Source: Actinomycetota bacterium
Lineage (GTDB): Bacteria; Actinomycetota; UBA4738
Direction of reading: 5' to 3'
NCBI GenBank assembly: GCA_040414485.1
Contig: JBEDUK010000053.1
Location: 3,887 to 67,886 of the forward strand
Length of the DNA stretch: 64,000 nucleotides
Shown here piece by piece: positions 1 to 64,000 of the stretch (its first letter is position 1; each line of letters starts with the position of its first letter). Under the pieces are notes generated by a model. It did not search any database, was not told the origin of the DNA, and worked only from the letters and a program-made list of their open reading frames with translations. Position numbers and translations under genes: made by a program.

Positions 1-1
1 G

Positions 2-583
2 ATCCGGCAGGACGAATCCACCCGCCGGTCGGCCGCCATCCTGGTCCTGGACAACAGGACGGCGGCCTTCGGTGAACAGGGCTCCTCCGGTTTCGAAGCC
101 GCGGTCTCGGCCGCCGGCTCGCTCGGGGCGACCCTGTCCCGCTCCGGATTCACGGTGCGGTTCGGCACCGCGGACGCGCCGGCCACGCCGGTGACCGAGG
201 AGGTGCTCCTGGATCTCCTGGCGGGCATCTCGCCGTCGAGGGTGAGGACGCTCGGCTCCGCCCTCACGGGCCTTCGGGCCGCTTCCCCCGCCGACACGAC
301 GCTCGCCATCATCACCGCCCCGCCGACGGGCTCTGAGGTGGCGACGCTGTCCCGGGTGGGCACCACGTTCGGCAAGAAGGTGGCCGTGCTCATCTACCCG
401 CGGCCGCTGTCCCTGCTGCAGCCGGAGGCTGCGGTCGAAATGGACGGGCGGGCCACGGTGGCCCGCGCCTCGCTGCAACGGTCGGGCTGGACGGTGGTCA
501 TCGCCCAGCCGGAAGGAAAGCTGGCGGACGCATGGCGAAAGACGAAGACCCGGAAGCTCCTGGCAGCCGGTTCGGCATCCTGA
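2..583 (+). CDS. DUF58/vWA-like domain protein, 3' part (5' end lies outside the window)
   Basis: The frame is open from base 2 with no upstream stop. Its position immediately 5' of a transglutaminase-like gene matches the common MoxR-DUF58-transglutaminase operon layout. Strong GC3 bias. Confidence 0.45.
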   Translation: MRQDESTRRSAAILVLDNRTAAFGEQGSSGFEAAVSAAGSLGATLSRSGFTVRFGTADAPATPVTEEVLLDLLAGISPSRVRTLGSALTGLRAASPADTTLAIITAPPTGSEVATLSRVGTTFGKKVAVLIYPRPLSLLQPEAAVEMDGRATVARASLQRSGWTVVIAQPEGKLADAWRKTKTRKLLAAGSAS

Positions 584-2835
584 TCGGGCTGATCGTCGCC
601 GAACTCGCCGCGACGGCGGCGTTCGGCCGCGTCTATCAGGGCAGGGAGATCACGCTCAAACTCTGCCTCGTGGCGATGATCGCCACGGCGATCGCCGGCC
701 TGCTCATCCGGCAGAACATCATCCTGTCCACGCTCGCCAGCATCGCGGGCCTGCTCCTCACCCTCGGCCTGATCGTCTTCCCGGACACGACGCATTTCCT
801 GCTGCCGACCATGCGCACCCTGCGGGCGGCGCGGATCGCGCTCGGCCAGGTCGGACGCGACGCCAACGTCACGGTCGCGCCGGCGATCCCCCTCAGATCG
901 CTGTTGCTGGCTGGCGTCACGGCGGTGTGGACGGCCGCCTTCGCGGCGCACTCGCTCGCCTTTCGCGCGCGCAGCCCGCTCCTGGCGCTGACGCCGCTCG
1001 CGGCGCTGCTCGCCTTCGCCGGCGTCGTCGTCGACGACGGCGCGCGGCCCGGCTATGTCCTGCTCTTCATGCTGGGCGCGCTGGTCCTGCTGTTCGGTGA
1101 CGGCATGCGGCGGCTCGGCCAGTGGGGCCCGATCACGTCCTGGCGTGGGCGCCGCAGGTTCGCAGCCCGAACCGGCACCGCGGCGCGTGGAGCGTGGCGG
1201 GTCGCGGTGGGCACGCTCGGCGTGGCGCTGTTCGTCCCCTGGCTTCTGCCGGGGCTCGGTGCGCAGCCGGTGCTCAACCTGGGCGACAGCGCTTCCCGGG
1301 GCTTCTCGCTGAACCCCATCGACGACGTTCGACCCCGGCTGATCCAGAACCCGCACGCGCTCGCGTTCACGGTCAGGACGAACCACCCCACGTACTGGCG
1401 GGAGGCCACGCTCGACACGTTCGACGGCACCACGTGGAAAGCGTCGAACACGACGTTCAGCGATGCGAAGCCCATCCCCAGCGACGGACAGATCGCGCCG
1501 CCCGCCGGGGCGCCGCTCGCCACGGCAGGCGACAAGGTGGACGTGTACCAGCAGATCCATTTCGCGGGGCTGGTGCAGCCGTTGATCCCCCTTGCGCCGA
1601 ACCCGATCACGCTGACGATCTCGGACCGCTCTCCGGCGTACGACCCGCAGAGCGGCACGGTGACACTCGGGACCACGGACGTCACGCGAGACGGGACCGA
1701 GCTGGCCGCGACGTCCGAGCTGATCGTCCCGTCGGCCGCTGAGCTGGCCGCGATCCCGAACATCGCCGCGCCCGGGGATCCGTACACGCGCCTCCCGAGC
1801 GACACGCCGCAGGCGATCCGCACGATCGCCAACGCCCTGACGGCGGGGGCGACCACGCCCTACGCCAAGATCATGCTCATGCAGCAGACCATGAAGGGCT
1901 GGATCTACGACCAGCACGTCAAGCCGGACATCTCCAACGACGCGCTGCTGCGGTTCCTGCTCCAGACCCACCGCGGCTACTGCCAGCAGTACGCGGGCGC
2001 CATGGCCGTGCTGCTCCGGGCGCTGGACTATCCGACCCGCGTCGCGGTGGGGTTCACCAGCGGGCAGTTCGATCCGAGGACCAACCGCTGGCGGGTCACG
2101 TTCGCCGACGCGCACACCTGGGTGGAGGTTCGGTTTCCCGGCTACGGCTGGCTCGCGTTCGACCCGACGCCCACGCGGACGAACGTCACGATCTCCCGGT
2201 ACGACACGCCGTCGCCGCTGAACAACACGTACCTGACGAGCGGCGATCCGGTGAAGTCCGGCAAGGGTTCGCCCGGCGGCACCGGCAACACGTGCGTGGC
2301 GAACCCGCGGAACTGCGACCCGCGCACGCGCGGCGACCTGTTCCTCGGCCAGGCGCGCCAACAGCTCACCCCGCAGGACCTGCCAAGGTTCCACCCGAGC
2401 GCGGATCGAAGACCGATCGGCTTCACCGCGCTCGGCGTGCTCGCGCTGCTCATCCTGATCGGCCTGCCGCTGTTCAAGGTGTCGCGGCGGCGGTGGGCCC
2501 GCCGGCGCGGGCGCAGAACCGGCGGCCGCGTGCTGGCCGAGTACACGGCCGTGCTCGACACCGCGGCCGACGTCGGGTTCGGCAAGCGCCCATGGGAGAC
2601 GCTCGAGGAGTATCGGGCGCGACTGGTCGCATCGGTGCCGTTCTCGAACGGAGACTTCGACACGCTCACGGTGCTCGCCCAGCGCGCCGCCTACGCGGGA
2701 GGAGCCATGGCCCGCGAGGACGAAGCCGAGGCGGCCGAACGGAGGCGGCGCGCTTCGCGCGAGATCCGTCGCGCGGCCGGCCCCATGCGCTCCGTGGCGG
2801 GCGTGTACCGGCTGGGCCGGCCGGTGCACGACTGA
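532..2835 (+). CDS. transglutaminase-like domain membrane protein (TgpA-like)
   Basis: N-terminal multi-TM region. Core motif GYCQQYAGAMAVLLRALDYPTRVAVGF, typical of the transglutaminase-like cysteine protease fold. Arg/Ala-rich C-terminal tail. Confidence 0.85.
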   Translation: MAKDEDPEAPGSRFGILIGLIVAELAATAAFGRVYQGREITLKLCLVAMIATAIAGLLIRQNIILSTLASIAGLLLTLGLIVFPDTTHFLLPTMRTLRAARIALGQVGRDANVTVAPAIPLRSLLLAGVTAVWTAAFAAHSLAFRARSPLLALTPLAALLAFAGVVVDDGARPGYVLLFMLGALVLLFGDGMRRLGQWGPITSWRGRRRFAARTGTAARGAWRVAVGTLGVALFVPWLLPGLGAQPVLNLGDSASRGFSLNPIDDVRPRLIQNPHALAFTVRTNHPTYWREATLDTFDGTTWKASNTTFSDAKPIPSDGQIAPPAGAPLATAGDKVDVYQQIHFAGLVQPLIPLAPNPITLTISDRSPAYDPQSGTVTLGTTDVTRDGTELAATSELIVPSAAELAAIPNIAAPGDPYTRLPSDTPQAIRTIANALTAGATTPYAKIMLMQQTMKGWIYDQHVKPDISNDALLRFLLQTHRGYCQQYAGAMAVLLRALDYPTRVAVGFTSGQFDPRTNRWRVTFADAHTWVEVRFPGYGWLAFDPTPTRTNVTISRYDTPSPLNNTYLTSGDPVKSGKGSPGGTGNTCVANPRNCDPRTRGDLFLGQARQQLTPQDLPRFHPSADRRPIGFTALGVLALLILIGLPLFKVSRRRWARRRGRRTGGRVLAEYTAVLDTAADVGFGKRPWETLEEYRARLVASVPFSNGDFDTLTVLAQRAAYAGGAMAREDEAEAAERRRRASREIRRAAGPMRSVAGVYRLGRPVHD

Positions 2836-2874
2836 TCGATCGGGCGCACGCCGCGGCCCTCTGAGCGGAAAGCG

Positions 2875-3405
2875 TCAGATCCCGAGCTTCGCTTCGCGCT
2901 GCGCCTCGCGGAGTGCCCGGACGAAGTGGTCGCGGTCCCGTCGGAACTCGGCGACCTCGTCCGCGACCTGCCGGGTGACCTCGTCGATCGCGACGAAGAA
3001 CGCCATCTGTCCCTGCCGGAGCGCGTCCATCACCTCGCCCTCACGGCGGACGACGCGGAAGATCGAACGGCCGTCGGTCACGAGCTTCACCTCGGACAGG
3101 TGCTGGTCCAGATGCGCCCGTTCGTTCAGGAACTGCCACGAGCGGCGCACACGCTGCAGGGACATCCCGCCGTCAAGGAGCGACTTCACCACGCGAAGGG
3201 CGACCAGGTCCCGAAACGAGTACATCCGCGGCACGCCCGGTCGTCCACCTGTGCCCTGCACCGACGGTCGAACGAGTGCGACCTGGTCCCAGTACCGGAG
3301 CTGCCGCGGCGTGCAGCCGCTCAGCCGGGACGCCTGATGCGCGGTGAATCCCTCCAACGTTCGCTCCGATCTCGCTCGTGCCCGTCGTTCGAACCGACCG
3401 CCCAC
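2875..3405 (-). CDS. MerR-family transcriptional regulator
   Basis: N-terminal HTH region (…ASRLSGCTPRQLRYWDQVALVRP…) matches the MerR HTH signature. Confidence 0.75.
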   Translation of the reverse strand: MGGRFERRARARSERTLEGFTAHQASRLSGCTPRQLRYWDQVALVRPSVQGTGGRPGVPRMYSFRDLVALRVVKSLLDGGMSLQRVRRSWQFLNERAHLDQHLSEVKLVTDGRSIFRVVRREGEVMDALRQGQMAFFVAIDEVTRQVADEVAEFRRDRDHFVRALREAQREAKLGI

Positions 3406-3607
3406 CGGAGTGGGAGCGCCGGAGGGGAAGAACGACAGTTCTAGACCGCTCGGAGGCGGGATGCAAAAGACGGGTTCGACCTGCGACGACGCCCGGTCGT
3501 GGAACGGCCCGGCGACGAACCGATGGACGGCGCGCGACCGCGAGGTGTCCGAACGGGAGCGTCAGGAACGAACGTGGGCACCGGTCCGCGGGACCGGGCG
3601 GCGGCGT

Positions 3608-3982
3608 CTAGGAGTCGCGCCCGCCGGGTGGGGGCCGGCGGAATCGCTCGGTCAGACGGGCAAGGGCGGCGGTGGGCGAGAGGCGCCCGCCTCGCTCCAG
3701 CTGCCGGAGCTGATCGCGGCCCATCTGCTTGAGGTAGTGGTAGATCAGCATCGCCGAGCAGACCATCAGCGCGAACCCCGCGATGGCGATCCAGATGGAC
3801 ACCACGAAGAGCATGAGCATGAGGAAGCCGAGCAGCAGTCCGAGCAGGCTCCAGCGGATTCGCCGCAGAAGATGGACGGTGAGCGTGTACTGGCCGATGG
3901 ACTGATCGAGGCGCGGATCTTCCTCCGCGAGGCGGCGTTCGATCTCTTCGAGGATCCGCTGTTCGTGCTCCGAAAGGGGCAT
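3608..3982 (-). CDS. DUF3040-like small membrane protein
   Basis: Starts MPLSEHEQRILEEIERRLAEEDP, followed by two TM helices, which is the DUF3040 architecture. The start was trimmed from the track ORF to the internal ATG. Confidence 0.65.
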   Translation of the reverse strand: MPLSEHEQRILEEIERRLAEEDPRLDQSIGQYTLTVHLLRRIRWSLLGLLLGFLMLMLFVVSIWIAIAGFALMVCSAMLIYHYLKQMGRDQLRQLERGGRLSPTAALARLTERFRRPPPGGRDS

Positions 3983-4037
3983 CCCGACCTCTCTCGACGT
4001 CCCTGTTCGGATTATAGGGACCCTTTCGTGTGTAGGG

Positions 4038-5249
4038 CTATCCCGACTCGTCTTCGCTGCCCGGGGCGTCCGGATCGGGCCGGCTCGAGCCGCGCAGGAG
4101 CGCCGCCGGCACCGCCGCTCCTCGTCCGAACTTCCCAGCAACCCGATCAAGCGCCCGCTCCGCGTCGCTCCAGCGATCCTCCTCGGCCAACGCCCGTTGA
4201 TCCGCCCCGGCGCCCACCAGGTTCGTCGCCGCCACGCCCAGCAGGCGGAACCGCCGCCGCGATGCGGGCAGCGCCTCGTACAGCTCGCTCGCCACGCGGA
4301 ACAGGTCGGCCGCGGTGTCCGTTGGGTCGGGCAGCGTCCGAGCGCGCGTGAAGGTGGTGAAGCTCGGCAGGCGGAACTTCACGCTGATCGTCCGTGCCCG
4401 GTAGCCGTCGGCGCGGAGACGCTCGGCCACCCGATGCGACAGCCGAAGCAGCTCGCGCAGCACGTCCTGGCGATCCTCCAGGTCGCGCGCGAACGTCGAC
4501 TCGTTGCTGACCGACTTGGCGGATTCATGCGGGACGACCCGGCGCGGATCGATCCCGTTGGCCAGATCGCGCAGCCCCCTGGCGTGGTTCTCACCCAGGA
4601 CCCGCTCCAGCAGCGACATGGGTGTCGTGGTCAGCTCCCGGACGGTCCGGATGCCCAGGCGCGACAGGGCCTCGGCGGTGCGGTCCCCCACGCCCCACAG
4701 CGCGCCGACGGGAAGCGGGTGCAGGAACTCGAGCACGTGGCCGGCGGGCACCACGATCATGCCGTCGGGCTTGGCGCGCGTGGAGGCGAGCTTCGCGACG
4801 AACTTGGTCGGCGCGACTCCCACGCTGCAGATCAGACCGAGCTCATCCTTGACCCGCGCGCGGATGTCGCGTCCGATCTGCGCCGGCTCGCCGAAGAGCC
4901 GCGTGGCGCCCGACACGTCGAGGAAGGCCTCGTCCAGCGACAGCGGCTCCACGAGCGGCGTGAACGACTGCAGGATCTCCTTGAAGCGCTTGGAGTACGA
5001 CACGTAGGACCGGAAGTCCGGCGGGACGAACACGGCGTCCGGGCACAGGCGCTTCGCCCGCGCGGACGGCATGGCCGAGTGAAGCCCGCGGGCGCGCGCC
5101 TCGTACGAGGCCGACATCACCACGCCGCGGCCGCCGGCCGCGCCGACCACGACCGGCTTCCCGGCGAGGCGCGGGTCCTTCAGCACCTCGACCGAGGCGT
5201 AGAAGGCGTCGAGGTCCACGTGCAGGATCGGCTCGCTGGGTGCCGTCAC
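4038..5249 (-). CDS. dinB: DNA polymerase IV (Y-family)
   Basis: ILHVDLDAFYASVEVL…VMSASYEARARGLHSAMP is the Y-family polymerase catalytic core. GTG start chosen at VTAPSEPILHVDLD. Confidence 0.9.
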   Translation of the reverse strand: MTAPSEPILHVDLDAFYASVEVLKDPRLAGKPVVVGAAGGRGVVMSASYEARARGLHSAMPSARAKRLCPDAVFVPPDFRSYVSYSKRFKEILQSFTPLVEPLSLDEAFLDVSGATRLFGEPAQIGRDIRARVKDELGLICSVGVAPTKFVAKLASTRAKPDGMIVVPAGHVLEFLHPLPVGALWGVGDRTAEALSRLGIRTVRELTTTPMSLLERVLGENHARGLRDLANGIDPRRVVPHESAKSVSNESTFARDLEDRQDVLRELLRLSHRVAERLRADGYRARTISVKFRLPSFTTFTRARTLPDPTDTAADLFRVASELYEALPASRRRFRLLGVAATNLVGAGADQRALAEEDRWSDAERALDRVAGKFGRGAAVPAALLRGSSRPDPDAPGSEDESG

Positions 5250-5392
5250 GCGTCCGCCCGCCCTGGTCGTCGGTTGGTGGTCGCCACGCTTGCGCGTGCC
5301 GGTTCTTTCGGATCGTACCGATCCCGGCCGACAAGTCCGGAGCCCGGCGGGATACCGCCGGCGCGCCACCGGAACCAGGCCGGTACCGGGTC

Positions 5393-5422
5393 TTGACGGA
5401 TCGAACACATGTTCGGTATAAC
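5393..5422 (+). promoter_or_regulatory. sigma70-like promoter (TTGACG-N18-TATAAC) whose spacer contains the SOS box
   Basis: -35 TTGACG at 5393-5398 and -10 TATAAC at 5417-5422. Oriented toward imuA'. Confidence 0.35.
5401..5416. promoter_or_regulatory. LexA operator (actinobacterial SOS box TCGAAC-N4-GTTCGA type)
   Basis: TCGAACacatGTTCGG is a near-perfect palindrome matching the Mycobacterium/Streptomyces LexA box. It lies in the divergent dinB / imuA' intergenic region. Confidence 0.65.
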
Positions 5423-5554
5423 GACGATTCCGTGTCCGTGTCCATTCCTTCATCAGCCGTCCGATCCGTTGGCGAACGGCGGGCCCGCCGGCCCGTCGAC
5501 GCCGCCGCGCGTGGCCGCCTGGTCTCGCTCGCGGGCGCACCGGCGCCCGTCTCC

Positions 5555-6250
5555 ATGGCGAACGACCGGCTCCTCCCGGCAGTCCCGGGACTGGCCGGCC
5601 TGCTGCCAGACGGCGGGCTGCGCCGGGGTTCGACCATCGCCGTGTCGGGCGGGGTGGAGGGCGGCGGGGGCACGTCGCTCGCCCTTGCCGTGGCGGCCGG
5701 GCCCTCCGGCGCCGGATCCTGGTGCGCCGCGATCGGGGCGCCGCCGCTCGGCCTGGTCGCCGCCTCCGAGATGGGGATCGCGCTCGAACGGTTCCCGCTG
5801 ATCCGCGCCGGCGGCCGGGCGTGGGTGCGCACGGTGGCGGCCGCGCTCGAGGCGTTCGACGTGATCATGGCGTGGCCGGTGCGGGGCGTCTCCATCGAGG
5901 AGGCCCGCCGGCTGACGGCGCTCGGGCGCGAACGGGGTGCCGTGCTGGTCACTTGTGGACCCGGGTGGCCCGAGCGGACCGATCTGCGGCTGGAGGCGGT
6001 CCGGTCCGAATGGATCGGCCTCGAACGGGGCCACGGCCGCCTGCGGGCGCGTCGGATCGAGGTGGCGGTCGGCGGCCGGGGCGCCGCGTCCGTTGAACGG
6101 CGAACGGCGCTGTGGCTCCCCTCGCCGGAGGGCCGGATCGAAGCAGCACCGGAGACAGGGTTCATCGCGCCGGCGGTGATCGACGCCGGGCTCGACGCCG
6201 CGTTCGCCGGCATCTCCGACGACGACACGGTCGCCGTAACGGCTGGATGA
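5555..6250 (+). CDS. imuA: ImuA'-like protein (RecA-fold mutasome accessory)
   Basis: About 230 aa, Gly/Ala-rich RecA-like core (TIAVSGGVEGGGGTSLALAVAA…). It sits 4 bp upstream of imuB in canonical cassette order. The start could instead be an upstream GTG near 5492. Confidence 0.65.
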   Translation: MANDRLLPAVPGLAGLLPDGGLRRGSTIAVSGGVEGGGGTSLALAVAAGPSGAGSWCAAIGAPPLGLVAASEMGIALERFPLIRAGGRAWVRTVAAALEAFDVIMAWPVRGVSIEEARRLTALGRERGAVLVTCGPGWPERTDLRLEAVRSEWIGLERGHGRLRARRIEVAVGGRGAASVERRTALWLPSPEGRIEAAPETGFIAPAVIDAGLDAAFAGISDDDTVAVTAG

Positions 6251-6254
6251 GCCC

Positions 6255-7847
6255 GTGGGCGTTCGAACCCTCGCCGTGTGGTGCCCCGACTGGCCCGTCA
6301 CCGCGGCCGGTCACGGCCGGGACGAGGCCGTCGCCGTTCTGGCGAAGGGCCGTGTGGTCGCCTGCTCCGAAGCCGCCCGCGCCGAAGGAGTCGCTCCCGG
6401 CCTTCGCCGCCGGCAGGCCGAGAGCCGGTGCTCGGGCCTGGCGGTCGTGGACGACGACCCGGCCCGCGATGCCCGGGCATTCGAGCCGGTCGTGGCCTCC
6501 GTCGAGGCGGCGGCACCCACCGTGGAGATCCTCACGCCCGGCCTCTGCGCGCTCCCTGCCCGTGGGCCGGCGCGCTACTACGGCTCGGAGCCGGCCGCGG
6601 TCACGTGGATCACGGAGGCGGTCGAACGCACCACCGGCCCCGGCGGGTGCCGCGTGGGGATCGCCGAAGGATCCTGGGCGGCCTCCCAGGCCGCACGCCG
6701 CGCCGTCATCGTGGAACCCGGCTCCGGTCCGACCGAACGGTTCCTGGCGAGGCTTCCCGTCGACGTCCTCGACGACCCCGACCTGACCGATCACTTCCGG
6801 CGCCTGGGGCTTCGGCTCCTGGGCGACGTCGCCGCGCTGCCGGCCGCATCCGTGCTCGAGCGGTTCGGACCTTCCGGCGCGCGCGCGCACCGCCTGGCCT
6901 CCGGACGGGACGAGCGCCCACATCTCCCCCGCGTCCCTCCGGAGGACCTCGCGGTGTCCATGGGGTTCGATCCCCCGGCCGACCGCCTGGACACGGTGCT
7001 GTTCGCGGCGCGGCAACTGGCGGCGGAACTGGCCGTGCACCTCGATGAGCGGGTCCTCGGCTGCACGGTCCTGGCGATCGAGGCGGAGACCGCGGGCGGC
7101 CGGATGCTGGTCCGCCGGTGGCGGCACGAGGATGGGCTGACACCGCAGGCGCTGTCCGAACGGGTGCGCTGGCAGGTCGAAGCGTGGCTGCTGCGTGGCG
7201 GGGAGGACGGCGCCGGCGTGCCCGGTGGCCTGGCGCGGCTTCGGCTGATCCCCGAGCTCGTGCATCCCGAACGTGGCCGGCAACTGGGCTTCTGGGGCGC
7301 GAGCGCGGCCGACGAACTGGTTGCCGGTGCGCTGGTCCGCATGCAGGGCATGCTCGGCGCCGAAGCGGTGGCCACGGCCACGCTCGTGGGCGGGCGGACC
7401 CCGTCGGCCCGGGTCCGCGTGACGCCGTGGGGAGCGACGCCGCCGGAGGGCGAATGTGTGTCGACGGGTACGGGGCGCGGCGGGAAGGCCGGCGTTCGCG
7501 GCCCGCGTGCCCCCGAACGGCCGGCGTGGCCCGGCCGGATCCCTCCTCCGTCGCCTGCGACCGTCTACGCGGAGCCTCCCGGCGTCGCGCTTCTGGACGG
7601 TGCCGGCGCGCCGGTCACCGTGGACGTACGCGGTCATCCGAGCGGTGCGCCGGCGATCCTGCGTGCCGCCGGCATGGCCCCGGCGGACGTGGGCGCCTGG
7701 GCGGGACCGTGGCCGGCCGACGAGCGGTGGTGGGATCCGGCGGCGCGCTGCCGGCGGGTGAGGATGCAGGTGCTCACGCTCGGCGGCGAGGCGCACCTGC
7801 TGGCGTTCGACGGCGATCGGTGGCTGCTGGAGGCGACGTATGACTGA
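6255..7847 (+). CDS. imuB: ImuB (catalytically inactive Y-family polymerase paralogue)
   Basis: N-terminus MGVRTLAVWCPDWPV… is the ImuB hallmark. 530 aa. Position between imuA' and dnaE2. Confidence 0.8.
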   Translation: MGVRTLAVWCPDWPVTAAGHGRDEAVAVLAKGRVVACSEAARAEGVAPGLRRRQAESRCSGLAVVDDDPARDARAFEPVVASVEAAAPTVEILTPGLCALPARGPARYYGSEPAAVTWITEAVERTTGPGGCRVGIAEGSWAASQAARRAVIVEPGSGPTERFLARLPVDVLDDPDLTDHFRRLGLRLLGDVAALPAASVLERFGPSGARAHRLASGRDERPHLPRVPPEDLAVSMGFDPPADRLDTVLFAARQLAAELAVHLDERVLGCTVLAIEAETAGGRMLVRRWRHEDGLTPQALSERVRWQVEAWLLRGGEDGAGVPGGLARLRLIPELVHPERGRQLGFWGASAADELVAGALVRMQGMLGAEAVATATLVGGRTPSARVRVTPWGATPPEGECVSTGTGRGGKAGVRGPRAPERPAWPGRIPPPSPATVYAEPPGVALLDGAGAPVTVDVRGHPSGAPAILRAAGMAPADVGAWAGPWPADERWWDPAARCRRVRMQVLTLGGEAHLLAFDGDRWLLEATYD

Positions 7848-7922
7848 GCTCGCGGGGCGGACCGGCCGCCACCCCCGCCGCGATCCCAGCCGTGATCCCG
7901 GCGGCGACCCTGGCCGTGTCCC

Positions 7923-7964
7923 CGCCGTCGCCATATGTATGGCGTATGGCGGTATGGCGACGGC
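7923..7964. repeat. 12-bp perfect inverted repeat (GCCGTCGCCATA / TATGGCGACGGC) enclosing TATGGCG x3 tandem heptamers
   Basis: Read directly in the imuB-dnaE2 intergenic gap. Confidence 0.6.
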
Positions 7965-8022
7965 TGCGCCGCGAAGGGCAGCCGGCGCGCGAACACGGCG
8001 CTGAAGAGGGAGCAGAACCGAC

Positions 8023-11000
8023 GTGGCCTGGAACAACCCACCCATCCCGTGGTCCGAGTTCGAACGCCGGCTCTCCGGTGGCCGTCCTCCCGCGCTGCCA
8101 CCGGAGGGCGACCGGGACGGTGCGGCGTGGTCGCGGCGCCGCCAGCCGTATCGGCCACCGTCGGACCTCGGGCGGCGCCGCGACCACGCGACCGGGCCGC
8201 GTGACGGGCCCCACACCACCCCGCCCTATGCCGAACTGCACTGCCATTCGAACTTCTCGTTCCTGGACGGCGCCTCGCATCCCGAGGAACTCGCCGAGGA
8301 GGCGGCTCGCCTGGGTCTTTCCGCCCTGGCCCTCACCGACCACGACGGCTTCTACGGCGTGGTCCGCTTCGCCGAGGCCGCCCGCGCCGTCGGCCTCCCC
8401 ACGGTCTTCGGTGCCGAACTTACCCTGGACCTCACGCGCCCCCAGAACGGGGTCGCCGACCCCGAGGGCTCGCACCTGCTCGTCCTCGCCCGCGACCCCG
8501 AGGGGTACGCCCGTCTGTCCAGAACCCTCGCGAAGGCCCAGATGGACGGCAGGGAGAAGGGCCGCCCCAAGTCCAGTCTCACCGACCTGTTCGACGCGCA
8601 CGACGGTCACTGGCTGGTCCTGACCGGATGCCGGAAGGGGCCGGTGCCGGCGGCGCTCGCGGCCGGCGGTCCCGACGCCGCGAACAGAGCGCTCCGACAG
8701 CTCACCGACGGGTTCGGCCCGGAGAACGTCGCCGTCGAGCTCTGGGACCACGGCGACCCGCTGGACGGCGAACGCAACGACGCGCTGGCCGCATTAGGAT
8801 CGTCAGCCGACCTTACGATCGTCGCGACGAACGCCGTCCACTACGCCACACCGTCCAGAAGGCCGCTGGCGACCGCCATGGCCGCCGTCAGGGCACGCAG
8901 GTCGCTGGACGAACTGGACGGTTGGCTCCCCGCCGGCGCGGCCGCCCACCTGCGAAGCCCGGAGGAGCAGCATCGCCGCTTCGGCTCCCGCTATCCCGGT
9001 GCCGTGGAGCGCGCCGCCACCATCGCCCACGAGTGCGCATTCGACCTGAAACTGGTCGCGCCGGCGCTCCCCCGCTGCGATGCCGAGCCTGGATACGACG
9101 ACGAGATGTCGTGGCTCCGAGAGCTCACCCGCCGCGGCGCGCTGAAGCGCTACGGGCCCCCGAACAACGAACGCCAGCCCGGCGCGTACAGGCAGATCGC
9201 GCACGAGCTGGACCTGATCGAATCCCTCGGATATCCGGGCTATTTCCTGATCGTGCACGACATCGTGGACTTCTGCCGAAAGAACGACATCTACTGCCAG
9301 GGACGCGGCTCCGCCGCGAACTCCGCCGTCTGTTACGCCCTGGGGATCACGAAGGCCGATCCCATCGAGCTCAATCTGCTGTTCGAACGCTTCCTCTCAC
9401 CCGAGCGCGACGGCCCACCGGACATCGATCTGGACATCGAGAACGGCCGAAGAGAGGAGGCCATCCAGTTCGTCTATGAGAAGTACGGCCGCGAGAACGC
9501 CGCACAGGTGGCGAACGTGATCACGTACCGCCCGCGCTCGGCCGTCAGGGACATGGGCCGTGCGCTCGGCTTTCCGCCCGGGCAACTGGACGCCTGGTCG
9601 AAGCTGATCGACGTCTGGTGGCTGAAGGACATGAACGACGGGCGCGACCACGAGGTCCCCGAACAGGTTCTGTCGTTGGCGCGCGAACTCGAGACGTTCC
9701 CGCGGCACCTCGGCATCCACTCGGGCGGCATGGTCCTGTGCGACCGCCCGGTGGTGGACGTGTGCCCGGTCGAATGGGCCCGAATGGAGAACCGCAGCGT
9801 CCTGCAGTGGGACAAGGACGACTGCGCCGCGGCGGGTTTGGTGAAGTTCGATCTGCTCGGCCTCGGGATGCTGACGGCGCTGCACCTGTGCGTTGATCTG
9901 ATCCGCGAGCACCACGGGGCCCAGGTCGACCTCGCGGAGATCCCGCAGGAGGACGAGGTCTACGAGATGCTCTCGGCGGCCGACACCGTGGGCGTGTTCC
10001 AGGTGGAGAGCCGGGCGCAGATGGCGACGCTCCCACGCCTGCGACCGAGGGAGTTCTACGACATCGTCGTCGAGGTCGCGCTCATCCGCCCCGGCCCCAT
10101 CCAGGGCGGCGCCGTCCATCCGTACATCCGCCGGCGCAACGGCCGCGAGCCCGTCACGTACCTCCACCCGCTGCTGGAGAAGTCGCTGGAGAAGACGCTC
10201 GGCGTGCCGCTGTTCCAGGAGCAGCTGATGCAGATGGCCATCGACGTGGCCGGCTTCACGCCCGCCGAATCCGACCAGTTGCGCCAGGCCATGAGCTCGA
10301 AACGTTCGGCCGAACGGATGGAGGCGCTGAAGGGGCGGCTGTTCGAAGGGATGGCCCGCAACGGGATCCTCGGGCGCGTTGCCGAGGAGATCTACGAGAA
10401 GCTGGCCGCGTTCGCGAACTTCGGCTTTCCGGAGTCGCATGCCGCGTCGTTCGCGTATCTGGTGTACGCGAGCGCCTGGCTGAAATTGCACTACCCGGCG
10501 GCGTTCTGCGCGTCGCTGCTGAACGCCCAGCCGATGGGGTTCTGGTCGCCGAACACCCTCGTGGCGGACGCGCGCCGGCACGGGGTGGAGATCAGGGGCG
10601 TCGACGTGAACGCCAGCGCTGCGGACGCCACGCTCGAACCGTGCGCAGCGTCCACCGGCGGCATGGCGATCCGCCTAGGCGTCTCGTCCGTTCGCGACGT
10701 CGGCGAGGATCTGGCGAAGGCCATCGCGGACGGCAGGCCCTACGCGTCGCTGGAGGAGGTGGTCCGTCGGGCCGGAGCCGGCCGGGCGGCCATGGAGGCC
10801 CTGGCCACGGCAGGCGCGTTCGCGTGCTTCGGCCTGGACCGCCGCCGGGCACTCTGGGCGGCCGGCGCCGCCGCCGAAGCCCGCGCCGACCGGTTGCCCG
10901 GCACCGTGGTCGGCGTGGACGCGCCCACGCTCCCGGGCATGTCGCGCGTCGACGAGGTGGCAGCCGACCTGTGGGCGACCGGCATCGCACCGGACGACCA

Positions 11001-11355
11001 CCCGATCCGGTTCGTCCGCGAACACCTCGACGGGATCGGCGCCGTCAGGATCGATCGCCTGGCGGACATGCCGAACGGGGCGATGGTCGCAGTCGGGGGC
11101 ACGGTCACACACCGGCAGATGCCGGCGACCGCCCAGGGCACGGTGTTCATCAACCTCGAGGACGAGGGCGGCCTGCTGAACGTGATCTGTTCGAAGGGGG
11201 TCTGGTCCCGCTATCGCCGGGTAGCAAGGCTCAGTCCGGCGCTCCTGATCCGAGGGAAGCTCGAACACTACGAGGGCGTGATCAGCCTGGTCGCCGCGAG
11301 GATCGACCCGCTCACCCTGAGGACCGGCGCCGCGAGGTCCCGCGACTTTCGTTGA
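8023..11355 (+). CDS. dnaE2: error-prone DNA polymerase (DnaE2, C-family)
   Basis: PHP domain YAELHCHSNFSFLDGASHPEEL. 1110 aa. DnaE2-type N-terminus (PIPWSEFERRLSGG). Last gene of the mutasome cassette. Confidence 0.9.
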   Translation: MAWNNPPIPWSEFERRLSGGRPPALPPEGDRDGAAWSRRRQPYRPPSDLGRRRDHATGPRDGPHTTPPYAELHCHSNFSFLDGASHPEELAEEAARLGLSALALTDHDGFYGVVRFAEAARAVGLPTVFGAELTLDLTRPQNGVADPEGSHLLVLARDPEGYARLSRTLAKAQMDGREKGRPKSSLTDLFDAHDGHWLVLTGCRKGPVPAALAAGGPDAANRALRQLTDGFGPENVAVELWDHGDPLDGERNDALAALGSSADLTIVATNAVHYATPSRRPLATAMAAVRARRSLDELDGWLPAGAAAHLRSPEEQHRRFGSRYPGAVERAATIAHECAFDLKLVAPALPRCDAEPGYDDEMSWLRELTRRGALKRYGPPNNERQPGAYRQIAHELDLIESLGYPGYFLIVHDIVDFCRKNDIYCQGRGSAANSAVCYALGITKADPIELNLLFERFLSPERDGPPDIDLDIENGRREEAIQFVYEKYGRENAAQVANVITYRPRSAVRDMGRALGFPPGQLDAWSKLIDVWWLKDMNDGRDHEVPEQVLSLARELETFPRHLGIHSGGMVLCDRPVVDVCPVEWARMENRSVLQWDKDDCAAAGLVKFDLLGLGMLTALHLCVDLIREHHGAQVDLAEIPQEDEVYEMLSAADTVGVFQVESRAQMATLPRLRPREFYDIVVEVALIRPGPIQGGAVHPYIRRRNGREPVTYLHPLLEKSLEKTLGVPLFQEQLMQMAIDVAGFTPAESDQLRQAMSSKRSAERMEALKGRLFEGMARNGILGRVAEEIYEKLAAFANFGFPESHAASFAYLVYASAWLKLHYPAAFCASLLNAQPMGFWSPNTLVADARRHGVEIRGVDVNASAADATLEPCAASTGGMAIRLGVSSVRDVGEDLAKAIADGRPYASLEEVVRRAGAGRAAMEALATAGAFACFGLDRRRALWAAGAAAEARADRLPGTVVGVDAPTLPGMSRVDEVAADLWATGIAPDDHPIRFVREHLDGIGAVRIDRLADMPNGAMVAVGGTVTHRQMPATAQGTVFINLEDEGGLLNVICSKGVWSRYRRVARLSPALLIRGKLEHYEGVISLVAARIDPLTLRTGAARSRDFR

Positions 11356-11369
11356 GTTGCGCCTCGTCG

Positions 11370-12251
11370 CTACGTATCGAAACCGAGGTACCGGCCGGCA
11401 AGCACCTCACGAATGCCCGCAGGCAATGCGCTGGTGGCGAGGATCTCCTCCAACGCCATCGATGAGAACGCCGATTCGTCGGACAGCATCGCGCCGTACC
11501 GCGCACAGAGCTCCGCGATGTCGGTGTTGCCGGCGGGATGGATAACGACGAAGCGCCCCCAGGTCCATTCGCCGCCGTCGTGCTGCAGCATCGAGAACAT
11601 GAGCAGGTGTTCGAGCCACGTCACCGCGAGTTCGCCCCTCCCCTTGAGCGAATCGATCGCGACGGGAGCGAAGGCGCCGGATCGCCCGGCGACTTCGACG
11701 TAGCGCGACAGGTTCTCCGGACGGGGGGTCTCCGCCTTGCGCCGCTCGTGGTACTTCACGTCGACCGCCACGATCCCCTTGGTCCCGTCGCCTCGATCCA
11801 GCACGAACGCCGCGTCGAAAGCGCGCAGGCTGTTCAGGTAGGCCGGGTCCAGGCGCCCGGGCGAATGGGCGAACCGGACCTCGCTGACCGAGCCGGGCGC
11901 GTCCGGCCACCAGGCGTGCACCGCCCGATCGGCCAGCCGAAGGTCGGCAGCGAGGTCACCGAACAGGTTGAACGCCAGCGACGGCGACCACAGCAGGTCC
12001 GCCCACAGGCGCTGGCGGTCGAACGTCTGGTTGGGCTCCTTCGCCGCGGTTCGAGCCTGTGCCGCCTCCCACGCCGCACCGGTCAGGAAGTTCGCGCCCC
12101 TTTCGAGCGCGTAATCGAGCGGCAGCCGGCTTCCCACCTGACGCACGGTCTTGCCCTCGCGGGGCACGATCGGCTGCGTGCCGATCGGGTGACCGTTCGC
12201 CTCGCGCCACCTACCCTGCTGCAGTCGAAGCTTCCGCCGGAACGCAGTCAT
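11370..12251 (-). CDS. hypothetical protein (294 aa), function unknown
   Basis: Strong GC3 bias. Internal ATG start chosen; the N-terminal extension of the track ORF is Arg-rich junk. No motif I can name with confidence. Confidence 0.5.
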   Translation of the reverse strand: MTAFRRKLRLQQGRWREANGHPIGTQPIVPREGKTVRQVGSRLPLDYALERGANFLTGAAWEAAQARTAAKEPNQTFDRQRLWADLLWSPSLAFNLFGDLAADLRLADRAVHAWWPDAPGSVSEVRFAHSPGRLDPAYLNSLRAFDAAFVLDRGDGTKGIVAVDVKYHERRKAETPRPENLSRYVEVAGRSGAFAPVAIDSLKGRGELAVTWLEHLLMFSMLQHDGGEWTWGRFVVIHPAGNTDIAELCARYGAMLSDESAFSSMALEEILATSALPAGIREVLAGRYLGFDT

Positions 12252-12331
12252 GTCCCGCCGACCGGGCACCTCGTCCTCCGCCTCCCAGCAGTGCGCGGCT
12301 TCGAGTTCCTCCCTCGACGGCCCGGAACCCG

Positions 12332-13018
12332 TCACCGGCGCACACCGACCTCGTCCAGATGCCACAGCAGGTCGGCCGGGTCCTGATACACGCGATACGC
12401 GCCCGCGCGCTCCAACTCGTCGCGGCCGTAGCCACCGGACAGCAGGCCCACGCCGAGTGCCCTGGCGCGCCGCGCGGCCAGCAGGTCCCACACGCTGTCG
12501 CCGACGACGGTGGCGTGTTCGATGTCGACGCCGAGCCGCTTCGCCGCTGTCAGGAACAGATCCGGGTCGGGCTTGGCGAAGCGAACCTCGTCCCGCGTGA
12601 CGACCGGTACGCCCTCGGGCACACCGAGCAGCGCGACCGACGGTCCGGCCGTCCGATGGCTGCCGCTCGTCGCGATGGCCCACAGCACGCCGAGGCGCGT
12701 GAGTTCATCCAGCAACTCGCGGGCGCCGGGCAGGGGTCGCACCTGATCCAGGAGCCGAACGAACGCCTCGGCGTGCGCGTCGCGAAGACGCGCCGCCTCT
12801 TCCGGCGTCACGTCCCTTCCCGTCTCGCGCAGCAGCGCGTTCGCGAACAACCCGCCACTCATCCCGACCCGGCGGTGGATCCGCCACACGGACAGCTCGA
12901 TGCCGGCCTCGCGGAGGGCCGTCTGCCATGCCAGGACGTGCTGATAGACGGAATCCACCAGCGTCCCGTCCAGGTCGAAGAGGAACGCGTCCTTCGACCG
13001 CTCCCCGTCCTCGTCCAC
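12332..13018 (-). CDS. HAD-IA family hydrolase (phosphatase / beta-phosphoglucomutase-like)
   Basis: Motif I FLFDLDGTLVDS and motif IV VVGDSVWDL. Confidence 0.85.
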   Translation of the reverse strand: MDEDGERSKDAFLFDLDGTLVDSVYQHVLAWQTALREAGIELSVWRIHRRVGMSGGLFANALLRETGRDVTPEEAARLRDAHAEAFVRLLDQVRPLPGARELLDELTRLGVLWAIATSGSHRTAGPSVALLGVPEGVPVVTRDEVRFAKPDPDLFLTAAKRLGVDIEHATVVGDSVWDLLAARRARALGVGLLSGGYGRDELERAGAYRVYQDPADLLWHLDEVGVRR

Positions 13019-13086
13019 AGCTTGGACCGTACCCGGAACGGCTGAACGGCGCGCAACGCCGCCGCGGCCACTAGAGTCGAACGCGC

Positions 13087-14301
13087 ATGGACGTCGCGAT
13101 CACCGGTGGCCGCGTGGTGCCCGTCGAGGGCGACCCGATCGATCAAGGGACGATCCTCATCACAGACGGCCGGATCGCGGCGATCGGCGCGCCGGCCGAC
13201 GTCACCGTCCCGGACGGCGCCCAGACGATCGATGCGGCCGGCCGATGGGTCCTCCCCGGATTCGTCGAAACCCACGCCCACATCGGGGTCGACGAGCAGG
13301 GCGAGGGGTGGGCCGGAAAGGACTACAACGAGACGGCCGACCCGAACGCCGCCCGTCTGCGCGCGATCGACGGCATCAATCCAGCGGATCTCGGATTCGT
13401 CGACGCGCTCTCCGGCGGCGTGACCACCGCGGTCATCAAACCGGGCTCGGGCAATCCGATCGGTGGCCAGACCGTCGCCATCAAGACATGGGGTCGAACC
13501 CAGGACGAGATGCTCCTGAAGGGACCGTGCAGCGTCAAGAGCGCCCTCGGCGAGAACCCGAAGCGCAAGCCGGGTGACCAGGCGCAACTGCCGATCACCC
13601 GGATGGGCGTCGCCGCGCTGATCCGGGAGGCCTTCCGCAGGGCCCAGGACTACCGCGCGAAGCGCGATCGAGCGGCGGAGAAGGGCGATCCGTTCGACCG
13701 GGATCTGGCGCTGGAGACGCTCGTCATGGTCCTGGAACGCGAGCTTCCATGGTGCCAGCACGTCCACCGCGCCGACGACATCGCCACGGCGATCCGGCTG
13801 TCCGACGAGTTCGGCTACCGCCTGGTGATCAACCACGGCACCGAGGCGCACCTCCTGGCCGACCTTATCGCCGAGCGCGACATCCCGGTGATCATCGGGC
13901 CGCTGTTCAGCACCAGGACGAAGGTCGAACTTCGCCAGCGCAGCCTGCGGTCGCCGGGCATCCTCGACCGCGCCGGCGTCCGGATCGCCATCACGACCGA
14001 TCACCCTGTCGTCGGCATCCAGTACCTCGTTCTGCAGGCGATCATGGCCGTCAGAGAGGGCCTGGATCGGGATGCCGCGCTGCGATCGCTGACGATCGAA
14101 CCGGCCCGGATCTTGGGCCTCGACGACCGCGTCGGCGCGCTCACGGCCGGCCGCGACGCCGACGTGGTCCTCTGGTCGGGAGATCCCCTGGATGCGATGA
14201 GCCGCCCGCTTCAGGTGCTCGTGGGCGGGCGGCCCGTGTACCGCTTCGACGATCGATCGGGCGTCGGCGTCGCCGACGATCCGTTCTACACAGAGAGATG
14301 A
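13087..14301 (+). CDS. amidohydrolase family metal-dependent hydrolase
   Basis: VLPGFVETHAHIG metal-binding HxH and the overall amidohydrolase_1 layout. Confidence 0.85.
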   Translation: MDVAITGGRVVPVEGDPIDQGTILITDGRIAAIGAPADVTVPDGAQTIDAAGRWVLPGFVETHAHIGVDEQGEGWAGKDYNETADPNAARLRAIDGINPADLGFVDALSGGVTTAVIKPGSGNPIGGQTVAIKTWGRTQDEMLLKGPCSVKSALGENPKRKPGDQAQLPITRMGVAALIREAFRRAQDYRAKRDRAAEKGDPFDRDLALETLVMVLERELPWCQHVHRADDIATAIRLSDEFGYRLVINHGTEAHLLADLIAERDIPVIIGPLFSTRTKVELRQRSLRSPGILDRAGVRIAITTDHPVVGIQYLVLQAIMAVREGLDRDAALRSLTIEPARILGLDDRVGALTAGRDADVVLWSGDPLDAMSRPLQVLVGGRPVYRFDDRSGVGVADDPFYTER

Positions 14302-14317
14302 AGCAACGCCGCGGCGG

Positions 14318-14539
14318 CTACGCCGCGGCCAGATCGCTGAGCACGACCGTGCGCGCCTCGCGCACGCAGGCGTCGTACTCGCGCTTGCGGATCACGACGA
14401 GCGCCTTGATGGCCTCGACGTGCCCGGACTCGTCGCGGAGCTGCTCGTACTCGTCCTTGAACTGACGCAGGAGCAGCCGTTCGGCCTCGAGCCGGATGAG
14501 CCCCTCGCCCTTCACCACCATGCTCATGGAGCGTGTCAC
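14318..14539 (-). CDS. small hypothetical protein (about 73 aa), predicted coiled-coil
   Basis: Very strong GC3 codon bias. GGAAAGGG RBS-like sequence upstream of the GTG/ATG start. Confidence 0.45.
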   Translation of the reverse strand: MTRSMSMVVKGEGLIRLEAERLLLRQFKDEYEQLRDESGHVEAIKALVVIRKREYDACVREARTVVLSDLAAA

Positions 14540-14672
14540 CCTTTCCCTTTCCGTTGGTGTGTTTGTACCACGATCAACGCAAGAGGTAATAGTGACGTTC
14601 CCAGGGCCGTCGTCGACGCAACAGGTTCGTCATATCCTCGTGCCGCCCACGAGCCACCGAACGGGAGCGACC

Positions 14673-15758
14673 ATGGCCTCGGACATCGATGACATCAGCC
14701 TCATGGAGCTGCAGCTCGCGGCGCGAAATCACGGCATGCCGCTCGAGGCGCTGCAGTGGGACGTCACCCCGATCGGGCTCCATTACCTGCTCACGCACTT
14801 CGACATCCCGGCCGTGGACCCGAACGCTTGGCGCCTCGGGGTCGGGGGCCGCGTCGAGAACGGGATGACGTTGACCCTGGAGGAACTGCGCGCGCGCCCG
14901 GCGGTGACGGCCGCCGTCACGTTCGAATGCGCCGGCAACGGGCGTGCCCACCTGTCGCCCAGACCCGCCAGCCAGCCGTGGATCTCCGAGGCGGTCGGGA
15001 CTGCCGAGTGGACCGGGACGCCGTTGCGAGGTCTGCTGGAGGAAGCCGGCCTCAGGGACGACGTCGTCGAGGTGACGTTCGCCGGGCTCGACCGCGGGAT
15101 CGAGGGTGACGTCGAGCACATCTTCGAGCGGAGCCTCACGGTGGACGAGGCCATGCGGAACGACGTGCTCCTCGCGTACGAGATCAACGGCGTGCCGCTC
15201 CCACCGCAGCACGGTTTCCCGCTGCGCCTGGTGGTGCCCGGCTGGTACGGGATGACGAACGTAAAGTGGCTCGAGCGGATCACGGCCATTTCCGAGCCGT
15301 TCGACGGCATCCAGCAGTCGAAGAACTACCGGTTCAAGATGGACTCGGACGACAAGGGCACGCCGTTGTCGCGGATGCGGCCGCGCGCGTTGATGGTGCC
15401 GCCGGGCACGCCGGACTTCCCGGAGCGGCGACGGTTCGTGCCGGTGGGGCGCCACGAGCTGGTGGGCAAGGCCTGGTCCGGCTCGGCGCCGATCGCTCGG
15501 GTCGAGGTGAGCACCGATGGCGGCACGTCCTGGTCGGACGCGCGGCTCGTCGCCGGCGCGCCCGGCGCGTGGAGCTCCTGGACGTTCGAATGGGCGCCGT
15601 CCGAGCCCGGTGACGTCGAGCTTCTCTGCAGGGCGACCGATGCGGAGGGCAATTCCCAACCGGATGAACCCGAGTGGAACGCCGGTGGCTACGTGAACAA
15701 CTCGGTGCAGCGCGTGCCCGTCACGATCATCGACGACGGCAGCAGGTCAGGTTCGTAA
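14673..15758 (+). CDS. sulfite oxidase-family molybdopterin oxidoreductase
   Basis: NGVPLPPQHGFPLRLVVPGWYGMTNVKWLERI is the Mo-cofactor domain signature, followed by a C-terminal dimerisation/Ig domain. Start trimmed to the ATG after a GGGAG RBS. Confidence 0.85.
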   Translation: MASDIDDISLMELQLAARNHGMPLEALQWDVTPIGLHYLLTHFDIPAVDPNAWRLGVGGRVENGMTLTLEELRARPAVTAAVTFECAGNGRAHLSPRPASQPWISEAVGTAEWTGTPLRGLLEEAGLRDDVVEVTFAGLDRGIEGDVEHIFERSLTVDEAMRNDVLLAYEINGVPLPPQHGFPLRLVVPGWYGMTNVKWLERITAISEPFDGIQQSKNYRFKMDSDDKGTPLSRMRPRALMVPPGTPDFPERRRFVPVGRHELVGKAWSGSAPIARVEVSTDGGTSWSDARLVAGAPGAWSSWTFEWAPSEPGDVELLCRATDAEGNSQPDEPEWNAGGYVNNSVQRVPVTIIDDGSRSGS

Positions 15759-17702
15759 CGTAGCCTGACTATCTTCAGGCTCGCGCTCGCCGCCGGTGAG
15801 TCGCGAGGCGATCGCGCCGCCGGCAGCAACGATGAACCAAACGACCCACGACACCGTCGTTCCCAGACCCACGCCCAGACGCGAAACGATCGTCCCAACG
15901 AGAACGAGCGAGCCCGCCCCGACCGCCGGCGTCAGGCCGTATCGGACGGCCGGGTGCGCTCGATCGCCAAGGACCACGCGCGTCCAGCCATAGCCGGCGA
16001 TCGCCAGCAGCGCGAGGAATCCGACTGTCCACAGCGCTGAGGGAACCACACCCGGGAAGGAGTTCGGCTTCGTCGATGCTCGAGCGACATGAGTCGGCAA
16101 CCGGCCCCTGTCTCCGGGGAGCACGAGAACTCCAGGACCCACCGCCTTTCCCTCACTGCTCAGGTCGACGAACTCCTTCGTATCGAACGACCGAAGGATC
16201 AGGAACGGGGCCGGCGTGGAGCTCCGGAGCACGGGCTGAGCGGCATCCCAGTACGGCCTGACGGCGGCGCGCATCGCGGGACTGAGCCCGTTGAAGGGGT
16301 CGTTGAGCGCCGATGCGACGATGTTTCCGGGAACCATGTGAAGGTGCTCCTGGAGGTTCGCGGGCAGCGCCGCCCGTATCGTTCGTTCCTTGAGCGCAGC
16401 CGACTCAGTCCCCGCGGGACCGAACGGGCTCACCCAGATGACGAATGGACCTGGCTTCAGTGTTTCGAGCCAAGCCGCAGCCGTTCGCACTTCCTGAAGC
16501 GCCTCAGGGGTCACCCAGGGCTTGGGAGCGCCGCTCGCGTACCAGGCCGAGACACCCGGGATCGCCAGTAGGACGCAGGCCGCCGCCGCCACGACCGCGG
16601 CGCCCCTCCCCGCGCGCCGAGCCAACCAGCCAACGGCCTCGGCGATCGCGACGACGCCTGGCACCACGATCGCCAGCTCGAGGAACCGGTGCGGCGGAAG
16701 CTTCTTCGTCGCCAGCCCGAAGACGATTCCGCCTGCACAGACCACGAGCCATGCAGCCAGAAGAGACAGAAGAACGGCTCGCCGCCTCTCATGTCTTTTC
16801 TGCGCGTCCGCCGGCTCCAGCAATATCCACCCACCGAATGCGGCGACCGGCGCCAGAAGCCAGAGACGAAGGCGCGAGGCGTCGTTCGTCAGCTTCGGGA
16901 CGAACCGGCTTGGGTCCTCGCGCAATGAGATGGTGTTCGCCGGCGCGCGGAGCAGGCCGAACACCGTGACGCTCATCGCGCCGGCGACCCAGAGGCCCGC
17001 GGAGGTGAGCGTCCCGGCCTCGGTTCGCGCCAGCGACACGGCCTCGCCACGGCTGCGCCGAAGCGACCCCGGCGCCAGCAGGATCACCGCACCCAGCAGC
17101 ATCAGCCCGAACACGGCCAGGAAGAGCCAATGCGCCAGGCCCGCGGCAACGAGCAGAACGACGGAGCCGACGAACCCCCACCGTGAAGCGCCGTCTGCGG
17201 CCGCCGCCGCGACCAGCAGTGTCACCGCGGCGACACAAAGACAGAGAAACAGCAGCGTCGCGACGTTCTCGTCCACCAGCCGCGTCGCCCCCAGGACCGT
17301 TCCTCCGACCACGACCGCCGCCAGCCAGCGCCATCGATGGCGCCCGAGCGACGACCACACCAGCGCCCCGAGCGACAGCGCGAACACCCCCGGCAGCACG
17401 GGTCCGAGCAGGACGGCTACGGTGAACTGAGAGCGCCCGGTCAGCCCGCCGATCAGAGCCGCCAGCACGGCAGACCCGGGCCGGGTCGACGTCCCAAGGG
17501 GCCCCATCCCGTGGTCTGCGACGAACGACGCGCGCCACACGTACCAGGGCGCATCGAATCCGACCGGCAGGGTATATCCCTTCGTCCGGTACAAACCGAG
17601 ATAGACGCCCGCGACGCCGACGGCCAGCGCGGCGCAGGCGAGCGCCCAGCGCAGACTCGTGTTGCGGCCCGGTGGAGACGGTTCGTGCTGCTTGTTCGGC
17701 AT
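15747..17702 (-). CDS. GT-C-like polytopic membrane protein, paralogue A (unclassified family)
   Basis: More than 10 TM helices in the first ~350 aa. Loop-1 motif FDAPWYVWRASF. Extracytoplasmic C-terminal domain plus a terminal TM. Paralogous to genes at 20212, 22371, 26851 and 31564. Confidence 0.7.
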   Translation of the reverse strand: MPNKQHEPSPPGRNTSLRWALACAALAVGVAGVYLGLYRTKGYTLPVGFDAPWYVWRASFVADHGMGPLGTSTRPGSAVLAALIGGLTGRSQFTVAVLLGPVLPGVFALSLGALVWSSLGRHRWRWLAAVVVGGTVLGATRLVDENVATLLFLCLCVAAVTLLVAAAAADGASRWGFVGSVVLLVAAGLAHWLFLAVFGLMLLGAVILLAPGSLRRSRGEAVSLARTEAGTLTSAGLWVAGAMSVTVFGLLRAPANTISLREDPSRFVPKLTNDASRLRLWLLAPVAAFGGWILLEPADAQKRHERRRAVLLSLLAAWLVVCAGGIVFGLATKKLPPHRFLELAIVVPGVVAIAEAVGWLARRAGRGAAVVAAAACVLLAIPGVSAWYASGAPKPWVTPEALQEVRTAAAWLETLKPGPFVIWVSPFGPAGTESAALKERTIRAALPANLQEHLHMVPGNIVASALNDPFNGLSPAMRAAVRPYWDAAQPVLRSSTPAPFLILRSFDTKEFVDLSSEGKAVGPGVLVLPGDRGRLPTHVARASTKPNSFPGVVPSALWTVGFLALLAIAGYGWTRVVLGDRAHPAVRYGLTPAVGAGSLVLVGTIVSRLGVGLGTTVSWVVWFIVAAGGAIASRLTGGEREPEDSQATLRT

Positions 17703-17788
17703 AGAGGCGTTCCGTACGATAAGTCGTCCGCGCCGGCCGCGATGCACGAAGCACCATGCAGCCGCGCGGCCGCCATTCGTCTGGATGA

Positions 17789-19036
<1,248 letters not shown>

Positions 19037-19064
19037 CGCACCCGAGCCACGTGGGCACCCGGCA

Positions 19065-20111
19065 GTGAGTGCACTTCGCGTCGTCGGCGCGCTGTTCGCC
19101 GTCCTGATCTTCGTCGTTCAGGTTCGGCGGTATTCCAGGCGGCAGGCCTCGCGGCTCAGCCTGATCGTCACGGGCATCATCGCGTTGCTGGTGCTCCTGC
19201 TCGCCATCCAGCCGAACTGGTTCAACTTCATCCTCGCGGACTTCGGCTTCCAGGAGGGCAACAACCAGCGTCTGATCGGCGTGCTGATGGTCGGCGAGGT
19301 GATCCTGTTCTCGCTGATCCTTCGGAACTGGTCGGAGGTCGACACCGCCCGCAGTTCCATCCGCATGCTGGTCGAGTCGCTCGCCGTCCAGTCGTTCGAC
19401 TGGGAGGCCGCCAAACGGCTGCCCGACGACGCACGCGTCGTCGTGGTGCTGCCCGCGTTCAACGAGGCAGAGAACATCGGCGCGGTCCTGCATGCCATGC
19501 CCGAGGATGTCGAGGGCCTCCGCGTGGTGCCGGTCGTGGTGGACGACGGCTCGGAGGACGGCACGGCGGACATCGCGCGGGCGAACGGCGCGCTGGTGGC
19601 GCGGCACCCGATCCGGCGCGGCGGGGGCCTCGCCATGCGCGTCGGCTACGAGATCGGGATCCGGCTGAACGCCGAGGTCGTCGTCACCATGGACGCCGAC
19701 GGCCAGCACGTGCCGGACGAGATGACGCTGCTGGTCAAGCCCATCGTCGAAGGGCAGGCCGATCTGGTCAACGGCTCGCGCGTGCTCGGCGAGTTCGAAC
19801 GGGAATCACTGGTCCGGCACGTCGGGGTGCACTTCTTCTCCCGGATCGTGACGATCATGATCGGGACCCGCATCACCGACGTCTCGAACGGCTATCGCGC
19901 GGTCCGCACCGACGTGCTGAAGAACCTGCAGCTCGACCAGGACCAGTTCTGGGCGAGCGAACTGCTCATCGAGGGCATGCGCCACCGCCTTCGGATCGTG
20001 GAGGTCCCGATCACGATCCGGGCGCGGCAGGGCGGCGAGTCGAAGAAGCCGAAGAACTGGAAGTACGGATGGCACTTCGCGAAGGCCATCATGAAGACAT
20101 GGTTGCGATGA
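19065..20111 (+). CDS. GT2 polyprenyl-phosphate glycosyltransferase (Dpm1/GtrB/CsbB-like) with N-terminal 3-TM extension
   Basis: VVVLPAFNEAENIG, VVDDGSEDGT, TMDADGQH, NGSRV…SNGYRAV. GTG start 28 nt after the sqdB stop. Confidence 0.85.
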   Translation: MSALRVVGALFAVLIFVVQVRRYSRRQASRLSLIVTGIIALLVLLLAIQPNWFNFILADFGFQEGNNQRLIGVLMVGEVILFSLILRNWSEVDTARSSIRMLVESLAVQSFDWEAAKRLPDDARVVVVLPAFNEAENIGAVLHAMPEDVEGLRVVPVVVDDGSEDGTADIARANGALVARHPIRRGGGLAMRVGYEIGIRLNAEVVVTMDADGQHVPDEMTLLVKPIVEGQADLVNGSRVLGEFERESLVRHVGVHFFSRIVTIMIGTRITDVSNGYRAVRTDVLKNLQLDQDQFWASELLIEGMRHRLRIVEVPITIRARQGGESKKPKNWKYGWHFAKAIMKTWLR

Positions 20112-20211
20112 GGGGCCGCGAGCGGCGATGACGGCCGACGGCTGACCGCCGCTGCGGCGGTGCCGGCGGTCACCAATTCGCCACAGGCCCTGGGTACAGT
20201 TAGGTCGACCC

Positions 20212-22374
20212 ATGCACGCGCCCACCGAAGCCGATCCCGCCAGCGTCGAGCAGCGCGGGGAACAGGCGACGGCTGGGCGGAAGCCCGCGCACTGGGCGGG
20301 ATGGATCCGTTCGAATCTCCCGGCACTCGCGCTGGTCGCGCTCGCCGGCGGCCTCGTCGCCGCGTTCTATCTGGGCCTGTACTGGGTGAAGCGGTACAAC
20401 ATGCCGATCGGCTGGGACACGCCGCGGTACCTGGACCAGGTGAACCTCGTCGCCTCGCACGGCCTGCGTGGTGTGCCGCACCAGCTTCCCCCGCCGATCA
20501 AGACGCTCCCCAGCCGCGGTGCCTTCCCGATCCTCACACTGTCGCTCTCGGGCCTGTTCGGCATCTCGACGTTCGCGAGCGCGACGGTGGTGCCGCCGGC
20601 GGCCGTGGCGGCGCTCGCCCTCGCCGCTGGTGCCCTGGTGACGTTCACGACGAGGCGCGGCGTGTGGTCCGGCGCGGCCGTGGCGCTCCTGGTGGGGACC
20701 TCGGCGGTGGCGATCCGGTTGATGGCGCCGGAGACGTACACGGACAACCTCGTCGCCGCCGCGATCTTCGTGGCCGCGCTCGTTCCGCTGGTCTCGGCCG
20801 CGGGCGACGCGGCGGCCACCGGATTCCTCGCGGCCTGCGTGCTGCTCGGCGCCGGAGCGATCGCGCACAGCCTGTCGTTCGGCGTGGTCGCCGCAGCCAT
20901 CGGCCTGACCGCGCTGGTCTTCGCGCCCGCGTCATGGGCGTCGTGGCGACGCGGCTCGCGCCTCACCGACACACCGAGCGCACGGCTGGCGGGCGCGGCG
21001 GTGGGGGGCGGGGCGCTCGCCGCGGTCGGGATCTTCGGTGTGCTGCGGGCTGCGCCCGACACGCCGAAGCTGACCCGCGGTGAGCTGACCAAGAAGCTTC
21101 GTGAGGATGTGCCGCTGTACCGGTACTGGATCACGGTGCCGCTTGCGGCCCTCGGCGCCCTCGCGCTGTGGCGGACCCCGCGGGACGACGAGCCCAACGC
21201 GACCCAGGACGCGACCCCGGACGCCGTCACAAGTACGCCGGCGAGCGACGGGTCCGGAAAGGTCGCGTCTGGAAAGGGTTCGGCCGAAACCGGGCCGGGG
21301 ACGGCGCGCGTGCTGTTCGTGCTGCTGCTCTCGTGGACCGCGGTGACGCTGATCGGCCTGGCGCTGTTCGCGCTCGGCCGGAACGCGCCGGCACACCGCT
21401 TCCTGTCGTTCCTGCTGCCGCTTCCCGTGCTCGGCGCGGTGGGGATCCTGTGGCTGGCCGGACTCCTCCGCCGGAGAACCGGCGGTGCGGGCCGCGCCGT
21501 CGCGGTCGGTGTGGTCGCCGTCGCCATCGGCGCGTCCGTCGCGGTCGGCTATCACGACCTCTACTCCACGCTGGCCGGCCCGAACCGTGGCGTGGAGTGG
21601 CTGGATCCGGCGAAGGTGCAGGATGCGGCGACCGCCGCGGCGTATCTCGACGCCGCCCGGGTCCCATCGACCGACCCGGTCGTGTTCGTGATCGACGATC
21701 AGGGGCCGAACCCGCTTTCGTACGTACCGGAGATGACGTACATGCTCCGCGCGGTGCTGCCCGCCGATCGCCTCCCGAACGTGTACGTCTACGTGGGGAA
21801 CCCGGAGAAATACCTGCGGGGCCTGCCGACCGAGCGGGCGCATCCCAGGACCTACGACGCGAACGCCGCGCGCTTCTGGCCGGCGGTCCAGCGGCTGCTT
21901 CCGGAGCATCCGATCGCCCTGCTGCTCGCGTCCTTCAACCCGATGTATCAGGCCGAAGCCGCGCGGACACCCGGGCGGGTGGCTGCCCCCAATGTGCTCG
22001 TGCTCCACGGACCGAGGCCCTCGACGCGCGTGGCGGCCCCGGCCATCCCCACCGGACCCCGCGGTGGCCGTCAGGGAGCGCTGTTCGGCGCAGGCGCGCT
22101 GGTGGCGCTCGCACTCGCCGGGTGGGGGTGGGCGTGCGCGCTCCTGCCTCGAACCGTTCGGCCGTTCGAGTCGTTCGCCATGGCGCCCGCGTTCGGTCTG
22201 GCGTTCCTGATCCTCGGCGGCATCCTCGCCGACGCCCTCGGCATCCGCCTCGGCGGCGGGGGCGGTGCGGCACTGGTGATCGTCGTCGCCGTGGGCGGAG
22301 CGGCCGCCGCGTTCGTCCGGCTGCGCCGAAGCTCCGGCCGGCCCGACCACCCCGTGGCGGTCGCGGCCGCATGA
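20212..22374 (+). CDS. GT-C-like polytopic membrane protein, paralogue B
   Basis: YLGLYWVKRYNMPIGWDTPRYLDQVNLVASHG aligns with paralogue A (YLGLYRTKGYTLPVGFDAPWYVWRASFVADHG). Multi-TM. Confidence 0.75.
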   Translation: MHAPTEADPASVEQRGEQATAGRKPAHWAGWIRSNLPALALVALAGGLVAAFYLGLYWVKRYNMPIGWDTPRYLDQVNLVASHGLRGVPHQLPPPIKTLPSRGAFPILTLSLSGLFGISTFASATVVPPAAVAALALAAGALVTFTTRRGVWSGAAVALLVGTSAVAIRLMAPETYTDNLVAAAIFVAALVPLVSAAGDAAATGFLAACVLLGAGAIAHSLSFGVVAAAIGLTALVFAPASWASWRRGSRLTDTPSARLAGAAVGGGALAAVGIFGVLRAAPDTPKLTRGELTKKLREDVPLYRYWITVPLAALGALALWRTPRDDEPNATQDATPDAVTSTPASDGSGKVASGKGSAETGPGTARVLFVLLLSWTAVTLIGLALFALGRNAPAHRFLSFLLPLPVLGAVGILWLAGLLRRRTGGAGRAVAVGVVAVAIGASVAVGYHDLYSTLAGPNRGVEWLDPAKVQDAATAAAYLDAARVPSTDPVVFVIDDQGPNPLSYVPEMTYMLRAVLPADRLPNVYVYVGNPEKYLRGLPTERAHPRTYDANAARFWPAVQRLLPEHPIALLLASFNPMYQAEAARTPGRVAAPNVLVLHGPRPSTRVAAPAIPTGPRGGRQGALFGAGALVALALAGWGWACALLPRTVRPFESFAMAPAFGLAFLILGGILADALGIRLGGGGGAALVIVVAVGGAAAAFVRLRRSSGRPDHPVAVAAA

Positions 22375-24413
22375 CCGGGTTCCGCGCCGGATCGAACCGC
22401 GCCGGGCCTGCCGTGTGGGCCCTCACCGGCGTCGCCGTCGTGGCCGGCGGCCTGCTGTACCTGAACGCCTACCGGTTGCACCACATGCAGCCGGTCGGCT
22501 GGGACATCTACGGCTACATCTGGCAGACGAGGGCGGTCGGCCACGGAGCCCTGTCCGGGATTGGCGCGCGGCCGGGTGTTCCGCTTCTGGCCTCGCTCCT
22601 CGCGTCCGTGGTCCCCCTGGCGGCGTCGCGCGAACTGGTCGTGCTGCCGATCGTGATGGCCATGGCGCTCGCGCTGGCCGCCGGGGCGGTCGTTCGAGCC
22701 GGGTTCGGTGTGCGCCATTGGTTCTTGCCGGTGCTGGTCGCGACCGTGCTCCTGTGGCCCGGGGTGGGCAGAACCCTCGCCGGCTACGAAGGGAGCCTGC
22801 TCCTGCTGGTGCTCCTGGCGGCCGGTGTGGGCGTCCTGGTCCACGCCGACGGTCGTCCGCTGCGCCTGGTCGCGGCCGGCCTGATCCTGCTCGCCGCCGC
22901 GCTGTCACACGTGGCGATCTTCGCGGCGTTCGTCGCCGTGCTCGGCCTCTTCGTGGTGCTCTCGCTGCCCGCCTTCATCCGCGACCGGCGGGCGGGCGTT
23001 CCCTTGCTCGCCACCGACGCGGGCGGCGCGGCGGTGGGTGTCCTCGGCGCGACCGTGGGCGGCGCCGGGTTCCTGTTCGGCGTGCTCGGGCTCCGCCCGG
23101 GCGATTCGCTGCACACGAACACGGTTTCCTTCCTGTTCGGCGGCCGCACGCTGGACGAGATCCGCCGGATCAGGCCATGGGCGACGCTCCCCGCGGCCGC
23201 CATCGGCGCGACGGCGGCGGGCTGCATGACGGGCGGGGAGCCGGATGCGGCCAACGAGGGCGCGGCCGCCGGCGGACGGCCGGATCGCGGTCCGCGCAAC
23301 CGGCCCGCCGGCGCGCTGGTCCGCTGGGGGATCGCCTGGCTGGCGGTCGCCGCGGGCGGTGTCCTGCTGTCGCTCCGCGGGTACGCGGTGCCCGGCGGAC
23401 GCTTCCTCCTGTTCGCGCTGCCACTGCCGGTGCTGGTCGGCCTCGGCCTGGCCACCGTCGCGCTGCTCGCCACCGGCTGCAGGCTCGGCCTGCGCGCGGC
23501 GGTGATGGCGATCCTGATCGTCGGCATCCTGGTCGGCCTGGGACGGCAGGGGTACCGGTTCATCCAGTACCAGTACGTGGAGACCCACGTGATCCTGGCG
23601 AACGAGCTCAACGCCGCGGCCACGTACGTGCAGGGCCTGCCGCCGGGAACTCCGGTGGTGGTGGCCGTCGACCAACCGGGCCTGGGCGGCGCCTACACCC
23701 CGAAGCTCAGGCTGAACGTGATCAGGTCGGCGATGCCGCCCGACGCCATCACGCGCACGTTCGTCTTCATCGGGCGGCCCGAGGACCTGCTCGCCGGAAG
23801 ACCGACCCTGCTCCCGGGCGGCCCGCGGTGGCACGCGGCATACAACACCGCGTCGAGGCTCGCCTGGTCGCAGGCGCAGACGGCTTTGCGGTCCGGCGGC
23901 GTCGCCCTGGTGGTGCAGCGTTACAACTCCGCCGGCTACGCGCGCGCGATCGCGGCCGACAACAGCCGGTGGGTCGCTCCCGGGGTCTACGTGCTGCGGG
24001 GTCCCGTGCATCGGGTCTCCGCGCCGCCGCGAGCGGGGCCCTTCCCGGCCCTCCCCGCCGGGCTGTGGGGGCTCTGCATCCTCGCGCTCCTCGGCGCCGC
24101 CGGATGGGGCTTCGCGGCCGTCCTCATGCCGCGCGACCGCACGTCCGCGCTCGACGTCCTCTGCCTGTCCCCCGCCATCGGGGCTGCCGCCGGCGTGCTG
24201 GCCTCCTTCGCGATCGCCGCGGCCGGTGCGGATCCCGCAGGCCCGCTGGGGATCGTCGCCCTCGCGGCCATCGCGGCCGCCGGGCTCACCGCCCGCACCC
24301 TGGTCCGCCGACGGGACCGCGCCGGCGATCATCGGCCCGGCGAACCGGACGGCGAACGCGGGGCCGACCCCGCGGCTTCCTCCCCCTCTCCGGGCATCCT
24401 GGATCCGGCATGA
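22371..24413 (+). CDS. GT-C-like polytopic membrane protein, paralogue C
   Basis: Start ATG overlaps the stop of B (ATGA). Motif PVGWDIYGYIWQTRAVGHG. Multi-TM. Confidence 0.7.
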   Translation: MTGFRAGSNRAGPAVWALTGVAVVAGGLLYLNAYRLHHMQPVGWDIYGYIWQTRAVGHGALSGIGARPGVPLLASLLASVVPLAASRELVVLPIVMAMALALAAGAVVRAGFGVRHWFLPVLVATVLLWPGVGRTLAGYEGSLLLLVLLAAGVGVLVHADGRPLRLVAAGLILLAAALSHVAIFAAFVAVLGLFVVLSLPAFIRDRRAGVPLLATDAGGAAVGVLGATVGGAGFLFGVLGLRPGDSLHTNTVSFLFGGRTLDEIRRIRPWATLPAAAIGATAAGCMTGGEPDAANEGAAAGGRPDRGPRNRPAGALVRWGIAWLAVAAGGVLLSLRGYAVPGGRFLLFALPLPVLVGLGLATVALLATGCRLGLRAAVMAILIVGILVGLGRQGYRFIQYQYVETHVILANELNAAATYVQGLPPGTPVVVAVDQPGLGGAYTPKLRLNVIRSAMPPDAITRTFVFIGRPEDLLAGRPTLLPGGPRWHAAYNTASRLAWSQAQTALRSGGVALVVQRYNSAGYARAIAADNSRWVAPGVYVLRGPVHRVSAPPRAGPFPALPAGLWGLCILALLGAAGWGFAAVLMPRDRTSALDVLCLSPAIGAAAGVLASFAIAAAGADPAGPLGIVALAAIAAAGLTARTLVRRRDRAGDHRPGEPDGERGADPAASSPSPGILDPA

Positions 24414-26854
24414 CCGAACAGACGCTCGAAGGACGGCACCGGGCGGAGAGGCCCGCCACGCGGCTGCGCACCTTCGTGAGCGCAACCCTCGGCCCCGCCA
24501 TGATCGTCGTGGCGGTGCTGGTCGTCCTTCGGAACTATGCGTTCCGGGGCATGATCACCACCCAGCACGGCGACATCCTCGAGTACTGGCTCCCGGCCTT
24601 CGATCATCTCGGACGGACGCTTCGGTCCGGACACATCCCCGCCTACAACCCCTTCTCGATGGCCGGCGCGCCGTTCGCCGCCGATCCGCAGAGCGGGTGG
24701 ATGTACCTCCCCGCGATGGTGCTCTTCACGGTGCTCCCGGCCGCGGCGGCGATCCGGTGGTTCCTGGTCGTCCAGCCGATCCTGGCCGGGCTCGGCGCCT
24801 ACTGGTTCCTCCGCGGCGAGGACGTGAACCGCCCCGCCAGCACGGCGGGCGGCCTCGTGGCGGCGCTCATCATGGCCGGCTCCCACATCGGCCTCGAACT
24901 GCCCTTCGCCGGCGCGCTCGCCTGGACCCTGCTCGCGCTCGCCGCCGCGGCGCGTTTCGTTCGAAGCGAGCGGTGGGGGCCCCGCCTCGGCTGGCTCGCG
25001 GCCACCGCCATCGCGTGGGGGCAGATCGCGGCCGCGCACCTCAGCCACGGGCTCGTCACCGGCACGGCGCTCCTGCTCACGTACGTCGTGTTCCGCCTGG
25101 CGAGCGGCGCGCACGGGAGGCGGGACTGGCTGCGTGCGGCCGGTGTGTTCGTTCTGACCCTCGTCTCGCTTGCCGCGGTCAACCTCGCGTATCTGCTTCC
25201 CCGGATCGCCTACCTCCCGCGCACGACGCTCGCGCTGGGATATTCGACACTGAACGACCTGGCCGGCCGGCTGAGCGGCCAACCGATCCCGGTCGCGCAT
25301 CCCTCAGAGGCGCTGCTGATCGGCGGGAACTGGCTCCTCGGGCTGGCCTCGGCACCGGGCGCGTATCTCGGCGCGGCGGCGATGGCGCTGTCGTTCGCCG
25401 GCCTGTGGTCGAAGCGGCACCGAGGCCTGACGATCACGCTGCTGGGCTTCGGGTTCGTGTTCTACGTGCTCTCGCTGCACGGCGTCGCGACAGACCTCGG
25501 CCCGCACATCACATGGATCCCGTTCGCCGACTTCTACATCCACGCGCCCGTGCGGTTCCGCTACGGCGTGATCCTGGTCCTGCCCCTGCTGGCAGCGCTG
25601 GGCACGCACGCGTGGATCACCGAGCGCGGCTGGCGCGTCCATGTCTGGATGGTCGTTCCGGGCGTGGCCCTGTGGTGGGTCCTGAACGCGATCATCGGCC
25701 GCGCGGGCGCCTTCCCGACGCTCTTCGTCGTGGGCTCGGTGGCCGCCGCGGTGGTGTTGACCCTGGTCGCCTGGCGGCCCAGCCTGGCATGGGCGATCCC
25801 CGTGCTGCTGATGATCGAATTGACCGCCAACGGCGTGTTCGGCGCACGGCTGCCCCGGCAGAACACGGGCTCTCCATGGGGCCCGAACCTGGTGCCGATG
25901 GTAAAGATAGCTGACTATATGAAGCAAGGGACACTCGCTCACGTCATCGCCGCGAGCGGCGACGGCAGGTACATCACCGTCGCGCCGAGGGGGCAGGGCA
26001 AGCCGGGACGGGCGTTCATCCTGACCCACCCGGCCACGTGGCCCAGCCTCGCCGACGGGCGCTCGATCCTGTTTCAGATCCAGGCCGCGGACGGCTACAA
26101 CCCGACGCAGCTCCTCCGCTACTGGCAGTTCGTGCGCTCGGTCACCAGCCGCCGTTTGACGTACAACTCCTCGTCGTTCCCGAAGCCGGTGCCGCGGACC
26201 GCGCTGGATCTGCTTGCAGTCCGATGGCTCCTGGCGCCGGTGGACACCGGACCGGGGGTGGTCGGCGCGAAGCGGGTGGCCACCGAGGGCCGGTGGGGGC
26301 TCTACGAGGTGCGGCCGGTACCGCCCCGGGCGAGCCTGCTCGGCTCCTGGACGGTGGCCGCCTCGCCCGACGAGGCCCGCAGGGACGTGGTCGACCCGGC
26401 ATTCGATCCGAGCTCCAAGATCGTGCTCGAACGCGACCCGGGCGTGAGCGCGGAGGTGGTCCCGCCGGGCGGTCCGGGAACGGCCGTCTATCGCGAGGAC
26501 GGACCGAACAGCGGCACGATCCTGGTCGACGCCAGGGTCCCGGGCGTGTTGCTCATCAGGAATCCGTTCGGCCCGGGCTGGCACGCCGCCCTCGACGGCC
26601 GAAGCGTCCCGCTGGTGCCGGGCGACTTCGTCGACCAGGCGGTGGCGGTGCCGGCCGGGCACCACGTGATCCAGGTGAGGTTCGACGACCCGGCCGTCGG
26701 ATGGGGGCTCCTGGGGACGGTGATCGCGCTGGCGCTCCTGCTCGGGCTGGCGGGAGCGGCGACCGTTCGCGCCCGCCGAAGAGAGGGCGAGGGTCTCGGG
26801 CTGGACTTCACCCGAGCGCCCGAACAGACGCGCGCGGGTGCGCCGGCTCCATGA
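24410..26854 (+). CDS. YfhO-family membrane protein (GT-C-like glycosyltransferase)
   Basis: 815 aa. N-terminal YfhO-type motifs (HGDILEYWLPAFDHL…IPAYNPFSMAGAPFAADPQSGWMYLP). ATGA start/stop overlap with paralogue C. Confidence 0.75.
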   Translation: MTEQTLEGRHRAERPATRLRTFVSATLGPAMIVVAVLVVLRNYAFRGMITTQHGDILEYWLPAFDHLGRTLRSGHIPAYNPFSMAGAPFAADPQSGWMYLPAMVLFTVLPAAAAIRWFLVVQPILAGLGAYWFLRGEDVNRPASTAGGLVAALIMAGSHIGLELPFAGALAWTLLALAAAARFVRSERWGPRLGWLAATAIAWGQIAAAHLSHGLVTGTALLLTYVVFRLASGAHGRRDWLRAAGVFVLTLVSLAAVNLAYLLPRIAYLPRTTLALGYSTLNDLAGRLSGQPIPVAHPSEALLIGGNWLLGLASAPGAYLGAAAMALSFAGLWSKRHRGLTITLLGFGFVFYVLSLHGVATDLGPHITWIPFADFYIHAPVRFRYGVILVLPLLAALGTHAWITERGWRVHVWMVVPGVALWWVLNAIIGRAGAFPTLFVVGSVAAAVVLTLVAWRPSLAWAIPVLLMIELTANGVFGARLPRQNTGSPWGPNLVPMVKIADYMKQGTLAHVIAASGDGRYITVAPRGQGKPGRAFILTHPATWPSLADGRSILFQIQAADGYNPTQLLRYWQFVRSVTSRRLTYNSSSFPKPVPRTALDLLAVRWLLAPVDTGPGVVGAKRVATEGRWGLYEVRPVPPRASLLGSWTVAASPDEARRDVVDPAFDPSSKIVLERDPGVSAEVVPPGGPGTAVYREDGPNSGTILVDARVPGVLLIRNPFGPGWHAALDGRSVPLVPGDFVDQAVAVPAGHHVIQVRFDDPAVGWGLLGTVIALALLLGLAGAATVRARRREGEGLGLDFTRAPEQTRAGAPAP

Positions 26855-28869
26855 GCGACCGCCGCGACGATCCGGTCGGCGGCTGGCTCGTCGCCGTCAT
26901 CGGGTTCGGGATCCTGCTGTTCTTCGTCGCCATCTATCCGGCCCTGGGCCTGCGGGCCCCGATCGGATCCGACTCGCCCGTCTACATCTGGTGGGCCCGG
27001 CTGGGAGGTGCGGCCGGACTCGGGCCGCTCGGCACCGGTGCCCGGCCCGCGGCCGTCGGCCTGGTCGCCGCGCTCGGTGGCGGCGCCTCCTCGGGAGCGG
27101 CTGCGGTGGCCGAAGCGCTCCCGCCGGTGCTCGCCGTGGCGGTGGCGCTGGCCGCGTCCACGTTTGGGCTCACGTCCGTTCGACATTCCAGGCAGCAGCT
27201 CGCGTTCGTGTTCGCGTCCGGTTTCGTCGGGGTCTTCCTGAGCTATCTCGTGCCCGGCTACCTGTCGACGGTCGCGTTCCTCACGGGGTTCGCCGGCATG
27301 CTCGCGGTCGTCAACCTGTCCGCCGGGAGCGGTGGCGCCGGCCCGTTCCTGCTGGCGGGCGCGCTCCTCGCGGCCGCGGGGCTCTTTCATCCGTTGTTCC
27401 TGCTGCTCGGTGCCGGGATCTCGGCAGGCGCCGCACTGGCGCTGGTACCGGCCTGGCGGGACGCTCGCCGCGCCTCGGCGCCGTTCGGGTCCACGGTCCT
27501 CGGGCGGATGAGCCTCGCATGGGCGCTGGCGCTTCCCGCCGTGGGGCTGGGGCTGCTGGCGTCCGGGGCGGGCACGGCGGCGAACGTCGACACCTCGCGC
27601 GACTCGGTGCTTCGGCGCGTGCACCTCGGGAATCTGCTCCGCGACTCGTACATGCGAAAGCTCCACCACGACGTGCCGTGGTGGAGGTCCGCGACGGCGG
27701 TGCTGCTCCCGCTCACGGCCCTGCCCCTGCTGTCCAAAGGACCCGCACGCGACCCCGCGGAACGGGAGCGCGGCGCCATGTTCTGGGGTGCGATGGCCGC
27801 GTGGCTGCTGATCACGCTGGCGGGTGTGGGCCTCCTGCTGCTCGCCGGGTCCGCCGCCCCCGGGCAGCGCCTGTTCGTCGTCTGCCTGGCGTTTCCCCTC
27901 CTGGCGGGGCTCGGGCTGTCCGGCCTTCGATTCCGGTCGCGCGCCCTGACCGTCGTCGCCGCGGCGCTCGGCGCCGGGCTGTTCCTCGCCGCGCTCGGTT
28001 CGTACTGGTGGTCGAGCCGGCCGCTGGTGACGCCGACGCAGACACTGGAGGCACGGGCGGCCGGCGAGGCCCTCGGCGCGCTGCGCGCGGGAACGCCGCT
28101 GATCGTGGTGGCGGACGACCGATCGGACAAGCCGGCCCTGTTCCTCACGAGGTACGCGAACGTGGTGCGCGGGGCGGTGCCGGCCGCCCGGGTCCCCGAC
28201 GTCCACCTGTGGGTTGGAACGCCGGCCGACTTCCTCCGCAACCGGCCGACGCTGACGGGCAACCAGGAGCACGACCGGATGTCGGCCATGTATCGGCAGG
28301 AGGCCCAGCCGAGCCTTCGACACAGCCCGCTCGTCGTCGCGATCCGGTCGTTCGATGGGGGAGGCTACGCGGCCGCGGCGGCGCTTCCCGGCTCGAAGCT
28401 GCTCGCCCCGGGCGTGGTCGTTCTGCCGGGGTATCCGGGCGAACCGCGGCCGCCGGGTGCGCCGGCCCAGGCGGCCGGCCTGACCGAACCCGGAGCCGGG
28501 CCGCTGTCGCCGTGGCTGCCCGTCTGGCTGGCGCCGCTCCTGCTGCTGGGATTCGGCCTGACGGGGTGGCCCTGGATCCGCCTCGCGCTGCGGGCTGCGG
28601 CCGGGTCACATGCGCTCGCGCTCGCTCCAGCGGTCGGGATCGCCGCGCTCGGGCTCGGTGCGGCGCTCGCCGACGCGGTCGGCATCCGCCTCTCATCCCC
28701 GGGCGGGACGGCCGCGATGGTCGTGGTCGCGCTGATCGGGTGGGCAGCCCTGGCGTGGTCCCGTCACCGCGCGAATCGGGCGAGCGGGCTCAGGGCATCG
28801 GCGAGTGCCCCGACGCCGGACAGTTCGGGATCGGCGGCAGCGGATCCGGCTTCGCCGGCGCCTGTGTGA
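26851..28869 (+). CDS. GT-C-like polytopic membrane protein, paralogue D
   Basis: ATGA overlap with YfhO. Motif PIGSDSPVYIWWARLGG. Multi-TM. Confidence 0.7.
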   Translation: MSDRRDDPVGGWLVAVIGFGILLFFVAIYPALGLRAPIGSDSPVYIWWARLGGAAGLGPLGTGARPAAVGLVAALGGGASSGAAAVAEALPPVLAVAVALAASTFGLTSVRHSRQQLAFVFASGFVGVFLSYLVPGYLSTVAFLTGFAGMLAVVNLSAGSGGAGPFLLAGALLAAAGLFHPLFLLLGAGISAGAALALVPAWRDARRASAPFGSTVLGRMSLAWALALPAVGLGLLASGAGTAANVDTSRDSVLRRVHLGNLLRDSYMRKLHHDVPWWRSATAVLLPLTALPLLSKGPARDPAERERGAMFWGAMAAWLLITLAGVGLLLLAGSAAPGQRLFVVCLAFPLLAGLGLSGLRFRSRALTVVAAALGAGLFLAALGSYWWSSRPLVTPTQTLEARAAGEALGALRAGTPLIVVADDRSDKPALFLTRYANVVRGAVPAARVPDVHLWVGTPADFLRNRPTLTGNQEHDRMSAMYRQEAQPSLRHSPLVVAIRSFDGGGYAAAAALPGSKLLAPGVVVLPGYPGEPRPPGAPAQAAGLTEPGAGPLSPWLPVWLAPLLLLGFGLTGWPWIRLALRAAAGSHALALAPAVGIAALGLGAALADAVGIRLSSPGGTAAMVVVALIGWAALAWSRHRANRASGLRASASAPTPDSSGSAAADPASPAPV

Positions 28870-30103
28870 ACGAGAAGTCGTAGGACAGGTCGCCCGCTTC
28901 CTTGTCGCGTTTGGTCAATTGCGGCAGGCTCCAGTTGTCCTCGATGAACCGGAGCACCGAGGAGAACTCGCCCCAGTGGTGGTCGACCTTGCCGGAGATC
29001 GCGTACGGGCTGATCACCATCAGCGGGACGCGGAACCCCAGTCCGAACTGGTCGACCTGCTGCGGCGCCACGTGGTCGTAGAACCCGCCCCATTCGTCCC
29101 ATGAGACGAAGACGGCGGTGTCCTTCCACATGTCGCTCTTCATGATCGCGTTGACCACGCCGGTCAGCCAGTTCTCGCCCTCGCACATCGACGTCCGGAA
29201 CTTCGGATGCTCCGAATCCTCGAACCGGGGCGCGATCCAGGTGACCGCCGGCAGGCGGTCGTGGTTGATGTCGTCCACCACATGGTCCACGGGAAGGATG
29301 TGCGCCCACTCCTTCGTCATGCGGATGTGGCGGATCGAGTTGTAGGCGGACCAGATGTAGCCGTTCTGGTCGGATTCGGCCGTGTAGGACGCCCACGGCA
29401 CACCGGCCTCGGACAGCAGGTCGCCCTCGGTCTGGAGGTCGAAGCACGGCGGCTTCTCGACGGGATTCCCCTCCTGGTCGTAGACCGGCACCTTCTCCGC
29501 GGCGGGCGCGTCGCACCCCCACGACTTGGCCTTGCCGGACGGGCGCGGCGCTCTCGCGTTCGGCCCGTCGCGGGTCCCGGCGGAGTCGGCGGCGATCGTG
29601 AACAGCCGGTTCGGGAACGACGATCCCAGCACCGAGGCGAAGAAGTTGTCGCCGAGCACGAACCGCTTCGCCCATGCCCACAGGTTCGGGATCTGGTCCG
29701 GGTACATCTGCGTGTACGCGTAGTTCGCGTCGTAGCCCGCCACGTGGTGGCCGAAGCCGTCCATGTTGCCCTTGTTCCAGTCGGCGACGGCGTCGGAGTA
29801 GGCGTGCGGCACGTCCTGCGGGATCACCCAGGAGCCGCGCGTGAGCGGCACCTTCTTGCCGTTCCGCATGCCCGTCGTGGCGCCGTTCGCCCCGGGGAAG
29901 CGCCCGAAGATGTGGTCGAACGACCGGTTCTCCAGGACGATGAACACGACGTGCTTGATGGGCCACGTCGTCTTGATGGAGGAGGCCGGCGGGCCGTCGA
30001 CGACGCCGCGCGAACCGGTGCACCCCGCCGCCAACAGCGCGAGCACCACGCTCACGCCGGCCGCTCCGCGCAGTCTCCTGGCTGCTCGACCCCCCGCAGT
30101 CAC
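28790..30103 (-). CDS. phosphoesterase-family protein (PLC/AcpA, Pfam phosphoesterase), lipoprotein
   Basis: IKHVVFIVLENRSFDHIFGRFPG…WGGFYDHV. Lipobox LLAAGC. GTG start inferred. The 419-aa ORF 28764..30023 is a frame-shifted shadow of this gene. Confidence 0.8.
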   Translation of the reverse strand: MTAGGRAARRLRGAAGVSVVLALLAAGCTGSRGVVDGPPASSIKTTWPIKHVVFIVLENRSFDHIFGRFPGANGATTGMRNGKKVPLTRGSWVIPQDVPHAYSDAVADWNKGNMDGFGHHVAGYDANYAYTQMYPDQIPNLWAWAKRFVLGDNFFASVLGSSFPNRLFTIAADSAGTRDGPNARAPRPSGKAKSWGCDAPAAEKVPVYDQEGNPVEKPPCFDLQTEGDLLSEAGVPWASYTAESDQNGYIWSAYNSIRHIRMTKEWAHILPVDHVVDDINHDRLPAVTWIAPRFEDSEHPKFRTSMCEGENWLTGVVNAIMKSDMWKDTAVFVSWDEWGGFYDHVAPQQVDQFGLGFRVPLMVISPYAISGKVDHHWGEFSSVLRFIEDNWSLPQLTKRDKEAGDLSYDFSFTQAPAKPDPLPPIPNCPASGHSPMP

Positions 30104-30107
30104 GCCG

Positions 30108-31502
30108 TCACGGTACCGGCTTCGCCGCCGCCTGGGCGGCAAGCCAGGCCGGTAGGTGCGGGAACGGGTAGTCGATGCAGTCGCTTCGCAGCGGCAACGG
30201 GTCCGGTAATCGGGGGCTTCGCGTGAAGTCGAAGTCGTAGGACAGATCATTCGCCCGTTCGTCCCTGTTGGTCAGTCGTTGAGTGATGCCCCAGTTCTCA
30301 TCGACGAAGCGCAGCACCGACGCGAACTCGCCCAGGCGGTGGTCGACATGGCCGGTGCGCGCGTACGGGCTGATCACCATCAACGGGACGCGGAACCCCA
30401 TACCGAACGCGTCTACTTTCGGCGGCTTGACGTGGTCGTAGAAGCCGCCCCATTCGTCCCAGGAGAGGAACACCGCGGTGGTCGGCCAGTCGGGGCCGAG
30501 CATCAGCGCGTCGATGATCCGGGTGGACCAGTTCTCCCCGCGGCAGAGGCTGGCCCCGGCGTCGGGATGGTCCGAGACCTCGTAGGTGGGCGTGACCCAC
30601 GACACGGCCGGAAGGTCCCCCTTGCGCGCGTCGGCCACGAACGTGTCGACCGGACGGATGTGCTGCTTCCACGCCGAGGTGTCGCGGATGTGACGCACGG
30701 CGCCGAACGCCGACCAGATGTACCCGCTCTGGTCAGCCGTCGCGGCGTACGCCCGCCAGGAGATGCCCCGACGGGAGAGCAGGTCCCCTTCGGTCCGCAT
30801 GTCGAAGCAGGGAGGGATCCGGACGTCGTCGTCGCCGTCGCCGTCGGTCACGGTCACGTGCTCTGAACGCGGCGCGTCGCACCCCCAGGACTTGGCGGCG
30901 CCGCCGACGGGAGCGACGTCGTCCGGGGTGTCGTGCACGCCGCCCGACTGGCCGGCGATGGTGTACAGGTGGTTCGGGAACGACGGTCCCATCGCCGAGG
31001 CGAAGAAGTTGTCGGAGAGCACGAAGTTCTTCGCCCAGTGCCAGTAGTTGGGGATCTGGTCGGGCCGCATCTGCGTGTATGCGTAGTGGCGGGCGATCGG
31101 CGTCTGGCCGAAGCCGTCCATACGGCCACCGTCATAGTCGGCGACGGCGTCCGCGTAGTGGTGCGGGAGCCGCGCCGGGATGCGCATGACGCCGTCGCGC
31201 AGCGGGACACGACGCCCGTTGTCAAGGCCGGTTCGCACGCCGTTCGCTCCAGGAAAGCGCCCGAACAGATTGTCGAAGCTGCGGTTCTCCTTGACGACGA
31301 ACACGACGTGCTTGATGGGCCACTTCGTGCTGAGCGGGACTGCATCGGTGCCCGGCGCCAGCCAAAACGCACCACCGGCGAGGACGACAAGGCACGCGCC
31401 GATCACGCCGGCGGCGCGGAAGAGAGACGAACGCGGAGCAGTGGGACGAGCCTCGATGGGCCCCGAGTATACTCCCGGCAGTTGGTTGGACCGGCCGGGC
31501 AC
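30108..31502 (-). CDS. phosphoesterase-family protein (PLC/AcpA) paralogue, secreted
   Basis: [23 protein letters not shown]…WGGFYDHV. Signal-peptide-like h-region. Start uncertain; GTG at 31502 proposed. Confidence 0.7.
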
Positions 31503-31563
31503 CCCTCCCGGCCGCCCACGGGGAGGCGGCCGCGAGTCTGCGGTCGCCCACGGCCGGAAAGGG

Positions 31564-33681
31564 ATGCCAGGGATGCGGACCAGCGAGGCCGCCCCCGCGC
31601 GAACCTCCCGCGGAGCGATCACGAGCCGCCGGCGCGAGGTCGTCTTCGACGTCGCGATCGTGGTCGCGTTCGGATTGCTGCTGCTGGGACTGGCCTGGCC
31701 GTTCCTGAAGGACACCACCCGGCTCGCGGTGACCAAGGACCCCGCCTGGTACACCTGGCGGGGGAAGCTGATCCTCGAAGCCAACCCCGCGCTGCTCCTG
31801 ACCAAGCATGGACCGTTCGGCATGCTCTCCGGCGGGTACCGGATCACCACGCCGGTGTTCGGGGCGCTTCTGAACCGCGTGGCGGGGATCGCGCCCCAGC
31901 GGTTCACGATCCTGCAGATGATCCTGGCGCCGCTCATGGCGAGCGCCGCCCTGGGGGCGTTCGCCTACCGGAACAAGCGCCGGCCGTTCCTGTTCCTGAT
32001 CACCATGCTCGCGGGTGTCGGTCTGTTCATGACCACGCCGTACCTCGGCTACCTCGACGACGTGACGTGCCTGTTCCTGCTGGCCACCATGCTTCCGTTC
32101 CTCGCGCCGGCAAGGACGTCGTGGGGCGCGCGATCGGCGGTGGCGCTGATCCTGTTCCTGGCCATGCTGACGCACCCGACCACCACGGGGATCTTCGCCC
32201 TGGTGCTGGTGGCGAGCGCCGTCTGGCGGCTGATCGCGTTCCGGTTCGACTGGCGGAAGGTGGCCGAGATGGACGGGCCGATGCTGGTCTCGGCGCTGGT
32301 CGGCCTGCTCGCCGGGGCGGTCTTCTGGAAGCTCGGGCTGTGGGGGGCGAAGGCGGGCTTCGGTGAGGCCGTGCTGGCGCAGCCGTACACGTCGGCGTTC
32401 TTCAAGGCGCGCCTCCAAAGTTGGCTCCAGAGCCTGCATCCGCTGGCCACCTACACGCTGGCCCTGCTGGCGGGGGCCTACATCGTGTCCACCTGGTGGC
32501 AGGACCGGCCGAAGCCCGCGGACTGGCACTCGCGGATCTCGCTGTTGTGGACGCTTCCCCTGATCGGGATCTTCGGGTTCCTGGCCGGCCGCTCGTATCC
32601 GTACTACCGGTTCATCAACCCGACGCTGGCCCCGATGCTTCTCGTCGGCCTGGGCCTGTGGACGCTGGTGTGGGGCGCGCGGCGCGGCGCGAAGCGGCTC
32701 GGATGGAACCGCGAGATCTTCGCCGTCGGCGCCATGGTCATCGCCCTGCTGATCGCCGGGTTCTGGTACCTGAAGCCCGGGTTCCAGACGTGGAACCGGC
32801 AGACGCCGTGGATCGACAATCCGACGCTGGTCGCCGTGACGGCCGCGAGGGCCTACGCGGACGCGCAGCCCGGGACGCCGGTCGTGTTCGTCGTCTCCCC
32901 CGACCCCGCAAGCGCAACGGCCTGGGGCGCGGCGAAGCAGGCCATGAACACCACGCTCGGAGGGCTGTCGGGCAACGAGATCGCGCGCACGTTCTTCTTC
33001 GTCGGGACCCCGCAGGACCTCATCGCGCACCGCCCCACCATCACCGGTCACGCCCTCTATGACCGGATCTCGCGCGGCTTCCTGAGCGATGCCCGGGCCG
33101 GGTTGAAGGGGTTCGACACGCCGCCGGTCGTGCTCCGCCTGGACGTGGACAACCAGTTCGCTCCCGCGTCCGCGCAGGGGTCGCTCCAAGCGTTGACGCC
33201 CGGCGTCTCCGTCGTCGTGGGCCAGGGTCTCGCGCCGTTCTCCACCGATGCTGCCGAAGCGGCGTCGAAGGCCGCCGCCGCGGAGGCCAGGAAGCTCCGC
33301 ACGCATCCGGGCCTGTTCGACGACCTTGGGCATCTGCTGCGAAACGTCATCGGGCTGTTCCTTCTGCTGGTGCTGCCCGGCCTTCTCGCCGCGCGATGGT
33401 TCGACGTCCGCGGGCTCCCGGAGCGGTTGGCGCTCGTACCCGGGCTGTCGGTGGCGCTCGTCCTGGCGGCGGGTGTCGTGGTGATCGCGATCCACCGTGC
33501 CCCGGTGGGACCCGCGGACGGATGGGTCGCGATGGCGTTGGCCGTGGCCGCCGGGCTCGGGTTGCACCTGTTGGCCAGGGCGCGGCCACGGCTCGCCGCC
33601 GGAGCCAACCAGGCATCGCGAGGAGTGGTCGTGGTTCCGGAGGCGAACGGCGACGGCCGCTCGGCCTCACGCAGCCGATAA
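31564..33681 (+). CDS. GT-C-like polytopic membrane protein, paralogue E
   Basis: Motif [19 protein letters not shown]. At least 12 TM helices plus a soluble C-terminal domain. Divergent from phosphoesterase 2. Confidence 0.7.
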
Positions 33682-33707
33682 GCGGCGCGGACCGGACCCG
33701 GTCTCGA

Positions 33708-34691
33708 TCAGGCCTGATCGGTCGGCGCCGCCGCGGCGGCGTGCTGCGCCTTCGGCTCGGGGACAGGCGCCGTCACCGCGATCGGCTCCGCTTCCTCATC
33801 TGCACTGAGGAGTATCGGCGGGTCCGCCGTGGCATCCGGGATGGCTGCTTCGGCGGCGGCCTCCTCGGACTCGTGCCGCCGCACCTCCGGGTCCGCCTCC
33901 GCAGGTTGCGGCTCGAACGACGCCGGATCGGCCAGGTAGTCGCGGAAGGGCTTGAGCAGCTGCCCGATGTGCCAGCCGTCCGCGTATCGGTGGTCGATCG
34001 TCGCCGTGATCGGCAGGATCGGCCGGATCTCCACCGCTCCGCCGATCGCGACCGGCTTGTCGGCGATCTCTCCCACCAGCACCAGCAGACCCATCTTGTA
34101 GAAGCGCGCCAGGGGGGCGAACCCGAGCGGAAGGCCGAACATCCCGACGCTGGTGATCATCGCCGAGCCGAACGGCGCCTTCCGGACGCTGAACATCTTG
34201 AGGTCCCGGTTCCGGTCGCCCGCCACCCACGCCGAGAATCGCATGGACCACCGGAGCATGGGCACCGGCATGGCCTCCATCATCCTCTTCGTCCTGGCGA
34301 AGTCCGGATCGTCTCCCTGCTTCATCCGGGTGGCCCGATCGGCGAGCTCGGCGGCGACCTCGTAGATCGGCTTGTCGTTCGCGCGATCGATCTTCACGCC
34401 GGAGAGCGACCGGCCCCCCTCGACGGCGGTGATGAAGAACACGTCGACCGTGTCGCGCGGATACATCTTCCCGCCGCGGATCCGCATGTTGAAGTCGGGC
34501 ACCTCGTGGAGCGCGTGGGCCACGGCCCGCCCCACGATGTGGGTGGGGGTGACCCGGTGACCCGCGGCACGGGCGCCGTCGATGAACGAGAGGATGTTCG
34601 TCGCGTCGACTTCCATCGCGCCGTAGATCTGTGGATCGTTCGGCGGGCCCCAGAGCGAGCCCGCGATCCGTCGCCACCCCGTGAGCTTCAT
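33708..34691 (-). CDS. 2-oxoacid dehydrogenase E2-type acyltransferase catalytic domain protein (stand-alone, no lipoyl/E3-binding domains)
   Basis: Catalytic motif DHRYADG near the C-terminus and the CAT-like fold length. Ala/Pro/Glu-rich tail. Confidence 0.7.
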   Translation of the reverse strand: MKLTGWRRIAGSLWGPPNDPQIYGAMEVDATNILSFIDGARAAGHRVTPTHIVGRAVAHALHEVPDFNMRIRGGKMYPRDTVDVFFITAVEGGRSLSGVKIDRANDKPIYEVAAELADRATRMKQGDDPDFARTKRMMEAMPVPMLRWSMRFSAWVAGDRNRDLKMFSVRKAPFGSAMITSVGMFGLPLGFAPLARFYKMGLLVLVGEIADKPVAIGGAVEIRPILPITATIDHRYADGWHIGQLLKPFRDYLADPASFEPQPAEADPEVRRHESEEAAAEAAIPDATADPPILLSADEEAEPIAVTAPVPEPKAQHAAAAAPTDQA

Positions 34692-34765
34692 CTCGCGCCG
34701 TCCCTTCGTCGAAGAGCGCTAGCGTGCCTCATCGCGGCGCGGTCTCACAACACCCGTCCCCCGGA

Positions 34766-35455
34766 TCACGTCGGGAGCGCGTTCAGCAGCTGCCGAACGG
34801 CGGCGGCCGGGTCGTCGGCCTCCGTCACGGCGCGCACGACCGCGATCCGCCGCGCGCCGGCGTCGGCGACCTTCCGCAGGTTCGCCGCGTCGATGCCGCC
34901 GATGGCGAACCACGGCCTCGTCACCTTTCCTGCTGCGCTGCGAACCAGATCAAGCCCGGTCCCGGGGCGCCCGGGCTTCGTCGGCGTGGCGAACACCGGC
35001 CCGGCGGTCAGGTAGTCCGCCTCGGGCGACGCCGAGGCGTGGTCCGCCGCTGAATGGCAGGACAGGCCGACGATCGCCTCGGGACCGAGCACGCCGCGCG
35101 CCCACTCGACCGGCAGGTCGTTCTGCCCCACGTGGACGCCGTCGGCGCCAAGGGCGAGCGCCACGTCCGGCCGGTCGTTCACCGTGAACAGCGCGCCGTG
35201 CCGGACCGCCGCCTCGCGTACCACCTCGCCCACGCGCAGGAGGTCGCCCGCTTCGGCGTCCTTCTCGCGCAATTGCACGATGTCCACGCCCGCGCCCAGG
35301 ATCGCGTCGAGGAAGGGCCGCAGATCGCCGAGGGCCTGCCGCGCGCCGGTGACCACGTAGAGGCGACTGCGCGCCAGCCGCTCGCGCCGCCACGATCCCG
35401 TCCGGTCCGTGCCGTCCGCGAGGCCGTGGCCGTCGGTGTGGTCACCCACCGGCAA
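34766..35455 (-). CDS. thiE: thiamine-phosphate synthase
   Basis: LYVVTG…VQLREKD…GADGVHVGQNDLP…GPVFATPTKPG. The true start may be internal. Confidence 0.85.
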   Translation of the reverse strand: MPVGDHTDGHGLADGTDRTGSWRRERLARSRLYVVTGARQALGDLRPFLDAILGAGVDIVQLREKDAEAGDLLRVGEVVREAAVRHGALFTVNDRPDVALALGADGVHVGQNDLPVEWARGVLGPEAIVGLSCHSAADHASASPEADYLTAGPVFATPTKPGRPGTGLDLVRSAAGKVTRPWFAIGGIDAANLRKVADAGARRIAVVRAVTEADDPAAAVRQLLNALPT

Positions 35456-35651
35456 CCGCCCGAACCAGCTCGAGCCGGTCGCCGGTCTTGAGGATCAGCT
35501 CGCCGTACCGCTCACGTTCCAGCGGCTCGCCGTTCGCCTCGACGATCACGAACGCGGGGTCCAGGCCACGCGCGCGAATGAACGCCTCGACCGTGGTGCC
35601 CGCTTCGACCGCGAAGGGGCGGCCGTTCGCGGTCACGTCGACTCCCTCCAT
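35442..35651 (-). CDS. thiS: sulfur-carrier protein ThiS
   Basis: About 69 aa ending in …VRAVAGG (C-terminal Gly-Gly). Internal ATG chosen. Confidence 0.7.
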   Translation of the reverse strand: MEGVDVTANGRPFAVEAGTTVEAFIRARGLDPAFVIVEANGEPLERERYGELILKTGDRLELVRAVAGG

Positions 35652-35656
35652 GCGGG

Positions 35657-37096
35657 TCACCAGTTCGTCCAGAACAACACCTGCGTCACCCCCGCCTGGG
35701 CCAGCCCGGCGCCGGCCTCCCACCGGAGGCGTTCGGCGGCCGGCGCGGCCGCGGCGGCCAGCAGTGGCACGAAGTACATCCAGAGGTGCTCCGTCTCACC
35801 CCGCAGCACCCCCGCGAGCGCCGACGCGATCATGGCCGCCCACAGCACGGTTTCCAGGCCCGCGCGGCGCGACCGCCAGGCTCTGGCCGTCTGCAGGACC
35901 AACAGGCTCGCCAGGCCCAGGCCGGCCGCGATCAGGAAGGCCGCCACATCCCCGCCGAACGTCCAGTAGGCGAACGACCGCAAACGCACGTCCTCCAGTT
36001 CCCGCTGGGTGCGCTCGGCCGTCGCCAACGACGCAGCCAGGTGGATCCCCGCGAAACGCTGGAGCAGCAGCAGCGCGACGACGAACGCGGCGAGCGCCAC
36101 CGCCGCGCGCGCGATGACGGCGCGCGCCCGGTTCCGACGAAGACCCATCAGGAACAGCCCGGCCGCCACGGGACCGAGCGCGAACAGCCCGTACGTGAGC
36201 GTGACGGCTCCGGCGCTCAGCGCCCCTCCCACGGCCGCCCAGACGGTCCGCCGCGGCGCCGCGGCCAGCGCGGCCATCGCCAAGGCGCCGACGGTCATGA
36301 ACGCCGCGTCGAACGCCGTCGCGGTGTACAGCAGCACGATCGGGCTCGAGGCGAACAGGATCGCGGCGACCCTTCCCGTTCGTTCGCCGTGAACCTCCCG
36401 GCCCAGGAGGTACGCGGGCACGACCGCCAGCGATCCGATGGCCACGATGAGCAGCGCGACCACGGCACCGTCGTCGTGCGCGACCCCGTCCAGCACCCAC
36501 GCCAGCAGGACCGCGCCGGGCGGGTGTGTCAGCGCTCGAAGCGACAGGCGGCCGTGATCCGGGCGGGCGAGCCACGGGTACGCCTGGGCGATCCCCACCG
36601 GGCCGTAGAAGCGCACGATCGGGACGTTCGCCAGGTAGTCGGTCGGACGGTCGATCGGGTCCGCCAGCACCGCCGCCACTCCCCCTGCAGCGCAGCACCC
36701 TGTGTACACCCGCGGCCGAAGGTCCTGCGCCGCGAGCGCGATCGAACCTGCGAACACGAACGCGATCAACGCGCCGAGAAAGACCCCCGTCCGAAGACGC
36801 ATGAGCGATGGGATCGCCAGAAGGAAGAATGCCGCGAGCGCGACCGGGACCGCGAGCGCCGGCGTGGCGAGCGGCACCCACCGCAGGAGCAGGGGTGGAA
36901 GCGTCGACGGGAAGTCGGCGTGCGCAGCAGGCAGCCAGTGCGAACCGGCGATAGCGGCGACCAGCAGCCCGACCGTCCCCACGCGGATCCAGGTATCGCC
37001 GTCCGCACGCACGCGGCGCCAACCGGCGAGCGCACGCGCGCGCGCGGCCGGACGAAGGGTGAGGGACCCGGTCGCGTCCGTCGCGTCGCTCGCCAT
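35657..37096 (-). CDS. polytopic membrane protein (about 479 aa, 10-12 TM; glycosyltransferase-like/DUF) embedded in the thi operon
   Basis: Hydrophobic throughout. Start trimmed to ATG at 37096. Sits between thiH and thiS on the same strand, with 5-22 bp gaps on each side. Confidence 0.55.
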   Translation of the reverse strand: MASDATDATGSLTLRPAARARALAGWRRVRADGDTWIRVGTVGLLVAAIAGSHWLPAAHADFPSTLPPLLLRWVPLATPALAVPVALAAFFLLAIPSLMRLRTGVFLGALIAFVFAGSIALAAQDLRPRVYTGCCAAGGVAAVLADPIDRPTDYLANVPIVRFYGPVGIAQAYPWLARPDHGRLSLRALTHPPGAVLLAWVLDGVAHDDGAVVALLIVAIGSLAVVPAYLLGREVHGERTGRVAAILFASSPIVLLYTATAFDAAFMTVGALAMAALAAAPRRTVWAAVGGALSAGAVTLTYGLFALGPVAAGLFLMGLRRNRARAVIARAAVALAAFVVALLLLQRFAGIHLAASLATAERTQRELEDVRLRSFAYWTFGGDVAAFLIAAGLGLASLLVLQTARAWRSRRAGLETVLWAAMIASALAGVLRGETEHLWMYFVPLLAAAAAPAAERLRWEAGAGLAQAGVTQVLFWTNW

Positions 37097-37118
37097 GCGA
37101 TTCGACGGTTCTACGGCG

Positions 37119-38402
37119 TCACCGATCGCGCCGGGTGCCGGCGGTGAGCATCGCCTCGGTGGCCGGCTGCACCGTGCTCCATTCGGCCCAGACGGGCTCG
37201 TATCCCATCTTCCCGAGCGCCTCGGACACCTCCCGGGGCGTCCGCGTGTCCGCGATCTCGAACTGCTCGGTCGCGTCACCGGGCGCCGTGTATCCGCCGG
37301 GTTCGGTGTGCGAGCCGGCACTCACGTGGGTCACGCCGACGCGGAAGAGGCCGTCGCGGAGCTCCGCGGGCTCGCGGGTGGACAGCACGATCCCCGCGTC
37401 GGGGAGCACGAGCCGCAGCGCGCAGATCAACTGCACCAGTTCGCGATCGGACACCGGGGCGTCGGGCTGCCATCCCGCAGCCGACGGGCGCATCCGTGGG
37501 ACACCCACCGTGACCTGCGTGCGCCAGTGCGTTCGCATGAGGAAGCGGGCATGGGCGGCGAGCGCCAGCGCCTCGTACCGCCAGTCGCCGTGCAGCCCCA
37601 GCAGCGCCCCAAGACCCACGCGCCGCATGCCGGCTCGCGCCGCGCGTTCGGGTCCGAGCAGGCGCCAATCGAAGTGCCGCTTGCGCCCGGCCGGGTGCAC
37701 GCGTCCGTACGTCTCCGGGTGGTAGGTCTCCTGATAGATCACCACGCCCTCGCAACCGGCGTTCGACAGGCGGCGGTATTCGGATTCGCTCCAGACCTGT
37801 ACCTCGATCGAAAGCGACGGAATCTCACCAGACAGCAGTCGCAGCCGCTCCTCGAGGAATCCCACGCCGGTCAGGCGTTCGTGCTCACCGGTGAGGAGCA
37901 GGATCGAACGGTAGCCGCGACGCGCCAGCGCCCGCGCCTCCTCCGCGGTCTCCTCCGCCGACAGCGTGCGCCGCGCGATCGGGAGGTCGCGCGCGAAGCC
38001 GCAGTACGCGCACGTGGTCAGGCACTCGTTCGACAGGTACAGCGGCGCGTACATGCGCATCGTCTTCCCGAAGCGCGCGACGGTCAGGCGGCGCGACGCG
38101 TCCGCCAGCGACTCGAGCCGCTCCCCCGCCGCCGGCGACAGCAGCACGGCGAGATCGGCAAGCGTGCGGTCGAACGGCGAGGCCGTCAGCGCCCGGTCGA
38201 CGTCCGGGCCGCCCGCCGCGCGCGCGCGTTCGAGCAGGCGGTCGAACGGCACCGCGGCGAGGACCTCCGCGAACGTCTCGGAGGGTTCCGGCGCGTCGAA
38301 CCCCCGGCCGTGGCGTTCGGCAGGATGGTCAGGTAGGTTGACTACCTTCGATCTGGCGCCGGGCTCGGAGGAGGCTGCCGATGCAGCCGTCGACGCCCTC
38401 AC
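37119..38402 (-). CDS. thiH: 2-iminoacetate synthase ThiH (radical SAM tyrosine lyase)
   Basis: [15 protein letters not shown] is a radical-SAM CxxxCxxC in the ThiH/HydG context. Confidence 0.85.
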
Positions 38403-39277
38403 GGAGCGGTCACCGCCGGGTCCGCCTGCGACGTGTGCAGCCGCTCGAGGAAGCCGGTCAGCGGGCTCGACGCGTCGGCGCCGGCGCCCTCGGGGGCCCG
38501 GCCGGACACGAAGGCCTCGCGGCCCGCCTGCACGCCGAGGGCGAACGCGCGTGCCATCCCCACAGGATCCGCCGCGACGGCGATCGCGGTGTTGACCAGC
38601 ACCGCGTCCACGCCCATCTCCATGGCCTCGGCGGCGTGGGAAGGCGCCCCCAGGCCGGCGTCCACCACGACAGGGACCGTGGCCTGTTCGACGATGATCT
38701 GGACGGCCTCACGGGTTCGAACCCCACGATTCGACCCGATCCACGATCCGAGCGGCATGACGGTCGCGCAGCCCGCCTCCTCGAGACGCTTCGCCACCAT
38801 CGGGTCAGCGTTGATGTACGGGAGGACGGTGAAGCCGTCGGCGACCAGGCGCTCCGCCGCGCGGAGTGTCTCCACGGGATCGGGCAGCAGGTAGCGCGGC
38901 TCGGGCGTCACCTCGAGCTTCACCCAGTCCGGCAGCCCCGCGGCGCGGGCCAGTTTCGCCAGACGCACCGCCTCGTCGGCGTCGACCGCGCCCGAGGTGT
39001 TCGGCAGCAGCAGGTAGCGCGAGCGGTCGATGAACTCCAGGATGTCGGGCCCGGCGGTCGCGTCCAGGTCGACGCGCCGCAGCGCAACGGTGACCATCTC
39101 GGTCCCGCTCCCGGCCAGGGCCGCGCGCATGACCTCGTGGGACCCGAACTTCCCGGTCCCCACGATCAGCCGCGAGGCGAACGACCGTCCTGCGATGCGC
39201 AATTCGTCGTCGACGCCGCCGGCAGGTGTCGCGCCGGGATCGGCGTTCGGTGCTCCCGAACCCGTTCGTCGGGCCAT
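38399..39277 (-). CDS. thiG: thiazole synthase
   Basis: [19 protein letters not shown]…[20 protein letters not shown] overlap with thiH. Confidence 0.9.
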
Positions 39278-39279
39278 TC

Positions 39280-39400
39280 GAGATCAGCTCCCTTCGCCGG
39301 CATTACCCGGATCAGGTCCCAATCGGGTCGCGAGCGCCCGTCCCCCGGCCCCTGGTTCAACGGCCGGTGCCCGCCTCTCAGCCCGGATGCCCCGAGCTCC
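39280..39400 (-). promoter_or_regulatory. TPP (THI-box) riboswitch
   Basis: The minus-strand RNA reads GGGGCAUCCGGGCUGAGAGG…GGGACCUGAUCCGGGUAAUGCCGGCGAAGGGAGCUGAUCUCGA-AUG. It has the CUGAGA and ACCUGAUC…UAAUGCC…GCGAAGGGA conserved cores. The Shine-Dalgarno-like GAAGGGAG lies inside the aptamer's 3' end, 9 nt before the thiG ATG. Confidence 0.85.
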
Positions 39401-39597
39401 CCGGTTTCCTCGCAACCGATGCTATCGCGCCGCGCGACCGATAGACTCCTCGCGTCTTGTTAGCCCATTGAGTCCCGCGCGGTCCGCCGCGGCCCGAATC
39501 GGGCAGGCCTCCCCGGCCCGCCCCGGCCGTCAGGACGGACGAGGTACCGAGCGAGGGCCGGCCGATCGCGGCCGGTCCCGGGACTGGAGCATCTCGA

Positions 39598-40833
39598 ATG
39601 GGCACCCCTTCCGCACCACCAACCGAACCACGGTCGTCCGCCCGGCGCGCGACGCGGTCCGCCGCACGCCGGGTAGCCGCCGCGCAACTGATCTCGCTGA
39701 CGGGCTCCGAGGCAGCCTTCACCGCACTGGTCGTCGCCGTCTACCGGCAGACGCACTCGGCGTCGTGGATCTCGGCCGTCCTGCTGGTCGCGTTCTGGAC
39801 CGGCGGACTGTTGACCCCGTTCGCCGGCTCGCTCGGCGACCGGTTCGACCGCCGGCGCGTCGTGATCGCGGCCGACCTGGCCGGCGCGGCGGCGTTCGCG
39901 GCGCTCGCCCTCGCGACGTCGCCGTGGGCGCTGCTGCTCCTCACCTTCCTGGACGCCGCGGCGGCCTCTCCCACGTTCCCGGCGCTCTCCGCGGCCGTGC
40001 CGAACCTTGCCGAGCCCGACGACCTGGCGTGGGCGAACGGCACGATCTCGTTCGGCCACAACGTGGGGCACGTCGCCGGCCCGGCGCTGGGCGGGCTGAT
40101 CGCGGCCACCGCCGGACCGACCGCGGTGTTCCTGGGCAATGCCGTGACGTTCGTGATCTCCGCCGCGCTCGTCGCGTCCGTTCACTCGCGGTTCTCCGCC
40201 GAGCGTGACCAGGGCGCGGCCGACGAGCACCCGGGCATCTGGAGCGGCTTCGGGTTCATCGCGCGCGACCGGATCCTGCGGCTGATCGCCGCGGCGTTCA
40301 TACCGTTCGCGATCGCCGTCGGGAGCGTGATGGTGGCCGAACTGCCGCTCGCCACGTCGTTCGGCGTGGGCTCGTTCGGCTTCGGCCTGATCTCCGCGGC
40401 CTTCGGCGCCGGCGCGCTGGTCGGCGCGCTCGCGGCGCGGCGGCTCGACGAGTCGACAGCCCGGCGCGGGATCGTGTTCGGGTCGTTCGTCACGGCTGCA
40501 TTCTTCGGGTCCGTGGCCGGCGCGAACGCGTTCTGGATGGTCCTGGTCGCCATGATCGTGTCGGGGTTCTCTGACGCGATCGTGGACGTGGCCGTCGAAC
40601 TGACCTTCCAGCGGCGCTCGCCGGATGCCGTCCGGACCCGGGTGCTGGCGGGGCTGGAGGGCATCTTCCTGACGGGCCTCGCGGTGTCGTTCCTGTTCGC
40701 CGGTGCGTTCGTGACCGCGTTCGGGCCGAAGGCGGCTTACGCGCTCGCCGGCGCCGGCTGCCTCGTCACGGCCGTCTTGCTCACGCCGTTGCTCCGCGCG
40801 CGCTTCTCCAACCGGGCCGAGGAGCGGCGATAG
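39598..40833 (+). CDS. MFS transporter
   Basis: 12-TM layout with the MFS loop 2-3 motif (GSLGDRFDRRRV). Confidence 0.85.
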   Translation: MGTPSAPPTEPRSSARRATRSAARRVAAAQLISLTGSEAAFTALVVAVYRQTHSASWISAVLLVAFWTGGLLTPFAGSLGDRFDRRRVVIAADLAGAAAFAALALATSPWALLLLTFLDAAAASPTFPALSAAVPNLAEPDDLAWANGTISFGHNVGHVAGPALGGLIAATAGPTAVFLGNAVTFVISAALVASVHSRFSAERDQGAADEHPGIWSGFGFIARDRILRLIAAAFIPFAIAVGSVMVAELPLATSFGVGSFGFGLISAAFGAGALVGALAARRLDESTARRGIVFGSFVTAAFFGSVAGANAFWMVLVAMIVSGFSDAIVDVAVELTFQRRSPDAVRTRVLAGLEGIFLTGLAVSFLFAGAFVTAFGPKAAYALAGAGCLVTAVLLTPLLRARFSNRAEERR

Positions 40834-40878
40834 GATGATGCGGCGGTTGGGGCCGTCCGGATCGCGGATCCGGCCGGC

Positions 40879-42753
40879 GTGAGTCCGAACGCCCGAGCGC
40901 CGAACGCGAGGTTGCAGCCCGTGGCAGTCATCGAGCACGAGATCGCCGGCCGGTACCGGATCGTGGGCCGGGTCGCCGCCGGCGGCATGGGCGAGGTCTT
41001 TCGAGCCGACGACGCCGTGCTGGGCCGCGAGGTCGCCATCAAGGTGCTGCATCCCCAGTACGCCGGCGATCGCGGCTTCGTGGAACGCTTCCGTCGCGAG
41101 GCGCGCGCCGCGGCGGTCCTGAACCACCCCAACATCGTCGGCGTCTACGACTGGGGCGTGACCGAGAACACGTACTTCATGGTCATGGAGTTCGTCCGGG
41201 GGCACAGCCTCCGGACGATCCTGTCCCGCAACGGCCCGCTCGAGCCGACGCAGGTCGCCGAGGCGTGCTCCCAGGTGCTGTCGGCCCTCGATCACGCGCA
41301 CGGCCACGGGATCGTCCACCGGGACATCAAGCCCGAGAACATCCTGGTCACGTCGGACGGCCTGGTGAAGGTGGCGGACTTCGGCCTCGCTCGGGCGTTC
41401 GCCGACTCGACGGTCAGCCAGGTGGAGGGCACCGTCACGGGCACCGTCCAGTACCTGGCGCCGGAGCAGATCGAGGGGCGGCCGACCGACCCGCGCACGG
41501 ACCTGTATGCAACCGGCATCGTGATGTTCGAACTGCTCACGGGGTCGGCGCCGTACAGCGGCGAAACGTCGGTGGCGATCGCGTACCGGCACCTGAACGA
41601 CCGTGTGCCGCCGCCGTCGGCACGCATGGCGACCGTGCCGCAGGAGTTCGATGCCCTGGTGCTGCACGCGACCGAGAAGGACCCGAAGGACCGCCCGCAG
41701 TCGGCGCGCGGCATGCGCGAGGAACTGATGACGGCGTCGCGAACGGCCCGGCCTGCGCCGCGACTGGCCGACATCGCGCGGCAGATCCCGGCAGCCGAAC
41801 TGCAGCCGGTCCAGCGGGCGCCGACCGTGACGATCCCGCGCGCGTATTCGCGGAAGGTTCGCCGGCGCAAGCGCATCGTTCGAGCGGCGGTGATCCTGGT
41901 CACGGTGATGGCGCTCTCGGCCGGCGCCTGGGCGGCCTGGGTGTACGCCGTCCCTCACTACACGCACGTCCCGCACGGCCTGGCCGGACTCACGCCCGCG
42001 CAGGTCACGGCGAAGCTCCAGGCGGCGGGACTCGAGGGCAGACGGGTCGAGCCCGAGCCCTCGTTGACGGTGGCCTCCAACCTGCTGATCCGCACGATCC
42101 CTGAAGAGGGCCTCAAGCTCCGCAAGGGACAGACGATCGACCTGGTCTACTCCTCCGGCCTGGCGAACGTGCCCGTGGCGGACGTCACGGGGAAGACGCA
42201 GGCGGCGGCCACGAGCACGTTGAAGCAGCAGCACTTCGACGTCGCGGTCCGGAAGGAGTACGACGACGCGGTGAAGGCAGGGATCGTGATCTCCCAGGAC
42301 CCGCTGCCGCACAAACCGCTGCAGTGGAAGCAGACCGTCACGATCGTGGTCAGCCGGGGGCCGAGACCGATCACGCTCGACGACTACTCCGGCCAGTCGT
42401 ACGGCGCGGTGAAGGCCGCGCTGCGCAACCTGGGCCTGACCTCGACCGTGGGCTACGACTACTCCACCTCCGTCCAGGCGGGCGACGTGATCTCGACGAA
42501 CCCGCCCGCGGGGAGCGTGCTGCACCGCGGCGACACGGTCGCGGTGCTCGTCTCACTGGGACCGAAGACCTTCCCCATGCCGAGCGTCATCGGCCTGCCG
42601 AAGGACCAGGCGGTGAGCGAACTCGAGGCCGACGGGTTGAAGGTGGTTGTCATCCAGATCCCGGGCAGTTCCGGCACCACCGTGGTGAGCCAGCTCCCCG
42701 CTCCCAACATGACCGTCGAGCAGGGCACCACGGTTCGCATCTACCTCGCCTGA
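40879..42753 (+). CDS. Ser/Thr protein kinase with C-terminal PASTA repeats (PknB-like)
   Basis: HRDIKPENILV and DFGLARA kinase motifs, a TM segment, then about four PASTA units. Confidence 0.85.
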   Translation: MSPNARAPNARLQPVAVIEHEIAGRYRIVGRVAAGGMGEVFRADDAVLGREVAIKVLHPQYAGDRGFVERFRREARAAAVLNHPNIVGVYDWGVTENTYFMVMEFVRGHSLRTILSRNGPLEPTQVAEACSQVLSALDHAHGHGIVHRDIKPENILVTSDGLVKVADFGLARAFADSTVSQVEGTVTGTVQYLAPEQIEGRPTDPRTDLYATGIVMFELLTGSAPYSGETSVAIAYRHLNDRVPPPSARMATVPQEFDALVLHATEKDPKDRPQSARGMREELMTASRTARPAPRLADIARQIPAAELQPVQRAPTVTIPRAYSRKVRRRKRIVRAAVILVTVMALSAGAWAAWVYAVPHYTHVPHGLAGLTPAQVTAKLQAAGLEGRRVEPEPSLTVASNLLIRTIPEEGLKLRKGQTIDLVYSSGLANVPVADVTGKTQAAATSTLKQQHFDVAVRKEYDDAVKAGIVISQDPLPHKPLQWKQTVTIVVSRGPRPITLDDYSGQSYGAVKAALRNLGLTSTVGYDYSTSVQAGDVISTNPPAGSVLHRGDTVAVLVSLGPKTFPMPSVIGLPKDQAVSELEADGLKVVVIQIPGSSGTTVVSQLPAPNMTVEQGTTVRIYLA

Positions 42754-42803
42754 GCGCCCCGTCATGGTCTGACCGGCCGGTCGGGGAAGCTTCGAACCCG
42801 CTG

Positions 42804-43697
42804 ATGTTGATCGGCGCGCACGTCACGACCGGCGGCCGCGGACTCACCGGCGTGATCGACAACGCGCGCCGGGCGGGGGCCGAGGCGGTGCAGGCCTGGG
42901 GCTCGAACCCGCGGGCATGGGCGCTCCCCAGGATCGACCGGGCGCGCGAGGCGGCGTTCGTCGAAGCGTGGCAGACGTCCGGTCTCCGCGCGTTGTTCCT
43001 GCACTCCCCCTACATGGTCAACGTGGCCTCGCCCGACGACCGCTTCCGACGGCGGTCGGTCGAGCTGGCCAGGGCGACCGTGGCGCTTGCCGAACGGATC
43101 GGAGCGGACGGCGTCGTGGTGCACGCCGGCGCCGGTGGCGCGGCGACGCCCGCCGAGGCGCGGGTCGAGCGCGCCGCGAACTCGCTGGCGGCGATCGCGG
43201 CCGACGCGGACCGATCCCGCGTGCTGATCGAGCTCATGGCCGGGACCGCCGGAGCGGTCGCGTCGACGTTCGGGGAGGCGCGAATGCTCTTCGATGCCTG
43301 CGTCGATGCGACGGGCCGTTCCCGCGGCCGGAGGTTCGGGCTGTGCCTGGACACCTGTCATCTCTTCGCGGCGGGATACGCCCTGGACACGCCGGACGGG
43401 GTCCGTGAGGCGTTCGCCGAGCTCCGCCGCGTGCGCCTGACGAGCCGGCTGCGTCTGGTGCACGCGAACGACTCCCGGTACCCGCGCGCGGCCCGACGGG
43501 ACGCGCATACGAACATCGGCGCAGGCCACATCGGCGAACCCGGATTCGCAGCCATCCTCACCGACCCGTCGGTGCGGCGCGCGTCGGTCGTCTGCGAGAC
43601 ACCGGGCACGCGCGAGGACACGGCGAGGGACGTCGCGACGCTCCGCCGTCTGGCAGGCCTGGGCAACATGCCCGACGTGGGGCCGCCCGGGCGATGA
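42804..43697 (+). CDS. nfo: deoxyribonuclease IV / AP endonuclease family 2
   Basis: MLIGAHVTTGG…HAGAGG…TCHLFAAGY is the TIM-barrel Nfo pattern. Confidence 0.8.
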   Translation: MLIGAHVTTGGRGLTGVIDNARRAGAEAVQAWGSNPRAWALPRIDRAREAAFVEAWQTSGLRALFLHSPYMVNVASPDDRFRRRSVELARATVALAERIGADGVVVHAGAGGAATPAEARVERAANSLAAIAADADRSRVLIELMAGTAGAVASTFGEARMLFDACVDATGRSRGRRFGLCLDTCHLFAAGYALDTPDGVREAFAELRRVRLTSRLRLVHANDSRYPRAARRDAHTNIGAGHIGEPGFAAILTDPSVRRASVVCETPGTREDTARDVATLRRLAGLGNMPDVGPPGR

Positions 43698-43750
43698 AAC
43701 TGCTGGTACCGTCGGGAACGTCTGGTCGGCAACAGGGGGAAGGGGACGGA

Positions 43751-44980
43751 ATGGGCGTGCATCCGGTCGGTGCCGGCGGCGTCGTTCGAAGGTCAATGAT
43801 GGCGGCGTGCGCGGCTGCGCTGTGCATCGGATTGGCCGGGGCCGCTCCCCTGGCCGCGTCGGCCGCGCCGGCCGCACCAGCCCGGTCGGCGGCGGCGTGC
43901 GGGACGACGTTCTCCGTCGTCACGGTGCCGAACCCCGGTTCGATGTCCAATGAACTCCACGATGTCGTCTCGATCGCGACCACCGACGTCTGGGCGGTCG
44001 GGTACCGCATCGACGGTTCGAATCCTCCGGCCACGACCACCGTGCATGACGACGGGACCGGGTGGACGCTCGTCCCGAGCGTCGACGGGGGCTCGCCCAA
44101 GAACGGCCAGCTCTTCAGCGTGGACGCGACCTCGAGCACCGATGTCTGGGCCGCGGGCTCGTACACGAACGCGACGGGCTTCCAGCAGACGCTGATCGAG
44201 CGCTGGGACGGCGGGGCGTGGGCACGCGTTCAGAGCCCCGGCAACGGCACGCCGAAGAACGGCTCGCTGGGCGGCATCGATGCCCGCACCACGACCGACG
44301 CCTGGGCGGTCGGCTCCTACGTCAACAAGCACGGGATCCAGCTGACGCTCGCCCTTCGCTGGGATGGGCACGCGTGGAGCGTCGTCCCCACGCCCAACCC
44401 GGCGCCCGCCGGCGCGCCGAAGAACGGCGGGCTCGGGTCCGTCTACGCCCTGAGCGACACGAACGTGTGGGCGGTGGGCTCCTATCTCGACGCCGATGCG
44501 CTCAGCCAGCCGCTCGTCGAGCACTGGAACGGCACGGCGTGGTCCGTCGTCAAGACGCCGGACCTCGGCGCCGACGAGGCTGCGCTCACGGACGTGACCG
44601 CGCTCTCCTCGAGCGCGGTCTGGGCGGTCGGGTTCCGCGACACGCTCACCCTGGTCGAACGGTGGGACGGCGCGAAGTGGAGCGTCGTGGACAGCCCCAC
44701 GCCGGGCGCCCACCACAACGCGAACCTCTCCGGGATCACCGCGATCCGCGCGGGCGACCTCTGGGCCGCCGGCGCCTACGTCACCGACCAGCCGTCATTG
44801 GGCACGCTGGTCGAGCACTGGAACGGGTCGAAGTGGACCGTGTCGTCGAGCGGAAACGCGACGGGCGACGACAGCCTGTCGGCCATCGACGGCAACGGAA
44901 CCGAGGTCTGGGCCGTGGGCGACGTGTTCCCACCGACCGGCGCGGAGAAGAACCTCGCCCTCCATCGCTGCCCCGGCTAG
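43751..44980 (+). CDS. secreted beta-propeller-like repeat protein
   Basis: Signal peptide, then at least seven ~48-aa repeats (…DVWAVG…TLIERWDGxxWxxVxSPxxGxxKNGxL…). Confidence 0.7.
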   Translation: MGVHPVGAGGVVRRSMMAACAAALCIGLAGAAPLAASAAPAAPARSAAACGTTFSVVTVPNPGSMSNELHDVVSIATTDVWAVGYRIDGSNPPATTTVHDDGTGWTLVPSVDGGSPKNGQLFSVDATSSTDVWAAGSYTNATGFQQTLIERWDGGAWARVQSPGNGTPKNGSLGGIDARTTTDAWAVGSYVNKHGIQLTLALRWDGHAWSVVPTPNPAPAGAPKNGGLGSVYALSDTNVWAVGSYLDADALSQPLVEHWNGTAWSVVKTPDLGADEAALTDVTALSSSAVWAVGFRDTLTLVERWDGAKWSVVDSPTPGAHHNANLSGITAIRAGDLWAAGAYVTDQPSLGTLVEHWNGSKWTVSSSGNATGDDSLSAIDGNGTEVWAVGDVFPPTGAEKNLALHRCPG

Positions 44981-45000
44981 GCCGGGCTTCGCCTAGGGGT

Positions 45001-45627
45001 CTAGGGTTCGGACTCGGCGTCCCGCGTCTCCTGGTAGGAGTACCGCTCCTCGCGCCACGGGTCCGCGTGCACGTGGTACCCGCGCACCTCCCAAAACCCG
45101 CGGACGTTCCGGTCGACGAACTCCAGCCCGCGCAGCCACTTCGCGCTCTTCCACGCGTAGCGCTTCGGCACGACCAGCCGAAGGGGGAACCCGTGCTGCG
45201 GCTCCAGCGGCTCCCCGCCGTGCGCCCACGCCACCAGCACGTCGTCGTCCATCATCGCCTGCAGGGACAGCTCGCTCGTGTAGCTGTATTCGCACCGCGC
45301 CGTCACCCAGGCCGCGTCGGGCTTCGGCTTCGCACGCTCGGCCAGCACACGGAACGGGATGCCCTCCCATGAGTTGTCGAGCGTGGTCCATCCCGTCACG
45401 CAGTGCATGTCGGCCGTCACGGTCACCGGCCCGAGCGCCTTCAACTCCTCGTAGGTCAGCGTGAACGGGTTCTCGACCAGGCCGCTCACCTCGAGCGTCC
45501 AGTCCGAACCGTCGCTCCGCGGGATCGGGCCGTAGTGCAGCACCGGCCATCCCTTCACGAGCCGGTTGCCGGGCGGCACGCGCCGCGCGATCTCCTCCGG
45601 GTACCGCGGGCCGCCGAAGATCTTCAT
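45001..45627 (-). CDS. sulfite-oxidase-family molybdopterin-binding oxidoreductase (Mo domain only, about 208 aa)
   Basis: PQHGFPLRLVVPKRYAWKSAKWLRGLEFVD. Confidence 0.8.
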   Translation of the reverse strand: MKIFGGPRYPEEIARRVPPGNRLVKGWPVLHYGPIPRSDGSDWTLEVSGLVENPFTLTYEELKALGPVTVTADMHCVTGWTTLDNSWEGIPFRVLAERAKPKPDAAWVTARCEYSYTSELSLQAMMDDDVLVAWAHGGEPLEPQHGFPLRLVVPKRYAWKSAKWLRGLEFVDRNVRGFWEVRGYHVHADPWREERYSYQETRDAESEP

Positions 45628-45630
45628 GCC

Positions 45631-46692
45631 TCAGGCCGACGCTGCCGCCGGCATGGACGCCGACAGCCGGCGCCACACCGCGATCGTCTCCTCCACGTCC
45701 TCGCGCGTGACGTCGCGGTGGGTGACCAGACGGACCTTGCCCGCTTCGGCGTTCGAGAGCACGCCCTCGGCCTTGAATCGACCGACGACCTCCCATGGAG
45801 CCAGGCCGAATTCCCGCACGTCGATGAACACCATGTTCGTCTCGACCTCGTCCGGGTCGACGGTGCCCGGCGACGCCTCCGCGATCCCCTCCGCCAGGCG
45901 CCGCGCGTTCTCGTGGTCCTCGTGGAGGCGCTTCGGCCCCTCGTCCAGGGCGACCATGCCCGCCGCGGCAAGGATGCCCGCCTGCCGCCATGCGCCGCCG
46001 AACAGGATCTTCGTCTTGCGGGCCTCGCGGATGAACGGCGCGGGGCCGCACAGAACCGAACCGACGGGCGCGCCCAGGCCCTTCGACAGGCAGAACATCA
46101 GGGTGTCCACCTCGGCCGCGTACTCGTGAACGGGCACACCGGAGGCCACGCTCGCGTTGAAGATGCGCGCGCCGTCCAGGTGCACGGCGAGCCCGCCGTC
46201 CCGTCCGGCCTTGGCGACCGCGCGGAGATCATCGATGGGCCACACGGATCCACCGCCCGCGTTGTGGGTGTTCTCCAGCGAGAGGAGGTCGAACCCGATC
46301 GCGTCCAGCGGATCCGGCGCCAGCGCCTCGTGCACCTGCTCGACGGTGATCACGCCGCGTGGCGCCGGGAGCGCCATCGGCGCGATGCCGGAGAGCGCCG
46401 CCGACGAATGCACCTCCGTCGAGCCGACGTGCGAATGCTCCGCGCAGAGCACGAAGTGTCCCGACCGCACGTGCTGGTGCAGGGCGATCTGGTTCGCCAT
46501 GGTTCCGGTGGGCACGAAGACCGCGGCGTCCTTGCCCGTGACCTCTGCACAGCGCTCCTGAAGGCGGTTCACCGTCGGATCGTCGCTGTACCAGTCGTCG
46601 CCGACCTCCGCCTCATACATGGCGCGCCGCATCGCCTCGGTGGGCTTCGTGACGGTGTCGGAGCGGAGATCGATCGGTCGGGGGCGATCCAC
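45631..46692 (-). CDS. ltaE: low-specificity L-threonine aldolase
   Basis: [12 protein letters not shown]…[10 protein letters not shown]…[13 protein letters not shown] start. 3-bp gap to the downstream Mo-oxidoreductase gene. Confidence 0.85.
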
Positions 46693-46716
46693 GGGCGGCG
46701 AGTATAGTCCGGCCTC

Positions 46717-47697
46717 GTGCGGGTCCTGATCGCGGGCACGGGCGGGGTCGGCGGCTATCTCGGCGCCCGGTTGAGTCAGGCCGGCAACCCGGTGACCTTT
46801 TTGGCGCGGGGCCGGACGCTGGAGGCGCTGCGCGCGAACGGGCTCTTCGTTCGAAGCGATCACGGCGACGTTCGCCTGGAGCGGGTGACGGCGATCGAAC
46901 GGGCCGGCGGCGAGGCGGGCGGGGCGAACGGCGGGGCGGCCGACGCGGTCCTGTTCTGCGTGAAGCTGTACGACAACGACGGTGCCGCCGACGCGGCCGC
47001 CGGCGCCGTGGTGCCGGGAACCGTAATCTGTTCGTTCCAGAACGGCGTCGAGAGCGCGCGGTTCCTTCGCGAGCGCTTCCCGGCAGCGACGGTCGTGGGC
47101 GGCGTCGCGCGGATCGAGGCGTGGACCGTGCAGCCCGGTGTGGTCGAGCAGCGTGGGGCCTTCACCAGCCTGACGGTCGGCGCGTTCGACCCTGAACAAC
47201 GCGCGGTCGCCGAGGGGCTCGCGGCAGCCTTCCGAGGATCGCCGACCCAGGTCGACGTGGCCGACGACATCGCCTCCGCGCTGTGGTTCAAGCTGCTGAT
47301 CATCGCCGGGATCGGTGGCGTGACCGCGTACTACCGGTCCACGATCGGCGACGTCCGGTCCGATCCTGATCGGCGCGCGCTCATCGTCAGCGTGTTCGAA
47401 GAGGTCGAAGCCGTCGCCGCCGCGCAGCGCATCGACCTTCCGCCTGACCCGGTCGAGATGATGGTCAACACGGTTGACCAGATGCTGCCGGCGGAGTTCA
47501 TGTCCTCCATGTGCCGGGACGTGCTTGCCGGTCGTCCGCTGGAGGTCGAGGGGATCAACGGGGCCGTCGTGCGCTTCGGGGCCGGATGCGGAATACCGGC
47601 GCCGGCGAACCAGCGGATCGTGGACGAGCTGCTGCCGCTGCATCGGCGCGCGATGGCCTCGCGAGGACGGCCCGCCGCGGACCCGGCTCAGCCGTAA
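46717..47697 (+). CDS. panE: 2-dehydropantoate 2-reductase
   Basis: [19 protein letters not shown] Rossmann N-terminus and the ApbA C-terminal domain. Confidence 0.85.
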
Positions 47698-49160
47698 TGG
47701 CGGAACGCCGGCCAGATGGCCGGCCACGGCCGACGAAGGCCGGTGCAGATCCAGATGCGGGCGCCGTTCTCGTCGTTGTCCACGCCGTGCGGGCTTCGGA
47801 ACACGGCAGCCAGGCGGACCTGCCTGAAGTACGGCGTGAGGCTCGAAGCCGAGTCCCAGCCGACCACCACGGCGGTGCCGCCCGCCGCGCCCGGCAGCGG
47901 CGGGCCCCACCACCATTCGTTGTTGTGCCCGCTGTACGCGCGCGGCAGCCCCAGCGCGGGACCGTACCGGTCGATCGCGCCAGCCTCGCCGTAGTTCGCC
48001 GTGAGAACGACGGTCCGTCGGCGTTCGGCGTCGGGGAGCGACCGGTACACGCGCGCGACCGTCGCGGTCAGCTGCGGCCAGCCGATGACCTCGCCGAGGT
48101 TGTAGTTCACGGCCTGCAGCGGAACCTTCGCCAACGCCGACGCGGGCAGGATGGGCAGTGACACCGGCAGGCTCAGCGCGCCGAGCACGGAGACCCAGAC
48201 GATCGCGGCGCGCGGCGATCGCCAGATCAGCCTCCGCTTCGCCCGCCGATCAACCAGGAAGCGACGGGTGCCTGCCACCACGTCGCGCGCCACGATCGAG
48301 CCTGCCGCGAACAGCGCGGGGTACAGACCGGCGAGGTAGTAGGGCCGGTCGGCCACGAACACCAGGAGCAGGACGAACAGGGTCAGATAGGCGAGCCCGA
48401 ACGCCCGGTACGCGCGGAACCGGGCGTCGCGGAGGAGCGCGACCAACCCACCGATCCACACCGGCGCGACCCACCACCCGGGCAGGAGCAGCTGGATCGC
48501 GAAGAACGACGCGGCGTATCCGGCACCCGAGTGCTCGCGCTGCAGGTTGCGGGACATCTCGAGCGTCGGCCAGCCACGGGCCGCCTGCCAGGCGAGCGTC
48601 GGCGCCCACATGGCCGCCGCGATCGCCGCCCCGCCCCACAGCCACGGACTGCGGAAGATCCGCGCCTGGCGGTTGACCAGGAACCCGATCGTCAGCCCGC
48701 CGGCCAGGAGGAGGATCGTCTCCTTCGTGAGCAGCGCCAGACCGACCACGACGCCGACGGCGAGCCAGAGGCGGTCGTTCCCGGTTCGGACGATGCGGAT
48801 GATCAACCAGGAGACGAAGGTCCACGCCGTGATGTCGTAGATCGTCGGGCCCGCCAGGTGGCCGGCGACCAGGAACGGGCTCACCGCCAGCGCGAGCGCC
48901 GCGAGGCCTTGCGGGAACCGCCCACCCCCGAGCTCCCTCGCGATCAGCGCGGCGCCGAACACCGCGGCGCCGTCGGCGAGTGCCGGGAACAGGCGAAGAC
49001 CGTACAACGATGTCCCGAACAGCACCCTGGAGAGCCAGACGAACGCGATGGACCCCGGCGGCTGGTCGACGTAGCCCCACTGCATGTGGTGGGACGCGTC
49101 CAGGAAGTACAGCTCGTCACGGTGGTAGCCCGAGGCGCCGACGGCGAGCAGGATCGCCAC
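47688..49160 (-). CDS. GT39/ArnT-like glycosyltransferase (GT-C, DE motif)
   Basis: YHRDELYFLD near the N-terminus. Multi-TM. The N-terminus looks short, so the gene may be truncated or use an upstream alternative start. Confidence 0.7.
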   Translation of the reverse strand: MAILLAVGASGYHRDELYFLDASHHMQWGYVDQPPGSIAFVWLSRVLFGTSLYGLRLFPALADGAAVFGAALIARELGGGRFPQGLAALALAVSPFLVAGHLAGPTIYDITAWTFVSWLIIRIVRTGNDRLWLAVGVVVGLALLTKETILLLAGGLTIGFLVNRQARIFRSPWLWGGAAIAAAMWAPTLAWQAARGWPTLEMSRNLQREHSGAGYAASFFAIQLLLPGWWVAPVWIGGLVALLRDARFRAYRAFGLAYLTLFVLLLVFVADRPYYLAGLYPALFAAGSIVARDVVAGTRRFLVDRRAKRRLIWRSPRAAIVWVSVLGALSLPVSLPILPASALAKVPLQAVNYNLGEVIGWPQLTATVARVYRSLPDAERRRTVVLTANYGEAGAIDRYGPALGLPRAYSGHNNEWWWGPPLPGAAGGTAVVVGWDSASSLTPYFRQVRLAAVFRSPHGVDNDENGARIWICTGLRRPWPAIWPAFRHYG

Positions 49161-49288
49161 CGCGAGCAGTGCGAGCCCGCCGGCCTGCGCCGCCCGGAAC
49201 GGCGGAAGCGGCCCGGCGCACTCGTTCGTTCGCCGGTCGTCCTGCCTGCTCCGGACCCGCGTGCCGCCCGTGTCGACCTTGGATTCGC

Positions 49289-49774
49289 CTACAGCGCCGC
49301 CGTGCCGGTCACCTGTGCCTGCGTCACCGGGGTGAACACGCAGTCGCCCGACAGGATCTTGAACGACACGTTGTTCACGGAGATGTCCTCACCGGCGAAC
49401 TTCCCCGAGACGACCGAGCCCGACAGGGTCTGGTTCCCGAGGTCGACCGTGAGGCTCACCTTCGACCTCTCGCCGGTGTTCCACCTGAGCTTCAGCGTGA
49501 CCGTCCCCGTGCCGCTGGTGCAGCTCAGATTCCCGCCGCCGCCGCCCTTGACCTTCGCCTTCGTCACGCCGCCGCCGTTGCAGTGGGTGAGCTTGCCCTT
49601 CGCCGTGATCGCCTGCTGCGACTGCGTCAGCGTGAGGCCCGGGTCGAAGTTGACGATCGTGCTCAGCCTGCACGTGGTGGACTGGGCGCTGGTCCCGGCC
49701 TGTGCGGCGGGTCCGGCAAGCGCCACGGTGAGCATCATGCCGGCGATCAGGCCGCCGGCGAGGACCTTGCGCAT
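49289..49774 (-). CDS. secreted hypothetical protein (about 160 aa), Gly/Thr/Ser-rich, 3 Cys
   Basis: Signal peptide MRKVLAGGLIAGMMLTVALAGPAAQA. GC3 bias. Confidence 0.55.
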   Translation of the reverse strand: MRKVLAGGLIAGMMLTVALAGPAAQAGTSAQSTTCRLSTIVNFDPGLTLTQSQQAITAKGKLTHCNGGGVTKAKVKGGGGGNLSCTSGTGTVTLKLRWNTGERSKVSLTVDLGNQTLSGSVVSGKFAGEDISVNNVSFKILSGDCVFTPVTQAQVTGTAAL

Positions 49775-49878
49775 GATGGTTCCCCCTCTCAGGTTGCCGA
49801 GTATGGCGGTTGACGGACGCGGAACGCGCATACGTCTATCACGCGCGGCCCGACAGCGCGAACCGCCGGCCTTGCCGG

Positions 49879-51036
49879 TCAGTACAGGAACATCGGCTTG
49901 CCGGTGACGTGCCGAACCTTCGGGCGGTACGCGGCCACGTCGTACAGCTCGTCGATGTCCACGCGCTTCTGACCCTCCTTCGTCACCGAGATGGGCACGT
50001 GCGTGTAGGTGCCGCCTCGAAGCGCGACCAGCCGTCCGGACACGCCCTCGAGGGCGAGGTCCGCCGCCATCACCGCGTAGTTCGTGGCGACCATGAGGTC
50101 CAACGAATCGGGGCTGCCGGATCGCACCAGGTATCCAAGTTGCTGATAGACCGTGTTGAGGCCGGTTCGCTCCTTGAGCAGCTCCGACGTGAGCGCGCCG
50201 ATTCCGCCGAGCTTCCGGTGGCCGTACGCGTCCGCCTCGCCGGACAGGACCATCTCGCCGCCCTTCAGCGTGGCGCCCTCGGAGATGGTCATCATGGCGT
50301 ACCGGCTCGGGTTCTCCGCGCGGTCCTCGACCAGCAACGCGGCGAGCCGGTCCACGTCGAACGGCACCTCCGAGATCACGGCCCGGTCCACACCGGCCAG
50401 GTAGGCCGTCACCAGCGACGTCTCTCCGCTGTAGCGGCCGAACAGCTCGACGACGGCGATCCGTTCGTGTGAGCCGGAACTGGTGCGGAGGCTGTGGATG
50501 GATTCGACGCCGCGGGTCACCGCCGTCGAGAAGCCGATGCAGTAATCCGTGCCGTGGACGTCGTTGTCCATCGTCTTCGGGATGGCGATGACCGGGACGC
50601 CCTCCCGGTGCAGGCGAAGGCCGTAGGAGAGCGTGTCGTCCCCGCCGATCGGGAGCAGCACGTCCAGCCGCTCGCGTTCGATCACCCGCAGGACGTGCGC
50701 CGTGAAGTCGAACGGCCCGTCCGCGCCGGTGTCGACCTCAGACGCCAGGAACGCCGGCACGTCCTTCGGTTTGACCTTCGCGGGATTCGTCCTGGACGTG
50801 TGCAGGATCGTGCCTCCGGACCGGTCGATCGTGCGCACGGCGACCGGGTCGAGCGGCTCGAAGAACTCTTCCCGCCTGGCGTCGGGATCGTCGGGATCGA
50901 ACTCGAGCAGGCCGCCCCATCCCCGTCGGATGCCGAGCACCTCATGGCCGTCCGCGGCGACCCGGTTGACCGCCGCCTTGATGCATGCGTTCAGGCCAGG
51001 GACGTCGCCGCCTCCGGTCAGGATGCCGATCCGCAT
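49879..51036 (-). CDS. pfp: 6-phosphofructokinase, likely pyrophosphate-dependent type
   Basis: GGDDTLSYG and PKTMDNDV (Asp and Lys at the positions that distinguish PPi- from ATP-PFKs). Starts [11 protein letters not shown]. Confidence 0.85.
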
Positions 51037-51094
51037 CGCCACGCGCTCCTCGTCCTCACGCTGCCCGACCGGCTCACTGTAGCCTGTGCGCGCC

Positions 51095-52606
51095 ATGGCG
51101 ACGGAGCGGGGACGCCTGCTGGCGATCGACGCCGGAACGACCGGCGTCCGGGCGATGCTCGTGGCGGAGGACGGCTCGGTCGTCGCACGCGGGTACCGCG
51201 AGTTCCCGCAGTCCTTTCCGCAGCCGGGGTGGGTCGAACACAACCCGGACGACTGGTGGACGGCCCTGCAGGCGGCGACGGCCGACGCGCTCGCCGCCGG
51301 CGCGACCTCGACGGGAGACGTGTCGGCCATCGGCATGACGAACCAGCGCGAGACCACGATCGTGTGGGACCGCGCGACGCTCGAGCCCGTCCATCCGGCC
51401 ATCGTGTGGCAGGACCGGCGCACGGCCCCGATGTGCGAGCGGCTGCGCGAGGAGGGCTGGGACGAACGGATCCACGAGCGGACCGGCCTGCTGATCGACC
51501 CGTACTTCTCCGCGACGAAGATCGCGTGGATCCTCGAGCACGTCGATGGGGCCCGCGGGGCCGCGGCCGCGGGCCGGCTCGCGTTCGGCACCGTCGACTC
51601 CTATCTGATCGCGCGTATGACCGGCGGCGTTCGGCATGTCACCGACCGGACGAACGCGTCCCGTTCGATGGCGTTCGACATCAACCGGCTCGAATGGGAC
51701 GGCGAGATCCTCGACCGGCTGGGGATCCCGGCGTCGATGCTGCCGGAGGTGCTGCCGTCGGTGGCCGACTTCGGCGTCACCGCTTCCGACGCGCTGGTGG
51801 CTGACGGCGTGCCTGTTCGCGGGGTGGCGGGCGACCAGCAGGCGGCACTGTTCGGCCAGGCCTGCTCTTCGCCGGGCGCGACGAAGAACACCTACGGGAC
51901 GGGCTCGTTCGTCCTCATGCACACGGGAGACCGCCCGGTGCGGTCCGCCGGCGGGCTGCTCGCGACGGTGGCGGCGGGCGCCGCGTCGTCGCCCGAGTAC
52001 GCGCTGGAGGGCGCGGTGTTCGTCACCGGCGCCGCGATCCAGTGGCTCCGGGACGGCCTGGGTCTGATCGAAGCTGCCGCGGAGGCCGGGCCGCTGGCGG
52101 CGAGCGTGCCCGACTCGGGCGGCGTCGTGTTCGTTCCCGCCCTGACCGGCCTCGGGGCGCCGTGGTGGGACCCGTACGCCCGTGGGACGATCGTCGGCCT
52201 CTCGCGGGGCACGACCAGGGCGCACCTGGTTCGCGCGACGATCGAGGCGATCGCGCACCAGTCCGCCGACGTGATCGACCTGATGCGCGCCGAGGCCGGG
52301 CTGGATCTGGCCGAGCTCAGGGTGGACGGCGGCGCGGCGGCGATGGACGTCATGCTCCAGGTTCAGGCGGACCTGCTCGGTGTCCCCGTGCGCCGCGCGT
52401 TGGTGCACGAGACGACCGCGCTCGGCGCCGCCTACCTCGCCGGGCTCGGCGCCGGCACGTGGAGCGGCCCGGCGGAACTCCGATCGCTCTGGCAGTCGGA
52501 CAGGCTGTTCGAGCCGCGGCGCGGTTCGTCAGAAGCGACCCGCGTCGAGCGCGAACGGTGGAGACGCGCCGTGGAGCGGTCGAAGGGGTGGGCGGCTCCG
52601 AACTAG
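51095..52606 (+). CDS. glpK: glycerol kinase
   Basis: [14 protein letters not shown]…[13 protein letters not shown]…GTGSF; FGGY family. Confidence 0.92.
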
Positions 52607-53439
52607 GAGGCCGCCGACGGGTCGGCGTGGCCGACCTCCGCCGACTCGGGGATGCTCACGATGCCCGACGCGGTTTCTTCGGACTCCTGCTCCGGCTCGC
52701 GAGGCGGCGTCTTCGCCTGCGGCGCACCCGCGGGGATGGAGGCCGCCCGCGTGTCTCCGGCGCGTGATCCGCGGGCCTCGATCTCCTTCTTGACCCGGTC
52801 GCCGTACTCGTCCACGTACTCCTGGCCGGTGAGCATCATGATCTCGTACATGATCTCGTCGGTGGTGGACCGCAGGACGAAGCGGTCGGTCGGGGTGTCG
52901 TGGTACCGGTCGAACCGGAGCGCCTCACCGAAGCGGATCATGACCGATCCGCTCCTGGGGATCCTGTTGGTGTAGGGCCACAGCTCGAACGTCCCGATGA
53001 CGCCGACCGGAACGACCGGCACGCCCGCCTCGAGCGCGATCCGCGCGACCCCGGTCTTGCCCCGGTACAGCCGGCCGTCGGGCGAGCGCGTCCCCTCCGG
53101 GAACAGCATCACCGTTCGGCCCTCGCCCAGTGCCTTCACGGCCGCGTCGATCGCGGCCCGGGAGGCCGAGCCTCCCGTGCGCTGCACCGGCACGCAGCCG
53201 GCCCACTCGAAGAACCACCGTGTGTACCAGTGCGCCCAGTAGTCGGACTTGGCGAGGATGGTCGCGCGACGGCTCCTCAGCACGAGCGGCACGAGGAGGT
53301 CGTCGGCGAAGGACAGATGGTTCGGCGCCAGGATGACCCCGCCGTCCTTCGGGATGTTCTCGAGCCCGTCGGCCCTCGGGTGGAAGAAGAGCCGAAGGAT
53401 CGGGCCCAGGAACAGGTACTTCATGAGCCACCAGAACAA
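52603..53439 (-). CDS. plsC: 1-acyl-sn-glycerol-3-phosphate acyltransferase
   Basis: NHLSFAD (HxxxxD) and FPEGTRS motifs. Confidence 0.85.
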   Translation of the reverse strand: MFWWLMKYLFLGPILRLFFHPRADGLENIPKDGGVILAPNHLSFADDLLVPLVLRSRRATILAKSDYWAHWYTRWFFEWAGCVPVQRTGGSASRAAIDAAVKALGEGRTVMLFPEGTRSPDGRLYRGKTGVARIALEAGVPVVPVGVIGTFELWPYTNRIPRSGSVMIRFGEALRFDRYHDTPTDRFVLRSTTDEIMYEIMMLTGQEYVDEYGDRVKKEIEARGSRAGDTRAASIPAGAPQAKTPPREPEQESEETASGIVSIPESAEVGHADPSAAS

Positions 53440-53564
53440 TGCGCAGCACCCCTTCCGAGGGCGATCGACACCCTGCGCTCGCCGTCGCGGCCCGCAGGCC
53501 GTCTATAGACTATAGGCCCGCACATGCCCCCGCGAGAATCTCGGAAAGGAAGCCGGCTCCTTCG

Positions 53565-53687
53565 ATGCTCGCTTACTCCGCATTCGAGTGGATCTGGGTG
53601 ATTCTCCTGGTCGGCATGGTGGCGATCGCGGGCCTCTTCGCGGTCTTCGTGGTTGCGCAGCTCTTCCGCAATCCGGGACGACGTTGA
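53565..53687 (+). CDS. possible 40-aa single-TM small protein
   Basis: GGAAAGGAAG RBS-like sequence 8 nt upstream of the ATG. Hydrophobic core WIWVILLVGMVAIAGLFAVFVV. Confidence 0.3.
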   Translation: MLAYSAFEWIWVILLVGMVAIAGLFAVFVVAQLFRNPGRR

Positions 53688-53709
53688 GCGCCTCCACGGC
53701 GGTGCGGTC

Positions 53710-54513
53710 GTGAGCGCCTCGGCGTCCGCGTCCGTCTCCGTGCGGCCCGGCGCCGAGCCGTTCCGGTTCGACGGCGGACCGATCGGCGCCCTGCTTCTCC
53801 ATGGATTCACCGGATCTCCCGCGTCGATGCGCCCGTTGGGCGAGTTCCTCGGTGCGCACGGTGTCGCGGTGGCCGGTCCGCGGCTGCCGGGCCACGGCAC
53901 CTCGGTGGACGACCTGGCGAACCGGACGTGGCAGGAATGGTTCGCCGAGGCCGAGGCCGCCCTCGAGGAGCTGGAGACCCGTTCGACGGCAGTGATCTGC
54001 GTCGGGATGTCCATGGGCGGCGCGCTCGCCGCGCACATGGCGACGCGACACCACGACCGCCTGCGGGGTCTGGTCGTGATCAACCCGTACATCCACGATC
54101 CGCGCCTGGCGATCTCGCCGGTCGCCGGCGTCTTCGTCAAGAGCGTCAAGGGCGTCCTGAACGACATCAAGAGGCCCGGCCAGGACGAGATCGGATACGA
54201 CCGCATCCCGACGAAGGTCCTCCCGTCGCTGAACCGGCTGCTCAAGACGGTGGTCGCGGACCTCCCACGGATCCGGCTGCCGCTGCTGGTGTTCTCCTCG
54301 CCGCAGGACCACCTGGTCAAGCCGTCGAACGCGCGTCTGTTCTTCGAGCGGGTGGCGTCGACCGACAAGGAACTGGTGCCGCTGGCGAACTCCTACCACG
54401 TGGCCACACTCGACAACGATGCGCCACAGATCTTCGACCGCGTCCTCGGCTTCGCGGTCAGGGTGTGCTCCGGCGCGGCCGCGCCGACGTCACGCGAGCC
54501 GACCGAGCCGTGA
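53710..54513 (+). CDS. alpha/beta-hydrolase esterase/lipase (carboxylesterase/monoacylglycerol-lipase-like)
   Basis: HGFTGS…GMSMGG nucleophile elbow. The track ORF starts at 53653; a GTG at 53710 avoids the upstream overlap. Confidence 0.75.
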   Translation: MSASASASVSVRPGAEPFRFDGGPIGALLLHGFTGSPASMRPLGEFLGAHGVAVAGPRLPGHGTSVDDLANRTWQEWFAEAEAALEELETRSTAVICVGMSMGGALAAHMATRHHDRLRGLVVINPYIHDPRLAISPVAGVFVKSVKGVLNDIKRPGQDEIGYDRIPTKVLPSLNRLLKTVVADLPRIRLPLLVFSSPQDHLVKPSNARLFFERVASTDKELVPLANSYHVATLDNDAPQIFDRVLGFAVRVCSGAAAPTSREPTEP

Positions 54514-55193
54514 GCGATCCGGCGCCCCCGACGCCTGCCCCGTCGCGGGAGTCCCCGCCGGGAACGGTGACGCTCTCCCGGCAGTACGGAGCGGGCGGAT
54601 TGCGCATCGCCCCGGCGGTGGCCGACGCGCTCGGGTTCAGGTTCGTCGATCGCGAACTGGTCGAGATGGCCGCGCGGCAACTGGGCGTCGATCCCGAATG
54701 GGCCCGGGAGCACGACGAACGCGTTCCCGACGTTCTGGAGAATCTCGGGAGGGCGCTGGCGGCGGCGACACCCGAATTCGGCGTCGCACCGCCGCCCATC
54801 CTGGACGACGGGGCGATGGCCGACGCGGTTCGGAACGTCATCCACTCGCTTGCGGACTCCGGCGGGTATCTGATCCTGGGTCGTGCGTCGCAGGCGGCGC
54901 TCGCCGACCGGGCGGACGTGTGCAACATCCTCCTCGTGGCGCCGATCGGCGACCGCGTGGCGCGGATCGCCAGGTCGCAGGAGGTGGGTGAGAAGGAGGC
55001 GCGCAGCCGCGTGGATCGCGCCGACCGCGACCGTGCCGACTACGTGCGTCGATTCTACGACCGCGACATCGCCGACCCCACGCTCTACGACGTGGTGCTG
55101 AACACGTCCCGGCTGGGGCTGCGGGGCTCGGCTCGGCTCGCGGTCGCCGCCGCGCGCGCGAAGCTCGGCGCGGCGGCCTCCTCCGGATCCTGA
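54510..55193 (+). CDS. cytidylate-kinase-like family protein
   Basis: VTLSRQYGAGG P-loop-like N-terminus and the layout of the CMP-kinase-like (PF13189) family. GTGA overlap with the esterase stop. Confidence 0.6.
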   Translation: MSDPAPPTPAPSRESPPGTVTLSRQYGAGGLRIAPAVADALGFRFVDRELVEMAARQLGVDPEWAREHDERVPDVLENLGRALAAATPEFGVAPPPILDDGAMADAVRNVIHSLADSGGYLILGRASQAALADRADVCNILLVAPIGDRVARIARSQEVGEKEARSRVDRADRDRADYVRRFYDRDIADPTLYDVVLNTSRLGLRGSARLAVAAARAKLGAAASSGS

Positions 55194-55214
55194 CGCAGCG
55201 GGCTCGCGGCCCGG

Positions 55215-55889
55215 CTATCCGCGGAGCTCGAGGTCGACCACGACGGGCAGGTGATCCGACACGCCGGCCGCGTCGGGCCCTCCGGCCAGCCACGCGCCGC
55301 CCACCTTGACGTCCCCGCTCACGAACACGGCGTCGATGCGGTCGGTCGGTCGCTTCGCCGGATAGGTGTACCCGGGCTGCTCACCGGCCACGGCGTAGGA
55401 GTCCGTGAGGATCGACGCGATGCTTCTGGCCGCCCGGCCGTCCGGGCCCTCGTTCAGATCCGCTCCCAGAACGAGCGGCGGCGGCAGGCCCCCGAGCCGG
55501 CCCATCAGATCGTCGGCCTGACGGCCACGCTCCCCCGCCGACAGCCCGAGGTGCGCCGACACGGCCGTCACCCGTACCCCATGTGCGGCGAGCGTGACCT
55601 GCACGAACCCGCGCCGCCGCGTCTGCCCGTCGCGCGGAAGATCCAGGACGACCCGGTCCAGCGCCTTGAGGGGCAGGGAGAACAGCACGGCATTGCGGAC
55701 CCGGTTGAAGGGCCGGTGGGTCGAAACCACCTCCATCCCGGCCGCGGCCGCGAGGCGACGGACCGCCCGGAGCGATCCGCACTCCTGCACGCACACGATG
55801 TCCGGCCGGACGCGCGAGAGCGTGCCGGCGACGGTGTCCACGCCGCTACGGAGGCCGTGCACGTTGTAGGTCACGACGCGGAGCCGCAC
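55215..55889 (-). CDS. endonuclease/exonuclease/phosphatase (EEP) family protein
   Basis: VVTYNVHG…VCVQE…SDHLPVVVDL. Confidence 0.8.
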   Translation of the reverse strand: MRLRVVTYNVHGLRSGVDTVAGTLSRVRPDIVCVQECGSLRAVRRLAAAAGMEVVSTHRPFNRVRNAVLFSLPLKALDRVVLDLPRDGQTRRRGFVQVTLAAHGVRVTAVSAHLGLSAGERGRQADDLMGRLGGLPPPLVLGADLNEGPDGRAARSIASILTDSYAVAGEQPGYTYPAKRPTDRIDAVFVSGDVKVGGAWLAGGPDAAGVSDHLPVVVDLELRG

Positions 55890-55939
55890 GGCCTCTCAGG
55901 CTATCGGGCGCGTCGAGCAAGGAGGGTTCGGCGGAGGCG

Positions 55940-57247
55940 CTACAGCACCTTGCGGAGGGCGTCCGCCAGCGAGGGCGCGCCCTGCACGTCCAGGTCGTAC
56001 CGCACCCGCGTCGCCGGCTTGTCGATGCGAACCAGCGCGCGCAGGTCGATGGGCGAGGCGATCACGACGCCGTCGGCGTCGGCGCCGTTGATCATCTGCT
56101 CGAATTCGCGGAGCTGATCCTCCGAGTAGCCCATCGCCGGCAGCACCGGGCCGATGTCGTACTTCGCGTAGACGTCCTTCATCGATCCCGTGGCCAGGTG
56201 CCGGACGTCGACGATGTCGGCGGCGCCGTGCTGGCGCGCGGCGACCACGCCGGCGCCGTACTGCATCTCGCCGTGGGTGAGGGTCGGGCCGTCCTCGATG
56301 ACGACGACGCGCCTGCCCTCGATCACGCTCGGGTCCTCCACGGTGACGGGGCTCTTCGCGAGCAGGACCGTCGCCGCCGGATTCAGCTCTCGCGCCGAGG
56401 CGAGCACCGCGTCGATCTGCTCCTGCGTGGCGGAATCGATCTTGTTGACGACCAGCACGTCGGCCATCCGGAGGTTGACCTCGCCGGGGAAGTACGTGAG
56501 CTCATGGCCGGCGCGAAGCGGGTCGACCACCGTGAGCATCACCGTCGGGCGGTAGAACGGGAAGTCGTTGTTCCCCCCGTCCCACAGCAGCACGTCGCAC
56601 TCCTGCTGCGCCTGTTCGAGGATCGCGCCGTAGTCGACGCCCGCGTAGACGACGGTCCCGTTCTGCAGGTGCGGCTCGTACTCCTCGCGCTCCTCGATCG
56701 TGACGTCGGCCGCGCTGAGGTCGTCGAAGGTCTCGAACCGCTGGACCCGCTGCGCGACGAGGTCCCCGTACGGCATGGGGTGGCGGACGACCACGACGCG
56801 CTTCCCGTGCTCCTTCAGCGTCTGCACGACCGCGCGCGTCGTCTGGCTCTTGCCCGATCCCGTGCGCACGGCGCAGACGGCCACCACGGGGACGGTGGCT
56901 TGGAGCATGGTGTCGTCCGGTCCCAGCAGGACGAAGGACGCCCCCGCGGCCATCGCGGTCGCGGCGCGGTGCATCACGTATTCGTGCGCGACGTCGGAGT
57001 AGGCGAACGCGACGTCGGTCACGCCCAGTTCCTTCACGAGTCGCGGCATCTCGGATTCGTCGTAGATCTGGATGCCGTCCGGGTATCGGCCGCCGGCGAG
57101 CTCCGGCGGATAGCGCCGGTCGTTGATGAACGGGATCTGGGTCGCGGTGAACGCGACCACCTCGGCGTCGGCGTTGTCGCGATAGAACACGTTGAAGTTG
57201 TGGAAGTCGCGGCCGGCCGCGCCCATGATCAATACGCGCCGTGTCAT
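55940..57247 (-). CDS. cyclic 2,3-diphosphoglycerate synthetase-like protein
   Basis: N-terminus VLIMGAAGRDFHNFN and P-loop GSGKSQT. Size and architecture match cDPG synthetase homologues. Confidence 0.55.
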   Translation of the reverse strand: MTRRVLIMGAAGRDFHNFNVFYRDNADAEVVAFTATQIPFINDRRYPPELAGGRYPDGIQIYDESEMPRLVKELGVTDVAFAYSDVAHEYVMHRAATAMAAGASFVLLGPDDTMLQATVPVVAVCAVRTGSGKSQTTRAVVQTLKEHGKRVVVVRHPMPYGDLVAQRVQRFETFDDLSAADVTIEEREEYEPHLQNGTVVYAGVDYGAILEQAQQECDVLLWDGGNNDFPFYRPTVMLTVVDPLRAGHELTYFPGEVNLRMADVLVVNKIDSATQEQIDAVLASARELNPAATVLLAKSPVTVEDPSVIEGRRVVVIEDGPTLTHGEMQYGAGVVAARQHGAADIVDVRHLATGSMKDVYAKYDIGPVLPAMGYSEDQLREFEQMINGADADGVVIASPIDLRALVRIDKPATRVRYDLDVQGAPSLADALRKVL

Positions 57248-57332
57248 GTGGGCCCCCCTCGGTTGCCAGTACGGATGCGAACCGCCCGAGACTACGGAGG
57301 CCCCGAACGAGCGTCAAAGGTCCGCACCGGCG

Positions 57333-58532
57333 CTAGTCCGGTGGGCAGGAGGAGGCCTCGATGAGCGCCCGATCCTGCCGCGAGCTCCCGTTGTAGCCGC
57401 CGACCGCCCACGTGGTTCCCGTTTCCGGCGCGATGGCGACGCCGAAGAGCTGATTCGCCCGCGGGCTCGGGTTCTCGGATGTGGCCACCTTCCAACGCGC
57501 GCCGTTCCAGTGCAGGGCGAGCGTGCGGAACGGCTTGACGGTCCCCTGCCGGTGGCCGACCGCCCACACGTCGTCCGCGCCCGCCGCCGCGACCGACAAC
57601 AGCTCGTCGAAGCCCTGGTCCGGGCTCGGCGTCGGCGTCACGGCCCACTTCCAACCGCCCCAGCGCATGGCGAGCGTGGCGGTTCCCGTGCCGGTGAGCG
57701 AGCTCCCGACCGCGATGAGATCGCCGTCTCCGGCCGGGGTCACGGAGTACAGGAAATTGTTGCCGTCCCCGACGTTCGGGCTCGCCACCACCTTCCACTT
57801 CGAACCGTTCCAGTGCAGCACGAGCGTCTGGAACCACGGCACCGAATACACGCCGACCGCCCAGACGTCGTCGGGCGCCACCGCGGCGACGCCGTAGAGC
57901 AGATTGTCGTCGGTGCCCACACTCGGGCTCGGCACGACCTTCCAACGGGTGCCGTTCCAGTGTTCGATGAGCGTGCGCCGGGGGCCTCCGGAGTCCTGCT
58001 GGTACCCGACCGCCCACGCGTTCCCGTTCGCCGGCGCGGCGACCGACCACAGGACACTCTCCTGGTCGCCGGGGCTGGGGCTCGGGACCGCTTCCCAACG
58101 GTCGCCGGCAGGCCGCTCGATCAGCGTCTCGAACCCGGACCCGGCGTCCTGGGAGAAGCCGACCGCCCACGCGTCGCCTCCGGGGATCGACGTGAGGCCC
58201 TGCAGTGCGTTGCGGGTGTCCCCGGGGTCTTCGCTCGCGACCCTCACCCACGCGGATCCCTTTTGGCGAACCACCAGCGAGTGGTACACGTCGGCCCCGG
58301 CGTCGTACCAATCGCCGACCGCCCGGAGCGGCGTGCCCGGGTCGGCGATGACCGCGTTGAGAACGCTCGCGTCGCCGGGCGAGGGACCGCGCACGTGGCT
58401 GAACTGACCGCACTCGCCCGGTATGGCCGCGGCGGCCGGCGCAGCTGATGCTGCCGTGGACGTGATCACCGCCAGTGCCGCCAAGGGAAGGAGCGCGACG
58501 AGCGCGCGCAGCGGCCGGGTCAATCGGGACAT
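57333..58532 (-). CDS. secreted beta-propeller-like repeat protein (paralogue of 43751..44980)
   Basis: Signal peptide, then repeats …AWAVG…TLIEHWNGTRWKVVPSP…. Confidence 0.7.
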   Translation of the reverse strand: MSRLTRPLRALVALLPLAALAVITSTAASAAPAAAAIPGECGQFSHVRGPSPGDASVLNAVIADPGTPLRAVGDWYDAGADVYHSLVVRQKGSAWVRVASEDPGDTRNALQGLTSIPGGDAWAVGFSQDAGSGFETLIERPAGDRWEAVPSPSPGDQESVLWSVAAPANGNAWAVGYQQDSGGPRRTLIEHWNGTRWKVVPSPSVGTDDNLLYGVAAVAPDDVWAVGVYSVPWFQTLVLHWNGSKWKVVASPNVGDGNNFLYSVTPAGDGDLIAVGSSLTGTGTATLAMRWGGWKWAVTPTPSPDQGFDELLSVAAAGADDVWAVGHRQGTVKPFRTLALHWNGARWKVATSENPSPRANQLFGVAIAPETGTTWAVGGYNGSSRQDRALIEASSCPPD

Positions 58533-58602
58533 CGACGCCAGGATATCCTGCCGCGCGGAGCCACCCGTTCTTCGTCGAAGCCGAGAGCAGCCGGGAGGAC
58601 TC

Positions 58603-58989
58603 ATGGAGAGCGTGACAGGGATCGGAGGAGTCTTCTTCAAGTCGGCCGATCCGGCCGCACTGGTCGCCTGGTACCGCGACCACCTCGGGATCGAGCCCGC
58701 GTTCGACTCCGGCACCGTGTTCAGATGGCCCTCGGCGGCGAGCAACGAATCGTCCGGGTCTACGACGTGGGCGGTCTTTCCCGCTGATTCGGACTACTTC
58801 GGTCCGCCGCCGTCGCCGTTCATGGTCAACTACCGGGTTCGCGACCTCGACGCGATGCTCGCGCAGTTGCGGGCCGCCGGCGTCCAGGTCGACGAACGGG
58901 TCGAGGAGATCGAATTCGGCCGCTTCGGTTGGGCGGTGGATCCCGACGGGAACCGGTTCGAACTGTGGGAGCCCGCCGAGGGCCTGTGA
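58603..58989 (+). CDS. VOC/glyoxalase-family protein
   Basis: GGVFFKSADP…WAVDPDGNRFELWE. GGGAGGA RBS. Confidence 0.8.
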   Translation: MESVTGIGGVFFKSADPAALVAWYRDHLGIEPAFDSGTVFRWPSAASNESSGSTTWAVFPADSDYFGPPPSPFMVNYRVRDLDAMLAQLRAAGVQVDERVEEIEFGRFGWAVDPDGNRFELWEPAEGL

Positions 58990-59010
58990 ATGAGCCCCTT
59001 CGTCGGAGGC

Positions 59011-59955
59011 TCAGCCGCCTGCGAGGTGCGGAAGGACGTGCTCCGCCACGAGCCTCCGGCGATCGGCGGGACCGGCGAGCAGCAGGATCGCCCACGTCGC
59101 TCCCGCGTCGCTGAGGGACCTCAACCACTCGACCGCACGCTCCGGTGAACCGGTGAACACGGGCGGCTCGCGGCCCTGTTGCGCGCGCTCGGCGGCGAGG
59201 CGAGCCGCGTCGGGATCGCTCTCCCCGACCAGCACGATCCCGCCCCATGTGGCCTCGACGCGGCGCGAGGCTGTCCTTGCGGTCCCCGAAAGATCGTCAA
59301 GCAACCTTACCTTTTCGACGAAGGCGTGCAGCGGGAGACCCCAGCCGTTCCACGCGTCGCCCAGGTGGGCGGCCACGCCGATCATCCGATCCGACGTACC
59401 GCCGATCCACAGCGGCGGCCCGCCGGGGCGGACCGGGCGCGGCAGGATCGGGCCGTCCACGGGTGGCACCACCCGGCCTCCGGCGTAGGCGGCTCCGGAC
59501 AGCAGCGCCCGCACGGCCTCCACGGTCTCCGTCAGCCGTTCGGTGCGCGCCGCAGGCGATTCGACCGGGAACCCGAAGGCTTCGTGCTCGCGCTCCGAGA
59601 GGCGGTCCCCCGTTCCGAGTCCGAGGATGGCGCGCCCGCCTGTGATAGCGTCGAGGTTCGCGCCCAGCTTCGCGATCATCCCGGCCTCGCGCAGGCCCGC
59701 CCTGGTCACCAGGGCACCGACGGCGACCCGCCGCGTGATCGCGCCGGCGGCCGCAAGGGTGGTGAAGCACTCCAGGGCGGGACCGTCCGCCGGGCCGCCC
59801 ACCGGCAGAAGGTGGTCCGAGGCGAAGATGCCATCGAAGCCCAGCGAATCGGCGTCGCGCGCGGCCTCGATCGGTCTGGCAGGGTCCGCCGTGAACACCG
59901 GGAGGACGAGCCCGACCTTGGGCGACCGGCCGGCCTCCGCAGGTCGGTCAGCCAT
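59011..59955 (-). CDS. LLM-class (luciferase-like) flavin/F420-dependent oxidoreductase
   Basis: TIM-barrel LLM pattern (DSLGFDGIFASDHL…LGLGTGD). Confidence 0.8.
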   Translation of the reverse strand: MADRPAEAGRSPKVGLVLPVFTADPARPIEAARDADSLGFDGIFASDHLLPVGGPADGPALECFTTLAAAGAITRRVAVGALVTRAGLREAGMIAKLGANLDAITGGRAILGLGTGDRLSEREHEAFGFPVESPAARTERLTETVEAVRALLSGAAYAGGRVVPPVDGPILPRPVRPGGPPLWIGGTSDRMIGVAAHLGDAWNGWGLPLHAFVEKVRLLDDLSGTARTASRRVEATWGGIVLVGESDPDAARLAAERAQQGREPPVFTGSPERAVEWLRSLSDAGATWAILLLAGPADRRRLVAEHVLPHLAGG

Positions 59956-60988
59956 TCCGCTCCCGTGGAGCCGGATGCGCGGGGTCGGCCGACACGCCGA
60001 GCGCACGCGCCGCCGCACCCATCGCGCCGGCCTCATATCCCAATGCGCTCGGACGGAACGCGACGGGCGGGCGGAACGTCGGTGCCTCGATCGCCTGCTC
60101 CATCGCCCGCCTGGCGGGTTCGAGCAGGAGGTCACCGGCCATGGCGGCGCCGCCTGCGACGACGACGACGTCGCAATCGAGCACGTTCACGAGCCCGGCG
60201 ATGCCCTCCCCGAGCCTTCGGCCCACCTCGGCCAGCACCATGATCGCGATCGGATCGCCCGACCGGGCCGCGTCGGCCACGATCGGGCCGCGCACAGCGT
60301 CGGGATCCCCCCCGGCCAGCCGCGCGATCTCAGACTCGGGATGCTCCCGCGCGACCTCACGCCCCATCCGGTCGATGGCGCGGCCGGCCGCGACCTGCTC
60401 CCAGCAGCCCCGGTTTCCGCAGCCGCACAGGGGGCCGTTCGGCTCGACGATGATGTGTCCGATCTCGCCACCGAACCCGTGGGCGCCGCGCATCAGCCGT
60501 CCGTTCGAGACGATCGCGCCGCCGATGCCGGTGCCGACCGTGACGACGAGGAGCTCGCTCGCGCCGCGGCCGGCCCCGTACAGGAACTCGCCCCAGGCCG
60601 CGACGTTGGCGTCGTTGTCGACGGTGGCCGGGAGGCCGAGCGCGTCCTCCAGGTGACGTTTGAGCGGGAACTCGCGCCAGGCGACGTTCGGAGCGAAGCG
60701 CATCACGCCGTCGAACGTGACCATGCCCGCGGCGCCGACGCCGACGCCGGCGACAGCGGGGTTGCGCTCCCGAAGCTGACCCGCGGCCTCGACGAGGAGG
60801 TCGACAGACCCGAGCGGGTCCGTGGCGGGCATCTCGTGCAGGACCCGGTCGTGAACGGCGCCGTCCGCGTCGGCGACCACCCCCAGGACCTTCGTCCCTC
60901 CGGCGTCGAGGCCGATCGCGATCGAGCCGGCCGCTGCGGCGTTCGCCTGCGCCTGTCCCGCTGCGCCCTCAGCCGGGTCCACGATCAC
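59948..60988 (-). CDS. ROK-family sugar kinase (glucokinase-like)
   Basis: GLDAGGTKV…VTVGTGIGGAIV…CGCGNRGCWE (ROK zinc motif). Confidence 0.85.
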   Translation of the reverse strand: MIVDPAEGAAGQAQANAAAAGSIAIGLDAGGTKVLGVVADADGAVHDRVLHEMPATDPLGSVDLLVEAAGQLRERNPAVAGVGVGAAGMVTFDGVMRFAPNVAWREFPLKRHLEDALGLPATVDNDANVAAWGEFLYGAGRGASELLVVTVGTGIGGAIVSNGRLMRGAHGFGGEIGHIIVEPNGPLCGCGNRGCWEQVAAGRAIDRMGREVAREHPESEIARLAGGDPDAVRGPIVADAARSGDPIAIMVLAEVGRRLGEGIAGLVNVLDCDVVVVAGGAAMAGDLLLEPARRAMEQAIEAPTFRPPVAFRPSALGYEAGAMGAAARALGVSADPAHPAPRERNG

Positions 60989-61009
60989 GGGGCTCGCCGG
61001 AGGGCGCCG

Positions 61010-61191
61010 TCACTCGATCGTGATGCGCTCGAGGCCGCCCGACCCGGCCGGCGGGTCCTCGCCGGTCTGCGCCCGCGCGTCGATCAGGCTCTTCAGCGCC
61101 AGGAGCAGCTCGCGGCCGGCAAGGAGCAGGTGTTCGGTGAGTTCCGGCCGCACGTCGCCCATGGCGGTGACGACCGCGCAGATCGGGCACA
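61010..61191 (-). CDS. possible small Cys-motif protein (C-x4-C-x2-C) with a C-terminal helix
   Basis: Present only as the 3' tail of a long shadow ORF: …HGVVCTVGMCPICAVVTAMGDVRPELTEHLLLAGRELLLALKSLIDARAQ…. Weak. Confidence 0.2.
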
Positions 61192-61620
61192 TGCCCACCG
61201 TGCAGACCACGCCGTGGCCAGACGGGCGAGCGTCGCGTTCGGGATCGGGATCGGACTCGGGCGACTCCTCGCGCGGCTGCTCCGCTCTTCCTCGCTTGGC
61301 GGCCGGCCGACGCGTCGCTCCGCCCGCACGGTCGCTGGAGGGCCTGCGCTTCGGGTCTCGGCGCCGATGCCCGGACCCGGGCCCATCCCCCGCACGCGAC
61401 CGGCCCTCGTTCCCCGCGCGCTCGGTGGAATCGGTCGTGTCGAACGGCGCCGGTGCGAGGAGCGGGTTCGTGTGGCGGCGGCGCTGGTCCGGCGCGCCGA
61501 CGTCGAAGGAGCGGCGTCCGTTCGCCGTCACAGGCGAGCTGACGCCGCCGGCGACCGGCTCCCTGATCTCGATCCCCTCGCGCACGCGGCGCCCGTACTC
61601 TACCCCCACAGCCGCGCGGC

Positions 61621-62814
61621 CTAGCCTGCGGACCCGGCCGCCTGGCGCGGCTCGCGCGCGAAGAGCACCTCGAGCCGGTCCTCGACGAACGTCGCCTCCT
61701 GCACGTCGAGCCGCTGGAGCACCTGGGGGAGCAGCAGATTCCGCTTGTACGGCCCGACGCTGACGAACAGCTCCTCGCCCTTGCGGAACACGTCCAGGTC
61801 CGTGCGGTCCACGAACGGAAGCCGCATGGAGAGCACGTACGAGCCGCCGCGCTTGCGGACGCGGATCGGTTCGTCGCGATGGAGGATGTCGACAGCCGGC
61901 TTCTCGCCGTAGACCTCCTGCCCCATGTTGTCGAGCAGCGGGATACCCACCATCTCGCGGTCGAACAGGCGCACCGGAAAGATTGGTACTGGGTCGAAGG
62001 ACTCGTTGATGGTCTTCAGGTGCTCCGCCTGGATGTCCTTCCACTTGCCGAAGTACGGGTCGCTGACCTCCTCCGGGATGATCCGGTTGACCACGACCGC
62101 ATCGACGCGATAGCCGAACAGGCTGAGGTAGGTGTAGGTCCTGCGAGCCTCCGCGATCACCATCTTCTCCGGGTTCACGACCAGACGGATCGAGGACATC
62201 CGTTCGTTGGTCAACAGCTGCCGGACGCCGTCGAGGTTGCGGTGCAGTCGTTCGACGGCGGCGAAGATGCGGTCGTCGGCGATCGGCATGGAGGTCAGGC
62301 GCGACAGAAGCGGCCGGATCGTCTTCACCACGCGGCGTTCCACTGGGAAGATGCGCTCGATGTACCAGTTCATCGCCTCGGGCAGGCTGAGAAGCCGGAG
62401 CGTCTCGGCGGTCGGCGCGCAGTCGATGACGAGCGTGTCGAATCTGCCGGAGTCCACGTGCGCCTTCACGTCGGTGAGGCTGAAGATCTCGTCGAGTCCC
62501 GGGATGACCGAGAGCTCCTCGGCCTCGATGGCGTCGACGCCGGCCCAGTTCAGGAACGCGATCACGAATTCCTGGATGTCGCGCCAGTTCGCTTCCAGCC
62601 GCTCCTGCGCGTCGATCTGCTCGGCCCACAGGTTCTGGTCGATCTCCTGCGCGCGCGCGGTCAGCGGGATGTCGAACGAGTCCGCGAGCGAGTGCGCCGG
62701 GTCCGTGCTCATGATGAGCGTCCGATGGCCGGCACGGGCCGAGCGAACGGCGGTGGCGGCCGCCACGGTGGTCTTGCCGACGCCGCCCTTCCCGGTGAAC
62801 AGCAGGATTCTCAC
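61621..62814 (-). CDS. ArsA/GET3-family ATPase
   Basis: MRILLFTGKGGVGKTT P-loop. MSTDPAHSL signature. Confidence 0.85.
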   Translation of the reverse strand: MRILLFTGKGGVGKTTVAAATAVRSARAGHRTLIMSTDPAHSLADSFDIPLTARAQEIDQNLWAEQIDAQERLEANWRDIQEFVIAFLNWAGVDAIEAEELSVIPGLDEIFSLTDVKAHVDSGRFDTLVIDCAPTAETLRLLSLPEAMNWYIERIFPVERRVVKTIRPLLSRLTSMPIADDRIFAAVERLHRNLDGVRQLLTNERMSSIRLVVNPEKMVIAEARRTYTYLSLFGYRVDAVVVNRIIPEEVSDPYFGKWKDIQAEHLKTINESFDPVPIFPVRLFDREMVGIPLLDNMGQEVYGEKPAVDILHRDEPIRVRKRGGSYVLSMRLPFVDRTDLDVFRKGEELFVSVGPYKRNLLLPQVLQRLDVQEATFVEDRLEVLFAREPRQAAGSAG

Positions 62815-62941
62815 GTCGTCGAAGACTACTCGGGCGTCGACGAACGCGTCGCGGCCGGCCGTTCAGGTTCGTCTCAGACGGCGGCACAAGCGTCCTCAGA
62901 GCCAAGGAGACCATGATCGATCAGGGAGAGGAGTCATCGCG

Positions 62942-63919
62942 ATGCAGGAGGTGGCGAGCGGCCCGCCCGCACCGGCCGGAGGATGGAGCCTTCCGAGGGG
63001 GGCCCGGATCGCGTCGGCGCTGGCCGGGCTGGGCGGCGCGCTGGCGATCGCGGGCGCGCTCCTTCCCTGGGTGAGCGTGACCCACGGCAGGAAGTCCGAG
63101 GTCCTTCATGGCACGAGTTTCAGCGTGGGCACCCTGACCCTGATCGCCGGGATCGTCCTGGTCCTGTGCACCGTGGTCTGGCTCGCGGTCGCGAGCATGC
63201 GAGCCCGGATCGTCCTCGCCGTCGTCGTGGTGGCGCTGAGCGCCGCCGTCGCGGTCGCGATCGGCGCCGGCCTTGGTACGAAGTCGTTCCTGAATGACGC
63301 CGTCGCGAAATCGAAGCATCACCAGAGGAACGGACAGGCCGCCGGGTCCGGAACGTCAGGCTCGAACCGGCCGGCTTCGGTGACGGGCGCCGCGTATCTG
63401 CCGAACGCACCGGCCGGCTCGAGCTCGAGCGCGGCGACGACCATCCTGGCCGCGGCTCGTTCCGGCGGTGGTCTCGTTGCCCAGGCGGACGCGGCCAAGG
63501 CGAGGAAGAACCGCAAGGTCACGAGCACGCTCGCGGCGGGCGTCTTCATCGCGCTGGCGGGAGGGGTCCTGGCCCTCGTGGGAGGACTGTGGCTGTTGCT
63601 GGCGTCATCCGGAACGCGCGCCCCTGCCGGGCCGTCGGGCGAGCCCGCCGGTTCAGGTCCGCCCGCGCCGACAGAGCCTCCCGCAACGGAGGCGGCGACG
63701 GTGTCGGCCGCGCCGATCGCATCGCAGGCGAACGCCGCGCAGCCCGATCCTGCGCCTTCGCGACCCGTTGCACCGGCGGAGGCGGAGACGACGCAGCTCC
63801 CCCCGGTGCCGGCAGGGTCGGTGCCCGAGGTGCCGGCCGCGCCGGCGGAGCCGGCGGCTCACGAAACCGCGCAGATGAACCCGGTGGTCGATGACGACGG
63901 GCCCATCCGCGAACCCTGA
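62942..63919 (+). CDS. hypothetical 4-TM membrane protein with long Pro/Ala-rich C-terminal tail
   Basis: The start was trimmed from the track ORF because its first 245 codons are antisense to arsA. TM helices, then a low-complexity PAPA-type tail. Confidence 0.5.
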   Translation: MQEVASGPPAPAGGWSLPRGARIASALAGLGGALAIAGALLPWVSVTHGRKSEVLHGTSFSVGTLTLIAGIVLVLCTVVWLAVASMRARIVLAVVVVALSAAVAVAIGAGLGTKSFLNDAVAKSKHHQRNGQAAGSGTSGSNRPASVTGAAYLPNAPAGSSSSAATTILAAARSGGGLVAQADAAKARKNRKVTSTLAAGVFIALAGGVLALVGGLWLLLASSGTRAPAGPSGEPAGSGPPAPTEPPATEAATVSAAPIASQANAAQPDPAPSRPVAPAEAETTQLPPVPAGSVPEVPAAPAEPAAHETAQMNPVVDDDGPIREP

Positions 63920-64000
63920 AGCCGCGCCTCCTGGTAGCGGGTTCGATAGGTACGGGACCACTCCACCGAGCTGCGCCGAGCCGACATCGGTGCTCGCGCA

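Follow-up and report, generated by a model that had tools for sequence, protein, structure and literature searches.

What is the function of five related membrane proteins of 651–720 residues, the genes of which cluster at positions 15747–33681 of the window, as we call the whole 64,000-nucleotide stretch of DNA that was analysed, from an uncultured soil actinobacterium? The proteins, named A to E, are delimited by the most plausible start codons. Paralogue A (15747–17702, minus strand) has 651 residues when started from the ATG at 17702, in an open reading frame that reaches 17810, and carries the first-loop (EL1) motif FDAPWYVW at 17535–17558. The other four are encoded on the plus strand: B (20212–22374, 720 residues, EL1 motif WDTPRYLD at 20413–20436), which is the modelled member; C (22371–24413, 680 residues, EL1 motif at 22500–22523), the ATG of which overlaps the stop codon of B; D (26851–28869, 672 residues, EL1 motif at 26968–26991); and E (31564–33681, 705 residues, EL1 motif KDPAWYTW at 31735–31758), which is the most divergent. 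The pairwise identities are 25–30%, with BLASTP E-values from 1e-19 to 6e-3. A hidden Markov model built only from B orthologues matches A (5e-71), C (9e-67), and D (4e-47) over their full lengths, and a profile built without E matches E at 4e-35. The paralogy of A–E is far beyond chance, and the reading frames together with the BLASTP and profile matches bear out the five-member family of about 650–720 residues that had been proposed by a sequence-only reading of this DNA. A family profile search of the 64,000-nucleotide window gave no sixth member. Each of A–E has a 1:1 orthologue in other, related metagenome-assembled genomes (MAGs), and every member found in these loci falls cleanly into one of five orthogroups. 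The proteins are best read as five ancient paralogues from an unnamed family of integral-membrane glycosyltransferases with the GT-C(A) fold. GT-C enzymes make the outer sugar layers of bacteria and include mycobacterial drug targets.

The family comprises approximately 1,400 clusters at 50% identity, and all members that are named or traceable come from uncultured Actinomycetota. Searches of Pfam and NCBIfam gave zero matches for A–E at E≤1, including those to PMT, STT3, and AglB, and the family profile found nothing among the PDB sequences at E≤10. A word-indexed search with the family alignment returned no new named relatives, and a genome-collection scan with B alone returned only four MAG loci. 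Membership in the PMT/PMT_2, STT3, ArnT, AftA, Emb, AftD, GT87, and YfhO sequence families was rejected because no profile matched at its curated threshold. The sole profile that gives a signal is DUF6541 (PF20176), an uncharacterised membrane family in Pfam on which a literature search returned no paper. It matches seven of 57 family members, the best with 28.5 bits against a gathering cutoff of 29, and none of the five window proteins. Membership in DUF6541 was rejected since the scores remain below the cutoff and the matches are not colinear, as family residues 70–236 correspond to profile positions 166–338 and the C-terminal transmembrane segments to positions 1–73, an order that may reflect a circular permutation. 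The result is a sizeable GT-C family, the carriers of which are abundant in soil, without a name, a Pfam or NCBIfam model, or a solved relative.

The structure of B was predicted by AlphaFold2 with a pLDDT of 91.2 and a pTM of 0.92. When the model was compared with the PDB using Foldseek, the top 14 matches, which span 554–667 alignment columns, had a probability of 1.00, and all were GT-C(A) proteins: AftA, STT3/OST, ArnT, PglB, and AglB. The best match to a transporter had a probability of at most 0.11 and a TM-score of at most 0.12. The GT-C(A) assignment is well supported by the predicted structure, in agreement with the GT-C-like fold that had been suggested from the sequence. The model of B is organized into 11 transmembrane segments, an alpha/beta domain of about 165 residues, and three further transmembrane helices, and the membrane block spans about 420–450 residues. 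The dimensions given in the sequence-only reading, about 350 residues for the block and 250 for the soluble domain, followed by a single terminal helix, have to be replaced by these values. The 'VLVLPG'-like motif that it described is real and has the form [GN]-V-x-V-[LV]-x-G-P, with the G in 195 of 202 full-length family members. The motif makes up the final beta-strand of the soluble domain, about 100–150 residues before the C-terminus rather than near it.

The N- and C-termini of the proteins are probably cytoplasmic, and the first loop and the alpha/beta domain are expected to lie on the outer face. According to the positive-inside rule, which provides only a prediction, this topology is consistent with the density of lysines and arginines, which is 0.19 per residue in the predicted cytoplasmic loops and 0.08 in the short outer loops. 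The A, B, and D orthogroups have 23 conserved positions in common, and no predicted cytoplasmic loop contains any of them. The soluble domain modelled alone reached a pLDDT of 92 and has no significant match among PDB structures (best E 0.13, probability 0.28), those of OST included, so its fold gives no indication of acceptor binding.

Conservation was counted in 202 full-length family members, and also followed in five-way and 57-way alignments. The first-loop aspartate (D69 in B) is present in all 200 members aligned at this position, and is thus kept in every aligned orthologue and paralogue, and the tyrosine four residues further (Y73) occurs in 196 of 202; both are invariant in the five-way and 57-way alignments. 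Additional near-invariant positions are R102 and H219 (199/202 each), W375 (201/202), and R396 (202/202). The five loop motifs quoted in the sequence-only reading under the pattern D-x-x-x-Y-x-W are all present and share the aspartate and tyrosine; the trailing tryptophan is not universal, since it is missing from B and occurs in only 122 of the 202 members. In the model of B, the first juxtamembrane helix (residues 70–83) starts directly after D69, ten residues past the first transmembrane segment. The catalytic aspartates of PimE, ALG6, ArnT, and PglB also lie just before this helix (PMC12041525). Judging by sequence position and secondary structure, D69 probably occupies the catalytic-aspartate place of GT-C enzymes, which agrees with the earlier analogy to the catalytic loop of ArnT and PMT. 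The lack of a second acidic residue, which was noted with this analogy, is no anomaly: the catalytic pair of PimE, D58/Y62, has the identical D-x-x-x-Y arrangement and both residues are essential (PMC12041525). Of the two outcomes that the sequence-only reading named as refuting its idea, a transporter-like fold and a loop aspartate that varies among orthologues, neither was seen.

By analogy with PimE, ArnT, and AftA, the A–E proteins would transfer a sugar from a polyprenyl-monophosphate-linked donor to an acceptor hydroxyl at the outer face of the membrane. D69 at the tip of the first juxtamembrane helix would serve as the catalytic base and may be positioned by Tyr73, one helical turn on, while the leaving phosphate would most plausibly be held by R102, H219, and R396. 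The pattern P-x-G-x-D-x-x-x-Y, together with R102, H219, and R396, provides a testable signature of the family. Of the 14 positions with orthogroup-specific conservation, 12 map to the predicted outer face; among them are 72 and 76, next to D69 and Y73, and 394 and 397, next to R396. Each copy may act on a different acceptor or form a different linkage, as the sequence-only reading suggested; the idea fits the 1:1 orthologues and the orthogroup-specific residues close to the putative catalytic residues on the predicted outer face.

The genes between A and B suggest a source of the donor. A homologue of UDP-sulfoquinovose synthase (SqdB/SQD1; 17846–19036, plus strand, 396 residues) is preceded by an AAGGAG ribosome-binding site and is 61% identical over 383 residues to Arabidopsis SQD1 (1qrr, E 3e-163). 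The [ST]MG...Yx3K fingerprint is intact (GTMGEYG and YHCSK), and its TMG/YxxxK form is specific to UDP-sulfoquinovose synthases (PMC8987622). The protein scores 480 bits with NCBIfam NF041015, under the equivalog cutoff of 575, and has a proline in the position of Arg101 of Agl3/SQD1, as do 116 of its 120 nearest homologues; the Agl3 mutant R101A is inactive (PMC4388408). After a gap of 28 nucleotides follows a homologue of polyprenyl-phosphate glycosyl synthases of family GT2 (19065–20111, plus strand, 348 residues), which consists of an N-terminal DUF2304 membrane domain and a Pfam Glycos_transf_2 domain. It matches the AglJ, PpgS, and dolichyl-P-hexose transferase models of NCBIfam and, in the PDB, DPM synthase (5mlz, 1e-15) and ArnC. 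Protein X (24410–26854, plus strand) is an 814-residue polytopic membrane protein, the gene of which overlaps those of C and D at its ends. Successive reading frames from B through C and X to D share an ATGA overlap, a sign that they form an operon. X is a candidate remote YfhO/PgfM2-like GT-C: its N-terminal part matches the NCBIfam PgfM2 model at 4e-4, the precomputed matches of its orthologues to PF09586 (YfhO) are faint, weak, or unmarked, and the family profile does not match it.

The SqdB homologue lies just upstream of the B orthologue in ten of approximately 18 long loci, with the DUF2304-fused GT2 as the next gene. The ten loci in which the SqdB-GT2 pair precedes the B orthologue by at most 5 kb are the window, L001, L005, L007, L019, L025, L028, L038, L040, and a JGI contig, and the arrangement recurs down to about 36% identity of B. 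YfhO-like GT-Cs are often found near the pair. The DNA retrieved for about eight of the approximately 18 long loci contains no SqdB, and locus L008 has other epimerases and a GT2-methyltransferase in its place.

Two minus-strand genes of the window encode phosphoesterases of the PLC/AcpA family (PF04185). The first (28790–30250) has a lipoprotein-type leader, RR...LAAGC, and orthologues in L001 and L025, whereas the true start of the second (30108–31937) is uncertain; both are possibly accessory to the locus. A molybdoenzyme of the sulfite-oxidase family (14496–15758, plus strand; Pfam Oxidored_molyb and Mo-co_dimer) is convergent with A, recurs as a neighbour in L001, L005, and L040, and is possibly linked to sulfite supply or detoxification. 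Exported phosphoesterases, phosphodiesterases, or a sulfatase were observed next to family members. Among the locus genes scanned there is no recognisable GtrA/GtcA, SMR, or MATE flippase, and just one membrane module, the DUF2304 domain fused to the GT2, has no assigned role. Genes for making an acceptor were likewise not found, and scans for Rfam families, tRNAs, promoters, and terminators gave nothing useful for the locus.

The gene context suggests that A–E use a lipid-phosphate-linked donor, which would be made by the DPM-synthase/ArnC/PpgS-like GT2 encoded just upstream. The donor is most likely polyprenyl-phospho-sulfoquinovose, because the UDP-sulfoquinovose synthase homologue precedes the GT2. 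It would be common to A–E and the YfhO-like X, which may act on different acceptors or positions. To our knowledge, polyprenyl-phospho-sulfoquinovose has not been described before as a lipid-linked donor, and a literature search returned no paper that connects sulfoquinovose to polyprenyl carriers or to GT-C enzymes. Considering sequences, models, and analogy together, we find it reasonably likely that the five paralogues, with D69 as the catalytic residue, constitute an extracytoplasmic glycosylation system with multiple GT-Cs, which this donor would probably supply.

The same enzymes and mechanism could instead use an ordinary donor, such as polyprenyl-P-Glc, -Man, -GlcNAc, or -GalNAc, in which case the SqdB homologue would serve an unrelated product such as SQDG, or make a different 6-modified sugar. 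Hexose or HexNAc nucleotide sugars are the substrates of the characterised proteins closest to the GT2, and the proline at Arg101 across the SqdB clade, the score under the equivalog cutoff, and the several family loci without SqdB in their retrieved flanks point in the same direction. The exported phospholipase-C-type phosphoesterases would fit phosphate-sparing lipid remodelling. However, the UDP-sulfoquinovose synthase fingerprint is intact, the scanned genes of the window include no GT4/GT8 candidate for an SQDG synthase, and the SqdB and GT2 genes remain paired upstream of the GT-C genes across ten loci. We consider an ordinary donor rather unlikely.

Protein glycosylation, in which A–E would act on secreted or membrane proteins in the manner of PMT or oligosaccharyltransferases, is suggested by the presence of STT3, PglB, and AglB among the best structural matches and by the absence of polymer-backbone genes from the locus. 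In addition, X and the GT2 give weak matches to PgfM2 and PgfS from the streptococcal Pgf system (PgfS GT2, PgfE epimerase, and PgfM1/M2 GT-Cs), which glycosylates proteins. The lack of PMT, STT3, and AglB profile matches and of any significant structural match of the soluble domain to OST or other PDB domains makes this improbable, as does the best single structural match, which is the glycan-acting AftA; moreover, a set of five conserved orthogroups would be more usual where a glycan is assembled step by step. It is more improbable still, to the point that we give it hardly any weight, that A–E are transporters or non-catalytic proteins of the GT-C fold. IMG labels the family members P0027 and P0034 as 'MFS family permease', but there is no match to MFS or any other transporter family of Pfam, and the transporter reading was rejected on this profile evidence and the marginal structural matches. 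A GT-C-like fold does occur in PIGU, which is not a glycosyltransferase (PMC12041525), but the predicted outer face carries a polar set (D, Y, R, H, R) that is conserved almost without exception, as would be expected of an active site.

Sulfoquinovose has so far been known from the sulfolipid SQDG and from archaeal N-glycans. The recurrent coupling of the A–E family to SqdB and the GT2 suggests that a lipid carrier can bring the sugar through the membrane for incorporation into bacterial envelope glycans. We propose only tentatively that the donor feeds five to seven GT-Cs that, on the external side of the membrane, build or decorate a sulfonated, phosphate-free anionic glycan or lipoglycan for the envelope of uncultured soil Actinomycetota. 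If so, the polymer would correspond in function to teichoic or teichuronic acids and be built by the logic of mycobacterial arabinan, and the sulfite-oxidase-family enzyme, together with the phosphoesterases, phosphodiesterases, or sulfatase, would belong to the same sulfur and phosphate economy. If sulfoquinovose is delivered on a lipid in this way, the system would provide a new lipid-linked donor, a new sink in the soil sulfoquinovose cycle, and probably a new CAZy family.

The locus resembles the GtrA/GtrB/Gtr*, CsbB/GtcA/YfhO, and GT136 systems in combining a GT2 with GT-Cs, including the YfhO-like X in the operon (PMC5836110, PMC11127046). As in three-component glycosylation, the GT2 is encoded together with the GT-C, and this adjacency recurs in ten loci; in contrast, a recognisable flippase gene is absent here, the GT-Cs are multiple paralogues, and none of YfhO, Gtr*, and GT136 matches the A–E family in sequence. 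In Mycobacterium tuberculosis, the GT2 synthase PpgS (Rv3631) and a small DUF2304-type partner (Rv3632) feed Rv3779, a GT-C of about 670 residues that decorates a wall glycan with galactosamine (PMC3485146). The DUF2304-type partner is separate in that system, whereas it is fused to the GT2 at the A–E locus, and the GT2 scores 94 bits with the PpgS model, far under the equivalog cutoff of 370. The PpgS system has one GT-C and another nucleotide-sugar gene, while the A–E locus has five to seven GT-Cs.

PimE (GT87), a polyprenyl-phospho-mannose-dependent alpha-1,2-mannosyltransferase of mycobacteria, is metal-independent and holds the phosphate by basic and histidine residues (PMC12041525). It shares with A–E the GT-C(A) architecture and the aspartate at the tip of the first juxtamembrane helix with its tyrosine (D58/Y62 versus D69/Y73). 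Unlike A–E, PimE lacks the large soluble domain and the three transmembrane helices that follow it; there is no detectable sequence-profile similarity, and PimE is absent from the top 50 Foldseek matches of B. AftA (GT85; 8if8), the best structural match of B (E 3e-5, TM-scores 0.43/0.50), is likewise a membrane GT-C from actinobacteria. Its outer soluble domain is C-terminal, whereas that of A–E, which is predicted to lie outside as well, is inserted before the three terminal transmembrane helices. The common donor of the mycobacterial Aft/Emb enzymes is decaprenyl-phospho-arabinose. The logic proposed for A–E is that of the Aft/Emb arabinofuranosyltransferases of Corynebacteriales, in which several GT-C paralogues use one polyprenyl-phosphate donor (PMC11127046). 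A–E have no Pfam match to AftA_N/C, Arabinose_trans, or AftD. The donor pathway of the Aft/Emb enzymes proceeds through PRPP and DprE, whereas the A–E locus encodes SqdB and GT2 homologues.

The window, which has a GC content of approximately 70–75%, contains five long membrane-protein genes, A (15747–17702, minus strand), B (20212–22374), C (22371–24413), D (26851–28869), and E (31564–33681; B–E on the plus strand), the products of which share 25–30% pairwise sequence identity (BLASTP, E 1e-19 to 6e-3). A profile built from B orthologues only matches A (5e-71), C (9e-67), and D (4e-47) over their full length, E is matched at 4e-35 by a profile built without it, and a profile search of the window ORFs identified no further family member. 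Locus L001, a 3.06 Mb contig of a related metagenome-assembled genome (MAG), carries the same five genes in identical order, which are 53–74% identical to their window counterparts but just 27–32% identical to the other paralogues. Since, furthermore, all full-length members from the 40 fetched loci sort cleanly into five orthogroups, the duplications are old and every copy has been retained. The BLASTP and profile searches, together with the L001 orthologues, bear out the five-member paralogous family claimed in the sequence-only reading. Most loci of at least 10 kb contain two to five family members, often in addition to one to three YfhO-like genes.

ATGA start/stop overlaps link B, C, X, and D in series, and the four genes thus form one operon. 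X (24410–26854, plus strand) encodes an 814-residue membrane protein that is unrelated to A–E and remotely YfhO/PgfM2-like. Two additional GT-C-type genes encode a PMT_2/STT3-like protein (35657–37321, minus strand) and a second PMT_2 protein (47688–49388, minus strand), and the candidate GT-C genes in 64 kb number eight. The region is syntenic near thiE, an MFS gene, and pknB, and therefore the locus is core chromosomal, not an island. In other lineages, a different polytopic membrane protein of ~690 residues is encoded between or after the B and D orthologues (L005, 7573–9669, minus strand; L040, 12016–14070, minus strand; L038, 13294–15345, plus strand). It matches neither Pfam nor the family profile, and in L005 and L040 it is located where the window has C and X. 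The second family copy of L007 (11751–14543) is split into several frame-shifted pieces and is likely a pseudogene or an assembly error. Exported phosphoesterases recur beside family members: the window has two PF04185 genes (28790–30250 and 30108–31937, minus strand), PF04185 also occurs in L001 and L025, and a PF01663 phosphodiesterase is encoded in L029 (11639–13608), where an APS kinase follows, as well as on a JGI contig. In L039, a sulfatase (7186–8682) is positioned directly upstream of a distant family member. The window also contains the usual mutasome pair (6240–11355, plus strand), an ImuB-like gene of the IMS family with a DnaE2-type polymerase III alpha gene downstream of it; the 98-nt "tRNA-Arg" called by ARAGORN within the ImuB-like ORF (6607–6704) is probably a false positive.

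A–E are matched by no Pfam or NCBIfam model at E ≤ 1, and the family profile finds nothing among PDB sequences at E ≤ 10. DUF6541 alone gives any signal: some B orthologues (7 of 57 members) match it below threshold, with a best score of 28.5 bits against a cutoff of 29. In P0026, P0027, P0031, and P0034, the match is non-colinear: residues ~70–236 align to profile positions 166–338, and the three C-terminal transmembrane helices (~582–669) to positions 1–73, a pattern compatible with one family being a circular permutation of the other. When 1.84 billion representatives were searched exhaustively with HMMER, 1,387 clusters matched at E ≤ 1e-3, 655 of them at E ≤ 1e-30. The organisms of named members are MAGs labelled Actinomycetota, and the proteins, where named, are called "hypothetical protein" or "MFS family permease". 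The latter IMG label (e.g. P0027, P0034) is wrong, as neither profile nor fold evidence backs it. A–E are a new sequence family inside a known fold and mechanism.

The structure of B, predicted by AlphaFold2 from a 57-sequence alignment, is confident (pLDDT 91.2, pTM 0.92). A Foldseek search of the PDB returned 14 matches at probability 1.00, every one of them GT-C(A), namely AftA (8if8, E 3e-5), human and yeast STT3, ArnT (5ezm), PglB, and AglB. According to the helix pattern and charge distribution, the N-terminus of B is inside, and TM1 is followed by an outer loop of ~60 residues with two short helices, ten more transmembrane segments, an outer alpha/beta domain of ~165 residues, three transmembrane helices, and a cytoplasmic C-terminus. 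The predicted cytoplasmic loops contain 0.19 Lys and Arg per residue, versus 0.08 in the short outer loops. This predicted topology corrects the single terminal helix and the domain sizes (a membrane block of ~350 and a soluble domain of ~250 residues) proposed previously. The soluble domain modelled separately (pLDDT 92) has no significant structural neighbour.

Asp69, Tyr73, Trp375, and Arg396 (B numbering) are invariant and His219 nearly so in the 57-sequence alignment. Among 202 full-length members, Asp69 is conserved in 200 of the 200 aligned, Arg396 and Gly637 in all 202, Trp375 in 201, Arg102 and His219 in 199 each, Trp640 in 197, and Tyr73 in 196. All five first-loop motifs quoted in the sequence-only reading are present in A–E; the Asp and Tyr of its D-x-x-x-Y-x-W consensus hold, but the Trp of this consensus, two positions past the Tyr, occurs in only 122/202 members and is Asp in B, and the family signature is P-[IVL]-G-[WFY]-D-[TA]-[PAS]-x-Y. 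The "VLVLPG" motif reads in full [GN]-V-x-V-[LV]-x-G-P and forms the final strand of the soluble domain. In the B model, Asp69 is located 10 residues past TM1, directly ahead of helix 70–83. In PimE, the catalytic base Asp58 at the tip of juxtamembrane helix 1 is held by Tyr62 (PMC12041525), the same D-x-x-x-Y arrangement, and the absence of a second acidic residue is therefore not unusual.

Immediately upstream of B are the SqdB homologue (17846–19036, plus strand) and, 28 nt further downstream, GT2 (19065–20111, plus strand). The SqdB homologue is 61% identical to Arabidopsis SQD1 over 383 residues (E 3e-163), and the hallmark G-xx-G-xx-G, TMG, and YxxxK elements of UDP-sulfoquinovose synthases (PMC4388408, PMC8987622) are retained in it. 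Its score of 480 bits is below the NCBIfam equivalog cutoff of 575, and its cluster mates carry the IMG name UDP-sulfoquinovose synthase. Residue 101 is Pro (HYGEQPSAP), versus Arg101 in SQD1 and Agl3; the R101A variant of Agl3 is inactive (PMC4388408). Because Pro is common to 116 of the 120 nearest homologues, it is a clade feature, not a lesion. A sulfite-oxidase-family molybdoenzyme gene (14496–15758, plus strand; Oxidored_molyb and Mo-co_dimer) is convergent with A, and L001, L005, and L040 have it as a neighbour of their A orthologues. UDP-sulfoquinovose synthase uses sulfite as its co-substrate. GT2 has an N-terminal DUF2304 membrane domain and is closest to AglJ, PpgS, dolichyl-phosphate hexose transferases, archaeal DPM synthase, and ArnC. 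In M. tuberculosis, PpgS (GT2) and the small membrane protein Rv3632 feed the GT-C enzyme Rv3779 (PMC3485146).

The five conserved orthogroups of this GT-C(A)-fold protein share a set of invariant polar residues on the face predicted to lie outside, and their genes accompany those of a polyprenyl-phosphate GT2 and a homologue of UDP-sulfoquinovose synthase. This gene context points to a previously undescribed lipid-linked sulfo-sugar donor. SqdB would make UDP-sulfoquinovose, GT2 would load the sugar onto polyprenyl phosphate, a further component would flip the lipid-linked sugar, and A–E (and X) would each pass it to a different acceptor or position. Asp69 would act as the base, held by Tyr73, and Arg102, His219, and Arg396 would stabilize the leaving phosphate.

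We put forward this donor and these acceptors as hypotheses. Ten independent loci (the window, L001, L005, L007, L019, L025, L028, L038, L040, and a JGI contig, which carries two pairs) have the SqdB–GT2 pair ~5 kb or less upstream of their B orthologue, and no SqdB was found within the DNA retrieved at L008, L010, L011, L016, L017, L024, L029, and L039. For several further B orthologues, the longest contig has the same length as that of an SqdB homologue, and the two genes may be on one contig. As an alternative, an ordinary sugar may be the donor and SqdB may serve another purpose. The window genes scanned include no GT4/GT8 protein that would be a candidate SQDG synthase. In another alternative, the acceptors may be proteins. 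It is very unlikely that A–E are non-catalytic or transporters: transporter folds in the PDB match the B model with a Foldseek probability of at most 0.11 and TM-scores of around 0.1, and the structure search supports the GT-C reading proposed from sequence. The assignment of A–E to the GT-C class is well supported.

A division of labour among the paralogues has some support. Twelve of the 14 positions that are conserved within and different between the A, B, and D orthogroups are located in the outer loops or outer domain, which together comprise ~43% of the aligned columns (chance ~1e-3, binomial estimate). The orthogroup-specific positions include 72 and 76 beside Asp69 and Tyr73, and 394 and 397 beside Arg396. 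The shared-donor logic proposed for A–E is modelled on mycobacterial arabinan, in which several GT-C enzymes use decaprenyl-phospho-arabinose in common (PMC11127046).
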